This document shows, one piece after another, positions 1-22,063 of a DNA stretch of 22,063 nucleotides. Where the stretch lies: the IMG/VR virus record IMGVR_UViG_2778261447_000003; one strand, 5' to 3'. Position 1 is the first letter of the stretch. Every line of letters begins with the position of its first letter. Source of the DNA: a virus. Its lineage: Duplodnaviria; Heunggongvirae; Uroviricota; Caudoviricetes. A model generated the notes under the pieces. The model saw only the letters and a list, made by a program, of their open reading frames with translations. It was not told where the DNA came from and did not search any database. The position numbers and the translations under genes were made by a program.

Positions 1-120
1 AGCTGATAGAAACAGAAGCCACTGGAGCACCTCAAAAACACCATCATACACTAAATCAGTAAGTTGGCAGCATCACCATGGGCTTCATATAAATATGCTC
101 GATATGCTATTAATAATATC

Positions 121-157
121 CACATAAATAAAACAACGGGCGTGTTATACGCCCGTT
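121..157 (-). terminator. Intrinsic (rho-independent) terminator downstream of the icd 3' fragment
   Basis: Perfect 9-bp stem aacgggcgt (135-143) / acgcccgtt (149-157) with 5-nt loop; on the minus strand the hairpin is followed by a T-rich tract (GTTTTATTTATG). Lies directly 3' of the icd stop codon at 181-183. Confidence 0.7.
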
Positions 158-180
158 TCAATATTTAACACATGGAGAGA

Positions 181-345
181 TTACATGTTTTCGATGATCG
201 CTTCACCAAACTCTGAACATTTCAGCAGCTTAGCGCCTTCCATCAGACGTTCGAAGTCATAAGTTACGGTCTTGGCATTGATTGCGCCTTCCATACCTTT
301 AACAATCAGGTCAGCCGCTTCAGTCCAACCCATATGGCGCAGCAT
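181..345 (-). pseudogene. icd: Isocitrate dehydrogenase 3' fragment (54 codons plus stop), the copy displaced by prophage integration
   Basis: Minus-strand translation gives [54 protein letters not shown], which I recognise as the Icd C-terminus. An in-frame TAA lies immediately upstream (349-351), so only the 3' end is present. Sits next to mcrA, as the icdC fragment does at the e14 end in K-12 (recalled, not searched). Confidence 0.85.
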
Positions 346-350
346 TAGTT
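340..350. other. Approximate prophage/host junction (att core) inside icd
   Basis: Icd-coding homology stops abruptly at about 345-351 and is replaced by AT-rich non-coding sequence. The exact core cannot be defined without the other prophage end. Confidence 0.5.
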
Positions 351-577
351 AGATGACTAAATCGTAACTATTTGACATAGCAACATAATTTTACTAATTT
401 GCATATAACTCATTAGCCCTTAGCATTTCTATAACTCATTGATTATAAACATGTGTTTTTGAGTTTTGATAACCATTTTTAGCATAAAAATAGCAGTTAA
501 CATTTGCAGAAGTTAAGATCAGAAAAATTTTTACCCTGTAGGGTATTACGTCTTAAATGTGACTTTAATAAATAATT

Positions 578-1411
578 TTATTTCTGTAATCGGTTTATAT
601 TAACGTAAAGCATCTCGATTAGTTCTTTTGCATTTTTACTATAGTGCAATTCTCTATGGCAATTCGGACAAAGGGCAACACAGTTATCTGTTGTATCAGC
701 ACCACCTGAAGACAGGGGAATTACATGATGCACTTCCAAATATGGGTTTCCATCATTTAAATAAAACGGAGCATTTTTACCACAGTTTTCACATATACCT
801 TTACTTTGCTGTAAAATCCAAGCTTTTACCATCGGGTCTCGGACATAAACTTTTTGTAGTCTTTCTACCTCAACTGGTTTCCTGGAGCCCTCGGGTTGAC
901 TCAACGTTTTCTTAATTAATTTACTAACCCTCATATTCAGAAGCGATTCATCATCTGTAGGCTGTGAAAGCTCTGATAGTTCTCCACGTATTATAGACGC
1001 CCAAAAACTGTCACTATAAATACCTGGAACATTTATCAATATTCGTTTCGTTCTATTGCCGGAAGGAATTTCCTTTCTCCCCGTACGACTAAAATAAGCC
1101 TGATAACCACACATCTTCAAGCGTATATCGCGGGGGCTATTACCAATCAAAGAAAAATATTCACCAGGATGGATTTTTCTTTCATCCAAAGAATGCATAT
1201 GTTTTCTGACTGATGATGACGCCAGATATACTACGACTTGGGATACACCAGAATCAACCAACCGTTCAATGATATAATCAAGAGCGATATTGTAATCTTT
1301 GTTTCTGTCACCCGGCCCCCACGACTCAAGGATTAGACCATAAACACCATCCTCTTCACCTATCGAACACTCAGCTTTCAGTTCAATTCCATTGTTATCA
1401 AAAACATGCAT
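578..1411 (-). CDS. mcrA: McrA, 5-methylcytosine-specific HNH restriction endonuclease (277 aa)
   Basis: Complete ORF with ATG start. C-terminal HNH motif CENCGKNAPF...EVHHVIPLSSGGADTTDNCVALCPNCHRELH. Length and position next to pin at the prophage end match e14 mcrA (recalled). The gene is AT-rich relative to the structural module. Confidence 0.88.
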   Translation of the reverse strand: MHVFDNNGIELKAECSIGEEDGVYGLILESWGPGDRNKDYNIALDYIIERLVDSGVSQVVVYLASSSVRKHMHSLDERKIHPGEYFSLIGNSPRDIRLKMCGYQAYFSRTGRKEIPSGNRTKRILINVPGIYSDSFWASIIRGELSELSQPTDDESLLNMRVSKLIKKTLSQPEGSRKPVEVERLQKVYVRDPMVKAWILQQSKGICENCGKNAPFYLNDGNPYLEVHHVIPLSSGGADTTDNCVALCPNCHRELHYSKNAKELIEMLYVNINRLQK

Positions 1412-1517
1412 AATATTAATCTTTAATCAATTTTTCACGACAATACTACTTTTATTGATAAAATTGCAACAAGTTGCTGTTGTTTTACTTTCTTTTGTAC
1501 ACAAAGTGTCTTTAACT

Positions 1518-2072
1518 TTATTTATCCCCTGCAGGAAACCTCTTATACAAAGTTGACACACCAACATCATAGATAATCGCCACCTTCTGGCGAGGAACTC
1601 CTGATGCAATTAATCGTCCGGCCTGTTCCCATTGTTCTGGTGTAAGTTTGGGACGACGTCCACCAATTCGTCCCTGTGCGCGAGCAGCTTCCAGTCCAGC
1701 TTTTGTTCTTTCAACAATCAGTTCACGCTCCATTTCAGCCAGGGCACCCATCACATGAAAGAAAAAGCGCCCCATTGGGGTACTGGTATCAATTGAATCC
1801 GTCAGACTACGAAAGTTGATGCCTCGTTCGCGCAACTCCTCCACCAGCACGACAAGATGCCGCATACTGCGCCCCAGTCGGTCCAGTTTCCAGACCACCA
1901 GCGTATCACCTGCCGATAATGTCCTGAGCAGTTTTTTCAGTCCCGGCCTTTCGGACTTTGTACCGCTTATCTTGTCTTCAAAAATCAGCTCGCATCCTGC
2001 ACAGTTCAGCGCATTACGTTGTAGATCTGTGTTCTGGTCATTTGTTGACACACGTACATAGCCAATAAGCAT
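1518..2072 (-). CDS. pin: Pin/Gin/Hin-family serine DNA invertase (184 aa)
   Basis: N-terminus MLIGYVRVSTNDQ contains the catalytic serine motif of small serine recombinases; a helix-turn-helix lies at the C-terminus. I place the start at the ATG at 2070-2072, which has an AGGGAG Shine-Dalgarno about 8 nt upstream, not at the track start 2108. Adjacent to inverted crossover sites. Confidence 0.9.
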   Translation of the reverse strand: MLIGYVRVSTNDQNTDLQRNALNCAGCELIFEDKISGTKSERPGLKKLLRTLSAGDTLVVWKLDRLGRSMRHLVVLVEELRERGINFRSLTDSIDTSTPMGRFFFHVMGALAEMERELIVERTKAGLEAARAQGRIGGRRPKLTPEQWEQAGRLIASGVPRQKVAIIYDVGVSTLYKRFPAGDK

Positions 2073-2126
2073 GGTAGATCTCCCTGACAAAAGCAGGAAT
2101 GATGCCATTTGCTCGTTATTTCTGCA

Positions 2127-2152
2127 TTTTCATAAACGTTGGTTTGGGAGAA
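2127..2152. repeat. Invertase crossover site, left (hix/gix/pix-like 26-bp site)
   Basis: ttttcataaacg-tt-ggtttgggagaa. The inner 14 bp (2139-2152) are a perfect inverted repeat of 4012-4025. Resembles the hix/gix 12-2-12 architecture (AAAACC..GGTTT). Confidence 0.75.
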
Positions 2153-2650
2153 GGCTCTGCATTACCTGTTGGGGTTCCTGTTCCGTGGCCTTCAGCCACT
2201 CCGCCAACAGGCTGGCTGAAATGCAACGGAGCAGCTTTTTCTGCTGAAGAATACCCGGAGCTGGCAAAGGCTTACCCGACAAATAAATTGCCTGATTTAC
2301 GTGGTGAGTTTATTCGTGGCTGGGATGACGGACGTGGTATGGATACGGGGAGGGCAATATTATCCGCTCAGGGCGATGCCATACGTAATATCTATGGTGA
2401 GTTCAAGACTGTAAACACCGAAAATTATTCAATATGGGAATCAGTAGGCTCGTTTAAGGGGGCAGTAGTGCCTTTGAACCCCTCAACGAACAATAGTTAT
2501 TTCTCCTTAATCAGAAGTATGGTGACAGAAAGAACAGATGGCGCTGTTTACCCAAAAGTGATTGGCCTTGATGCTTCAAGAATTGTTCCAACTGCAAACG
2601 AAAACCGTCCTCGTAACATTGCCTTTAATTATATCGTGAGGGCTGCCTGA
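2141..2650 (+). CDS. Silent alternative tail-fibre C-terminal cassette (variable receptor-binding part), expressed only after inversion
   Basis: Frame is continuous from the crossover site. Encodes LPVGVPVPWPSATPPTGWLKCNGAAFSAEEYPELAKAYP, the phage tail-collar type motif of Mu/P2-type fibre C-termini. The ATG at 2099 in the ORF track lies outside the segment and is probably not a real start. Confidence 0.65.
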   Translation, partial: GLGEGSALPVGVPVPWPSATPPTGWLKCNGAAFSAEEYPELAKAYPTNKLPDLRGEFIRGWDDGRGMDTGRAILSAQGDAIRNIYGEFKTVNTENYSIWESVGSFKGAVVPLNPSTNNSYFSLIRSMVTERTDGAVYPKVIGLDASRIVPTANENRPRNIAFNYIVRAA

Positions 2651-3252
2651 TGAATAAAGCCGTATTAAATAACGAACTCATTGCCATAAAAGCGGGAGTC
2701 ATTACCATTTATAATTATGATGGTGAAACGCGGGAATATATTTCCACATCAACTGAATATCTTGCGGTTGGCGTCGGTATCCCGGCATGTTCTTGTTTAG
2801 ATGCACCAGTTACACATAAAGCTGGTTATGCAATCTGCCGTTCTGCAGATTTTAACTCATGGGAATATGTGCCAGACCATCGCGGTGAAATCATCTATAG
2901 CACCGAAACAGGAGAATCGAAAGAAATCACAGCTCCGGGTGATTATCCTGAAAATACAACCACTATCGCCCCGTTAACGCCATACGATAAATGGGATGGT
3001 GAGAAATGGGTGACGGATACCGAGGCACAGCATAGCGCCGCAGTAGAAGCGGCAGAAGCACAGCGCCAGTCGCTGATTGATGCTGCAATGGCTTCCATCA
3101 GTCTGATTCAGCTGAAATTACAGGCCGGGCGGAAGCTGACGCAGCCAGAAAACACCCGACTTAACGCTGTGCTGGATTATATTGACGCGGTGACGGCAAC
3201 AGATACCAGCACAGCGCCGGACGTCATCTGGCCTGAACTGCCGGAGGCGTAG
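2650..3252 (+). CDS. Tail fibre assembly protein (Tfa/gpU-like, 200 aa), alternative orientation set
   Basis: Start ATG overlaps the stop of the upstream cassette (TGATG). C-terminal motif DYIDAVTATDTSTAPDVIWPELP is typical of Tfa chaperones. Possibly the tfaE counterpart. Confidence 0.8.
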   Translation: MNKAVLNNELIAIKAGVITIYNYDGETREYISTSTEYLAVGVGIPACSCLDAPVTHKAGYAICRSADFNSWEYVPDHRGEIIYSTETGESKEITAPGDYPENTTTIAPLTPYDKWDGEKWVTDTEAQHSAAVEAAEAQRQSLIDAAMASISLIQLKLQAGRKLTQPENTRLNAVLDYIDAVTATDTSTAPDVIWPELPEA

Positions 3253-3664
3253 GCCATTCAATATCTGGCGCACCGGAAGTATCGACCAGTTCCAGTGCGT
3301 CCAGATAATCCAGCCACAAATTATATTGCGCCAGTTCCTCACCTTTCAGGCGACCAATCGCCGCTTTACCAGGCCATTGCTTACTGTTTATGTATTCGTT
3401 GACCTGATTAATCAATTGCTGCTTTTCCAGTTCGGCTGCGGCAATTTGTTCCTCATGAGTTGGCGGTGGAATATCAATCCATGCAGGCATTCCGTCGATG
3501 ACACCTCTGTATTTTCCTTCTGGTGCTTCCTTCATAAATTCGGCGGCAACAGTGTCGTCAATTTCGATTCCATCACCGGGCCATTCGCCGGATTCCTGAT
3601 AAGCGATTTTAAGCTCCACAGGGAAAAACGCATTTTTATCGGCACTGAAAATATATTTCTGCAT
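3224..3664 (-). CDS. Tail fibre assembly protein (Tfa/gpU-like, 146 aa), currently expressed set
   Basis: Immediately downstream of the tail-fibre gene. C-terminal motif WLDYLDALELVDTSGAPDIEWPTPP. Its 3' end overlaps the convergent tfa gene by 29 nt. Confidence 0.8.
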   Translation of the reverse strand: MQKYIFSADKNAFFPVELKIAYQESGEWPGDGIEIDDTVAAEFMKEAPEGKYRGVIDGMPAWIDIPPPTHEEQIAAAELEKQQLINQVNEYINSKQWPGKAAIGRLKGEELAQYNLWLDYLDALELVDTSGAPDIEWPTPPAVQAR

Positions 3665-3666
3665 TT

Positions 3667-4314
3667 CTACCGTCCTATCGAAATATAACTGAATCTGTAT
3701 TGCTGTGAGATATCACTGGTTGCCACACGCCACGCTGAATTACTGATATGTTCAAAATTTACAGACAAAACCTGCGGGGCAGGATTCGACGGGTCTGACT
3801 GAACGGCATCAGACATAACACTGACTGAAACCATCGGCTGATTAGGGAATGGTATAGGGAAGTGTCCACTGATAAAGCGGGTCGTGTTTCCTGAAAAAGT
3901 GCCAAACTGAACAATATATCCACCTGGTAGCCTGAACCATCCCGAACCAGAAGCGAATGCTCCCATATCCGGTATCTGATTATCTCCTGTGCCCACATTC
4001 CGTTTTGCCGCTTCTCCCAAACCAAGGTTTTCGAGAGCCGTTTTCACCGTGCCATCCGATTTGATATCGCCAAACGGATTCTTGCGGCTTAACAGCAGCG
4101 CACGAAGCGCGGTAAGCAGCTGGTCGTGCCGCGCCTTCTCCAGGCTGGCACCGGATGCCTCCACCACGCTACAAAGCTCTTCCTGCAACATGTCAAAGTA
4201 GTCATCATCCAGATCGGTGGCAGGCGTGCCGGTCTGGGGGTTGCCACGGGTAAAACCGTTCTTACCCGCGCCGAACTTATCCTTCTGCGCGGTTTTCGTG
4301 TCTATGCGATGCAT
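3667..4314 (-). CDS. Tail fibre protein (215 aa): constant N-terminus of about 97 aa fused through the right crossover site to a variable C-terminus
   Basis: ATG at 4312-4314 with GGAG Shine-Dalgarno. The crossover site is read in frame as ENLGLGE. Synteny places it between the baseplate genes and tfa. Possibly the stfP counterpart. Confidence 0.7.
4012..4037. repeat. Invertase crossover site, right (hix/gix/pix-like 26-bp site)
   Basis: ttctcccaaacc-aa-ggttttcgagag; its reverse complement is ctctcgaaaacc-tt-ggtttgggagaa. The inner half is identical to the left site; the outer half is close to the hix consensus. Confidence 0.75.
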
Positions 4315-4317
4315 GGA

Positions 4318-4902
4318 TTACTCCGGATATTTAAAAATTACGTAGGTATGAGACGGACAGAGTTTGTTAAGCACACATTCGACAACGGTGTCGCCCCAGA
4401 TACGCAGTGCGGAATCACAGGGATCGCCACATGTCATCCAGGTGGTGTTTGTGGCGGCTGGCATGTTGACCTGCCAGTAATACCGCCATTCCGGCGCATT
4501 CACCGCGTCAGTACAGGCCGATGAGCAGGTGAACGTGCTTTTGTCGTATCGCGTGATGGTAGCGTCTGGTCTGCCCAGGGCAGCAAGCTGTGCAAGATAA
4601 AAATTCTCGTTGATGCCGCCCGCCAGGTTAACCTTCGCATCCAGCCGTTGCTGACGCTGGCGAAGGGTCTGTGTCCCTGCGGGAATACATTCATCCGGCA
4701 GACCGCACAGACGCTCCCAGCGGTTTATCAGTTCAGTGGTGGTGCGCGGATCCAGCTCCCGCATCAGGGCATCCGCACGCTGATGAACGCGGGTTAATGA
4801 CGGTGCCGCACCGGCAATCGACGGATCGCTGGCTGACCACGCCGGACCGGGGGGCAACAGTGCCGACAACAGACGGATGTAATCATCGTTTGTCACGTCC
4901 AT
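4318..4902 (-). CDS. Mu gp48-like tail/baseplate protein (DUF2313 type, 194 aa)
   Basis: Cys-rich C-terminal region. Position between the baseplate J-like gene and the tail fibre gene. Resembles e14 YmfQ (recalled). Confidence 0.6.
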
Positions 4903-5951
4903 GAAATCGTCCCCAGTACCGCCAGTTCATTTTTTGCAATGGAGATATTGTCTGCCGGTGCAAGCAACTGATGGCTGTATTCCCCGTTCGCACCGGAAAT
5001 CGCCTCACTGATACGCGATACCTTCAGTTCTCCCTGCGGATAACCATCACGCAGCAGGAACGAACGCAACTCCGCGGTGATGGCAGCCCGTATTTCCGGT
5101 GTGTCCGGCGTCACGCGGATATGAAAATCCACCGTATGTGCCACCGGCCTGAACACATACAAATCAGAGCCTGCCACCGGGGCCAGTGGCCCGATATGTT
5201 GTCTTGCCGCCGTTTCCGTTGATTCTTCCGGAATGGGATTAATCAGGTCACTGCTGGCAATCATCACACCGACAGTTCCCGTTCCCATCCAGTGACGGTA
5301 TGTCCATGCGCGGGTAATGCCGGGCACTTCTTTAGCCCAGACGACATAGTCCCCGTCAGCCCCGCCCTGCGGCGTCCAGTAATACCGCTCAATGACGCGG
5401 GCGCGCCACGTTTCCAGCTCTTCAGTATCAAATCCGCCTGTCAGGGTGTCAGCCACACCGGAAGACGGCAGACCATTCACCGGCGTGACCAGGATTAATG
5501 CCGTACCGTCGTCAGCGTTACCGACCGCGCCTGCACTTGAGCAGGCGATCGGCACGCGCAGGACACCACCGGAGCTGGTTGCATCGGCAGTTGCCGTGTA
5601 CTGAACCAGGTCATCGCGCTGAATAACACTCCCGGCGGTCACCTTCAGGCCATCGCTGACACCTTCCCAGCGCATATACCCGCTGGCAGCCGTGGCCCCC
5701 TTGCGCGGACACCGTTTCATCGCAGCATGTCGCGCCAGCCAGGACTCATCGCACAGGTCAGGCAGCATGTTCATTGCCAGATAATCGATGTACCCGTAAA
5801 CCGTATGCAGCGCCGCCGCATACACCTTTGCCCGCACGTCTTCATCCATGCGCCGGAGCGTGTCGCTGACGTCCAGCCTGGCGAATAAATCGTTACGGAG
5901 CATACTGATATTTTCTGCCAGCGTCGGGCGCTGAAATTCACTGTCCGCCAT
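4893..5951 (-). CDS. Baseplate J-like protein (Mu gp47 / P2 gpJ family, 352 aa)
   Basis: Size and position in the baseplate cluster; overlapping start and stop with neighbouring genes indicates an operon. Confidence 0.7.
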
Positions 5952-6366
5952 GCGTTATCGCACTCCACAGATCATCAAAAGAAATCATTACCGGTCCGTC
6001 ACGACGCCAGAGGGTGATACTGTTACCCAGTTCATTAATCCCGGTGCGGCGGATATCCAGATCAATACGGGACACCACGCCGTCATCAATCATCCATTGC
6101 AGGCATTCGCGGATATACCCCCTTACCGTCAGCACCAGCTGATTGGTCAGTTTGCTGCGCTGAAGCAGCCACAGTCGGGAGCCGTAACGGTCATTCTGTA
6201 CCGCAGGCCAGGTATCCCCCCACCATCCCATCGGGACGTCGGCGTTGTCATCAGGCTCCGCCCGCCGCCAGGTAAACAGGGAAATCACCACGGCGCGGGT
6301 CAGCGGATCCAGCGGTGCGCTGGCGCAGGTGCGTTTACCGTTCACCGTCAGCCACAGTTCCATCAT
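5938..6366 (-). CDS. Mu gp46-like baseplate protein (142 aa)
   Basis: Small protein between the spike and J-like genes; Mu-like gene order. Confidence 0.6.
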   Translation of the reverse strand: MMELWLTVNGKRTCASAPLDPLTRAVVISLFTWRRAEPDDNADVPMGWWGDTWPAVQNDRYGSRLWLLQRSKLTNQLVLTVRGYIRECLQWMIDDGVVSRIDLDIRRTGINELGNSITLWRRDGPVMISFDDLWSAITHGGQ

Positions 6367-6911
6367 GCCTCCATCGCTTTATCAGGTTTGTCGGTGTTAC
6401 TGCCCTGACCGTTCTCTCTGTGACGATGCCCGTTATAGGCAAGCCGCATCGCTGACATGGTGGTGCCGCTGGAGTCGCACAGGTCTTTCACCTGTCCTGT
6501 CACTTCCAGGTCCATTTCAAAACGTGCTTTAGGTGAATTGCGAAACGTGATCGTTTTACCTGCACCGTCCACCACGATCCCCTCCCGGGTCAGCGTCACG
6601 GACTGCCCCTGATCGTCATAGACAGCCACCTCACCAGTCTGCAGCCCTTTCAGGCGGTAGCGCCGGTCCGACACCGTAACAACCACCGCATGAGAACGGT
6701 CACCATCCGGAAACAACACCACCGCTTCCGCACCGCTGTTTGCTCTTGCGGTAAAACCGTAGGGTTCAAGATGTTCAACCCCGGCTTTGGGTTCACCGGC
6801 AATCAGGGACACATCCACGGTCTGACATTTCGTGGCGGCACTGATGCTTTTCACCACCGCCCGCCCAATCAGGCCGAGGAGTTGTCGCTGTATGGTTTCA
6901 ATCGCCTTCAT
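6363..6911 (-). CDS. Baseplate assembly/spike protein (Mu gp45 / P2 gpV-like, 182 aa)
   Basis: Synteny and size. Start overlaps the stop of the upstream gene. Confidence 0.65.
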   Translation of the reverse strand: MKAIETIQRQLLGLIGRAVVKSISAATKCQTVDVSLIAGEPKAGVEHLEPYGFTARANSGAEAVVLFPDGDRSHAVVVTVSDRRYRLKGLQTGEVAVYDDQGQSVTLTREGIVVDGAGKTITFRNSPKARFEMDLEVTGQVKDLCDSSGTTMSAMRLAYNGHRHRENGQGSNTDKPDKAMEA

Positions 6912-7990
6912 CAGAACGGGTCCTCCTGTACTCTGGCTTTTTTCTTTTTCCGCGCGCCGGGGGCTTCGGGTTCAGGCAGATAAGCATCAGGTGGGCCGAC
7001 ACGGATTTCCGTCAGGGTGCCATTCTGGTCCTGAGTAAACGTGACTTCCGAGACAAGCAGTTCGGTATTGTCGAAACCACAGACCGGATCGAAGACAATC
7101 ACCCGCTGGTTGGGCTGCCACAGCGTACCGTTACCCTGTCGCCAGCCCTGCACCACATAGGTGGTTTCATCCGTCCGCGCCGCCCGTTGTCGGGCTTCAA
7201 AGTCAGCACGCGCAATACAGCCTGCCCCCGTAGCCTGCCCTGTCTGCCTGATATACATCGGACGGTAACGGGCAATAAATGCATCCTCTGTGCGGGCCCG
7301 CAGCGCGGTGGTGGTGGCCTCACCGAAATCATCGTCGTTTCCGGCACGCTGCCCCGCCACCTGGTAAACTGAAAACCGCTCCCGGATACTCTTCTCCGTA
7401 TCACAGGAAAGGATGTTTTCCCCAAGTACCAGCGCGGTATGTGCCTGCGTTGAGCCAATACCACCAATCACCAGCCTGCCGTGCGGGTCGTCATAAGCCA
7501 GCGCCTGCTGCTGACCGAGTATTTTGTTGATCACCTCGATCACCGTTTCACCGTGATCAGGCTGGACATCCGGAATAACACCCGACGGCGCATCGCTGTT
7601 CACCACCTCAATGCCGAAAGGCGCAGCAAGCGCCTGCGCAATCTGTACCAGCGATCGTCCGTTAAACTGTGTCGGTTCGGCTGCACAGTCAATCAGGTCA
7701 GCAGTCAGACTACGTCCGGCAATACCGGTGCTGACCGAACGGGCATCGTAACGAACGGGGGTCGCCTCCACCCAGCCGGTGATCACCAGCTCATCACCAA
7801 TCAGCACTTCCACTTTTGAACCATTTTTAATGCGCGGCTGAAGCGTGGTGATACCCTCATCACCCGGCCACTGGCGGGTGATCTCCACGCTGAAATCCCG
7901 CGCCAGCCGTTCAATACCGGCACCGATGCGCACCGATGTCCAGCCATTCCACTCCCGGCCATTTACCCGTAGCGTGACATTGTCGTTCAT
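6911..7990 (-). CDS. Baseplate hub / late control D-like tail protein (Mu gp44 / P2 gpD family, 359 aa)
   Basis: Size, Lys-rich C-terminus (ARKKKKARVQ), and position after the DNA circulation protein gene. Confidence 0.7.
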   Translation of the reverse strand: MNDNVTLRVNGREWNGWTSVRIGAGIERLARDFSVEITRQWPGDEGITTLQPRIKNGSKVEVLIGDELVITGWVEATPVRYDARSVSTGIAGRSLTADLIDCAAEPTQFNGRSLVQIAQALAAPFGIEVVNSDAPSGVIPDVQPDHGETVIEVINKILGQQQALAYDDPHGRLVIGGIGSTQAHTALVLGENILSCDTEKSIRERFSVYQVAGQRAGNDDDFGEATTTALRARTEDAFIARYRPMYIRQTGQATGAGCIARADFEARQRAARTDETTYVVQGWRQGNGTLWQPNQRVIVFDPVCGFDNTELLVSEVTFTQDQNGTLTEIRVGPPDAYLPEPEAPGARKKKKARVQEDPF

Positions 7991-9315
7991 TGCACTGGCA
8001 CCTTCAGAGGGATCACCGGCACAAAGCCGGGATGCGTAATGGCATTACGCCGGATAATGTCCGCGTCACGCGCCGCGTTATCAAACCAGGTCGCCACCAG
8101 CACCAGCGCGGGTAAAACCTCATCCGGTGTGCGCTGAATGATCCGTGCAGACTGTTCAAGGCGCGTGTTGATATCCGCATTCAGATCTGCTTTCACCCGG
8201 CGCAGCGCCAGAAACAGCGCATCGCTGGTTATACGGGACAACTCCTTATCAATTGCCGTATTCAGTGTGTCGCGAATGTCAGTCAGTTCTTCCCACGTCG
8301 GCAGGTCAACCGTGTTTTTCACCGCCGGTGCATTGTTCAGTGCCGGATGCGTGACGGAAGGCCAGCCAGTGCTCTGCGCGGGTGTTGTTGCCTGCCCCAC
8401 TGCGGAATTCTGCATCACCGCGGAAGTTGTTGGCGCAGGCAATCGGGTGACGGCATACGCCGCTTCGCTGATTGCGGTCGTACGAAGGGTGCTGGCAACC
8501 ACGTTACGCTGCTGCGTCGCCGTGGCGGTGGTTTTACTGTCCGTTTTCCAGACGCCGCGCGGTTGCAGATCGCTGCCGAGGCTGACACCGGAAAGCGTTT
8601 TGATCATGGTGACCAGGTCGCTGGCGTTACCATAAAGGCGTTTCCCGGTACGCCACATTTTCTGCACCTGCTCAACGAAATTTTTGCCTGACGATGGCGG
8701 CGGCAGAAGTACCGAGATATCCCCCTGCAACAGCCTGGCGGCATCCGATACGGCAGAATCCACCACTTTCATCGCATCAGAAACATACCCAAGCATTGTG
8801 CTGGCATTACCGACGACGTCGTTCTGCACAAAATCTGCCACGCCATCGATACTGAAACCACTGAAGCTGTCACTGATGCAGTCATCCAGTGCAGAACAGG
8901 ATGACATCAGCGTCTGCGCCGTCGCCGCACCTGAAGTGGGGTAAGAGAGTTCTCCCGCTTCGACAAACTTCAGGTCAAAGCGGACAATACGCCCTTCACT
9001 CTTCGATGTGCTGACCCGAACTTCCCCGTCAACACAGACTTTCAGCTCACCGTAAGTCGGATGGACAAGCGTGCCGGGACCGGGTTTATTCAGCGCGTCA
9101 ATCAGGCGATCGCGCTGGTCAAAGCAGTCATCTCCCACCACATAAGCTGTGATGGACGGGCGGAAAGTGATTTTCCCCAGGTCTTCGGTATAGGGTTTGT
9201 CGCGGTTCGGGTATTCGTGCGTTTCCACACGACGACCGGTTCCCGCACTTTCTTCTTCAACCTTAAACGGCACACCGCGAAATGACGCGTCCTGAAGTCT
9301 GTCTTTCCACGTCAT
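7987..9315 (-). CDS. Mu gp43-like DNA circulation protein (about 442 aa)
   Basis: N-terminus MTWKDRLQDASFRGVPFKV matches the DNA-circulation N-terminal domain as I recall it. I prefer the ATG at 9313-9315 (GGAG Shine-Dalgarno 8 nt upstream) to the track start 9357, which lacks one. Confidence 0.7.
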   Translation of the reverse strand: MTWKDRLQDASFRGVPFKVEEESAGTGRRVETHEYPNRDKPYTEDLGKITFRPSITAYVVGDDCFDQRDRLIDALNKPGPGTLVHPTYGELKVCVDGEVRVSTSKSEGRIVRFDLKFVEAGELSYPTSGAATAQTLMSSCSALDDCISDSFSGFSIDGVADFVQNDVVGNASTMLGYVSDAMKVVDSAVSDAARLLQGDISVLLPPPSSGKNFVEQVQKMWRTGKRLYGNASDLVTMIKTLSGVSLGSDLQPRGVWKTDSKTTATATQQRNVVASTLRTTAISEAAYAVTRLPAPTTSAVMQNSAVGQATTPAQSTGWPSVTHPALNNAPAVKNTVDLPTWEELTDIRDTLNTAIDKELSRITSDALFLALRRVKADLNADINTRLEQSARIIQRTPDEVLPALVLVATWFDNAARDADIIRRNAITHPGFVPVIPLKVPVQ

Positions 9316-9330
9316 ATAAACTCCGTACAT

Positions 9331-9356
9331 AAAAAATCCCACCGGAGTGGGACTCA
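9331..9356 (-). terminator. Terminator-like hairpin with U6 tract between the tape measure and DNA-circulation genes
   Basis: Minus strand reads tcccac-tccg-gtggga followed by TTTTTT: a 6-bp stem with a 4-nt loop. Weak stem, so possibly an attenuator rather than a full terminator. Confidence 0.3.
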
Positions 9357-9375
9357 TTAACAGATTAATTTTTCA

Positions 9376-11211
9376 TTACCTGCCAAAGCGCGTATAGCCA
9401 ACATCATGGCTGACATCAAAACCGCTGGATCGCGTTTCCATAACCCGCATACCCGGAGGCGAATTCATAAAAGAGACCTTGATCTCACCATCAACTTTTG
9501 GCGCAGAAGCTTTGTTAATCATGAAGGGATTCGGGCCTGTGGCACCGGAGGCGTTGTTTGACTGAGCCGGATCTACCGCCGGATAAGGTGTGTATCCCCG
9601 CGCCGGTATTCCCGTCCCATAAGCATCATAAGCACCCGCGCCCCACTGCGCAGAGTTAATGGCATCGACCGTGTCACCGGAACTGTCGGTAAACCACTCA
9701 ATAATTGGCTTCAGCTTGTCCCACATATCCTGAAACCACTTAACAACCGGCCCCCAGTTATTGATCACCATCCCCAGCGGCGACCAGGCAAAAACTTTCT
9801 TAAGGAGTTCCCAGCCAGCCTCAAAATAAGGACCAATGGTTTCCCAGAGTTTCTTAAAATAAGGTCCGACAACATCCCAGTTAGTGATAATTAATCCCGC
9901 AGCCAGGGCTATCGCCGTCGCAATCATGCCAATCGGCGTCATCGACATGATCCTGCTGACAATACTGATGGCACCGCCAACGCCCATCAATCCCAGTTTC
10001 AGAATCGCAAGACCGGCAGCAAGCCCGACGACGCCGCGAATAACCCGGGGATTTTCATCCGCAAACTTCGTGAATTTTTCCCCCAACTCCCCCAGCCATT
10101 GCGTGATATTTTTAGCGTCACCAGAAAATGCGCCGCCAATAGCTGCAAGACCGTTAGTTGCGGTCCCCGTCATTGCCTCCCACAGGTTGGACAGCGTACC
10201 AAGCTGGGCCTGAACACGTTTATTCAGGCTGGCCTGTTTATTCATCTTCTGCTGGATCTGATCGTAGCCATCCTTTCCTTTATCGATCAGAGCATTGACC
10301 ACCTGAAGGGTTTCGGCATCATCACCAAATATTGCCTTAAGTACACCGGTTCGCTTAACGTCGGTCAGTTTTCGCAGCTTTGCCAGTTGCCTGAACATGT
10401 TATCAAGACCGCCAAAACTCCCTTTGCCATCAGTAAAATCGAGCTGTACCCCGAGTTTCTGGCGGGCCATGATTTTATTGACGTCCCTGATTTTCTTAAC
10501 GCTTAATCCGGACTGGATAACTTTTCGCAGGGCATTACCTGCCGACTCCCCGTTCATCCCCATCTGATCCATCATGACACTGATGGGGGCAAGACTCTGT
10601 GCAGCCTGAAGACCGTCCTTATTCACCATCTTCAGAACAGAGCTGGTTTTAGTGAAGAATGACAGCATGTTGGTGTCGTCAACGCCCAGATAAAACGCCT
10701 TCTGAATTGTGTCGAACAGCCCCATCATGTCTTCTGAGGCCGTTCCGGTAGCATCCTGCATCTTTGCGGCAAACTCGGCAGCCGCTTCCGGTGTTTTTTT
10801 CAGTTGTACCGCAAGATAAGCTGTCGCTTTACCCACACCACCCAGAATGTTTTCTGCCGGGATCCCCTGACGCACCAGCATCTGCATCATGTTCTGGAAA
10901 TCAGCCGTTGTACCGGGTAGCTGGTTACCCAGGCCAATAGCCAGTTTATTGATGTCCTGAAAGCTCTTTCCAACCTCGCCGTTCGCATCCATCATGGCGA
11001 CTTTCAGCCCGGTAGCGGCGTTTTCCTGATCGGCATAAGATTTCAGGGAAAGCGTCAGCCCCGCTGCCAGTCCGCCACCAAGCGCCAGCCCACCCTGTGA
11101 CGCCTCTTCCGCCTGGCGTTTAAATCCCCGGATTTTCTTTTGCATTTTCGACAGCGCGGGAGAAAGCCTGTCGACACCGGTGATCAACGCCTTAAGCTCA
11201 AATTCAGCCAT
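9376..11211 (-). CDS. Tail tape measure protein (611 aa)
   Basis: Large protein rich in Ala, Gly and Met with a hydrophobic Gly-rich central segment, directly downstream of the chaperone frameshift pair. ATG has an AGGAGA Shine-Dalgarno. Confidence 0.85.
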   Translation of the reverse strand: MAEFELKALITGVDRLSPALSKMQKKIRGFKRQAEEASQGGLALGGGLAAGLTLSLKSYADQENAATGLKVAMMDANGEVGKSFQDINKLAIGLGNQLPGTTADFQNMMQMLVRQGIPAENILGGVGKATAYLAVQLKKTPEAAAEFAAKMQDATGTASEDMMGLFDTIQKAFYLGVDDTNMLSFFTKTSSVLKMVNKDGLQAAQSLAPISVMMDQMGMNGESAGNALRKVIQSGLSVKKIRDVNKIMARQKLGVQLDFTDGKGSFGGLDNMFRQLAKLRKLTDVKRTGVLKAIFGDDAETLQVVNALIDKGKDGYDQIQQKMNKQASLNKRVQAQLGTLSNLWEAMTGTATNGLAAIGGAFSGDAKNITQWLGELGEKFTKFADENPRVIRGVVGLAAGLAILKLGLMGVGGAISIVSRIMSMTPIGMIATAIALAAGLIITNWDVVGPYFKKLWETIGPYFEAGWELLKKVFAWSPLGMVINNWGPVVKWFQDMWDKLKPIIEWFTDSSGDTVDAINSAQWGAGAYDAYGTGIPARGYTPYPAVDPAQSNNASGATGPNPFMINKASAPKVDGEIKVSFMNSPPGMRVMETRSSGFDVSHDVGYTRFGR

Positions 11212-11352
11212 GTGTGCGTTTCTCCTGCTCTATCCTGTTTGCCTGACTGACCAGCAAGGGAATTTCACTGATCGGCATATTCAGCAATTCGAAGGGATTA
11301 ATGCGCCAGTAGCTGGCGCAGTCAAAGAAGCGATCAGTGAGGTATTCAGCCG

Positions 11353-11622
11353 TCAGGCCTGGAGGAAAAAACCAGCCACAAGCCACGCCGCTGCATTCAG
11401 GTCTGCCGGAGACATCTGGTCGACAGAGCTTTGCGGCACTTTCGCCAGCCGCACAATGTATTTCGACACCACATGCGCCAGAAGTCTGACGGACTCATCC
11501 TGATTCATCTGGTAGGGATACCCCAGCTCGCGAACATCCTTCCCGGTGGGTTCATCAAACTCCAGTACGGAGAGTGTCTCACCATGAGCGATAATCGGTT
11601 TCTTTAACTCAAGCTCTTTCAT
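11353..11622 (-). CDS. Tail assembly chaperone (Mu gp41 / lambda G-like, 89 aa); zero-frame product
   Basis: Lies between the tube and tape measure genes. Contains a slippery heptamer 4 codons before its stop, with a -1 frame ORF continuing to the tape measure start. Confidence 0.65.
   Translation of the reverse strand: MKELELKKPIIAHGETLSVLEFDEPTGKDVRELGYPYQMNQDESVRLLAHVVSKYIVRLAKVPQSSVDQMSPADLNAAAWLVAGFFLQA
11365..11371 (-). other. Candidate -1 programmed ribosomal frameshift site (slippery heptamer T_TTT_TTC)
   Basis: Minus-strand codons GGT TTT TTC form the X_XXY_YYZ motif T TTT TTC in the zero frame. The -1 frame is open from here to the TGA at 11204-11206, which overlaps the tape measure ATG at 11209-11211; the predicted fusion is about 139 aa. 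Confidence 0.6.
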
Positions 11623-11978
11623 TACTGGTAATCCCCTTCTTCACCGTGGAACTCAAGATCAACCGTCCCTTCTTCGGCATTATGGTTCGCTTCTCCGTGC
11701 AGCCAGGCGGACGACAATACATAGACCTGACCGTTCGCCAGCTCGGCAGTGATGGTCATCTCATCAGACGAGGTGATTTTGTTCACCGGAAAATTCTTCG
11801 GCACCTTGAAGGTCCCTTTGACATAAGGCGCACGGTGAGTTTCCTTGCGGTCCACTGAACCGTCCAGGCCGATGATGTCATCATTGACCGTCCTGTTCAT
11901 GGGCACCTCAATGCCGCCGGTCAGCGATAGCTGCTGACCGTCAATTTTGAAATAACAGGTTCCCCCGATACGGGCCAT
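11622..11978 (-). CDS. Tail tube protein (118 aa)
   Basis: Immediately downstream of the sheath gene (start overlaps the sheath stop, TAATG); size fits a Mu-type tube protein. Confidence 0.6.
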   Translation of the reverse strand: MARIGGTCYFKIDGQQLSLTGGIEVPMNRTVNDDIIGLDGSVDRKETHRAPYVKGTFKVPKNFPVNKITSSDEMTITAELANGQVYVLSSAWLHGEANHNAEEGTVDLEFHGEEGDYQ

Positions 11979-13474
11979 TATGCAGACTCCTCTGAATACT
12001 GAAGACGGAACTGGTTAACCACGGCAAAAACACGCAACTGGTTAACATAGTCAGGCGGGAACAGCGTGTTCAGGCGGTTCGGATCGCTGGCATCACGCTC
12101 CACAACCAGGTACTGCTTAAACAGTTCGTAGTTTTCCACGATCCCCGCACGCTCAAGCTGACGGTAGGTTGCCAGCAGTTCCCCTTTGATTACCGCCGGG
12201 GTGACAATCGCCTGACCGGGACCAAAGCGGGTACCGTCGCTGGCAAGCTTGTGACGCCCGTACTTACTGGTAATGACGGATTTCAGTTTGCGCAGTACAT
12301 ACGCGCTGGTATGCAGCGTCTCGCTGTCGAGGTAGCTGTTATCCGCAACACCGTAAGCATTTTTCCTGTACGTGGTGACATCACGCTGAATGCGCAGCAC
12401 CCCGCTTTCGACATACGCCGTTGCCACGCCATGAGACAGCAGGGTCTGCTGCTCGGTCATCGTGAACCGTTTCCCCTTCGGCGCAGGCAACATACCTACC
12501 AGCTCACCGGTCTGCGTGGGACGTGCCGGATCGTTGCGGATAAACACCGCTGCGCGGGCGGTACGGCTTGCCGCCAGCTCGTCGGCAGGCGTCTGGGTCT
12601 CTTTTTCGTACCCCGCCAGGGTGATGTGCTGCTGGTTAAACTGGTCACCTGCGTTCACCAGTTCTGACAGTGTGCCGGTCTTTGCCGTATACACATGACC
12701 ATACAGCTGACGCGCATAGCTCCAGCGACCGCTGGTATCGTTCATCTCGGTCACCAGCGTGTTAACGGAGGCCGTGTCGTTGAACGGCAGACCGATATAA
12801 TCAAACGGCTCATCCGCCATTGCAGCCACCGCGCCGGTGAGAACCGGAGCGCCCGTTCCGGCGGTCCCCGTCGCCACGGCAATCTGTACGCCCGCTGGCA
12901 GTACTTCGCCCCCACCGAAGCCGTAGTAATTGAGGCTGACAGGAATTTCATTCCCGCAAAGCCCCTTATGACGCGCGGTCAGCGTGACAACACCAGCCGA
13001 AGATGAAGCTGTAAACGGCAGAGTCGGAACGGCATTGATGGCATCTTTGATACTGCTGGCAATCGTCGTGACGTTATCGCCGTTGGTCACCGGAGCCTGC
13101 ACGCGGGTACGTCCCACATAGACATTCACCGTGCCGCTTTCGGTTGCTTCCCCGGTCACCGTCAGCGTAACCGTTGCCGCCGCGCCTGTGGCTTCCGGAA
13201 CGGCAATCACATACAGCTCACCAAACGGGTCGGTCTGGCGATAAGCCTCGACCATACGCGCCAGCTGACTTCCCGCACCACAAATCTGGCGTGCATAGTC
13301 TGCCGACGGCATCAGCACCAGACTGTTGGCAACAATCTCTGCACCGTTATTGGCATGACCAATCAGCAGCGATGCTCCGCTGTCCTGTGCAGTATTCGCC
13401 GCCTGGTTATCCATTTCCGCATAAAACAGCGGAACCAGCGTATTCGACGGAATGGTGTTAAAGCTTATCGTCAT
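11978..13474 (-). CDS. Contractile tail sheath protein (Mu gpL-like, 498 aa)
   Basis: N-terminus MTISFNTIPSNTLVPLFYAEMDN resembles myovirus sheath N-termini; size about 500 aa; followed by tube and chaperone genes. Confidence 0.85.
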   Translation of the reverse strand: MTISFNTIPSNTLVPLFYAEMDNQAANTAQDSGASLLIGHANNGAEIVANSLVLMPSADYARQICGAGSQLARMVEAYRQTDPFGELYVIAVPEATGAAATVTLTVTGEATESGTVNVYVGRTRVQAPVTNGDNVTTIASSIKDAINAVPTLPFTASSSAGVVTLTARHKGLCGNEIPVSLNYYGFGGGEVLPAGVQIAVATGTAGTGAPVLTGAVAAMADEPFDYIGLPFNDTASVNTLVTEMNDTSGRWSYARQLYGHVYTAKTGTLSELVNAGDQFNQQHITLAGYEKETQTPADELAASRTARAAVFIRNDPARPTQTGELVGMLPAPKGKRFTMTEQQTLLSHGVATAYVESGVLRIQRDVTTYRKNAYGVADNSYLDSETLHTSAYVLRKLKSVITSKYGRHKLASDGTRFGPGQAIVTPAVIKGELLATYRQLERAGIVENYELFKQYLVVERDASDPNRLNTLFPPDYVNQLRVFAVVNQFRLQYSEESA

Positions 13475-13628
13475 CGGTGTTCACCTTTTTATTCACGCGC
13501 CGGATATCACCCGCTGCTTCACGGCGCAGCCAGTAGTTGTTCTCGTCAACATTTCGCCCTTCGGTGGGCAAAAGGTCACCGCGGGCAGGGTCAGGCACTG
13601 ACCGCCCTTTAACAGGTTTCACAAACAT
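13458..13628 (-). CDS. Small conserved phage protein (56 aa), not in the supplied ORF track
   Basis: ATG at 13626-13628; translation MFVKPVKGRSVPDPARGDLLPTEGRNVDENNYWLRREAAGDIRRVNKKVNTDDDKL. Stop overlaps the sheath start region. Resembles the small ORF found upstream of sheath genes in Mu-like tails. Weak ribosome binding site. Confidence 0.4.
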   Translation of the reverse strand: MFVKPVKGRSVPDPARGDLLPTEGRNVDENNYWLRREAAGDIRRVNKKVNTDDDKL

Positions 13629-13636
13629 GAAGATTC

Positions 13637-14197
13637 TCAGGAAGGAAGGGTTATTTCGGTGTGATGTTCGATATCGCCGTCAGGCCCGTTACCGGGATCG
13701 AGATAATCAACATCAATCGCCAGCGTTCGCAGTTCATCCAGACTGTTCAGGTCATCCTGCTGGCGGGTATCGTCTTCGGTCAGCTCGCTGATGACCGAAA
13801 AATCGAACTGATAAATCAGCTCATGACGATTCAGATCCAGTAGCGTGCCGCCGTCATAGGTAATCGGGTTACCGCACGCTTCCGGGTTCCAGCCCAGCAG
13901 GGCCTTAAAGAGCATCTGCCGGACATCGTCCACCACATCATACGAGGTAAACTGACCGCGCTCATCACGCCCGTTACTCAGTATGACAACCACGGAGAAA
14001 CCCTCTTTCAGCTCCTGCCAGTAGTCGGTCTGGCTTTTGTTTTCTCCCGGAGAATCATCACCCGGTACAACATATGCCGCCGGGAGTTTCAGCTTTCCGA
14101 CCTCCGGCAGATTTTTGAACTGGGCCGCGCCTGCAACCCGGTTTTCAAAATACGGACAGCGGGCACGCAGTGCAGCAATAACAGGCGTCAGTTTCAT
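13637..14197 (-). CDS. Mu gp37-like neck/tail completion protein (186 aa)
   Basis: Start overlaps the upstream stop (ATGA); position between head-tail joining genes and sheath. Confidence 0.55.
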   Translation of the reverse strand: MKLTPVIAALRARCPYFENRVAGAAQFKNLPEVGKLKLPAAYVVPGDDSPGENKSQTDYWQELKEGFSVVVILSNGRDERGQFTSYDVVDDVRQMLFKALLGWNPEACGNPITYDGGTLLDLNRHELIYQFDFSVISELTEDDTRQQDDLNSLDELRTLAIDVDYLDPGNGPDGDIEHHTEITLPS

Positions 14198-14700
14198 CTG
14201 TGTCGTCGCTCCGGCTTCAGTGATTTACGCAATTCCCGCGCCAGAAAATAGCGTGTCCAGCTGCGGTTCTTTTCAAGCGTTTCCACCATGAAGTTATTAC
14301 GTGGAGCCAGTCGCCAGCCGCTGCCACCGGATGCACCACGATGATGGCTGCGACGACGCTTTGCCCCTCGCCTCACGCCATAGAACAAAAAAGCCGGATA
14401 AAAATCACCGGTGATACGGCGGTTTCCCTCTCCATTACGCTGGTTAGGGGCTATACGTGCCATAAAACCAGGACGATGTTTACTGGCTCTGGGTACCATG
14501 TAACCAATCGAACGAGCCAGGCGTCCGGTCTGATAACCGGGGTTTTCACCCGGTGCCGACCGCGCACGGCGCATCACCAGCCGACGGGCATCACGCATAT
14601 GACGCTGACCAATCGTGACAAACGCCCGCCGGACACGGGCGCGGTTAAAGCGCATCTCCGCGGGCTGCTGAAAATCAACGTGCAAAAAGGAAGTCGCCAT
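14194..14700 (-). CDS. HK97 gp10-like virion morphogenesis/neck protein (168 aa)
   Basis: Arg-rich basic protein; ATG with GGAGG Shine-Dalgarno; position after the head-tail adaptor. Confidence 0.55.
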   Translation of the reverse strand: MATSFLHVDFQQPAEMRFNRARVRRAFVTIGQRHMRDARRLVMRRARSAPGENPGYQTGRLARSIGYMVPRASKHRPGFMARIAPNQRNGEGNRRITGDFYPAFLFYGVRRGAKRRRSHHRGASGGSGWRLAPRNNFMVETLEKNRSWTRYFLARELRKSLKPERRHR

Positions 14701-15085
14701 TGTTGCCTCCGTGACTCTGCGTAAATTCGCCCAGCTCCGTACACTCCAGCAGCAGAAAGCGCCGCGCCCCGTTCAGATCACGCTGACGTTTCACCCGGTA
14801 CACACTGTCACCGCAGACCACCTCATAATCAGCGGTGATCCCCCGGCGGTAGCGAATGGTGATGTAATGGGTGATGGCGTCTCCGGTCTGCGCGGTTTCC
14901 TGCCAGGTAGTGGCACTGGTCTGGACAACCTTCGCCCATGCCCGGAACGCAACCGGATATTGAGGCTCCACGCCAAAGTTATCCGCGGGCATATCCACCC
15001 GCTGGCGGATCAGGACGCGTTTATTCAGTTCGCCGGGGTCCGGCAGAATGTAGGTTGCGCTGGTCTGCGCCTGACGAATTTTCAT
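14675..15085 (-). CDS. Head-tail adaptor / head closure protein (136 aa)
   Basis: Start overlaps the stop of the connector gene (ATGA); size and position typical of head-tail joining proteins. Confidence 0.6.
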   Translation of the reverse strand: MKIRQAQTSATYILPDPGELNKRVLIRQRVDMPADNFGVEPQYPVAFRAWAKVVQTSATTWQETAQTGDAITHYITIRYRRGITADYEVVCGDSVYRVKRQRDLNGARRFLLLECTELGEFTQSHGGNNGDFLFAR

Positions 15086-15405
15086 TGCGGAAAGTACCTG
15101 TACGGGCCGACAAGCCAGCTAAAACTCTGCGGCATGTCGAGTTTCTCCACTTCCGTAACCGAAGAGCGGTTTTCGTAAAAATGGCTGATAAGCATCAGCA
15201 TCCCCAGACGAATATCATCCGGCAGGTGCAGCCCGTCCGGATCGCTGTCCGGAATGGTTTCATCCGGTGCATAGAGCTTCCGGTTCAGATACGTTTCCGT
15301 CCGCTTTTGCGCCGCACAGGCCAGCAGTTGCAGATGGCGGTCATCAGCATCGAAATCCTCATCCAGCCGGAGTTGGGCTTTAATCTCTTCCATTGTCAGA
15401 AGCAT
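15082..15405 (-). CDS. gp6-like head-tail connector protein (107 aa)
   Basis: Small acidic protein between the capsid region and the adaptor; typical location. Confidence 0.6.
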   Translation of the reverse strand: MLLTMEEIKAQLRLDEDFDADDRHLQLLACAAQKRTETYLNRKLYAPDETIPDSDPDGLHLPDDIRLGMLMLISHFYENRSSVTEVEKLDMPQSFSWLVGPYRYFPQ

Positions 15406-15407
15406 AC

Positions 15408-15608
15408 TCAGCCCTCTTTACTGGTCGTGGCTTTTTTCTCTTTTGCCGCTTTACTGCTTTTTGCACTGGTTCCGCGCTCTGCTAACCCGGCCTGAAGTGC
15501 AATCTCCTGCACCCGGGCAGGAAGCGCCCCGTCGTCATACTCACCGGCCCGAATGACCTCAACACGCATACCGTCCGGTGACCATTTCAGATCTTGTTTC
15601 AGGATCAT
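15408..15608 (-). CDS. Hypothetical small protein with Lys/Ser-rich C-terminal tail (66 aa)
   Basis: ORF between the major capsid gene and the connector gene; C-terminus SAKSSKAAKEKKATTSKEG. Function unknown. Confidence 0.4.
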   Translation of the reverse strand: MILKQDLKWSPDGMRVEVIRAGEYDDGALPARVQEIALQAGLAERGTSAKSSKAAKEKKATTSKEG

Positions 15609-15627
15609 GATTCTTCACCCGTCAGAA

Positions 15628-15652
15628 CAGGGGGCGCGGTTCCGCGCCCCTG
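15628..15652 (-). terminator. GC-rich hairpin immediately 3' of the major capsid gene (partial terminator or mRNA stabiliser)
   Basis: cagggggcgcgg-ttcc-gcgcccctg is a near-perfect inverted repeat located 6 nt after the capsid stop; only a short T tract follows on the minus strand. Confidence 0.35.
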
Positions 15653-15657
15653 AATGA

Positions 15658-16863
15658 TTACGCCGCTGCAATCTTCAGCAGTTTGATGGCCTGCGAATCG
15701 ACCAGCATCCCGCCGGTGCGCTTGGTGGTATAAAAACCGACAAACGGTTTATTGGTGTACGGATCACGCAGAATGCGGGTGCCGATACGGTCAACGATGG
15801 TGTAACCCCGTTTGAAGTTACCAAATGCAATGGCTTTCGCATCAGCGGCGATATCCGGCATCTGTTCGTTTTCAGCGATACCGTAACCCGCCAGAGAGGA
15901 CGGCTGCCCCAGTTCCAGCCCCGGACGCCACAGATAGTTACCCTCGCTGTCTTTCAGCAGACGGATGGCAAACAGGCTGTTGTTGTTCATCATGAACTTC
16001 GCGCCAGTGCGGTGTGCCTTACGTAGCGTGTAAATCAGTTTGATAATGGCGTCTGCGGTCACCGTCGTCGCTTCACCGGATACAATATGCTGAAGTTTGC
16101 CGAACGCCCGGACCTTGTCGGTTTCATCAGTGGATTCATACGCCAGGAACCCTTTCGGCTTCTTGGTGCCATCGCCTGAGGTAAAGGCAATTTCTTCCTG
16201 TTCGGCAAATTCGGTTGCCAGCTCGCTGTTGATCCAGGCCTCTACGTTGAAGAAGGCATCGTCCAGCATTTTCTGGGTAGCCTGCGGGTTGCCGTAGATT
16301 TCCCCCATGAGAGGTTCAATCAGCTCCAGTCTGGAGGTGGCAGTCTGGGATCGCGTATCCGTTTCCCCCACCCATCCGGAAGCCGTACCGCCCAGATTCA
16401 CCAGTTTTTTGTAGTCGGAACCGCCAACGGTGATCACCGTGGCTTCCTGACGCATCACCACTTCATCTTTCAGCAGGTTAAGAATGTTGCGATCCAGTTC
16501 TTCCGGCACGGCGTAGCCACCGTCTTCATCGGTACCCACCTGCAATGCCTTACGCTCCAGATCGCGCAGACCGTCTTCACGGCCTTTACGCAGGAAGCCC
16601 ACAAACGCCTCTTTATGCTCGGTGGCCAGTTTATTTTGCGCTCCACCAGCCGGACGTTTCAGCTCAAGCAGCTCTTTTTCAAGGTCGCTTTTGAGATTTT
16701 CCAGCTCGCTGAGTTTCCCGTTCAGGGTTTCCACCTGCCCGGCAAGCTTGCCTTTTTCCTGCTCAATCGCATCCACGCGCTTGTCGTTCTTTACTTTGAA
16801 GTCGTCAAACTTCTGCTGCAGCTCCTGCGCGATCTGTTCCACATCTTTAATATCAACCGCCAT
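15658..16863 (-). CDS. Major capsid protein, HK97 fold family (401 aa)
   Basis: N-terminal coiled-coil scaffold-like (delta) domain rich in E, K and L, followed by a capsid-like body; follows the prohead protease gene. Confidence 0.88.
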   Translation of the reverse strand: MAVDIKDVEQIAQELQQKFDDFKVKNDKRVDAIEQEKGKLAGQVETLNGKLSELENLKSDLEKELLELKRPAGGAQNKLATEHKEAFVGFLRKGREDGLRDLERKALQVGTDEDGGYAVPEELDRNILNLLKDEVVMRQEATVITVGGSDYKKLVNLGGTASGWVGETDTRSQTATSRLELIEPLMGEIYGNPQATQKMLDDAFFNVEAWINSELATEFAEQEEIAFTSGDGTKKPKGFLAYESTDETDKVRAFGKLQHIVSGEATTVTADAIIKLIYTLRKAHRTGAKFMMNNNSLFAIRLLKDSEGNYLWRPGLELGQPSSLAGYGIAENEQMPDIAADAKAIAFGNFKRGYTIVDRIGTRILRDPYTNKPFVGFYTTKRTGGMLVDSQAIKLLKIAAA

Positions 16864-16877
16864 CGTATTTCTCCTGA

Positions 16878-17528
16878 TTAGAAGTTCAGATTTTTCAGTG
16901 CATTCAGTGCAGAGCCCACATCCTCAGCGTCGCGCAGGGACAGTGCGCCATAGCCCCCGGCCATGAATGCTTTGGCCTGGGTACGGGAGAGTCCGACATC
17001 ACGCAGGACTCTTTCGATTTTTTTCTGTTCGGGGATTTCACCGCGGGCCAGCGCGTTCTTGACGTCGCTGATCCGCGCCTCGTCGTTAGACGGGAACGTC
17101 ACCAGACTGACTTCCCAGAGGTCGATTTCTTTCAACAGAAAGGCTTCTTTACTCCGGTCGTATTCCCAGTCTTTCAGGACGTACCCAATAGAAAGGCCGG
17201 TTAACGAACCGGCCTTCATGTGTGCATGTGCGCGTTTTGCGAGGGGATCATCATCAATGAGCAACCGTCCCCTGACGTAAAGCCCGACATCGTCTTCCTT
17301 CATTTCGGTATAAACACCGATGGGTTCATCCATGCGGTGCTGCCAGAGCAGCGCAGGTAACGCTTTTCTGTCACTCCACGCCCGCAGGGAAGCAGCAAAT
17401 GCCCCGGACATCACCACATCATCGTGGCTGTCCTTTACACCAAAGACGGAGCCATACCCTTCAAACTCACCGGAGTCACTGACAGATTTCAGACTCAGCG
17501 GTACATCAAGACGTTGTTTCGTCTGCAT
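16878..17528 (-). CDS. Prohead maturation protease, HK97 family (about 216 aa)
   Basis: Position between portal and capsid genes. I prefer the ATG at 17526-17528 (AAGGA Shine-Dalgarno) to the track start at 17564, which has none. Confidence 0.8.
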   Translation of the reverse strand: MQTKQRLDVPLSLKSVSDSGEFEGYGSVFGVKDSHDDVVMSGAFAASLRAWSDRKALPALLWQHRMDEPIGVYTEMKEDDVGLYVRGRLLIDDDPLAKRAHAHMKAGSLTGLSIGYVLKDWEYDRSKEAFLLKEIDLWEVSLVTFPSNDEARISDVKNALARGEIPEQKKIERVLRDVGLSRTQAKAFMAGGYGALSLRDAEDVGSALNALKNLNF

Positions 17529-18747
17529 TGGCGTTATCCTTCTGCTTACCGGCTTTACTGCCATCGGAGGGTTTCGTGGTCATATTCATCGGTGTGAGAT
17601 AGACATCACCACCGGGACGCGGATTCATATCTTCCAGGTCGCGGCAGTCATTGGGAGAGTAAATTCCCCAGTTGATCCCGGTGGCATAGGCTTCAAAACG
17701 GGACTTCATATCCCCGCGCAGTAACGCCCCGGCGTTAAATTTGGCGTAATAAATGCCCTGCTTACTTTTTCGTACCAGTCCGGTGTTGATCCGCTGCTCA
17801 ATGCGGGTCAGATACGGCACCAGTGAATAGTTGATAAATCCCAGCCCCAGCTCTTCGATATTGTTGAAGGTGGCGCGATCGGTGTTCTGCACCATGTGCA
17901 ATGGCACACGGAACAGACGACAGATTTCTTCAAGCTGAAACTTGCGGGTTTCCAGGAACTGGCTGTCCTCGGCGTTCAGCGCCATCGACTTCCAGTCCAG
18001 CCCCATCTCAAGGATCATCGGGCGGTGAGCATTACCAAGCCCGGTGTGACGCTCCTCAAAATCTTTCTTCAGGCGCTCGTAAGCCTGATCCGACAACGTC
18101 TGCTCTGTACGCAACACACCCGACGTCACCGCACCATTGCTGAACAGTCTGGCCCCGTGCTCTTCGGTCGCTGCCGCCAGCGATATTGCCTCGCGGGCAT
18201 AGGCGATGGGATTCAGCCCCACCAGTCCGTCCAGCGTCAGCGTGCGCACATGCCAGATATCTTCCTGGCTCAGCACATCCGTGGAGCCGTCCGGGAATGT
18301 GACCTGATAGACCGGCTCCCAGCTACTGTTAAGCTTCGGTACCACACAGCCGGGATCGACGGGCAGCAGTTCAGCCACTTCGCCAAATGCTTTCACTTTG
18401 TAGGCGTAAAAGTTTCCCCTCAGGCACAGACAGGTGACCACCAGCTCCCAGAACTCCTGCGGCGTCATATAGCCATTGGGATGCGTGGAGATCAGTTTAT
18501 GCAGACGTTCGCCGGTGGCTCTCTGCTTCAGGCTGCCGTTCAGGTGATACAGATTGCAGGGCAACATCCCGACCGACTCTGCCAGCACTCTGACGCAGGA
18601 AAAAACCGCCGTCAGTCGCATGGCCCGCTGACTGCTGATCTGCTTTCCGGTATAGGTGTCGTAGGACAACCCGATGGCATCCGCCAGCTCTGCTGGCGTG
18701 GTCACCGGTGCGTCACTTTTTCGTTGAAATAATCCAGAAAAGAACAC
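17506..18747 (-). CDS. Portal protein, HK97 family (413 aa)
   Basis: GTG start at 18745-18747 with GGAGG Shine-Dalgarno, overlapping the stop of the upstream small ORF; size and position after the large terminase. Confidence 0.88.
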   Translation of the reverse strand: MFFSGLFQRKSDAPVTTPAELADAIGLSYDTYTGKQISSQRAMRLTAVFSCVRVLAESVGMLPCNLYHLNGSLKQRATGERLHKLISTHPNGYMTPQEFWELVVTCLCLRGNFYAYKVKAFGEVAELLPVDPGCVVPKLNSSWEPVYQVTFPDGSTDVLSQEDIWHVRTLTLDGLVGLNPIAYAREAISLAAATEEHGARLFSNGAVTSGVLRTEQTLSDQAYERLKKDFEERHTGLGNAHRPMILEMGLDWKSMALNAEDSQFLETRKFQLEEICRLFRVPLHMVQNTDRATFNNIEELGLGFINYSLVPYLTRIEQRINTGLVRKSKQGIYYAKFNAGALLRGDMKSRFEAYATGINWGIYSPNDCRDLEDMNPRPGGDVYLTPMNMTTKPSDGSKAGKQKDNANADETTS

Positions 18748-18929
18748 TATTTACCTCCGCCGACAGACGACTGTGTACGGTCGAGATATCGCGCCACCAG
18801 CCACGACCAGAACAGGCACAACGCCCCGGCAACAACAAACCCCGCCGGGGGATAAATCAGCCAGGCACCATACGCCAGCAAAAGCGCCCCCAGCACGCCC
18901 ACCAGAGGCGCGAGAATCAGCATGATCAT
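18747..18929 (-). CDS. Small two-helix membrane protein (60 aa)
   Basis: [51 protein letters not shown] has two hydrophobic helices. GAGGT Shine-Dalgarno 5 nt upstream of the ATG; translationally coupled to the portal gene. Possibly the counterpart of e14 YmfR. Confidence 0.6.
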
Positions 18930-18940
18930 AATTACCTCAG

Positions 18941-20674
18941 TTAAAGCGAGCGGATCCCATAGGACTCAATGTGGTCAGACAGCGTGTCTTCTTTCTCGTA
19001 CAGCATGGCTCTGCCAACCGCCATAATCAGCGCAACTGCACCATCGATTTTGTTTTCCGCCTGCTCTTTGACGGGCTTCACTAAATCATCGTTACCTGGC
19101 ATGTTTTTGCCGACCACATTGCCGATACACCAGGTCATGATGGGATTGCCGTCATGATGAAAGCGTCCCGATTCAATCGCTGCCTCCAGCTCTTTCATCG
19201 GGTCGGACATATTGGCGAAGTTCTGGACGATAGTAACGGGATTCAGGTCTTCATCAGCAAGGTCATGTGACAGCCCGGTCGCTCCGAAAGGGTCGATGGG
19301 TGACTCACTGACCGGGCTGATTTTGTTCGCCGCTTTGGCCTCTTCGAGGATGTAGCGATAATCCACCTCTGCACCATCGGTAACGGTCAGAACGCCCATT
19401 TCCACCCATTTCTGAAAGCGTTCGGCTGTCCGGCGATCTTCATTTTTCTCGACGCTGTACACCGTGTCATACGGTACCCAGAAACGCGGGGCCACACTGT
19501 AGTAATGCGTTTTACCGTCAATCTCGCGGGTATAAAGTCGCGCCATGCTGTTCATATCCAGTTTACGCGCCATGTCAAAGGCCAGAATGCACGGCTGCCC
19601 CTCGAACTGCTCAAGAGTCAGTGATTTATCCTCGCAGCTCTGCCAGCTCACCAGGTTGAAATACGCCGAACGCGCCGACACCCAGATATTGAGGTGTTTT
19701 GTTTTAAAGACGTTTGCCAGACGGGCGTTATTTTTCGCACGCTGCTGCTGACTTAACAAAAATTCGCGATAAACCGACACGCCAATATTTGGATTGGCTT
19801 TTTCCAGCACCTGCGGGTTGGTCCAGTCGTCACCTTCGTCAACGGTATAGATGATCCCGAACAGTTCATCGTTGGGTACCGAACCGTTGAGCATCTCGAT
19901 AACTTCCCGTCGCTTGTCGTAGCACGGCCCCTCAATGTTGTACCCGGCAGTAGTAATGGCCCACATCAGTGGCTGACGTCGCGCCCCCATCCCGGTAAGC
20001 ATCGTGGTGTAAAGCGCATCGGTGGCGTGCTCGTGATATTCATCCACCACCGCACAGTGGGGTGATGAACCATCACCGGGGTTACCGATCAGCGGTTCAA
20101 ACCGCGCGCCATCCTCCGGACGATTCATGTTTGAGGCGTTAACCTCAATCCCGAACGCTTCCGTCAGCATGGGTGTGCGTTTACACATCAGTCGCGCCGG
20201 GCGAAAGACTTCCCACGCCTGTTTCTCTGTCGTGGCACCGGAATACACTTCCGCGCCAAACTCGTTATCACAGACAAAACAATACAGGGCAACACCGGCA
20301 GAGATTGCCGATTTGCCGTTCTTACGGGGGATTTCGGTATACACCTCCCGGAAGCGGCGCAACCGGGTGCCTTTATTGACCCAGCCAAACGCACAGCAGA
20401 TCACAAAGAGCTGCCACGGCTCCAGCGTGATGGGCATCCTCTTGAATGCCCACTCACCCTTGGTGTGCGGCAACAGCTGAATAAATTTCGCGGCCCGTTC
20501 AGCCAGGTCCTTGTCGAAGCGGTAACGAAACGACTTACTTTTTTCCGCCATCAGGTCATCAAGATGGCGCTGGCAGGCCTGAATCACAAACTGGCAGGCC
20601 ACAATCTTTCCGCGAACGACATCCCGGGCATACTGATTGGCAGCATTTACGTTGGGGTAAGATTTCCGGCTCAT
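18941..20674 (-). CDS. Terminase large subunit (577 aa)
   Basis: Walker A-like PRKNGKS, C-terminal nuclease-like domain, size; start overlaps the small-terminase stop (ATGA). Confidence 0.92.
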
Positions 20675-21165
20675 GATTCGATGATTTTCAGAAACGGGTT
20701 AGTGGCTTTCTTCTTCCCCGCCAGGCCAATCAGACGCTGGCGGCTGCTGGGGTCGAGTCCGAGCATTGCCCCCGTACTGCTCATCTCGGACTCCTGTTCT
20801 TTTTTGGCGGTCAGCTCCGGATTTTTGACCATACCGCCCATTGCACCGGTGATGGTATTGCCCTGTCTGGCAATATTTTTCACGGCACGTCGCCAGAACT
20901 CGTAGGCCACGCACCACCGCTCAAGCACTGCGAGGTCAGTCACGCACAGCAGGCCCTGACCGCAGAGTTCTTTGGTTGTCAGTTGCCACATGATCGTAGC
21001 GAGAGGGAGATCTTCTTCAGCGAACCACTCCGGTGGCTCAACACCTTTGATGGGCGTAAAAACAGGTTCATCTTTATTCAGGGCTCGCTTGCCGGGGTTT
21101 CCGGCCAGCGCCTTGCGCGCCGTTGGCTTGGGGCGACGCCCGGAACGCCCCGCCGTTCCAGCCAT
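20671..21165 (-). CDS. Terminase small subunit, P27 family (about 164 aa)
   Basis: Basic N-terminus; directly upstream of and overlapping the large terminase. The track start at 21174 is a GTG; the ATG at 21163-21165 has an AGGAG Shine-Dalgarno. Confidence 0.8.
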
Positions 21166-21290
21166 ATGCGGCACTCCTGGTTAAATTTCATTTTTCGCGG
21201 GTATAAAAAAACGATGGGGCGGGCAGTCCGGAAGACGTCAGGTCACAGGGATTTGCCCCCCCCCTCCCCTCTGGCAGTGGGAACTGGTTC

Positions 21291-21641
21291 TTACTTCAGC
21301 CGTTCACGGGCCGTCTTCGCCTTATGACACGGCCAGCACAAACTCTGCAGATTACTGTCGACATCAGTGCCGCCATGCGATTTAGGGTTGATGTGGTCAA
21401 CGGTCTTCGCCTCACGCACCACACCAGCACGCAGACATAACTGACACAGGCCTTTGTCACGCTTGAGCACACGTTCACGGATAACATCCCATTTCGAACC
21501 ATAACCGCGCTGGTGTCGGGATTGTCCTGACTTGTATTGCTTCCAGCCTTCGCTTTTGTGGCTTTCGCAGTAGCCTGACGAGTCAGTGGTGGTATGGGGG
21601 CAGCCGCGAACGCGGCAGGCTTTTGGGGTTCGTGGTGGCAT
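21291..21641 (-). CDS. Phage HNH endonuclease of the packaging module (about 116 aa)
   Basis: HNH/zinc motif CQLCLRAGVVREAKTVDHINPKSHGGTDVDSNLQSLCWPCHKAK. ATG at 21639-21641 with AGAGGA Shine-Dalgarno; the track ORF extends 21 codons further upstream. HNH next to terminase is typical of HK97-like packaging. Confidence 0.8.
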   Translation of the reverse strand: MPPRTPKACRVRGCPHTTTDSSGYCESHKSEGWKQYKSGQSRHQRGYGSKWDVIRERVLKRDKGLCQLCLRAGVVREAKTVDHINPKSHGGTDVDSNLQSLCWPCHKAKTARERLK

Positions 21642-21791
21642 TGCATAATCCTCTTGGATGGTTCGCGTGCGATACGTGGCATCCTTCTCAGAATCGAATC
21701 GCACTCCACTCCGGTTTTGCCATAAACGATCTTTTATGCTTCGCTGGATGTAGTTGATAGTTGTTGAAACTCAATGAACAGGAGTTCACAA

Positions 21792-22063
21792 ATGAATAGT
21801 TATGAATGGGAATGGCTTTTAAACAAAGATGACACCCTATGCTTTTTCCCCGTAGGCCATTCTGTAGAAGGTAATTACAAAATTCACTTTGAGTTGAGCG
21901 GTAGTTGTAACCTTAGAGTCTCAGATGCTGAATGGCATGGTAAACCTGTACTGCTGTTCGAATACTTCGATGAAGATGATGACCGCTGGATTTGCCCCTA
22001 TATTTCCAGACATCTGTTATCACTTAACCCATTACAAGCCCGCTGCCGCAGATATTCCCGTGG
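21792..22063 (+). CDS. Hypothetical protein, 5' part only (at least 90 codons, runs off the window)
   Basis: ATG at 21792 with AGGAG Shine-Dalgarno 8 nt upstream; open to the window end (MNSYEWEWLLNKDDTLCFFPVGHSVEGNYKIHFELSGSCNLRVSDAEWHGKPVLLFEYFDEDDDRWICPYISRHLL...). Divergent from the packaging operon and AT-rich. Not in the track because no stop lies in the window. Confidence 0.5.
   Translation, partial: MNSYEWEWLLNKDDTLCFFPVGHSVEGNYKIHFELSGSCNLRVSDAEWHGKPVLLFEYFDEDDDRWICPYISRHLLSLNPLQARCRRYSR

Follow-up and report, generated by a model that had tools for sequence, protein, structure and literature searches.

The icd side of the prophage and the ends of the contig

The window, which is the whole stretch of DNA analysed here, is a complete 22,063-bp draft contig with an IS1 end on one side and an IS2 end on the other, and its prophage sequence extends from 346 to 21986. 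The two ends and the icd side harbor the following features:

1–77, no strand: last 77 bp of IS1 (overlap at the contig end), matching the end of K-12 IS1A at 100% identity
181–345, minus: icdC, the displaced icd 3' end on the attR side, 165 nt, within a 97.9% alignment to K-12 1211680–1209408
578–1411, minus: mcrA, type IV (5-methylcytosine-directed) HNH restriction endonuclease, prophage cargo, 277 aa; 99.6% amino acid identity to K-12 McrA; Pfam HNH
1518–2072, minus: pin, serine DNA invertase, 184 aa; 97.8% amino acid identity to K-12 PinE; Pfam Resolvase and HTH_7
21792–21986, plus: accessory ORF, first 65 codons of 111 aa, broken by IS2; phrog_14397 positions 1–65 of 111
21987–22063, no strand: last 77 bp of IS2 (overlap at the contig end), matching K-12 IS2A on its insD-side end at 100% identity

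The alignment to K-12 starts at window position 78, corresponding to K-12 1211680, and the K-12 stretch that it covers includes the pseudogene icdC (1211413–1211577). The icdC of the window matches the functional icd of K-12 at its 3' end with 87% identity and directly adjoins the prophage, the arrangement of an element integrated in icd with a displaced 3' fragment, of which the window shows the attR side only. The IS1 piece lies outside the prophage and adjoins the final base of the iraM stop codon. The initial annotation had placed the element at 350–22063; its start is about right, because the K-12 annotation puts the prophage boundary at 345/346, but its end is not, as the prophage stops at 21986 and the remainder is IS2. 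The IS1 and IS2 ends of the contig had escaped that reading, and so had the nearest relatives, SfII, SfI, SfV and SfIV.

Since the terminal 77 bases of the window are an IS2 end, IS2 interrupts the prophage at 21986/21987. To judge from the place of the neighboring genes in relatives, the site is a small accessory ORF, with the HNH and terminase genes on one side and the expected lysis cassette on the other. The complete 111-aa gene is present in relatives L006 and L012–L021, and, among contigs with the HNH protein of the window, all 10 relatives examined lack IS2 at this site.

McrA, as a member of its family, would guard the lysogen from DNA with modified cytosine. Pin, with its Resolvase (1.5e-51) and HTH_7 (1.4e-13) domains, has the make-up of a Din-family invertase and lies beside the segment described below. 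A putative Fis-dependent recombinational enhancer in the 5' part of pin is expected to be conserved, because the window and K-12 are about 98% identical around pin. Scans of the whole window with Rfam (at gathering thresholds) and for tRNAs gave no matches, and a near-identical annotated homologue exists for every protein.

The invertible tail-fibre segment

Next to pin lies the segment that this invertase is predicted to turn over:

2134–4030, no strand: invertible P segment of 1,897 bp with a 20-nt inverted repeat at either end (2134–2153 and 4011–4030)
2099–2650, plus: silent alternative tail-fibre C-terminal cassette, stfE-like; PHROG tail fibre/collar families; 58% amino acid identity to K-12 StfE
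2650–3252, plus: tfaE-like chaperone for tail fibre assembly, paired with the silent cassette; Pfam Caudo_TAP; 91% amino acid identity to K-12 TfaE
3224–3664, minus: tail fibre assembly chaperone, partner of the currently expressed cassette; Pfam Caudo_TAP positions 2–130 of 131; 56% amino acid identity to K-12 TfaP
3667–4314, minus: tail fibre in the current orientation, 215 aa; Pfam Gp53-like_C; 69% amino acid identity to the SfII short tail fibre and 55% to K-12 StfP

The inverted repeats agree at 19 of 20 positions and lie so that the constant N-terminus of the fibre is encoded outside the segment (4031–4314) and its variable C-terminus within it. When the inversion was simulated, the fibre gene stayed in frame in both orientations, giving a protein of 215 aa or, by in-frame fusion to the stfE-like cassette, one of 266 aa. 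In E. coli strain 4 (L022) the segment is found flipped, with breakpoints exactly at the repeats. By these features, the Pin-invertible tail-fibre segment is genuine.

The arrangement is that of the other Din-family segments (Mu G/Gin, P1 C/Cin and e14 P/Pin), in which a serine invertase lies beside two opposed sets of a fibre C-terminus and its chaperone, and the crossover sites are placed inside the fibre gene, so that the constant N-terminus joins either C-terminus. There is no difference in kind, and the window has the e14 P segment with other receptor-binding alleles. By analogy with its family, Pin would flip the segment and so give rise to virions with either the 215-aa or the 266-aa fibre, each with its own chaperone, and this may change the host range.

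Structural and packaging genes and their Shigella relatives

Beyond the fibre gene, the minus strand carries baseplate, tail, head and packaging genes, followed by cos and an HNH gene:

4318–4902, minus: gp48/YmfQ; Pfam Phage_Mu_Gp48; 97.4% amino acid identity to K-12 YmfQ
4893–5951, minus: baseplate J/gp47; Pfam Baseplate_J
5938–6366, minus: gp46; Pfam GP46
6363–6911, minus: gp45/V; Pfam Phage_Mu_Gp45
6911–7990, minus: gp44/P hub; Pfam GpP domains
7987–9357, minus: gp43 'DNA circulation' protein; Pfam DNA_circ_N
9376–11211, minus: tail tape measure, 611 aa; Pfam PhageMin_Tail; 99.3% amino acid identity to SfII_16
11204–11622, minus: tail assembly chaperone, 89 aa (11353–11622), with a -1 frame extension; Pfam Phage_TAC_7
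11622–11978, minus: tail tube; Pfam Tail_tube
11978–13474, minus: sheath; Pfam Phage_sheath_1
13458–13628, minus: DUF2635 protein; Pfam DUF2635
13637–14197, minus: tail terminator; Pfam Phage_tail_terminator
14194–14700, minus: tail completion/neck; PHROG connector family
14675–15085, minus: head closure; Pfam Phage_HCP
15082–15405, minus: head-tail connector; Pfam Phage_connect_1
15408–15608, minus: 66-aa ORF within the HK97-like head block
15658–16863, minus: major capsid; Pfam Phage_capsid
16878–17528, minus: S78 prohead protease; Pfam Peptidase_S78
17506–18747, minus: portal; Pfam Phage_portal
18747–18929, minus: ymfR, within the HK97-like head block
18941–20674, minus: terminase large subunit, 577 aa; Pfam TerL_ATPase/TerL_nuclease; 99% amino acid identity (SfII_01/02)
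20671–21165, minus: terminase small subunit, 164 aa; Pfam Terminase_4; 99% amino acid identity (SfII_01/02)
21216–21225, minus: cos cohesive-end sequence TGCCCGCCCC, seen directly in the sequence
21291–21641, minus: HNH endonuclease encoded upstream of the terminase, a packaging accessory of the HK97 type; Pfam HNH; PHROG HNH families

The Pfam families found (portal, S78 protease, capsid, sheath, tube and homologues of Mu gp43–48) bear out the initial annotation, which had described an HK97-like head joined to a Mu-like tail, and its claim of a complete, full-length morphogenesis block also holds. Each of the 22 SfII proteins for packaging, head, tail and baseplate has a colinear, full-length and gapless match in the window, at 94–100% amino acid identity (96–99% to SfII_17–22 in the baseplate block, 4318–9357; 98–100% in the tail block, 11622–14700; 94–100% to SfII_03–09 in the head block, 14675–18929), and the comparison revealed no frameshift or stop codon in the structural genes. 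The block looks fully functional on this evidence. In the tail assembly chaperone gene, the slippery sequence T_TTT_TTC (11371–11365) is in the correct phase four codons ahead of the stop, with the -1 frame open to 11204; a -1 frameshift would here produce the long form of the chaperone, as in its family, and the capsid would likewise mature through the S78 protease.

At the DNA level, the window is 97–98% identical to SfII, SfI, SfV and SfIV over about 17 kb (roughly 3964–21280), which points to these inducible Shigella myoviruses, beyond e14 alone, as its nearest characterised relatives. SfI has been obtained by induction and proved to be a myovirus that uses cos (PMC3636060), and the decamer at 21216–21225 is identical to its experimentally determined 10-nt end (PMC3636060). 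The SfI record starts beside this cos position. The terminase and the HNH protein would, by analogy with their families, cut at cos and leave 10-nt cohesive ends.

Such close similarity raises the question of whether the element could itself be a serotype-converting phage of the SfV/SfII type, with the thrW site and gtr genes for O-antigen modification. In the Sf phages a fixed fibre and tfa are followed by gtr genes and int, with integration at thrW (PMC3636060); in SfII, the order downstream of the tail fibre is tfa, an acyltransferase, an IS, gtrII/gtrB/gtrA and int. In the window, on the contrary, the similarity to the Sf phages ends at about 3964, and the fibre genes adjoin the Pin-invertible cassette, mcrA and the icd fragment at the attachment site, which runs on into the chromosome on the iraM side. 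No gtrA, gtrB, type-specific gtr gene or int was found downstream of the fibre genes, their place being taken by pin, mcrA and icdC, and this identity is refuted for the window; a serotype-converting phage is thus highly improbable here.

Turning to the e14 side, we propose, with a probability of about 0.9, a temperate myovirus prophage of the e14/SfV family that sits in the 3' end of icd and of which the window holds the attR-proximal 21.6 kb; such prophages measure about 40 kb in relatives, and nothing within the window speaks against this assignment. Its late region, read against the plus strand, leads from cos, HNH and the small and large terminase through the HK97-like head and the Mu-like contractile tail and baseplate to the tail fibre, beyond which lie Pin, mcrA as cargo and the 3' end displaced from icd.

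The K-12 remnant and the state of the prophage

The e14 element was reportedly analysed by Mehta, Casjens and Krishnaswamy in 2004. Four blocks of the window (78–2349, 2600–3379, 3996–5680 and 18340–20077) align to the right end of K-12 e14 at 88–98% identity, in conserved order and orientation. The proposed relation to e14 is thereby upheld, as is the gene order assigned to its end (icd 3' fragment, mcrA, pin, invertible stf/tfa segment, ymfQ, baseplate J), which agrees with the K-12 annotation and has flanks aligning at 97–98%. The alignment that had been suggested as a check shows similarity across mcrA, pin and tfa, and allowed the K-12 deletion endpoints to be mapped onto the window:

5681–18339, no strand: stretch missing from K-12 e14 (deletion 1, 12,660 bp), from inside baseplate J to inside the portal gene, by alignment to K-12

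K-12 beeE and jayE had been taken for fragments of the full-length portal and baseplate J genes, and they do meet at one junction, window 5680/18340, which shows a 4-bp TACC microhomology. The second deletion, of about 12 kb, starts at 20077/20078 inside the large terminase gene, and K-12 aaaE therefore corresponds to TerL residues 200–577. By this comparison, K-12 e14 is an element of the window type that has lost about 12 kb in each of two deletions. The first fuses the portal to baseplate J (beeE/jayE), and the second joins the large terminase to a replication gene (oweE/aaaE, the latter being ymfN). Both elements share the chromosomal site, the attR end and the order icdC, mcrA, pin, P segment and ymfQ; K-12, however, lacks window 5681–18339 and the late region beyond 20077, its StfP, TfaP and StfE are only 55–58% identical in amino acid sequence to the variable fibre and chaperone alleles of the window, and it is the copy of the window that carries IS2.

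Full-length prophages of the e14 type are present in 593 of 5,426 complete E. coli genomes (at least 80% coverage of the window). That of E. coli S88 (CU928161, 2,840,259–2,859,298) was set against SfI, gene by gene, as early as 2013, and is 97% identical to SfI orf1–22 (PMC3636060). In 20AR0354, which aligns to window 78–21986 as a single piece at 97.8% identity, the element is complete from icdC to icd (about 40.7 kb) and carries lysis genes, Q, replication genes, ymfK/ymfT/ymfL and intE/xisE. The record of vB_EcoM-689R6, from an in-silico prophage survey, contains pin, mcrA, matching structural genes and icd. These three, like the equivalents in many other E. coli genomes, share the element type with the window and differ from it by about 2% of nucleotides spread over the structural genes, and none has IS2 at its site. 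The full-length e14-type prophage is, then, an ordinary and widely distributed kind of E. coli/Shigella prophage that is already known, and so is the form of the e14 ancestor before the two large deletions. The prophage at icd in NC-SV was rejected as a relative of this type, being a lambda-like siphovirus. Neither the NA37 plus 404-aa cargo pair nor the ORFs of 111 and 189 aa seen in relatives gave a match in PADLOC.

As short reads and an apparently repeat-rich genome underlie this draft contig, an assembly chimera could be imagined, in which the end of an e14 remnant was joined to an unrelated SfII-like prophage from elsewhere in the genome. A complete chromosome (H1) nevertheless shows the same continuity in one aligned piece of 21.9 kb, and it recurs in the 593 complete genomes and in independent assemblies 100% or 99.98% identical to the window, which leaves next to no probability for such an artefact.

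A more substantial question is the present state of the prophage. The element had been called apparently intact; this stands for the structural block, in which all genes are full length, but not for the prophage as a whole, interrupted by IS2 at 21986/21987. The window does not extend to the lysis, replication and immunity genes, as had been correctly stated. IS2 could be polar on late transcription, or could mark a rearrangement, and either would count against a functional prophage. It is accordingly conceivable, although we would not favor it, that IS2, perhaps with other insertion sequences, marks the loss or separation of lysis, regulatory or integration genes, so that no phage is produced and the element, with its structural block intact, represents an earlier stage of the decay that gave K-12 e14. 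The contig ends would fit this, with IS2 inside the prophage and IS1 just outside it, and 67 of the 93 index blocks with the TerL of the window fall in the 10–20 kb class, which suggests an IS-rich lineage. Close relatives also show decay, TerL being called at only 498 aa in L012 and L015, the latter with a different IS in the Rz region, and K-12 itself demonstrates that the e14 family decays by large deletion. Against this, the structural genes are free of frameshifts and stops, and what IS2 interrupts is a small accessory gene encoded on the other strand. Furthermore, L006, which shares 13,046 bp with the window at 100% identity, runs on into lysis, Q and nin genes without IS2, so that the insertion must be very recent.

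The opposite outcome can be put forward just as tentatively: despite IS2, the prophage might still yield an infectious SfV-like myovirus, its host range toggled by Pin through two receptor-binding alleles different from those of K-12, that moves mcrA between strains. No published report was found in which an icd-integrated myovirus of the e14 type had been induced.

The comparison provides a base-exact picture of the origin of K-12 e14, whose significance beyond annotation is small. For the source strain, the practical points are a contig bounded by IS1 and IS2, an IS2 in the late region and a Pin switch with non-K-12 fibre alleles. The ancestral form of e14 is a common, apparently viable SfV-like myovirus and, if the prophage does still produce phage, 'e14' would be no K-12 relic but a phage lineage active at present, and one that serves as a vehicle for a type IV restriction gene.

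The e14-type prophage and its late region

The window covers the attR-proximal half of an e14-type prophage. The prophage has the late region of the Shigella flexneri serotype-converting myoviruses SfV, SfII, SfI and SfIV. These phages show 97–98% DNA identity to the window over ~3964-21280. Downstream of the fibre, SfII carries gtr genes and int, whereas the window harbors the invertible Pin segment, mcrA and the displaced icd end. A search of the window with the 24 translated late genes of SfII has revealed first-to-last-residue, gapless matches for 22 of them, the small terminase through the gp48/YmfQ wedge protein, in the same order and with 94–100% identity, so that the complete morphogenesis block proposed in the initial annotation is confirmed. 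The window and SfII fibres are 69% identical, and SfII tfa found no close match in the window in this search.

Pfam families were taken from precomputed hits on identical proteins and from scans of window proteins. The head and packaging genes belong to Terminase_4, TerL_ATPase/nuclease, Phage_portal, Peptidase_S78, Phage_capsid, Phage_connect_1 and Phage_HCP, and those of the tail and baseplate to the tail terminator, sheath, Tail_tube, TAC_7, tape measure and DNA_circ_N families, together with GpP, Mu Gp45, GP46, Baseplate_J and Mu Gp48. Because of these two sets of families, the description of an HK97-like head and a Mu-like tail is correct. The gene of the 89-aa tail assembly chaperone contains the slippery heptamer T_TTT_TTC in the correct phase (11365-11371, minus strand), 4 codons before its stop, and the -1 frame is open for 55 further codons, as far as 11204; tail chaperones conserve this arrangement for programmed frameshifting.

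SfI has been induced, seen as a myovirus and found to package from cos, and its 10-nt cohesive end, TGCCCGCCCC, has been determined experimentally (PMC3636060). The minus strand has an exact copy of this decamer at 21216-21225, where a G+C-rich sequence separates the genes of the HNH endonuclease and the small terminase.

The complete genome of E. coli strain 20AR0354, which has a complete icd-integrated relative, aligns in a single piece to window 78-21986 with 97.8% identity. Beyond the window, its element continues with a 111-aa ORF, a 189-aa ORF, lysis genes, a methyltransferase, Q and DUF968, followed by KilA-N, RusA, Dam, PerC and an O-like gene, and then by ymfL/ymfT/ymfK, yfdP/Q/R, xisE/intE, two cargo genes and icd, ~40.7 kb in total. 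Relative to this strain, the chromosomal, mcrA and pin part (window 78-2000) has 3 mismatches in ~1.9 kb, and the structural genes (2000-21986) are ~2% different throughout. The mosaic divergence from 20AR0354 suggests that related prophages have recombined.

At least 80% of the window is found in one place in 593 of the 5,426 E. coli genomes of a complete-genome collection. The e14 element was reportedly analysed by Mehta et al. in 2004, and its kinship with SfV-type phages has long been established. A full-length 'e14' of E. coli S88 was described in the 2013 SfI paper as 97% identical in DNA to SfI orf1-22 (PMC3636060). The initial annotation is thus a correct reading of an ordinary, already described element.

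Contig ends and the IS2 insertion

The window is identical end to end to the draft contig NOCS01000066.1 (22,063 bp, assembly GCA_002549495.1). Window 1-77 shows 100% identity to the end of K-12 IS1A, and window 21987-22063 shows 100% identity to the insD-side end of K-12 IS2A. As both ends are IS termini of equal length, 77 bases, the window limits are assembly breaks at IS copies and not biological boundaries; the 77-base repeat overlap would be the trace of a k=77 short-read assembler. The IS1 end lies outside the prophage and directly adjoins the final base of the iraM stop codon (77/78). On the far side of IS1, beyond the window, iraM may be intact, with IS1 as a simple insertion flanked by a 9-bp duplication, or it may be lost. 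The contig ends suggest an IS-rich host, possibly a Shigella-like one.

The IS2 end sits within the prophage, at 21986/21987, where it cuts the plus-strand ORF 21792-21986 after codon 65 of 111 (phrog_14397). In relatives, this opposite-strand ORF of 111 aa has the HNH gene on one side and the lysis cassette on the other, a typical moron position. The prophage had been called apparently intact, which holds for the structural block, as it carries no lesion, but not for the prophage as a whole, which is interrupted by IS2. A second assembly, L006, shares 13,046 bp with the window at 100% identity, lacks IS2 and passes directly into lysis and regulatory genes; the insertion is thus recent. The gene that it interrupts is small and accessory. 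IS2 was found at the window site in none of 10 relatives (contigs with the same HNH protein). Polarity is possible, since IS2 separates the lysis cassette from the packaging genes within the late transcription unit. The source prophage is probably complete otherwise; continued production of infectious particles is less likely than not.

Deletions in K-12 e14 and decay in relatives

Comparison of the window with MG1655 1,195,000-1,213,000 by blastn gives four colinear blocks, all in reverse orientation.

Blocks shared by the window and K-12 e14 (window; K-12; identity; content)
78-2349; 1,211,680-1,209,408; 97.9%; iraM end, icdC, mcrA, pinE, start of stfE
2600-3379; 1,209,169-1,208,390; 88.6%; tfaE, end of tfaP
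3996-5680; 1,207,819-1,206,135; 97.1%; constant part of stfP, ymfQ, jayE
18340-20077; 1,206,138-1,204,401; 97.2%; beeE, ymfR, aaaE

The K-12 annotation has the same genes in the order that the initial annotation gives for e14, and it sets the prophage end at window-equivalent 345/346. McrA of K-12 is 99.6% identical to the window product. Mapping of the K-12 deletion endpoints, as the initial annotation had proposed, places both junctions on the window and bears out its reading. The beeE/jayE junction joins window 5680 to 18340, with TACC common to both sides and 12,660 bp gone, leaving portal codons 1-136 and the 3'-terminal 788 nt of baseplate J; it is present in 284 genomes. The second junction (oweE/aaaE, annotated as chimeric ymfN) falls at window 20077/20078, that is, large terminase codon 199/200, and the deletion, measured on 20AR0354, comprises 12.0 kb and extends into the O-like replication gene.

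The TerL call reaches only 498 aa in two relatives, L012 and L015 (10971-12701), where a gap follows the gene of the small terminase. In L015 (CP070393.1), which at 99.6% identity to the window is the closest complete genome, the Rz region additionally contains a gene for an IS3-family transposase, from an IS other than IS2. These are independent cases of decay in the same prophage family. A two-gene cargo on the opposite strand is located between Q and the holin gene in L006 (3848-6240) and also in L012-L021. It encodes an NA37 (nucleoid-associated) protein of 391 aa and one of 404 aa without a Pfam match; the NA37 gene is shortened in L007 and L013 (287 aa) and split in L014 (237 + 158 aa). 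The pair, which has no PADLOC match, could have an accessory or defence role not yet characterised.

The invertible fibre segment

The segment is bounded by 20-nt inverted repeats at 2134-2153 and 4011-4030, identical at 19 of 20 positions, the right one falling within the fibre gene, 95 codons past its start. The fibre product now has 215 residues, and simulated inversion keeps the frame and gives 266 residues with another C-terminus. Behind each C-terminal cassette lies a separate Caudo_TAP chaperone gene. Pin, with 97.8% identity to PinE, has a resolvase and an HTH_7 domain. The switch is used in nature, because E. coli strain 4 (NZ_CP045209.1; L022 2556-4425) has the segment inverted, and its alignment changes strand exactly at window 2134-2153 and 4011-4030. 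About 10 top E. coli matches, among which only strain 4 was checked, align to 89% of the window as two pieces, which would fit a flipped or divergent segment.

The variable parts of K-12 StfP, TfaP and StfE are only 55–58% identical in amino acids to those of the window, and TfaE is 91% identical. They are receptor-binding alleles differing from those of K-12 on a common scaffold. Both receptor-binding parts and one of the two chaperones (2154-4010) have diverged, and the flanks keep 97–98% DNA identity to K-12. This comparison indicates allele swapping within the invertible segment.

Follow-up and report, generated by a model that had tools for sequence, protein, structure and literature searches.

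The Pin/P system is the third member of a classical set of DNA inversion systems, beside Mu gin/G and P1 cin/C. Publications on Pin/P go back to 1985 (Plasterk & van de Putte, cited in PMC4272514). Its Escherichia coli K-12 form, carried by prophage e14 and made up of pinE, stfP/ycfK, tfaP, tfaE and stfE, has a published '1797-bp' P segment, and inversion of that segment was shown by qPCR with PinE and PinQ (PMC12529663) as well as by whole-genome sequencing and PCR (PMC4272514). The crossover sites were published as pixL, TTCTCCCAAACC AA GGTTTTCGAGAG, and pixR, TTCTCCCAAACC AA CGTTTATGAAAA (Table 3 of PMC3241671). In the Salmonella Hin recombinase, the residues that contact Fis and the enhancer are Q151, R154 and L155, together with the basic helix-B positions 47, 48 and 51; the first three are specific to Fis-dependent invertases (PMC3798978).

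In the window (the whole stretch of 22,063 nt analysed here), the region 2127–4037 is very probably the Pin/P site-specific inversion system of the e14 prophage family. An earlier note on this DNA had described a tail-fibre switch analogous to Mu gin/G and P1 cin/C. The tail-fibre inversion switch is real and was correctly read, and the layout is indeed shared with those two phages, but the resemblance goes beyond analogy: this is e14 pin/P itself. The system is thus an already described one, its sites being letter-for-letter as published and both of its arrangements being annotated in public genomes.

The genes follow the order of e14 one for one: icdC–mcrA–pin–[collar tip–tfaE–tfaP-like–gp53-like tip]–constant fibre N-terminus–ymfQ. 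The displaced icd 3′ end that marks the e14 attachment junction, icdC, is an ORF at 181–345 (minus strand), and an isocitrate dehydrogenase fragment or icdC is annotated at the same position in strain H3 and in K-12. The type IV restriction endonuclease gene mcrA (578–1411, minus strand; Pfam HNH), the e14 cargo gene adjoining pin, is likewise annotated at the same position in both. Directly upstream of the fibre gene, and transcribed in the same direction, lies the Mu gp48-like baseplate gene ymfQ (4318–4902, minus strand; Pfam Phage_Mu_Gp48, 1.4e-26), which occupies this position in K-12 e14 too.

With K-12 e14 this copy shares the exact 26-mers of pixL and pixR, the gene order and the chromosomal position, with the icdC and mcrA flank; identity to K-12 is 98% for Pin, about 98% for the constant fibre N-terminus and 91% for TfaE. 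The two elements differ in both tips and in the N-terminal part of TfaP, which are divergent alleles here, in the length of the segment between the repeats (1857 bp here vs the published 1797 bp) and in the perfect repeat (15 bp here vs 16 bp in K-12). Moreover, whereas K-12 e14 is a 15-kb defective remnant, the late-gene module of the window has complete reading frames, 97–98% identical to those of the functional Shigella phages SfI, SfII, SfIV and SfV. Judging by these alignments, the system is a member of the e14 Pin/P family that is distinct from the K-12 element itself and has allelic tip cassettes. Its carrier is a relative of E. coli prophage e14, apparently complete, with different receptor-binding tips.

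Crossover sites and the Pin invertase

The two inverted 26-bp sites, initially described as hix/gix-like, were read directly at 2127–2152 and 4012–4037. On the given strand, the former reads TTTTCATAAACG TT GGTTTGGGAGAA and the latter TTCTCCCAAACC AA GGTTTTCGAGAG. Alignment to hix, gix and pix sites, chosen beforehand as the comparison able to overturn the reading, gave 26/26 identity to both pixL and pixR. The invertase-proximal site, pixR (2127–2152, minus strand; core dinucleotide 2139–2140), matches the published sequence in its reverse complement, and the distal site, pixL (4012–4037, plus strand; core dinucleotide 4024–4025), which lies within the fibre gene, matches it as written. Both are also identical to the sites of E. 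coli K-12 MG1655. They lie in inverted orientation, each with two imperfect 12-bp half-sites around a 2-bp core, and the AA/TT core is identical in both.

A perfect inverted core shared by the two sites is present, but it had been given as 14 bp and the perfect repeat is actually 15 bp (2139–2153 / 4011–4025). In the extended repeat (2134–2153 / 4011–4030), 19 of 20 bases pair. The inverted block common to both sites, TTGGTTTGGGAGAA, has just two occurrences in the 22-kb window, one per strand, and shuffled sequence yielded a mean of 0.19 matches to it even with two mismatches permitted. We found no further pix-like sites in the window with up to three mismatches allowed; additional sites would have pointed to a multi-inversion (Min-type) system.

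Both sites are read in frame within fibre ORFs, as had been claimed: pixL as ...ALENLGLGE... in the ORF at 3667–4314 (minus strand) and pixR as ...INVGLGE... in the ORF at 2099–2650 (plus strand). The exact pixR 26-mer is also found in K-12, strain H3 and FAM21845, and the exact pixL 26-mer in K-12, H3, FAM21845, phage vB_EcoM-689R6 and SfII.

The invertase gene pin (1518–2072, minus strand) encodes a 184-aa serine DNA invertase with Pfam Resolvase (1.5e-51) and HTH_7 (1.4e-13) domains. Its true start, opening MLIGYVRVS, is at 2072 rather than at the ATG upstream (2108). The gene is intact, full-length and uninterrupted, Ser9 is conserved, and the product is 98% identical to K-12 PinE, 83% to P1 Cin and 79% to Mu Gin. 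Pin displays the pattern of small serine recombinases (about 180–190 aa, a resolvase domain, a serine near position 9–10 and a C-terminal HTH) and, by its sequence, is one of the Hin/Gin/Cin/Pin (Din) group. In the alignment, Pin, PinE, Gin and Cin all have Q150, R153 and L154. By alignment position we equated them with Hin Q151, R154 and L155, the Pin numbering being one lower than that of Hin; the basic residues K46, K47 and R50 of Pin were equated in the same way with the Hin helix-B positions 47, 48 and 51.

The P1 record annotates a recombinational enhancer at nt 19–90 of cin. The corresponding nt 19–90 of pin (1983–2054, minus strand) align to it without gaps at 76% identity, and this homology marks the stretch as a putative enhancer. 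Two Fis-core-like G-N13-C 15-mers are found in it (2037–2051 and 1988–2002), with a measured spacing of 49 bp; in Hin, the corresponding spacing is 48 bp. The first of these 15-mers is absent from cin, and the stretch showed no excess of synonymous-site conservation, with third-codon identity of 42–46% inside vs 43–45% outside. A Fis enhancer in the 5′ end of pin is suggested by positional homology only, and inversion may require both Fis and this enhancer. The interval between pin and pixR yielded no sigma-70-like promoter for pin. A scan of positions 1400–4500 for promoters and terminators likewise returned no convincing promoter for pin or for the pixR-side ORF, its 8 hits being barely above the expectation from shuffles (4.5 ± 2.1).

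The invertible segment and its fibre cassettes

The invertible P segment spans 2140–4024 and measures about 1885 bp from core to core, or 1857 bp between the repeat arms. Outside it lies the fibre's constant N-terminal part, some 100 aa long (4026–4314, minus strand), which is nearly identical to residues 1–101 of K-12 StfP and has a weak match to the N-terminal portion of Mu tail fibre S (5yvq, E 0.026). The tip currently assembled is a variable gp53-like C-terminus (3667–4023, minus strand; Pfam Gp53-like_C, 9.4e-09), and its cassette includes a tfaP-like assembly chaperone gene (3224–3664, minus strand; Pfam Caudo_TAP, 4.6e-34). ORFs and Pfam agree with the first description of the present fibre as the constant N-terminus plus one tip, with its own tfa at 3224–3664. 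The gp53-like tip diverges from K-12 StfP directly after ...LGLGE and is weakly similar beyond that point; the tfaP-like product is 56% identical to K-12 TfaP, and its conserved part is C-terminal.

The other cassette runs on the plus strand and comprises the StfE-like collar cassette (2099–2650; Pfam Collar, 8e-16) and its assembly chaperone gene tfaE (2650–3252; Pfam Caudo_TAP, 4.9e-32). The StfE-like product shares 58% identity with K-12 StfE and diverges in its distal part, the tip departing from the K-12 allele ~90 aa into the cassette. The collar C-terminus (2141–2650) had been called silent, and it is indeed unjoined to the fibre N-terminus in the present orientation; it is not a bare fragment, however, as an ORF with an 18-aa leader opens at ATG 2099 and crosses pixR. 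The domain types guessed from the letters were all borne out by Pfam (Collar, two Caudo_TAP, Gp53-like_C, and Resolvase with HTH_7). In PDB sequence searches, the collar cassette matched fibre proteins, T4 gp37 and gp12 among them, including a 'short tail fiber' (9cuy, 5e-26) and the T4 gp37 tip (2xgf, 2e-17), and the gp53-like tip gave marginal matches (E about 0.015). These searches assigned a receptor to neither tip.

When the segment was inverted in silico at the central dinucleotide, the same N-terminus was joined in frame to the collar tip with its own tfa, as predicted, giving a 266-aa fibre ORF. In E. coli FAM21845, both exact pix sites flank an annotated 801-nt CDS of 266 codons plus stop. 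Of 5426 complete genomes, 514 have the constant|collar junction and 19 have the constant|gp53-like one. Single-piece alignments across both junctions follow the native order (hits H1 and H2) or the inverted order (hits H27 and H28). The alignments, the junction counts and the FAM21845 CDS show the segment in both orientations, in each case in genomes other than the source strain, and this particular copy would probably flip as well.

In the mechanism that we propose, Pin dimers would bind pixR (2127–2152) and pixL (4012–4037) and cleave them with a 2-bp stagger at their central AA/TT dinucleotides, which are identical (2139–2140 and 4024–4025), and the ensuing strand exchange would flip the ~1.9-kb segment. 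Because pixL lies inside the fibre gene, at codons ...N-L-G-L-G-E..., the late operon, on the minus strand through ymfQ, would always yield the same ~100-aa fibre N-terminus. This constant part would carry either of two tips, and each tip would be co-transcribed with the Tfa chaperone that matches it. The present orientation would give a 215-aa fibre with the gp53-like tip and the chaperone encoded at 3224–3664, and the inverted one a 266-aa fibre with the tail-collar tip and TfaE (2650–3252).

Comparison with Mu, P1 and Salmonella

The layout found here, with an outer constant N-terminus, two inner tips each with a Tfa and in-frame fusion, is that of Mu G and P1 C. Mu Gin is a homologous invertase whose 26-bp sites have the same half-site consensus, and the G segment also combines an outer constant N-terminus with two convergent 'tip + chaperone' cassettes and an invertase gene just past the far site. 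The core dinucleotide, however, is GA in gix and AA in pix. The Mu G segment is also larger, at ~3 kb with fibres of ~500 aa (S/U vs S′/U′) against 1.9 kb with fibres of 215 and 266 aa here, and the Mu tip domains are unrelated to those of this locus.

P1 Cin/C likewise has a homologous invertase, together with the AA core, and its annotated enhancer falls within the first 90 nt of cin, in a stretch that aligns without gaps to pin. It differs in that the cin end next to cixL is the 3′ one, whereas pin has its 5′ end towards pixR; the C segment measures 4.2 kb, and the tips are different. With Salmonella Hin/H the likeness extends to the recombinase family, to 26-bp sites built alike around an AA core and to the conserved Fis-contact residues. 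Hin flips a promoter controlling flagellin, whereas the DNA flipped here is coding sequence fused in frame, and hin lies inside the H segment, unlike pin, which lies outside the segment.

Alternative readings and possible roles

The inverted repeat might be a chance match or a plain coding motif (GLGE) of two fibre genes, with no role in recombination. The SfII fibre gene carries the exact pixL 26-mer, with neither an exact pixR nor an annotated invertase in the surrounding 5.2 kb, so the 26-mer can persist as plain coding sequence. In the window, however, both 26-mers match experimentally defined Pin sites at every base, are inverted with identical cores and adjoin an intact pin, and hundreds of genomes contain the recombinant junctions that they predict. 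The pix identity over 26/26 positions and these junctions rule out a chance inverted repeat, and we consider the probability of this reading to be vanishingly small. It is also very unlikely that the switch is a frozen relic, in which pin and the sites look intact but the segment inverts no longer and the silent cassette is carried along. The module has decayed in relatives, with pin, tfaE and tfaP frameshifted in H3 and pin truncated in FAM21845, and the decay of pin in these two implies that such switches are often frozen; the failure to detect a promoter for pin points in the same direction. Against this, no interruption is seen here in pin, the two sites, the two tips or the two chaperone genes, all of which are full-length, and inversion is measurable in the K-12 copy, whose sites are the same and whose enzyme is 98% identical. 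Other Pin-family invertases of the same cell, such as PinQ, can moreover act in trans.

By homology, an active switch would probably serve host range, with two tips that may recognise different receptors. Its benefit to the lysogen could also be anti-phage defence, instead of or beside the host range of the prophage, which we regard as possible but on the whole unlikely. In K-12, inversion of the P segment by PinQ/PinE creates the chimeric StfE2, which reportedly blocks T2 adsorption and leaves the cells T2-resistant, although the published mechanism rests partly on docking models (PMC12529663). The leader ORF of K-12 is present here, and inversion would turn the ORF that runs from ATG 2099 across pixR into a 132-aa chimera joining the 18-aa StfE leader to the gp53-like tip, in parallel with K-12 StfE2. 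In FAM21845, which has the inverted arrangement, a 399-nt gene for a 'gp53-like domain-containing protein' of 132 aa is annotated beside the invertase remnant. On the other side, the gp53-like tip is another allele than K-12 StfP, so a T2-specific effect cannot be assumed, and the scan detected no promoter for the pixR-side ORF. The late-gene module, with its complete reading frames, makes a fibre role the simpler reading than defence. A dual job appears decidedly unlikely: two previously uncharacterised tips would alternate on virions, while an orientation-dependent pixR-side protein of 132 aa or 183 aa would mask a surface receptor against superinfecting phages. If true, the masking protein would be an allelic variant of the K-12 StfE2 defence with another phage specificity.

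As a discovery the fibre switch matters little, and its practical value is modest. Whereas K-12 e14 is defective, the prophage that carries this copy has complete-looking late genes, 97–98% identical to those of inducible Shigella phages, and the copy could be used to test Pin inversion against virion host range, and chimeric-tip defence for other tip alleles. For annotation, the fibre gene should be flagged as depending on orientation, and base-exact positions can be given for pixL and pixR. In assembly, the 1.9-kb segment may be collapsed or mis-oriented by assemblers.

Gene content and crossover sites

The switch at 2127–4037 is the already known e14 pin/P system, here with allelic tips and in a more complete prophage. 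Pfam searches identified the invertase gene pin (Resolvase and HTH_7 domains, 1518–2072, − strand), a phage tail Collar domain ORF (2099–2650, +), two tail-fibre assembly chaperones of the Caudo_TAP family (2650–3252, + and 3224–3664, −), the fibre ORF with Gp53-like_C at its C-terminus (3667–4314, −), a Mu gp48-like gene (4318–4902, −) and an HNH endonuclease (578–1411, −), while an ORF at 181–345 encodes the C-terminal end of isocitrate dehydrogenase. In the annotation of E. coli K-12 MG1655, the right end of e14 has this order gene for gene (ymfQ, ycfK/stfP, tfaP, tfaE, stfE, pinE, mcrA and icdC), and the complete genome nearest to the window over the switch region, that of E. coli H3, bears gene names identical to those of K-12 e14. 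The two chaperone genes converge, and their 3′ ends share 29 bp (3224–3252), as is also the case in K-12 e14; almost the same DNA, read on opposite strands, encodes the conserved C-terminal peptide of each (…APD[IV]…WP…).

Read directly, the two crossover sites are TTTTCATAAACG-TT-GGTTTGGGAGAA at 2127–2152 (pixR, invertase-proximal) and TTCTCCCAAACC-AA-GGTTTTCGAGAG at 4012–4037 (pixL, distal). The published pixL is TTCTCCCAAACC AA GGTTTTCGAGAG and the published pixR is TTCTCCCAAACC AA CGTTTATGAAAA (PMC3241671, Table 3); the former equals 4012–4037 and the latter the reverse complement of 2127–2152, each at 26 of 26 positions, so the refuting condition of the earlier note, sites that do not align to hix/gix/pix sites, does not hold. 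Given this match, the crossover is placed at the central dinucleotides, 2139–2140 and 4024–4025. Both exact 26-mers also occur at the K-12 locus. The sites share, in inverted orientation, the 14-mer TTGGTTTGGGAGAA, present in exactly two copies in the 22-kb window, one per strand, against 0.19 matches in shuffled sequence even with two mismatches permitted; the proposed perfect 14-bp inverted core is present, although the perfect repeat is 15 bp long. A repeat finder ranked this pair first among the inverted repeats of the region (19 of 20 bases complementary, arms 1857 nt apart), and a chance repeat was excluded as its explanation. No third pix-like site was found in the window at up to three mismatches. 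As had also been proposed, both sites are read in frame within fibre ORFs, as …ALENLGLGE… in 3667–4314 (−) and …INVGLGE… in 2099–2650 (+).

The Pin recombinase and a candidate enhancer

Pin has 184 aa, starts at 2072 and shares 98% identity with K-12 PinE, 83% with P1 Cin and 79% with Mu Gin; a 196-aa ORF from 2108 was rejected as an ORF-caller artefact. When aligned with PinE, Gin and Cin, Ser9 is conserved, and Q150, R153 and L154 are invariant in all four proteins. Since Pin numbering runs one below that of Hin, the latter residues are equated by alignment position with Hin Q151, R154 and L155, whose conservation has been reported only in Fis/enhancer-dependent invertases (PMC3798978). Pin K46, K47 and R50 (Hin 47, 48 and 51) retain the basic character of helix B.

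The P1 record annotates the Cin inversion enhancer at nt 19–90 of cin, to which pin aligns without gaps, the homologous segment being 1983–2054. Two 15-mers of the form G-N13-C lie within it, GTGTCAACAAATGAC at 2037–2051 and GTGCAGGATGCGAGC at 1988–2002. By this homology, a Fis enhancer in the 5′ part of pin is plausible; we go no further because synonymous conservation is flat (42–46% inside the enhancer-homologous stretch versus 43–45% outside, with no excess inside), the first 15-mer is absent from cin, and the measured centre-to-centre spacing of the two is 49 bp.

Inversion and its role

Standard Din-family inversion is the best-supported mechanism for the switch. On supercoiled DNA, and presumably with Fis on the enhancer, Pin dimers at pixL and pixR would synapse, cut the AA/TT core, rotate and religate; inversion would swap the tip-plus-chaperone cassette attached to the constant fibre N-terminus (4026–4314), itself transcribed from the late operon. 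In-silico inversion of 2139–4025 regenerated both sites and joined the constant N-terminus in frame to the collar cassette, as the earlier note had predicted, giving a 266-aa protein ending in …NYIVRAA. The displaced gp53-like tip (3667–4023) falls behind an 18-aa leader ORF starting at 2099. Only 26 bp separate the ATG of this leader from the start codon of pin, which is read divergently. The leader reads across pixR into either facing cassette; its product has 183 aa in the present orientation and would have 132 aa in the inverted one.

Both arrangements of the segment exist in nature. The window order aligned end to end in a single piece in strains H3 and 20AR0354, and the in-silico inverted order aligned as one piece over both junctions in GF66.2 (96.9%) and FAM21845 (98.8%). 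E. coli FAM21845 carries both pix 26-mers exactly, and its annotation includes a 'phage tail protein' of 801 nt, equal to 266 codons and a stop, and, on the invertase side, a 399-nt (132-aa) 'gp53-like' ORF. Using junction-specific 501-bp queries against 5426 complete genomes, we detected the junction of the constant part with the gp53-like tip in 19 and that with the collar tip in 514. For the K-12 copy, sequencing and PCR have shown both orientations to coexist in clonal cultures (PMC4272514), and the inversion brought about by PinE or, in trans, by PinQ has been quantified with qPCR (PMC12529663).

The main rival reading concerns the purpose of the switch, not its mechanism: inversion would serve to make an StfE2-like chimeric protein from the pixR-side ORF. 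Work published in 2025 reported that, in K-12, inversion creates from this ORF a chimeric StfE2 that blocks T2 adsorption (PMC12529663). The K-12 stfE/StfE2 ORF is paralleled here by the leader ORF from 2099, and this shared architecture favours such a role; however, the tip allele differs from that of K-12, and the pixR-side ORF is without a detectable promoter. It is also possible that the segment is a frozen relic, as the decay in the relatives H3 and FAM21845 would suggest, but all components are intact in the window.

The switch module is decaying in these two genomes, the closest to this region: H3 (locus L001, 3119–5919) has frameshifts in pinE, tfaE and the second tfa and has lost most of the prophage by deletion, and in FAM21845 (locus L006, 1500–1700) the invertase is truncated and the segment fixed in the inverted orientation. 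Shigella phage SfII has an exact 26-bp pixL inside its fibre gene (locus L007, 955–980), with no exact pixR and no annotated invertase in the 5.2 kb around that gene, so relatives that lack a local switch retain the site simply as coding sequence (…LGLGE…); it could be a target of invertases in trans or a cassette-exchange breakpoint. Homology of SfII to the window stops ~50 bp beyond pixL. In the partial genome of phage vB_EcoM-689R6 (locus L003, 1–2400), mcrA comes after a 96.7% identical invertase, and a short pixL-containing fibre gene directly adjoins mcrA, the exact pixR and the cassette pair both being absent from the 6.6 kb examined. Such an arrangement points to a deletion between the two sites or to an assembly that was collapsed or permuted over the invertible segment.

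Comparison with K-12 e14 and the rest of the prophage

The earlier note described the switch as analogous to Mu gin/G and P1 cin/C; the switch exists and the reading of it was correct, yet rather than an analogue it is the e14 pin/P system itself, a classical one with published pix sites. The constant fibre part is ~98% and TfaE 91% identical to K-12, whereas the gp53-like tip departs from K-12 immediately past LGLGE, the collar cassette departs ~90 aa in and rejoins over the final 15 aa, and the TfaP-like chaperone has its C-terminal half alone in common. Mosaicism is usual in tail fibres, and the differing tips and chaperone are allelic receptor-binding cassettes.

K-12 e14 is a 15-kb remnant, whereas the prophage in the window, of the same e14 family, is fuller. 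Its late-gene module (4318–22063) contains full-length baseplate, tape-measure, sheath, capsid, protease, portal and terminase ORFs, and its baseplate and contractile tail are Mu-like. Outside the switch, the window is collinear, at 97–98% identity, with the inducible, serotype-converting Shigella phages SfII, SfI, SfIV and SfV; a prophage of E. coli 20AR0354 is likewise collinear, at 97.8%. At least 80% of the whole window is present in ~590 of the 5426 genomes. Positions 1–77 are one IS1 end (77/77 against IS1A of K-12 MG1655) that adjoins sequence just outside the icdC remnant, indicating that the source strain carries an IS1 insertion beside the prophage junction. Matches to most related genomes start only at 78–80.

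What the first reader, a model, noticed from the sequence alone, without database searches (positions are those of the whole stretch)
11204..11622. Programmed -1 frameshift in the tail assembly chaperone, ending exactly at the tape measure start
The zero-frame chaperone (89 aa) contains a perfect X_XXY_YYZ slippery heptamer T_TTT_TTC (11365-11371) four codons before its stop. The -1 frame is open for a further 53 codons and terminates at a TGA that overlaps the tape measure ATG (ATGGCTGA). This reproduces the conserved G/GT-type chaperone frameshift of long-tailed phages. The predicted fusion is about 139 aa.
Basis: partly seen in the sequence, partly recalled or inferred. Interest (0 to 1): 0.55.

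Follow-up and report, generated by a model that had tools for sequence, protein, structure and literature searches.

The report
Unannotated tail-chaperone frameshift, SfV-type prophage
An SfV/SfII-like prophage makes a short and a long tail assembly chaperone from one gene by a conserved -1 ribosomal slip on UUUUUUC, as phage P2 does with genes E and E+E', so this is an ordinary known mechanism that public annotations of this phage group leave out.

Summary
An 89-aa chaperone (11353-11622, Pfam PF10109) lies between the tail tube and tape measure genes. It carries an in-phase T_TTT_TTC at 11371-11365. The -1 frame then runs 53 codons to a TGA inside ATGGCTGA, the tape measure start, giving a 139-aa fusion.

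In 25 related loci (100% to 38% chaperone identity) T_TTT_TTY sits at the same codon, and the preceding codon always ends in T whether it encodes Gly, Arg or Asn. The -1 ORF is always 50-59 codons and ends at the tape measure start. Its dN/dS is 0.10, against more than 1.2 in the other frames. Twelve of 23 loci have no start codon for it. No in-frame fusion exists among 1.84 billion representative proteins.

The layout matches P2 E/E+E' (91/142 aa, T_TTT_TTG, same 8-nt overlap). Mu, whose tail genes are otherwise the closest, uses -2. No canonical stimulator follows the site. A perfect 8-bp hairpin 45 nt downstream is frozen at synonymous sites in many loci and is unexplained.

None of the six phage records and two RefSeq E. 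coli records I opened marks the slippage. This is a new member of a known kind, of low to moderate interest.

The parts
11353..11622 (-). Zero-frame tail assembly chaperone gene (89 aa plus stop), the short gpE/gpG-like product.
   Evidence: ORF and translation. Pfam PF10109 Phage_TAC_7, E 2.4e-15, 56.7 bits against a cut-off of 25. RefSeq names it 'phage tail assembly protein' WP_000661047.1.
11365..11371 (-). Slippery heptamer T_TTT_TTC in X_XXY_YYZ phase (codons GGT TTT TTC, residues G84 F85 F86).
   Evidence: Sequence. T_TTT_TTC or T_TTT_TTT is invariant at the homologous codon in all 25 related loci analysed. The preceding codon is GGT, CGT or AAT and always ends in T. GGT TTT TTC CCT is one of only two runs of invariant degenerate codons in the gene. 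78 of 80 IMG/VR loci keep T6C.
11204..11365 (-). The -1 frame extension: 53 codons (PPGLTAEYLTDRFFDCASYWRINPFELLNMPISEIPLLVSQANRIEQEKRTHG) plus TGA. It is the E'/T-like C-terminal domain of the 139-aa fusion.
   Evidence: Translation. The extension is 50-59 codons in all relatives, with conserved residues A103, W106, P110, R130 and I131. dN/dS is 0.10 in this frame against 1.22-1.48 in the other two. It matches phrog_32181, E 3e-41. No start codon for it in 12 of 23 loci.
11204..11211 (-). ATGGCTGA: an 8-nt overlap of the tape measure ATG (11211..11209) with the TGA stop of the frameshift product (11206..11204).
   Evidence: The same octamer, or a 1-nt variant of it, is present in most relatives, and in the rest the -1 stop lies within a few nt of the tape measure start. 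P2 has the same geometry, ATGAGTAA.
11222..11226 (-). AGGAG Shine-Dalgarno-like sequence 10 nt upstream of the tape measure ATG, lying inside the -1 extension (codons for EQEK).
   Evidence: Read directly. That it is the tape measure ribosome binding site is an inference.
9376..11211 (-). Tape measure protein gene (611 aa), in the same frame as the chaperone's zero frame.
   Evidence: ORF. PF10145 PhageMin_Tail, E 1.3e-26. Annotated as tape measure protein in SfII and in RefSeq E. coli.
11622..11978 (-). Tail tube gene (118 aa) immediately upstream. Its stop overlaps the chaperone ATG.
   Evidence: PF10618 Tail_tube, E 3.3e-33.
11302..11320 (-). Perfect 8-bp hairpin UGCGCCAG-CUA-CUGGCGCA inside the -1 extension (codons C A S Y W R), starting 45 nt 3' of the heptamer. 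Its role is unknown.
   Evidence: Folding. Stem codons TGC GCC .. TAC TGG CGC are invariant at synonymous sites in 10 distinct loci with mean dS about 1, while the loop and the flanking third positions vary. The stem is also intact in L025/L026, which have 55% chaperone identity. It is absent in 7 of 23 loci and shortened to 6 bp in L020. It is the only copy of this palindrome in the window.

Best explanation

Inferred mechanism: most ribosomes read GGU UUU UUC CUC CAG GCC UGA and release the 89-aa chaperone. A minority slip with tRNA-Phe in both the P site (UUU) and the A site (UUC). Both tRNAs re-pair one base back, on UUU UUU. Those ribosomes then read CCU CCA GGC... for 53 codons and stop at the UGA that overlaps the tape measure AUG, giving a 139-aa protein. 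That protein has the same PF10109 N-terminal domain plus a conserved C-terminal domain.

Inferred function, by analogy with lambda G/GT and P2 E/E+E': the shared N-domain coats the tape measure protein. The rarer extension recruits the tube subunit, so a fixed ratio of the two products directs tube polymerisation around the tape measure. Neither product ends up in the virion.

Shown here: the signal, its phase, its conservation, coding selection on the -1 ORF, and its dependence on upstream translation. Not shown here: that the slip happens on the ribosome, its efficiency, and the roles of the two proteins.
For: 1. Anatomy. The in-phase T_TTT_TTC lies four codons before the stop, and the 53-codon -1 ORF ends in ATGGCTGA at the tape measure start.
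2. Position. The gene lies between the tube gene (PF10618) and the tape measure gene (PF10145), and the chaperone is PF10109.
3. Conservation. 21 genome loci from Shigella, Edwardsiella, Buttiauxella, Citrobacter, Atlantibacter, Scandinavium, Kluyvera, Erwinia, Pantoea, Kosakonia, Enterobacter and Derxia carry T_TTT_TTY at the homologous codon. So do an SfIV-type E. coli prophage and phages AH07, F1055 and phiP27. Each has a 50-59-codon -1 ORF ending at or within a few nt of the tape measure start, while the zero-frame tail after the site varies from 3 to 21 codons.
4. Nucleotide-level constraint. The codon before the run is GGT, CGT or AAT and always ends in T. GGT TTT TTC CCT are invariant while neighbouring synonymous sites vary.
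5. Coding selection. dN/dS of the part of the -1 ORF that no other gene overlaps is 0.10 in the -1 frame, against 1.48 and 1.22 in the other frames.
6. No independent initiation. 12 of 23 loci have no ATG, GTG or TTG between the upstream -1-frame stop and the slip site, and none of the others has a Shine-Dalgarno sequence.
7. No in-frame version. Among 1.84 billion representative proteins the extension occurs only as orphan ORFs of 53-70 aa. Fusion-length database entries are indel-ridden singletons.
8. Precedent. P2 has E of 91 aa and E+E' of 142 aa, T_TTT_TTG at codon 84 in '...VVGF|L', PF10109 at the N-terminus and the same 8-nt overlap with T. That site is an accepted -1 translational frameshift (PMC3091744, citing Christie et al. 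2002 and Xu et al. 2004). A profile of the window family aligns with a P2-type profile over 116 columns in register through the slip site (hhalign E 9e-5, probability 59%).
9. Motif competence. U_UU.U_UU.C is one of 18 heptamers classed as efficient and under-represented in E. coli genes. Measured shifting is 0.12% without a stimulator, 0.89% with the IS911 stimulators and 7.6% with the IS3 pseudoknot. P2's UUUUUUG gives 0.12%, 0.25% and 0.77% (PMC4066793 and its supplement).
Against: - No experiment on this element was found, so the product and its ratio are unmeasured.
- The bare-motif efficiency in reporters is only about 0.12%, roughly twice background.
- No conserved stimulatory structure lies at +4 to +43 (z about 0 in 16 of 18 loci), and I saw no conserved upstream Shine-Dalgarno-like sequence by eye. 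What would raise the shift to a useful level is therefore unknown.
- One of the two peptide patterns used to collect the genome loci contained 'FF', which biases that sample at the amino-acid level, though not at the codon level.
- The extension does not reach any Pfam model, including PF06528, the model for P2's E' domain.
- A slip by RNA polymerase on the T6 run would give the same protein and is not excluded by sequence alone.
Confidence: 0.85

Rival explanations
1. Transcriptional slippage. RNA polymerase stutters on the T6 run (A6 in the template) and adds one U to a fraction of transcripts. Normal translation of those mRNAs then gives the identical 139-aa protein.
For: The shift site is a homopolymer: T6 here, and T7 in the SfIV, phiP27 and F1055 type and in L022/L023. 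A +1-U transcript encodes exactly ...GFFPPGL... (reasoning). Productive polymerase slippage is known in bacteria (PMC5009743).
Against: The review describes bacterial slippage on runs of 9 A or T (PMC5009743), and this run has 6. The run never grows beyond 7 in any relative, although longer runs would slip better. It is always in the X_XXY_YYZ phase. The homologous P2 site is described as a translational frameshift (PMC3091744).
Confidence: 0.07
2. Two separate genes. The 60-aa ORF 11204-11386, with a GTG start, is translated on its own, as some records annotate it, and no fusion is made.
For: A GTG lies 5 codons upstream of the slip site in the -1 frame. vB_EcoM-689R6 annotates this ORF as a hypothetical protein. 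Gene callers produce such 53-70-aa ORFs.
Against: The GTG has no Shine-Dalgarno sequence. 12 of 23 related loci have no ATG, GTG or TTG in that interval. Where a start codon exists it arises from the Ala/Gly-Trp codons of the zero frame. The heptamer and the T-ending preceding codon would have no reason to be invariant.
Confidence: 0.03
3. Decay or error. A once-continuous 139-aa gene was broken by a 1-nt indel in a homopolymer, either as a pseudogene or as a sequencing artefact.
For: Homopolymers are indel-prone. Some database entries show fused or differently broken versions (P0001-P0006). One IMG/VR locus, L104, has a run one base shorter.
Against: The same two-frame arrangement is present in 1063 of 5426 complete E. 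coli genomes, in isolated infectious phages (SfV, SfI, SfII, SfIV, ST64B, phiP27) and in lineages down to 38% identity. The fused entries carry several indels each and are singletons. No in-frame form exists among 1.84 billion representatives.
Confidence: 0.01

Closest known systems
Phage P2 gpE / gpE+E' (FETUD tail operon), -1 frameshift at T_TTT_TTG
   Same: Both belong to contractile-tail phages, with the gene between the tube and tape measure genes. The N-domain is PF10109 in both. Sizes are 91/142 aa against 89/139 aa. The slip is on a U6 run at codon 84 against 85, within '...V(V/A)GF|x'. The extension is 57 against 53 codons. The stop of the long product overlaps the tape measure ATG by 8 nt, ATGAGTAA against ATGGCTGA. 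Neither has a stimulatory hairpin near the site (PMC3091744).
   Different: The last base of the heptamer is C (or T) instead of G. The extension does not match PF06528, and the profile comparison of the extension alone is weak (E 0.007, probability 5.5%). The rest of the tail module is Mu-like, not P2-like. P2-type sites are annotated in some records (EtG, KL3, and NCBI's 'GpE family phage tail protein'). This type was not annotated in any record I opened.
Phage lambda gpG / gpGT, -1 frameshift at G_GGA_AAG
   Same: The logic is the same. Two chaperones share an N-terminus and are made at a set ratio by a -1 slip near the end of the gene upstream of the tape measure gene. The long form ends next to the tape measure gene, and neither is in the virion (PMC5009743).
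   Different: Lambda has a non-contractile tail, a different slippery motif (tRNA-Lys) and no detectable sequence similarity. The lambda ratio of about 30:1 is measured; this one is not.
Phage Mu gp41 with its -2 frameshift
   Same: The surrounding tail genes are Mu homologues: sheath L, tube M, DUF2635 (gp38), the DNA circularisation protein, gp44-48. Mu gp41 also touches PF10109 weakly (E 2.5e-5). Mu's extension shows, by eye, a similar A-x6-P-x3-L-x2-P-[IL]-S...QA pattern.
   Different: Mu gp41 is 144 aa and belongs to PF23746, which the window protein does not match. It has no X_XXY_YYZ heptamer, and its shift is -2 (PMC5009743, PMC2628397).
E. coli dnaX and IS3/IS911-type -1 frameshift cassettes
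   Same: Tandem tRNA slippage on an X_XXY_YYZ heptamer in E. coli.
   Different: Those cassettes have an upstream Shine-Dalgarno-like sequence and/or a stem-loop or pseudoknot 5-9 nt downstream, and shift at tens of percent. Here nothing conserved lies at that spacing.

Membership tests
G/GT-type tail assembly chaperone frameshift (Xu, Hendrix & Duda 2004) | The gene lies between the major tail/tube gene and the tape measure gene. | tested here: met
   Tube gene 11622-11978 (PF10618), chaperone 11353-11622, tape measure gene 9376-11211 (PF10145).
G/GT-type tail assembly chaperone frameshift (Xu, Hendrix & Duda 2004) | [quoted passage not shown] | tested here: met
   T_TTT_TTC at codons 85-86 of 89, in X_XXY_YYZ phase.
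G/GT-type tail assembly chaperone frameshift (Xu, Hendrix & Duda 2004) | An overlapping shifted-frame ORF extends the protein and ends near the tape measure start. | tested here: met
   53 codons, with the TGA inside ATGGCTGA. The same holds in all relatives.
G/GT-type tail assembly chaperone frameshift (Xu, Hendrix & Duda 2004) | The arrangement is conserved among relatives independently of sequence similarity. | tested here: met
   25 of 25 related loci down to 38% identity. dN/dS is 0.10 in the -1 frame.
G/GT-type tail assembly chaperone frameshift (Xu, Hendrix & Duda 2004) | Both products are made at a fixed ratio and both are needed for tail assembly. | not testable with these tools
   This needs a reporter assay, a Western blot or mass spectrometry, and genetics.
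Pfam PF10109 Phage_TAC_7 (chaperones E, 41, 14) | The score is above the Pfam gathering threshold of 25 bits. | tested here: met
   56.7 bits, E 2.4e-15, residues 4-86 on model positions 2-78 of 79. P2 gpE scores 47.8 bits.
Pfam PF06528 Phage_P2_GpE (the E' extension domain of P2) | The extension matches the model above threshold (23 bits). | tested here: not met
   No hit for the fusion or for three extension peptides even at E 10. The P2 control scores 76.3 bits.
Pfam PF06528 Phage_P2_GpE (the E' extension domain of P2) | Remote homology of the extension by profile-profile comparison. | tested here: inconclusive
   Full-length profiles: probability 59%, E 9e-5, in register through the slip site. 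Extension alone: E 0.007, probability 5.5%, aligning FDCAxYWRINPxELL with MADIAVIFHWPPSEL.
Mu gp41 type (PF23746, -2 frameshift) | A Gp41_Mu domain and a -2 shift on a G-run. | tested here: not met
   No PF23746 hit for the window protein, against E 9e-35 for Mu gp41. The window extension is in the -1 frame, not the +1/-2 frame.
Canonical bacterial -1 PRF cassette (heptamer plus stimulator) | An X_XXY_YYZ heptamer that allows re-pairing of both tRNAs. | tested here: met
   U_UUU_UUC. It is listed among the efficient motifs in E. coli (PMC4066793).
Canonical bacterial -1 PRF cassette (heptamer plus stimulator) | A stem-loop or pseudoknot 5-9 nt downstream, or a Shine-Dalgarno-like sequence 6-17 nt upstream. 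| tested here: not met
   Folding of +4..+43 gives z about 0 in 16 of 18 distinct loci. The only conserved hairpin starts at +45. No conserved Shine-Dalgarno-like sequence is visible in the 20 nt upstream (by eye only).

The most novel reading that the evidence does not exclude
The perfect hairpin UGCGCCAG-NNN-CUGGCGCA, 45 nt downstream of the slip site (11320..11302), may be a functional RNA element of the recoding cassette. Its stem is frozen at synonymous sites in lineages that have otherwise saturated synonymous change. It could be a distal modulator of frameshifting. It could also control mRNA stability, Rho access or tape measure initiation in the 141-nt stretch that only shifted ribosomes translate. 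If so, SfV-type phages would set the chaperone ratio or tape measure expression through a non-canonical long-spacer structure. A further point of note is that Mu-like tail modules have switched between -2 and -1 recoding while keeping the product architecture.
Probability: 0.15. Interest if true: 0.45.

Novelty: new member of a known kind. Interest (0 to 1): 0.25.

Why it matters
The biology is textbook. Long-tailed phages make two chaperones by a frameshift upstream of the tape measure gene, and the P2 E/E+E' case has the same layout.

What is useful here is practical. The SfV, SfI, SfII, SfIV, ST64B and phiP27 group of serotype-converting and Stx-associated temperate phages carries the site, as do their prophages in about a fifth of complete E. 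coli genomes (1063 of 5426). In each of the eight records I opened, either a 141-nt (or, in the SfIV/phiP27 type, 84-nt) gap is left unannotated or a spurious 60-aa 'hypothetical protein' is called. So an essential tail protein is missing from their proteomes.

The data also show that the recoding mode (-1 on U6Y) tracks the chaperone type rather than the rest of the tail module, because Mu uses -2. Finally, they point to a conserved hairpin of unknown role that could be tested.

Tried and rejected
1. Natural in-frame fusions as 'Rosetta stone' evidence. The three full-length database hits (P0001-P0003) and the partial ones (P0004-P0006) are singletons with several indels each, so they are assembly errors. 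A search of 1.84 billion representatives with the extension found only orphan ORFs of 53-70 aa plus three spurious repeat proteins.
2. A canonical downstream stimulator. None is conserved at +4..+43. RNAalifold pairs near the site involve upstream sequence that the ribosome would have unwound.
3. The idea that the +45 hairpin is a shared feature with P2. P2 has CAGUGA-UAUU-UCACUG over the homologous codons at +67. Of nine further Peduoviridae-type loci, only EtG keeps a weakened 5-bp form. Four show other folds there, and in four my motif search did not locate the region. I dropped this as coincidence.
4. The palindrome as a repeated DNA site. There is only one copy in the window.
5. Assigning the extension to PF06528, or to any NCBIfam model. 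There was no hit. Only phrog_32181 (unknown function) matches.
6. Solved structures. There was no meaningful PDB sequence match to the fusion profile.
7. Structure prediction of the fusion.
8. Literature on this specific site. Nothing was found for SfV or SfII plus frameshift, or for TTTTTTC plus tail. The SfIV genome paper does not mention it. The five prophage clusters of the E. coli-wide heptamer screen do not include it. The SfV genome paper, Christie et al. 2002 and Xu et al. 2004 are not held, so I cannot say whether Xu's list of 28 phages includes SfV.
9. An IMG/VR scan with the extension profile. It returned 80 loci, all identical in the peptide, which is useful for prevalence and run-length stability only.
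Full report
WHAT IS THERE

The window is a late-gene block of an SfV/SfII-type temperate phage or prophage, and all the relevant genes are on the minus strand. The 601 bases around the finding are 99.3% identical to Shigella phage SfII and 98.2% identical to SfV and SfI. They match 1063 of 5426 complete E. coli genomes.

Pfam assigns an HK97-like head: terminase, portal, S78 protease and capsid. It assigns a Mu-like contractile tail: sheath 11978-13474, tube 11622-11978, tape measure 9376-11211, the DNA circularisation protein, homologues of gp44-48, and tail fibres.

Between the tube and tape measure genes lies an 89-aa ORF (11353-11622). It matches PF10109, 'tail assembly chaperone E/41/14', at E 2.4e-15.

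CHECK OF THE OBSERVATION

- The ORF ends GCT GGT TTT TTC CTC CAG GCC TGA.
- T_TTT_TTC lies at 11371..11365 in the X_XXY_YYZ phase.
- After a -1 slip the frame reads PPGLTAEY... for 53 codons, to a TGA at 11206..11204.
- That TGA lies within ATGGCTGA, whose ATG starts the tape measure gene.
- The fusion is 139 aa and the junction is ...AGFFPPGL....

A heptamer alone is not remarkable. The window has 17 in-phase X_XXY_YYZ heptamers in 6811 codons. Only this one opens a -1 ORF that continues beyond the zero-frame stop, and the other 16 give 0-32 codons, all internal to their gene.

COMPARATIVE EVIDENCE

A scan of one genome per bacterial species with a chaperone alignment returned 21 loci. They run from Shigella (100% identity) to Derxia gummosa (38%). 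I added an SfIV-type E. coli prophage and phages AH07, F1055 and phiP27.

In all 25 loci, T_TTT_TTC or T_TTT_TTT sits at the homologous codon (residues 82-87). The -1 ORF is 50-59 codons and stops at, or within a few bases of, the tape measure start. Most loci have the same ATGGCTGA.

The zero-frame tail after the site varies freely, from 3 to 21 codons. So what is preserved is the site and the -1 ORF, not the zero-frame end.

One of the two search patterns contained 'FF', which biases the genome sample at the protein level. The nucleotide-level signal is independent of that bias. The codon before the run is GGT, CGT or AAT, encoding three different amino acids and always ending in T. The first Phe codon is always TTT.

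Across ten distinct loci with mean dS about 1, degenerate codons that never vary cluster in two places only. One of them is GGT TTT TTC CCT. By permutation, the probability of two or more such runs is 6e-4.

The -1 ORF is coding. dN/dS is 0.10 in the -1 frame, against 1.48 and 1.22 in the other frames. Residues A103, W106, P110, R130 and I131 of the fusion are invariant down to 35% identity.

The -1 ORF cannot be a free-standing gene. Twelve of 23 loci have no start codon between the upstream -1-frame stop and the slip site, and none of the others has a Shine-Dalgarno sequence.

There is no in-frame version anywhere. Fusion-length database entries are indel-ridden singletons. A search of 1.84 billion representative proteins with the 55-aa extension finds only orphan ORFs of 53-70 aa.

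In IMG/VR, 78 of 80 loci with the identical peptide keep T6C. The run is therefore not a sequencing accident.

WHAT IT WORKS LIKE

The closest known case is phage P2.

- E is 91 aa and E+E' is 142 aa.
- The slip is at T_TTT_TTG, at codon 84 in '...VVGF|L'.
- The N-terminus is PF10109.
- The E+E' stop overlaps the ATG of the tape measure gene T by 8 nt.

That site is accepted as a -1 translational frameshift and is conserved in P2-like phages (PMC3091744). I found T_TTT_TTG in 9 of 10 Peduoviridae-type loci.

A profile of the window family aligns with a P2-type profile over 116 columns, in register through the slip site (E 9e-5, probability 59%).

The extension on its own is only weakly similar (E 0.007) and fails the Pfam model PF06528. 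I therefore treat homology of the extension as unproven, and the resemblance in mechanism and architecture as strong.

Phage Mu has the closest homologues of the surrounding tail genes. Its chaperone is different: 144 aa, PF23746, no heptamer, and a -2 shift (PMC5009743).

The functional model rests on the lambda work summarised in PMC5009743. In that model the N-domain coats the tape measure protein, the extension recruits the tube protein, the ratio of the two products matters, and both leave the finished tail. For this element that model is an inference.

MECHANISM AND ITS WEAK POINT

Tandem slippage of tRNA-Phe from UUU-UUC to UUU-UUU is plausible. U_UU.U_UU.C is among 18 motifs classed as efficient and under-represented in E. 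coli genes.

Its bare efficiency is only 0.12%. It rises to 0.89% with the IS911 stimulators and 7.6% with the IS3 pseudoknot. P2's motif gives 0.12%, 0.25% and 0.77% (supplement of PMC4066793).

I found no conserved structure at +4..+43 (z about 0 in 16 of 18 distinct loci) and saw no conserved upstream Shine-Dalgarno-like sequence by eye. What sets the real efficiency is therefore unknown. P2 is likewise reported to lack a nearby downstream hairpin. The review gives its efficiency as two to three times that of lambda, whose product ratio is about 30:1.

It is disfavoured because the run is only 6-7 nt, whereas the review describes bacterial slippage on runs of 9. The run never lengthens in any lineage, and it keeps the ribosomal phase.

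AN UNEXPLAINED EXTRA

The second cluster of frozen synonymous sites is TGC GCC (AGN) TAC TGG CGC. It forms a perfect 8-bp hairpin, UGCGCCAG-NNN-CUGGCGCA, at 11320..11302, starting 45 nt after the heptamer.

- The loop base and the flanking third positions vary, while the stem does not.
- The hairpin is also intact in L025/L026, which have 55% chaperone identity.
- It is absent in 7 of 23 loci and shortened to 6 bp in L020. There are no compensatory changes, so the support is synonymous constraint, not covariation.
- It is too far downstream for a canonical stimulator.
- It lies in the stretch translated only by shifted ribosomes.

A similar hairpin over the homologous codons of P2 is not kept in the other P2-like phages where I could locate the region, so I do not generalise from it.

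ANNOTATION STATUS AND NOVELTY

None of the records I opened marks the slippage. These were SfII, SfV, vB_EcoM-689R6, AH07, F1055, phiP27 and two RefSeq E. coli chromosomes. They leave a 141-nt gap (84 nt in the SfIV/phiP27 type) or call a 60-aa hypothetical protein.

P2-type sites, by contrast, are annotated in some records.

An E. coli-wide screen for conserved heptamers listed five prophage clusters, and this one was not among them.

I could not read Xu et al. 2004, the SfV genome paper or Christie et al. 2002. I therefore cannot exclude that the site was tabulated there.

VERDICT

This is a new, unannotated member of a well-known kind. It is of low to moderate interest, with a small open question about the distal hairpin.

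Noticed in passing
window 11302-11320 (minus strand): Perfect 8-bp hairpin or palindrome UGCGCCAG-CUA-CUGGCGCA inside the -1 extension, 45 nt 3' of the slip site. Its stem codons are invariant at synonymous sites in ten distinct loci with mean dS about 1, and the stem is also intact in L025/L026. It is absent in 7 of 23 loci and shortened in one. There is no covariation, and it is the only copy in the window.
   Followed up: partly
window 1518-4314: A Gin/Pin-type DNA invertase gene (1518-2108, minus strand; PF00239 plus PF02796) lies next to a segment of about 1.9 kb. The segment is bounded by 20-nt inverted repeats (2134-2153 and 4011-4030, 95% complementary). It holds tail-fibre C-terminal parts and two fibre-assembly genes in opposite orientations. 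It looks like a Mu G-segment-type invertible host-range switch.
   Followed up: partly
window 578-1411 (minus strand): A 277-aa protein with an HNH endonuclease domain (PF01844, E 3.6e-15) lies beyond the invertase, at the edge of the tail-fibre region.
   Followed up: no
window 11212-11352, and the same stretch in SfII, SfV, AH07 and RefSeq E. coli (L001, L002, L004, L029): Public records leave 141 nt between the chaperone stop and the tape measure start unannotated, or call a 60-aa GTG-initiated 'hypothetical protein' (vB_EcoM-689R6). A match to the region is present in 1063 of 5426 complete E. coli genomes. I opened two of those records, and neither annotates the frameshift product.
   Followed up: yes
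window 14386-14392 (minus strand), in ORF 14194-14700: A second in-phase U6 heptamer, T_TTT_TTG, lies at codon 104 of a 168-aa head-tail gene with no Pfam match. Its -1 ORF is 29 codons and ends inside the gene. It is probably chance.
   Followed up: no
L006 (phage Mu) 3950-4130: The +1/-2-frame extension of Mu gp41 after GGGGGCGA reads ...DIEKAATAIGVILKSGPEWALSLPLSRFFRHCQQAKTL. By eye it shares an A-x6-P-x3-L-x2-P-[IL]-S...QA pattern with the window's -1 extension and with P2's E'. This hints at one ancient extension domain reached by different shifts.
   Followed up: partly
L088 and L104 (IMG/VR contigs), at the position homologous to window 11365-11372: Two of 80 otherwise near-identical viral contigs have a damaged slip site. 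L088 has GGG TTT TTC, in which the first T of the run is replaced by G. L104 has a run one base shorter plus substitutions. They may be defective prophages or sequencing errors.
   Followed up: no
proteins P0001-P0006 and P0243, P0244, P0246: Database 'fusion' proteins of this family are products of indel-ridden assemblies. Three long repeat proteins score against the 55-aa query only through summed repeats. Both are traps for automated interpretation.
   Followed up: yes

Follow-up and report, generated by a model that had tools for sequence, protein, structure and literature searches.

In phage lambda a small gene situated, like ymfR, between the large terminase and portal genes codes for gpW, a soluble head-completion protein. 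HK97 gp15, encoded inside a morphogenesis operon, is a small inner-membrane superinfection-exclusion protein. In phage T4 the portal initiator gp20 is membrane-bound and needs a viral chaperone, gp40 (PMC9958956). The gene considered here has itself been catalogued already, as YmfR and as a member of PHROG 502; this family has members in ST64B (Sb3), phiP27, SfI and SfII (membrane protein) and Azospirillum phage Cd (gp30), as well as in the mycobacteriophages Zelink (gp11; phrog_502 E-value 3e-17) and Omega (gp12). The PHROGs category of phrog_502 is ‘moron, auxiliary metabolic gene and host takeover’; in a number of phage entries of GenBank the YmfR homologue goes by ‘head-tail joining protein W’, a name that owes to gene position alone. 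None of the published mentions of ymfR that we found addresses function, nor did a literature search turn up anything relevant on small membrane genes located between terminase and portal.

The window, i.e. the whole stretch of 22 063 nt that was analysed, carries ymfR within an intact e14-like prophage. The first-pass annotation had described here a 60-aa ORF with a Shine-Dalgarno sequence and had suggested that it may correspond to YmfR of e14. Both proposals agree with what we found, the strand (minus) being our addition. The CDS (18747–18929, minus strand) has 60 codons followed by TAG, as determined from the ORF list, the sequence and the family match; the ATG is at 18929–18927 and the stop at 18749–18747. 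All 60 residues of the product as well as the stop are identical to RefSeq ‘protein YmfR’ of K-12-type e14 (WP_000605606.1, a 100% match). Residues 1–55 align with positions 3–57 of the 58-position profile of phrog_502, annotated as ‘membrane protein’ (E-value 2.5e-28). Of 5426 complete E. coli genomes, 1593 have the locus by megablast, under the annotation ymfR. The family counts 167 homologues, 383 cluster representatives (profile search) and 1870 clusters at 90% identity; a locus from Defluviitaleaceae (L099) was rejected as a member, being a spurious match within a larger membrane protein. No Pfam, NCBIfam or PADLOC family includes YmfR; the matches to Pfam and NCBIfam were sub-threshold and pointed to unrelated two-helix modules. 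A PDB sequence search with YmfR found no homologue, a Foldseek search with the AlphaFold2 hairpin gave one meaningless match (E-value 9), and none of the five PHROG families matching YmfR at E-value ≤10 has an assembly annotation.

The genes around ymfR, all on the minus strand, make up a head module. Upstream are an HNH endonuclease, first in the packaging module (21291–21704; Pfam HNH, E-value 1.2e-15), the small terminase of the Terminase_4/P27 family (20671–21174; Pfam E-value 2.4e-21; same operon) and the large terminase of 577 aa with the Pfam domains TerL_ATPase and TerL_nuclease (18941–20674). Downstream are the portal gene (17506–18747; 413 aa; PF04860, E-value 3.7e-108), the prohead protease (16878–17564; Peptidase_S78, Pfam E-value 1.2e-31) and the HK97-type major capsid protein (15658–16863; PF05065, E-value 1.8e-79); HK97-type gp6-like connector and head-completion proteins are encoded in the module as well. 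The GC content of ymfR is 61% versus 54–56% in neighbouring genes.

The stop codon of terL (TAA, 18943–18941) is separated from the ymfR ATG by an 11-nt spacer, in which the Shine-Dalgarno sequence GAGG (18935–18938) is located 5 nt 5′ of the ATG; this GAGG is kept in relatives from E. coli, Mangrovibacter, Citrobacter and Scandinavium. At the other end of the gene the portal start GTG (18747–18745) has one base in common with the ymfR stop (TAGTG), and the Shine-Dalgarno sequence of the portal gene, GGAGG (18754–18758), is inside ymfR codons 57–59 (GGC GGA GGT AAA). The stop–start overlap noted in the first-pass annotation is thus present, and together with the position of the portal Shine-Dalgarno sequence within the last ymfR codons it bears out the translational coupling that had been proposed, assigned here to ymfR and the portal gene. 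In relatives the site at the same place reads GGAGG, GGGGG or GGGAGG, and the junction reads TAGTG, TAATG or TGATG, followed by a conserved portal N-terminus (MFF...); conservation of both the junction and the N-terminus supports GTG as the portal start.

YmfR is predicted to be a helical hairpin with both ends in the cytoplasm (N-in/C-in topology). Its hydropathy profile (Kyte–Doolittle, 19-residue means) has two peaks, 2.67 and 1.81, with a GRAVY of 1.22; the AlphaFold2 model (mean pLDDT 76) has helices at residues 2–25 and 27–57 with a helix break at residue 26. The two transmembrane helices proposed earlier for this ORF are therefore supported by hydropathy peaks as well as by the modelled hairpin. 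Helix 1 (codons 2–25; 18855–18926, minus strand; predicted from hydropathy and AlphaFold2) has conserved residues G11, G14, L18, G21 and W23. It is followed by a Y-P-P-A-G turn (codons 26–30; 18840–18854, minus strand), predicted to be periplasmic, which in the alignments is the most conserved signature of the family. Helix 2 (codons 31–47; 18789–18839, minus strand), predicted from hydropathy, alignment and AlphaFold2, has G35, C38, L39, W41 and S42 conserved in the enterobacterial subfamily. The remaining codons 48–60 (18750–18788, minus strand) code for a predicted cytoplasmic tail, which is short, variable and basic; the last three of these codons carry the ribosome-binding site of the portal gene. 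In a set of 300 family members the inter-helix turn contains on average 0.11 K/R (89% have none), while K/R is present in a terminus in 96%; the N-in/C-in prediction follows from this pattern of a turn nearly free of K/R and charged termini. Tandem-duplicated hairpins exist in the family, a hint at self-association.

The hairpin core is under purifying selection and the tail is relaxed: pN/pS is 0.19–0.27 in the core versus 0.74 (0.186/0.251) in the tail. The value for ymfR is ∼15 times that of the portal gene (0.19 versus 0.012); the pN/pS of terL was left out of use, as it is inflated by mosaic terL lineages. Residues G14, G21, W23, G30 and G35 are invariant among 47 distant family members. 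In the alignment the tail is variable, with only the terminal GG(K/E/D) kept, whose conservation, judging from the sequence, is that of the portal ribosome-binding site; in the last three codons pS is only 0.023. One could suspect a chance ORF in a GC-rich spacer, conserved at DNA level only, as ymfR is short (183 nt), is richer in GC than its neighbours and has hairpin ORF counterparts left unannotated in some genome records. This suspicion is refuted. The frame is kept in 167 homologues and 1870 clusters, so that conservation is not limited to the DNA; frame, length and hairpin persist in hundreds to thousands of homologues at 35–60% identity and widely differing GC content, synonymous change exceeds non-synonymous change, the Shine-Dalgarno sequence and the start are conserved in relatives, and the RNA shows no unusual folding (z −0.8). 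An RNA element in place of a protein was rejected too, since the 211-nt region folds no better than its shuffles (z −0.82). Terminator-like matches do occur within ymfR (18911–18884 and 18853–18839), with counts within chance, and the SfII record annotates a terminator at the hairpin ORF; we attributed such matches to the Gly, Ala and Pro codons of the ORF.

The gene is a late-operon gene for which no promoter of its own was detected. A consensus scan, a weak test, found no sigma70-like site nearer than ∼510 nt upstream of ymfR; the nearest promoter-like site on the minus strand is at 19470–19442, and the number of such sites is at chance level. In K-12 treated with an SOS-inducing drug, ymfR mRNA rose by log2 4.5 along with that of the other e14 genes (PMC10012262).

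The gene order is strict with respect to the portal gene. A locus search with the window's portal as query recovered only near-identical E. coli prophages; IMG/VR loci were gathered with a degenerate DNA pattern of the family motif. In each of the 79 analysable loci with this motif, a homologue of the window's portal follows as the next ORF (phmmer E-values 1e-5 to 1e-240); terL ends just upstream of the hairpin ORF in 73 of the 79, and in most loci with a placeable portal start this start overlaps the hairpin stop by 1 or 4 nt. The hairpin gene is found directly upstream of an HK97-family portal also in prophages of alpha-, beta- and gamma-proteobacteria and in cluster J mycobacteriophages. 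The order terL–hairpin–portal was confirmed in Nitrobacter and Aliamphritea (precomputed Pfam calls), Azospirillum phage Cd, Zelink and Omega; the longer order of the window, HNH–terS–terL–hairpin–portal, recurs in Aliamphritea, Nitrobacter and mycobacteriophage Omega. The reference genomes of SfV, SfIV and PY54 miss the hairpin gene or mis-start the portal.

Within this arrangement the hairpin gene is linked to the portal gene and not to terL. In Serratia loci terL is only 35% identical and the portal 73% identical, and the hairpin is kept; some E. coli genomes match ymfR and portal without terL and others match the end of terL only (megablast). SfI and SfV have terL in common, yet SfI orf3–7 follow e14 (PMC3636060); SfV-type portals come with a divergent hairpin of their own. 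In a mirror-tree comparison of hairpin, portal and terL distances in 42 environmental loci, the 16 pairs with close portals and distant terL had hairpins closer than average (0.30 versus 0.51); the correlations overall, all ∼0.16–0.19 (hairpin–portal rho 0.19), carry no information at such divergence. Among the 14 lineages inspected, HK97-family portals of eight, HK97 included, have no hairpin gene upstream; in HK97, fEg-Aba01 and P7641, all of this kind, terL stop and portal start overlap or adjoin each other. Members of the family thus accompany one broad group of HK97-family portals, at a fixed place and in translational coupling, a context that we did not find in the literature searched. 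The view in the first-pass annotation that such a protein is not a canonical morphogenesis component stands insofar as YmfR is absent from textbook head pathways; it does not extend to a sporadic insertion, the gene being strictly syntenic with the portal. To judge from gene order, the family looks like a regular partner of head-assembly genes rather than an add-on.

What could a membrane hairpin do at this place? Being produced together with the portal and inherited along with it, YmfR would most likely act with the portal at the inner membrane. We tentatively see in it a membrane-bound factor, not part of the virion, that assists the assembly of portal or procapsid, by analogy with T4 gp40. 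Translated in step with the portal, the product would insert into the inner membrane, N- and C-terminus both cytoplasmic, could oligomerise via glycine-rich helix faces, and could tether or nucleate the portal ring or the procapsid at the membrane; in lineages without a hairpin gene, such as HK97, it would be dispensable. The more specific proposal, that YmfR hairpins anchor or nucleate the dodecameric portal, and that HK97-like procapsid assembly across phyla may start on the cytoplasmic membrane as in T4, is doubtful. Among the roles suggested for the ORF in the first-pass annotation, membrane anchoring of assembly appears to fit best. There is a counterpoint to the partnership: the conserved residues are found inside the bilayer and in the turn predicted to be periplasmic, whereas the ends exposed to the cytoplasm, the sole parts within reach of a cytoplasmic portal, vary and are short. 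Also against it count the many HK97-family portals, that of HK97 among them, that assemble with no hairpin gene, and a pN/pS well above that of the portal gene. Furthermore, synteny and coupling prove co-expression and co-inheritance, not a physical interaction between YmfR and the portal.

The location of the conserved residues also bears on the role of a late membrane-active peptide unrelated to assembly, a holin-, antiholin-, pinholin- or viroporin-like protein altering the membrane potential or the timing of lysis. Conservation concentrated in the membrane-embedded part suits such a peptide, as do the class II holin architecture (two helices, predicted N-in/C-in, small size, basic C-terminus), the glycine-rich helices with tandem duplications suggestive of oligomers, and conservation across hosts of differing envelopes, which fits a generic bilayer target. 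However, an endolysin neighbour was never seen, terL and portal flanking the hairpin gene in every locus examined; no Pfam holin family matched YmfR or 10 distant members at E-value ≤1; a dual start is not conserved (Met1-Ile2-Met3 occurs only in the window's allele group, others having MFL, MIL or MLL); and the tail is short and variable. SfI and such relatives presumably have a separate lambda-like lysis cassette. The holin-like role named in the first-pass annotation is thus disfavoured, and we regard it as unlikely. Alternatively, the ORF may matter for its translation, which would bring ribosomes to the portal start and set the terL to portal ratio, the peptide having little function of its own; co-translational insertion may in addition tether the late mRNA to the membrane. 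This reading gains from the portal Shine-Dalgarno sequence within the last ymfR codons, from the conserved 1- or 4-nt stop–start overlap, from the frozen synonymous sites of the last three codons and from the direct terL–portal junctions of phages without the hairpin gene. Still, the peptide itself is constrained (pN/pS 0.19–0.27), with invariant Gly, Trp and Pro kept at 35–50% identity despite wide differences in GC content and codon usage, and coupling alone would not require the ORF to stay a membrane hairpin in phages infecting two phyla; we find it quite unlikely.

A protein made alongside the portal might also be packed near it, inside the virion, and be inserted into the membrane of the next host during DNA entry. 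Predicted transmembrane segments do occur in particle proteins, e.g. the SPP1 TMP (PMC6316719), coupling to the portal could yield portal-like copy numbers, and the need for such a function would be generic across host phyla. In Omega, however, gp12 is not among the 17 virion proteins listed by mass spectrometry, the portal gp13 being present (PMC3706429), although for a small hydrophobic protein absence from the list is weak evidence of absence from the virion. So clear a positive-inside pattern is as expected of a protein resident in the inner membrane. Besides, we know of no mechanism that would keep such a hydrophobic peptide soluble for packaging, and packing into the virion seems to us very unlikely. 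The last reading, in which YmfR is a moron-type protein of superinfection exclusion or defence and, like HK97 gp15, would stop the DNA of other phages from entering the cell, has in its favour the PHROGs category, the precedent of small inner-membrane exclusion proteins within morphogenesis operons and the intactness of ymfR in the otherwise decayed e14 of K-12; yet little weight attaches to a 183-nt ORF having stayed intact in a defective prophage that is young. Unlike sporadic morons, the gene keeps strictly to its place next to the portal across deep divergence and in phages of two host phyla; its presence is patchy only between portal clades. No PADLOC family matched YmfR at E-value ≤1, and the terminator-like matches within the ORF are unsupported by RNA folding (z −0.8). 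As ymfR has no promoter-like site of its own within ∼510 nt upstream and its mRNA rises with other e14 genes under SOS stress, following prophage induction (PMC10012262), an exclusion role is hard to reconcile with its expression. Superinfection exclusion, another of the roles in the first-pass annotation, loses further ground from the synteny spanning Proteobacteria and Actinobacteria, and we rate it as highly improbable.

If hairpins of this family did anchor or nucleate the portal at the membrane, YmfR would be a missing, widely conserved head-assembly factor so far filed as a ‘moron’. If the product works with the portal at all, it would be an overlooked component of the head module, and would open to tests in E. 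coli the question whether HK97-like capsid assembly uses the membrane. The family deserves a Pfam or NCBIfam model, and the labels ‘moron’ and ‘protein W’ should go.

Returning to the described systems, YmfR differs from lambda gpW in being a predicted hydrophobic hairpin with no gpW Pfam match at E-value ≤1; identification with gpW was rejected on these grounds and because the module already has HK97-type connector and head-completion proteins. It resembles class II holins and pinholins, such as S21 of phage 21, in size (∼60–70 residues), in two transmembrane helices, in predicted N-in/C-in topology and in glycine-rich helices; unlike them, it has no lysis-cassette context, conserved dual start or holin family match. 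T4 gp40 is similar to the proposed YmfR as a phage-encoded non-virion factor linking portal assembly to the inner membrane; the analogy is functional only, the portal family and gene order of T4 being other than those of the window's module. HK97 gp15 was inserted in a particular lineage and is expressed from the prophage, whereas genes of the YmfR family are deeply syntenic, promoter-less and late-induced. A closer parallel is the hairpin of PHROG 7105 (unannotated in SfV, NC_003444; hypothetical protein WP_015364398.1 in E. coli): it has 53 aa and two helices, lies between terL and portal and overlaps the portal start. It cross-matches phrog_502 (E-value 5.7e-6) and the YmfR family profile (20 bits); it does not have the YGAW..YPPAGF signature of the YmfR family and carries CGVYLQFGMAPA instead, and the SfV-type portal next to it is only 28% identical to that of the window. 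Finally, YmfR of K-12 e14, with the same sequence, length, hairpin and place between terL and portal, is the same gene; in K-12 both its neighbours, terL and portal, are truncated, whereas the window retains it in an intact e14-like prophage.

The ymfR gene is already known, as a named but uncharacterised gene and as a PHROG family, and its novelty is low; what is new here is the strict association, across bacterial phyla, of a gene for a ‘hairpin’ (the predicted two-helix membrane protein of the YmfR family) with the portal gene, which has apparently gone unremarked so far. With this association, an ‘unknown small membrane protein’ becomes the subject of a specific hypothesis, testable in E. 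coli.

The ORF (18929–18747, minus strand; 60 codons, ATG to TAG) has exactly the coordinates given in the first-pass annotation. The large terminase gene terL (18941–20674; TerL_ATPase and TerL_nuclease) ends 11 nt upstream, and this spacer carries GAGG 5 bases ahead of the ymfR ATG; the final G of the TAG is also the first base of the GTG that starts the portal gene (17506–18747; PF04860, E 3.7e-108), whose GGAGG is embedded in the last codons of ymfR. Both the Shine–Dalgarno sequence and the stop–start overlap had been noticed at first pass, and both are kept in relatives, where the second junction reads TAGTG, TAATG or TGATG followed by the conserved portal N-terminus MFF...; thus, the GTG start and the ymfR–portal coupling are real. 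The operon has the standard layout of an HK97-type head and packaging module: HNH, small terminase (Terminase_4), terL, ymfR, portal, S78 protease, HK97-type capsid protein, gp6-like connector and head-completion protein. The portal and prohead protease genes share 59 nt (17506–17564), the 3′-end of the former and the start of the latter, read in different frames; ST64B (sb4/sb5) is annotated with this overlap too. A 66-aa ORF with a Lys/Ser/Ala-rich tail and no Pfam match (15408–15608, minus strand) lies between the capsid and connector genes; its positional counterpart is the hypothetical protein Sb7 of ST64B. Within the ymfR coding sequence lie two terminator-like hairpins followed by T-rich stretches (18884–18911 and 18839–18853, minus strand), where the SfII record places a terminator; because shuffled sequences fold equally well (z −0.8), they are probably a by-product of codon content, with attenuation between terL and portal as the less likely reading.

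The suggested identity with YmfR of prophage e14 proved correct to the residue (WP_000605606.1, K-12-type e14). In that prophage (locus L197, 1624–4145), ymfR is intact between a terL lacking its N-terminus and a portal cut after ∼136 codons and fused to a baseplate J remnant; the window, an intact e14 relative, reveals the former shape of the head and tail genes deleted from it. The locus is present in 1593 of 5426 complete E. coli genomes (megablast). YmfR matches PHROG 502 ‘membrane protein’ (E 2.5e-28), with no model matched in Pfam, NCBIfam or PADLOC and no PDB sequence match; the papers found to mention ymfR contain no study of the gene itself. The gene directly follows terL in SfI, SfII, SfIV, ST64B (Sb3), phiP27, phi467, Klebsiella phages and PY54, and is missing from the annotation of SfIV (KC814930) and PY54 (AJ564013). 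Several E. coli and Salmonella phage records label the homologue ‘head-tail joining protein W’, a label by position without sequence support; records inspected also included ON470580, ON470584, ON470603 and PQ793804.

Some database entries call for caution. A second copy in Shigella flexneri SFBU0723 (L090, ∼4001–4179) is frameshifted by loss of one C from the C5 run coding the Pro-Pro turn, and many singleton variants (e.g. proteins P0024, P0087, P0097, P0128 and P0141) look like the same slip or sequencing errors there. Enterobacterial prophage DNA with the locus, near-identical (L082, L084 and search match H36) or related (L092), is filed under a Bacillota MAG, Edwardsiella hoshinae, Martelella alba and ‘Enterococcus phage Efm 3-10’ (1764 bp), likely by contamination or misbinning.

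The two transmembrane helices proposed earlier agree with prediction: a Y-P-P-A-G turn divides two hydrophobic stretches, modelled by AlphaFold2 (17 homologues; pLDDT 76) as helices 2–25 and 27–57. Among 300 family members Lys/Arg almost never occur in the turn, yet are found at an end in 96%, so both ends are predicted to be cytoplasmic. Conservation of the ORF itself was confirmed in relatives: among 38 E. coli-type alleles the hairpin (codons 1–47) has pN 0.044 versus pS 0.166, and the tail pN 0.186 and pS 0.251. As synonymous change is almost nil in the last three codons of these alleles, the conserved GG(K/E/D) end is the portal’s ribosome-binding site, not a protein motif. With pN/pS at 0.19 in the hairpin core and 0.012 in the portal (76 distinct loci), the peptide is constrained, though far less than the portal.

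Searched against 1.84 billion proteins, a profile of 17 enterobacterial homologues picked up 383 cluster representatives; almost all have 45–90 residues and the signature ...G..G..L.SYGAWL(I/V)Y.PAG(F/Y)I..G...; a broader profile gave 1870 clusters, the best 120 of which are all 49–76 residues long, come from alpha-, beta- and gamma-proteobacteria and carry no Pfam domain. Residues G14, G21, W23, G30 and G35 are invariant in 47 distant members. Tandem duplications with four helices (P0151, P0163, P0182 and P0267; 102–122 aa; some high-GC members) are a hint that the hairpins work in dimers or oligomers.

Searching IMG/VR with a degenerate DNA pattern of the family motif recovered 81 loci, mostly from high-GC environmental viruses. 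In all 79 analysable ones the ORF directly downstream is a homologue of the window portal, with a stop–start overlap of 1 or 4 nt in most loci with a placeable portal start; terL ends just upstream in 73, and the six without a detected terL have less than ∼1.4 kb of upstream DNA (five of them <500 nt). By precomputed Pfam calls, Aliamphritea has the order HNH-terS-terL-hairpin-portal-protease-capsid, as does a Nitrobacter genome, its small terminase (terS) lacking a call. Further members are gp30 of Azospirillum phage Cd and, in cluster J mycobacteriophages, Zelink gp11 (phrog_502, E 3e-17) and Omega gp12, each joined to its portal gene by an ATGA overlap.

Judged from sequence comparisons, it is the portal, not terL, that the hairpin gene accompanies. 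Serratia loci keep it with a portal 73% identical and terL only 35% identical. Some E. coli genomes match ymfR and portal without the terL end, others the terL end only; in the latter, as in SfV, the portal is a different one (28% identical) and follows a divergent 53-residue hairpin of its own (PHROG 7105, cross-matching PHROG 502). SfI is 98% identical to SfV up to ∼nt 2211, within the terL 3′-end, and its orf3–orf7 follow e14 (PMC3636060). The SfV two-helix ORF (L182, NC_003444, ∼nt 2289–2450; 2257–2418 in E. coli UTAK-14, L198) is unannotated, and the annotated portal start (2392) falls within it; the true start is probably the GTG giving VLLDALFRS..., as called by PGAP in E. coli.

The hairpin gene is not universal. 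It precedes the portal in 6 of 14 lineages inspected (YmfR clade, SfV, vB_EcoS-733R4, Vibrio K263, Azospirillum Cd and cluster J mycobacteriophages). No hairpin ORF occurs in HK97, Acinetobacter fEg-Aba01 and Klebsiella P7641, where portal start and terL stop overlap or adjoin, or in Paraburkholderia IPK, Moraxella Mcat15, Burkholderia vB_E354, NatCom_43819 and a Coprococcus phage, which have a 7–76 nt gap, holding a small non-membrane ORF in the last. An aromatic or amphipathic motif (MFFSGLF, WWSRFYARLF, WWARLKSWF) is common to the N-termini of HK97-family portals; hairpin-preceded portals begin right at it, and several hairpin-less ones carry 5–15 extra residues.

As to function, ymfR is a late-operon gene for which no separate promoter could be recognised; an SOS-inducing compound raises its mRNA in K-12 (log2 4.52; PMC10012262) along with that of the other e14 genes. 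It is co-translated and co-inherited with the portal in phages whose hosts span two bacterial phyla differing greatly in their envelopes. Together, these features speak for a phage-intrinsic partner or a generic membrane effect rather than for a host-specific target such as a receptor. The first-pass interpretation is partly supported: the YmfR identity and portal coupling stood, and superinfection exclusion, with its host-specific target, now seems a slender prospect. A holin-like peptide, also suggested at first pass, fits the predicted topology but finds no lysis neighbourhood, conserved dual start or family match; a role in lysis timing or as a membrane-active peptide is unlikely. An ORF serving mainly to couple portal translation is slightly less likely still. 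Mass spectrometry of Omega virions detected the portal gp13 and 16 other proteins, gp12 not among them (PMC3706429), which weakly suggests that the protein is not structural; an ejection or internal protein is improbable. That ymfR is not a gene at all is scarcely credible. The remaining probability belongs to explanations other than these five and the assembly role proposed below.

We tentatively favour, as a possibility, a protein of the inner membrane, absent from virions, that assists portal or procapsid assembly and may oligomerise via its glycine-rich faces. The main difficulty is that what is conserved is the part within the bilayer and the turn that faces outwards, not the short ends in the cytoplasm, within a portal's reach; also counting against an assembly role, many related portals manage without a hairpin gene. 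As an assembly accessory, YmfR would resemble in role the T4 chaperone gp40, which is needed for the membrane-bound initiator formed by the T4 portal gp20 (PMC9958956).

What the first reader, a model, noticed from the sequence alone, without database searches (positions are those of the whole stretch)
21705..22063. Divergent AT-rich ORF of unknown function beyond the packaging module
A plus-strand ORF with a good ribosome binding site starts at 21792, opposite to every other phage gene in the window, and is visibly more AT-rich than the adjacent HNH and terminase genes. Its N-terminal 90 residues match nothing I recognise. Opposite-strand, compositionally distinct genes in prophages are frequently morons (defence, anti-defence, toxin or fitness factors). 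It is truncated by the window edge, so its size and partners are unknown. This is the best candidate in the window for something uncharacterised.
Basis: seen in the sequence. Interest (0 to 1): 0.55.

Follow-up and report, generated by a model that had tools for sequence, protein, structure and literature searches.

The report
IS2-broken prophage accessory gene of unknown function
The ORF is real, but in this window it is the dead front end of a small, conserved prophage accessory gene, cut after codon 65 by an IS2 element; the intact gene encodes an uncharacterised acidic protein whose fold matches no solved structure.

Summary
The ORF at 21792 (+) with its AGGAG site and low G+C (40% against 55%) is there. 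It is not an open-ended unknown gene. Bases 21987-22063 are the right end of IS2, and the ORF stops 3 codons past the window edge (93 aa, identical to P0012). Only codons 1-65 are native; the last 25 of the "90 residues" are read-through of the IS2 terminal repeat.

The intact gene ("A", 111 aa, WP_001089762.1, phrog_14397, function unknown) is uninterrupted in all 79 complete E. coli genomes that carry it (79 of 5,426). It has about 25 full-length relatives, all in Enterobacterales, and is under purifying selection.

In every intact prophage examined it lies on the strand opposite the late genes, between the lysis cassette and the packaging genes. In E. coli e14-like prophages an unrelated 189-aa gene ("B") follows it.

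A is cytoplasmic and very acidic (net charge -12). A confident AlphaFold model (pLDDT 88.8) matches nothing in the PDB or BFVD.

The layout copies that of phi80 Tai, a lysogen-expressed defence gene embedded antisense in the late operon, but A and B are not Tai homologues.

Best guess, by inference only: a lysogen-expressed protein-binding defence or counter-defence factor, non-functional here. Interest is modest.

The parts
21291..21641 (-). HNH endonuclease gene, the last gene of the phage's linear map. It is the left neighbour of the accessory slot (context only).
   Evidence: Annotated as HNH endonuclease in 79 E. coli genomes and in SfI/SfV/SfIV/ST64B phages. Pfam HNH in L002.
21688..21723 (-). 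Relic of the 5' end of a foreign small-terminase gene (MAKPEWSAIRF*), carried in with the cassette.
   Evidence: The translation matches terS N-termini MAKPDWEAIES.. and MAKPDWG.., which sit about 68 nt divergently upstream of gene A in other prophages.
21780..21784 (+). Shine-Dalgarno sequence AGGAG of gene A.
   Evidence: Read from the sequence. GGAG/GAGG is conserved at this position in 8 divergent loci.
21792..21986 (+). Native 5' fragment (codons 1-65 of 111) of accessory gene A (WP_001089762.1 family, phrog_14397).
   Evidence: Identical to residues 1-65 of the intact 111-aa protein of L001. Matches to intact genomes stop at 21986.
21982..21986 (.). ACCGC, the 5-bp target site duplicated by the IS2 insertion (left copy).
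   Evidence: Left junction GACCGC|TGGATTT in the window. Right junction CCAGTCTA|ACCGC|CCTGCAA in L053 and in protein P0064.
21987..22063 (-). Right end of IS2: the terminal inverted repeat IRR plus the last 21 codons and stop of InsD/OrfB at 21998-22063 on the minus strand. The rest of the element lies beyond the window edge.
   Evidence: 100% identity to annotated IS2 ends (H38-H40). The reverse-complement translation is PREYLRQRACNGLSDNRCLEI*. The sequence continues in L002.

Best explanation
SHOWN. The ORF is the 5' 65 codons of a 111-codon prophage accessory gene (gene A; WP_001089762.1; phrog_14397). An IS2 element inserted after codon 65 with a 5-bp ACCGC duplication. The resulting 93-aa chimera (65 native residues plus 28 read from the IS2 terminal repeat) lacks strand beta5 and both C-terminal helices of the predicted fold, so it is almost certainly non-functional.

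The prophage is an SfV/SfI-type phage integrated at the e14 (icd) site. The intact gene is a mobile single-gene module. It sits antisense inside the Q-dependent late operon, between the lysis cassette and the packaging genes, in many unrelated temperate phages of Enterobacterales.

It reached the e14-like lineage by recombination and brought along a stub of its former small-terminase neighbour. In that lineage it is followed by a second, independently mobile accessory gene, B (189 aa).

INFERRED. The intact protein is a small, very acidic, cytoplasmic alpha/beta protein with no enzyme-like signature. I propose that it acts by stoichiometric binding to a basic protein surface. I also propose that it is made in the lysogen from its own promoter and is damped by convergent late transcription during lytic growth, as shown for phi80 TaiEcA in the same genomic position. 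Its most likely role is protecting the lysogen against other phages (superinfection defence).

Confidence is about 0.9 for the identity and pseudogene part and about 0.3 for the functional part. The figure below is a blend of the two.
For: IS2 junction and 93-aa product. The opposite junction with the ACCGC duplication, followed by A codons 66-111, intact B and the lysis genes.

Intact gene and cassette. A is in 79 of 5,426 complete E. coli genomes, uninterrupted in all of them (one copy carries a 1-base insertion).

A real protein family: phrog_14397 at E=5.6e-79; 37 relatives in the 5.8-billion-protein search and 14 among 1.84 billion representatives, all named sources Enterobacterales; purifying selection.

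Constant position and orientation next to different terminase types in Escherichia, Enterobacter, Serratia, Citrobacter and uncultured viral contigs, plus degraded prophage remnants in Pectobacterium and Pantoea. No conserved partner gene. B occurs alone in the same slot in Yersinia, Klebsiella and Enterobacter. terS stub.

Acidic protein (pI 4.56, net charge -12). Confident model (pLDDT 88.8, pTM 0.80) with invariant D45 and D62 and a conserved EYxDEDDD loop.

Precedent for the architecture and its regulation: He et al. 2024, PMC11364771, and the phi80 map.
Against: There is no experimental or homology-based evidence for any function. PADLOC, Pfam and NCBIfam are all negative.

No sigma-70-like promoter was found upstream of A with the consensus scan, so lysogenic expression is assumed, not shown.

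A and B are absent from all 50,697 sequenced phage records, so there is no phage in hand in which to test them.

Acidity fits an anti-defence inhibitor or a nuclease immunity protein equally well.

That the window's IS2 is a simple insertion is inferred from matching junctions in other assemblies, not from this genome.
Confidence: 0.55

Rival explanations
1. Intact A is an anti-defence protein. It would be an acidic inhibitor, in the manner of Ocr, ArdA or Ugi, that blocks a host nuclease or other DNA-binding immune protein. It would benefit the phage on entry or induction rather than the lysogen.
For: Net charge -12, pI 4.56 and 111 aa. Invariant acidic loop DEDDD. No catalytic signature. In SfI/SfV-type cos phages the gene lies within about 800 bp of the right cos end (one search places cos near window 21216). 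By analogy with lambda, which injects its right end first (my own knowledge, not tested here), it would then enter the cell early.
Confidence: 0.2
2. A is the immunity, antitoxin or regulatory partner of the downstream gene B. B would be a candidate PD-(D/E)xK-type nuclease, and the pair would form a two-gene toxin-immunity or defence module.
For: In all of the roughly 30 E. coli e14-like loci examined, A is immediately followed by B on the same strand. The order small acidic protein then larger protein resembles nuclease-immunity pairs. B has invariant E32, D64, E85-x-K87 and Q123 in an arrangement compatible with a PD-(D/E)xK core.
Against: A occurs without B in at least 12 other loci. B occurs without A in Yersinia, Klebsiella and Enterobacter prophages. 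The 100-bp A-B spacer holds a promoter-like site for B. The nuclease assignment for B rests on a motif only: there is no Pfam, PADLOC or PDB sequence match.
Confidence: 0.1
3. A is a degenerate, catalytically dead remnant of a transglutaminase-like (vasohibin/CPR-C4-type) cysteine protease domain.
For: A profile of the family against PDB sequences gives one marginal hit, CPR-C4 (7ob6/7pjo), at E=0.013. It aligns A residues 46-109 with CPR-C4 residues 84-146. This includes DEDDDR against DEDEDH (the catalytic His93) and YHEPIYKAVYEWAVKFFY against YRDPIYKSVRELAMSYFH (PMC9108980).
Confidence: 0.05
4. The 93-aa chimera encoded in this window (65 native residues plus an IS2-derived tail) is itself a functional product.
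For: It keeps the native ribosome binding site and start codon, the two N-terminal helices and four of the five strands. The identical allele is seen in at least one other assembly.
Against: It loses strand beta5, both C-terminal helices and most of the near-invariant C-terminal residues (H94, Y98, W104, A105). None of the complete E. coli genomes that carry A has an IS-interrupted copy.
Confidence: 0.03

Closest known systems
phi80 TaiEcA (orf63), tail-assembly-inhibition defence (He et al. 2024, PMC11364771)
   Same: A single accessory gene placed antisense in the Q-dependent late operon, between the lysis genes and the packaging module or cos. It is variable between related phages. In phi80 it is constitutively expressed in the lysogen, reduced when Q drives late transcription, and was found inactivated by transposase insertions.
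   Different: No sequence relationship: hhalign probability is below 1% for both A and B against TaiEcA. TaiEcA is 204 aa. A is 111 aa and very acidic. No Ati-like counter-defence gene is recognisable next to A. Function is untested.
Lambdoid morons in the lysis-to-cos slot (lambda bor is the example I have in mind, from my own knowledge)
   Same: Opposite-strand, low-G+C, dispensable gene between Rz/Rz1 and the packaging genes, present in only some relatives.
   Different: To my knowledge Bor is a secreted lipoprotein. By inspection A shows no hydrophobic N-terminal segment, and no promoter or terminator consensus was detected around it.
phrog_14397 / WP_001089762.1 family of hypothetical proteins
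   Same: The intact gene is a full-length member (E=5.6e-79). The window encodes its first 65 residues exactly.
   Different: The window copy is interrupted by IS2. The family has no assigned function, no Pfam model and no match to a solved structure.
IS2 (IS3 family) insertion
   Same: Terminal repeat 100% identical, InsD C-terminus encoded on the minus strand, 5-bp target duplication ACCGC.
   Different: Nothing unusual. Only 77 bp of the element lie inside the window.

Membership tests
phrog_14397 (gene A family) | Full-length match to the family profile. | tested here: met
   Intact homologue: E=5.6e-79, positions 1-111 of 111. Window residues 1-65 are identical to it.
IS2 insertion | IS2 terminal inverted repeat, transposase (InsD) coding end, and a 5-bp target-site duplication. 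| tested here: met
   100% identity to annotated IS2 ends. InsD C-terminus present on the reverse strand. ACCGC is present at both junctions: the left one in the window, the right one in L053 and P0064. The right junction was not seen in the source genome itself.
Moron (accessory gene added to a phage genome) | Present in some and absent from other closely related phages, with deviant base composition. | tested here: met
   79 genomes carry A, against 593 that carry at least 80% of the window. Sister prophages have other genes in the slot. G+C is 40% against 55%.
Moron (accessory gene added to a phage genome) | Own promoter and terminator flanking the gene. | tested here: inconclusive
   No sigma-70 consensus was found upstream of A. 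Only a weak terminator-like hairpin lies inside the 3' end of A, and a promoter-like site lies ahead of B.
Tai (tail assembly inhibition) defence proteins | Sequence homology to TaiEcA or its homologues. | tested here: not met
   hhalign probability is 0.2-0.3% for the A and B profiles against phi80 orf63. tblastn of A and B against all phage records, including phi80, gave no match.
Tai (tail assembly inhibition) defence proteins | Divergent gene upstream of the packaging module inside the late operon ('noncontiguous operon'). | tested here: met
   Same position and orientation in at least 10 prophage lineages, compared with the phi80 map.
Tai (tail assembly inhibition) defence proteins | Blocks tail assembly of infecting phages. 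| not testable with these tools
   Needs plaque assays and electron microscopy.
Known anti-phage defence systems (PADLOC-DB v2) | Match to any defence-protein model. | tested here: not met
   No hit for A or B at E up to 1.
Transglutaminase-like cysteine proteases (CPR-C4 / vasohibin) | Conserved catalytic Cys and His, and the shared alpha/beta core. | tested here: not met
Two-gene toxin-immunity module (A with B) | Obligate co-occurrence of the two genes. | tested here: not met
   A occurs alone in L003, L006, L008, L036-L041 and L056-L060. B occurs alone in L045-L051.
PD-(D/E)xK nucleases (gene B, outside the window) | The E...D...ExK catalytic motif on the characteristic fold. | tested here: inconclusive
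   Invariant D64 and E85-x-K87 fit the motif.

The most novel reading that the evidence does not exclude
The intact gene A founds a new family of single-protein phage-phage conflict factors, either defence or counter-defence. It has a fold not seen in the PDB or BFVD. It lives in the lysis-packaging slot of temperate Enterobacterales phages and is switched off by antisense late transcription. It would act by binding, through its invariant acidic loop, a basic surface on a phage or host protein.
Probability: 0.3. Interest if true: 0.55.

Novelty: new member of a known kind. Interest (0 to 1): 0.3.

Why it matters
For this window it matters little. The copy is a pseudogene created by a routine IS2 insertion.

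For the family, the work gives three usable results:
- A confident structural model with no known counterpart.
- A precise and recurrent genomic address: antisense, between the lysis and packaging genes, in at least seven genera.
- An experimentally validated precedent, phi80 Tai, that genes at this address can be lysogen-expressed anti-phage factors.

That makes the 111-aa protein, and its frequent E. coli neighbour B, cheap and well-defined candidates for a defence or anti-defence screen.

Tried and rejected
- Source genome: the exact left junction was not found in one-genome-per-species contigs, in complete E. coli genomes or in IMG/VR.
- DNA and protein searches of 50,697 phage records for A and B: no match.
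- Pfam, NCBIfam and PADLOC for A and B, singly and for all family members: only noise.
- First AlphaFold run with 10 close sequences: unusable, pLDDT 53.7. It was rescued by adding divergent members.
- The marginal CPR-C4 sequence hit was followed into the paper and rejected as a family assignment.
- Tai homology rejected by hhalign.
- Search for a conserved partner gene next to A across loci: none.
- The idea that A is recurrently inactivated, as phi80 tai was in the laboratory. Three independent IS insertions exist in draft assemblies: P0012, P0065 (the IS2 left end after codon 44) and P0046 (after codon 34; its tail looks IS3-family-like to me from memory). But no complete genome carrying A has an IS-interrupted copy. 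I therefore see no case for selection against the gene.
- Rfam scan of 21100-22063: nothing credible.
- Literature search by accession numbers and PHROG ids: nothing.

Full report
OBSERVATION

The sequence shows an ATG at 21792 preceded by AGGAG at 21780-21784. It opens a + strand ORF divergent from the HNH endonuclease gene at 21291-21641. The translation to the window edge is 90 codons.

G+C of the native part is 40%. HNH, terS and terL have 54-58%, and the late region as a whole has 55%. So the ORF, its ribosome binding site and its AT-richness are real.

One detail is wrong. It is not the only + strand phage gene, because the Pin-invertible tail-fibre genes at 2099-3252 are also on the + strand.

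WHAT THE 3' END REALLY IS

BLAST against phage records showed that the last 77-78 bases of the window are 100% identical to the end of IS2 (H38-H40). In 79 complete E. coli genomes the match to the window stops exactly at 21986.

The reverse complement of 21998-22063 encodes PREYLRQRACNGLSDNRCLEI*, the C-terminus of IS2 InsD.

The protein database holds the exact chimeric product. P0012 is 93 aa and ends ...RYSRGER*, on a 2-kb E. coli contig that breaks inside IS2. The ORF therefore ends three codons past the window edge.

The other junction was found in an IMG/VR contig, L053. It reads ...CCAGTCTA|ACCGC|CCTGCAATAATCG and is followed by codons 66-111 of the gene, the next gene, and the lysis cassette. 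It also appears in an NCBI E. coli protein, P0064, which reads out of the IS2 left end into ...RPAIIEILE....

Together these define a simple IS2 insertion after codon 65 with a 5-bp duplication, ACCGC (window 21982-21986).

THE INTACT LOCUS

In E. coli A27 (L001) and 20AR0354 (L007) the region reads: terS(P27) <- HNH <- | -> A (111 aa, WP_001089762.1) -> B (189 aa, WP_000613838.1) | <- Rz1/Rz <- endolysin <- holin <- ... Q.

The prophage sits at the e14 site. An icd fragment, mcrA and pinE lie at the start of the window. It has SfV/SfI/ST64B-type morphogenesis genes.

About 593 complete E. coli genomes hold at least 80% of the window, but only 79 hold gene A. In all 79 the gene is uninterrupted, although one copy carries a 1-base insertion and is not annotated. 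Sister prophages carry other genes between Rz and HNH. The slot is therefore a variable accessory slot.

IS A A REAL GENE?

Yes. The evidence is as follows.
- It matches phrog_14397 ("unknown function") end to end at E=5.6e-79, and B matches phrog_12494 at E=1.2e-127.
- The family is small: 14 hits among 1.84 billion cluster representatives and 37 in the 5.8-billion-protein search with a profile.
- Every member that carries an organism name comes from Enterobacterales: Escherichia, Enterobacter, Citrobacter, Pectobacterium, Pantoea, Hafnia and Serratia.
- Across homologues dN is about 0.2 with saturated dS. Close pairs give omega of 0.16-0.24.
- Pfam, NCBIfam and PADLOC give nothing.
- Neither A nor B occurs in any of 50,697 sequenced phage records.
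- No paper cites the accession numbers.

CONTEXT ACROSS LINEAGES

In about 30 IMG/VR and genome loci of the E. coli e14-like type, the order HNH <- -> A -> B <- Rz is constant.

In divergent homologues (43-72% identity) A stands alone, without B. These are L003 Escherichia sp., L008 Enterobacter soli, L036-L041 viral contigs, L058 Serratia and L059/60 Citrobacter. In all of them A is on the strand opposite the late genes, between the lysis cassette and a small terminase.

The small terminase is of several different types: Terminase_2, DUF2280 and an unassigned MAKPDW... type. In Pectobacterium and Pantoea, A survives in degraded prophage remnants.

No downstream neighbour is conserved.

B in turn occurs alone in the same slot in Yersinia, in a Klebsiella P22-like prophage and in Enterobacter prophages. 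A and B are therefore two independent accessory modules that happen to be stacked in E. coli.

An alignment of the upstream regions exposed a conserved block that is the start and ribosome binding site of the divergent terS (MAKPDW...). In the e14-like prophage, where the neighbour is HNH, a stub of this terS persists at window 21688-21723 (MAKPEWSAIRF*). This is a footprint of the recombination that imported the cassette.

THE PROTEIN

A has no hydrophobic N-terminal or membrane-spanning stretch by inspection. It has 20 acidic and 8 basic residues, pI 4.56 and net charge -12.

With 10 close sequences AlphaFold failed (pLDDT 53.7). With 23 sequences that include 37-57% identical members it gave a confident model with pLDDT 88.8 and pTM 0.80. 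The model has two short N-terminal helices, a five-stranded antiparallel meander (22-73) and two C-terminal helices (79-109).

D45 and D62 are invariant. The loop E57-Y-x-D-E-D-D-D64 between strands 4 and 5 is nearly so.

A profile search of PDB sequences gave one marginal hit, the vasohibin-like cysteine protease CPR-C4 (E=0.013), with a striking local motif. I reject it as a family assignment for two reasons. The catalytic Cys and His are not conserved in A. The fold searches do not recover it.

The IS2 insertion removes strand 5 and both helices, so the window's product should not fold.

HOW IT PROBABLY WORKS (INFERENCE)

The closest documented analogue in architecture is phi80 orf63 (TaiEcA). 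It is a divergent gene in the late operon just upstream of the packaging module. It is made constitutively in the lysogen and reduced when Q drives late transcription. It blocks tail assembly of superinfecting phages (PMC11364771).

A and B are not Tai homologues: hhalign probability is below 1%.

By position, orientation, composition and patchy distribution, I consider a lysogen-expressed factor in phage-phage conflict the most likely role for intact A. It would act by binding rather than catalysis, through its conserved acidic loop. I put that at about 0.3.

The rivals are:
- An acidic anti-defence inhibitor (0.2).
- An immunity or regulatory partner of B, weakened by the independent distributions (0.1).
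- A dead transglutaminase-like domain (0.05).

No promoter consensus was detected upstream of A, so expression in the lysogen is an assumption.

IS THE DISRUPTION MEANINGFUL?

Draft assemblies contain at least two further independent IS insertions in A. P0065 has the IS2 left end after codon 44. P0046 has an insertion after codon 34 whose tail looks IS3-family-like to me. Serratia carries frameshifted alleles.

However, no complete E. coli genome that carries A has an IS-interrupted copy. I therefore read the IS2 hit as ordinary prophage decay, not as evidence of counter-selection.

VERDICT

The moron interpretation is right in kind. But the object in the window is an IS2-killed fragment of an uncharacterised, narrowly distributed prophage accessory gene.

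I rate the novelty as a new member of a known kind: a moron in the lysis-packaging slot, with an unassigned fold.

Interest is 0.3. The intact family is a reasonable candidate for a defence or anti-defence screen. Nothing here is surprising to a phage genomicist, and the copy at hand is dead.

Noticed in passing
window 21688-21723 (minus strand): A 12-codon relic, MAKPEWSAIRF*, of the 5' end of a foreign small-terminase gene. It lies between HNH and gene A and marks the recombination junction by which the A(+B) cassette entered the e14-like phage.
   Followed up: yes
L001:9029-9598 (gene B; lies beyond the IS2, outside the window): A 189-aa protein (WP_000613838.1, phrog_12494) with 35% G+C. 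Its invariant residues E32, D64, E85-x-K87 and Q123-Q124-R125 resemble a PD-(D/E)xK nuclease core. It has no profile or PDB match. It occurs alone in the same slot in Yersinia, Klebsiella and Enterobacter prophages.
   Followed up: partly
window 1-3252: The left end of the window is the e14 attachment region. It holds an icd fragment (about 181-348), mcrA (578-1411, -), pinE (1518-2108, -) and the Pin-invertible tail-fibre segment with + strand genes (2099-2650 and 2650-3252). The prophage is therefore a full-length e14-site, SfV/SfI-like phage.
   Followed up: partly
window about 21175-21290 (near 21216): The right end of the linear SfI genome maps to about 21216. The cos site therefore lies between the HNH stop and the terS start, and gene A is within about 800 bp of the genome's right end.
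   Followed up: no
proteins P0065, P0046, P0014, P0066, P0067: Other independently disrupted alleles of gene A. P0065 has the IS2 left end after codon 44. P0046 has an insertion after codon 34 whose tail looks IS3-family-like. P0014 has an unidentified sequence after codon 20. The Serratia marcescens versions are frameshifted and are seen on many contigs.
   Followed up: partly
L010, L011, L012 (IMG/VR contigs): B is cut after 38 codons and is followed by a second copy of terS plus HNH before the lysis genes. This points to a rearrangement or duplication of the packaging-proximal block in some prophages.
   Followed up: no
L001:8935-8985 (A-B spacer): A 9-bp inverted repeat, TGCTGGCAT ... ATGCCAGCA, separated by about 27 nt. 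It overlaps a promoter-like site (TTTACA-17-CACAAT) ahead of B and could be a regulatory site.
   Followed up: no
gene A residues 46-109 against PDB 7ob6 residues 84-146: A marginal (E=0.013) but visually striking local similarity to the CPR-C4 vasohibin-like protease (DEDDDR against DEDEDH; YHEPIYKAVYEWAVKFFY against YRDPIYKSVRELAMSYFH). It is not supported by the fold searches or by conservation of catalytic residues.
   Followed up: partly
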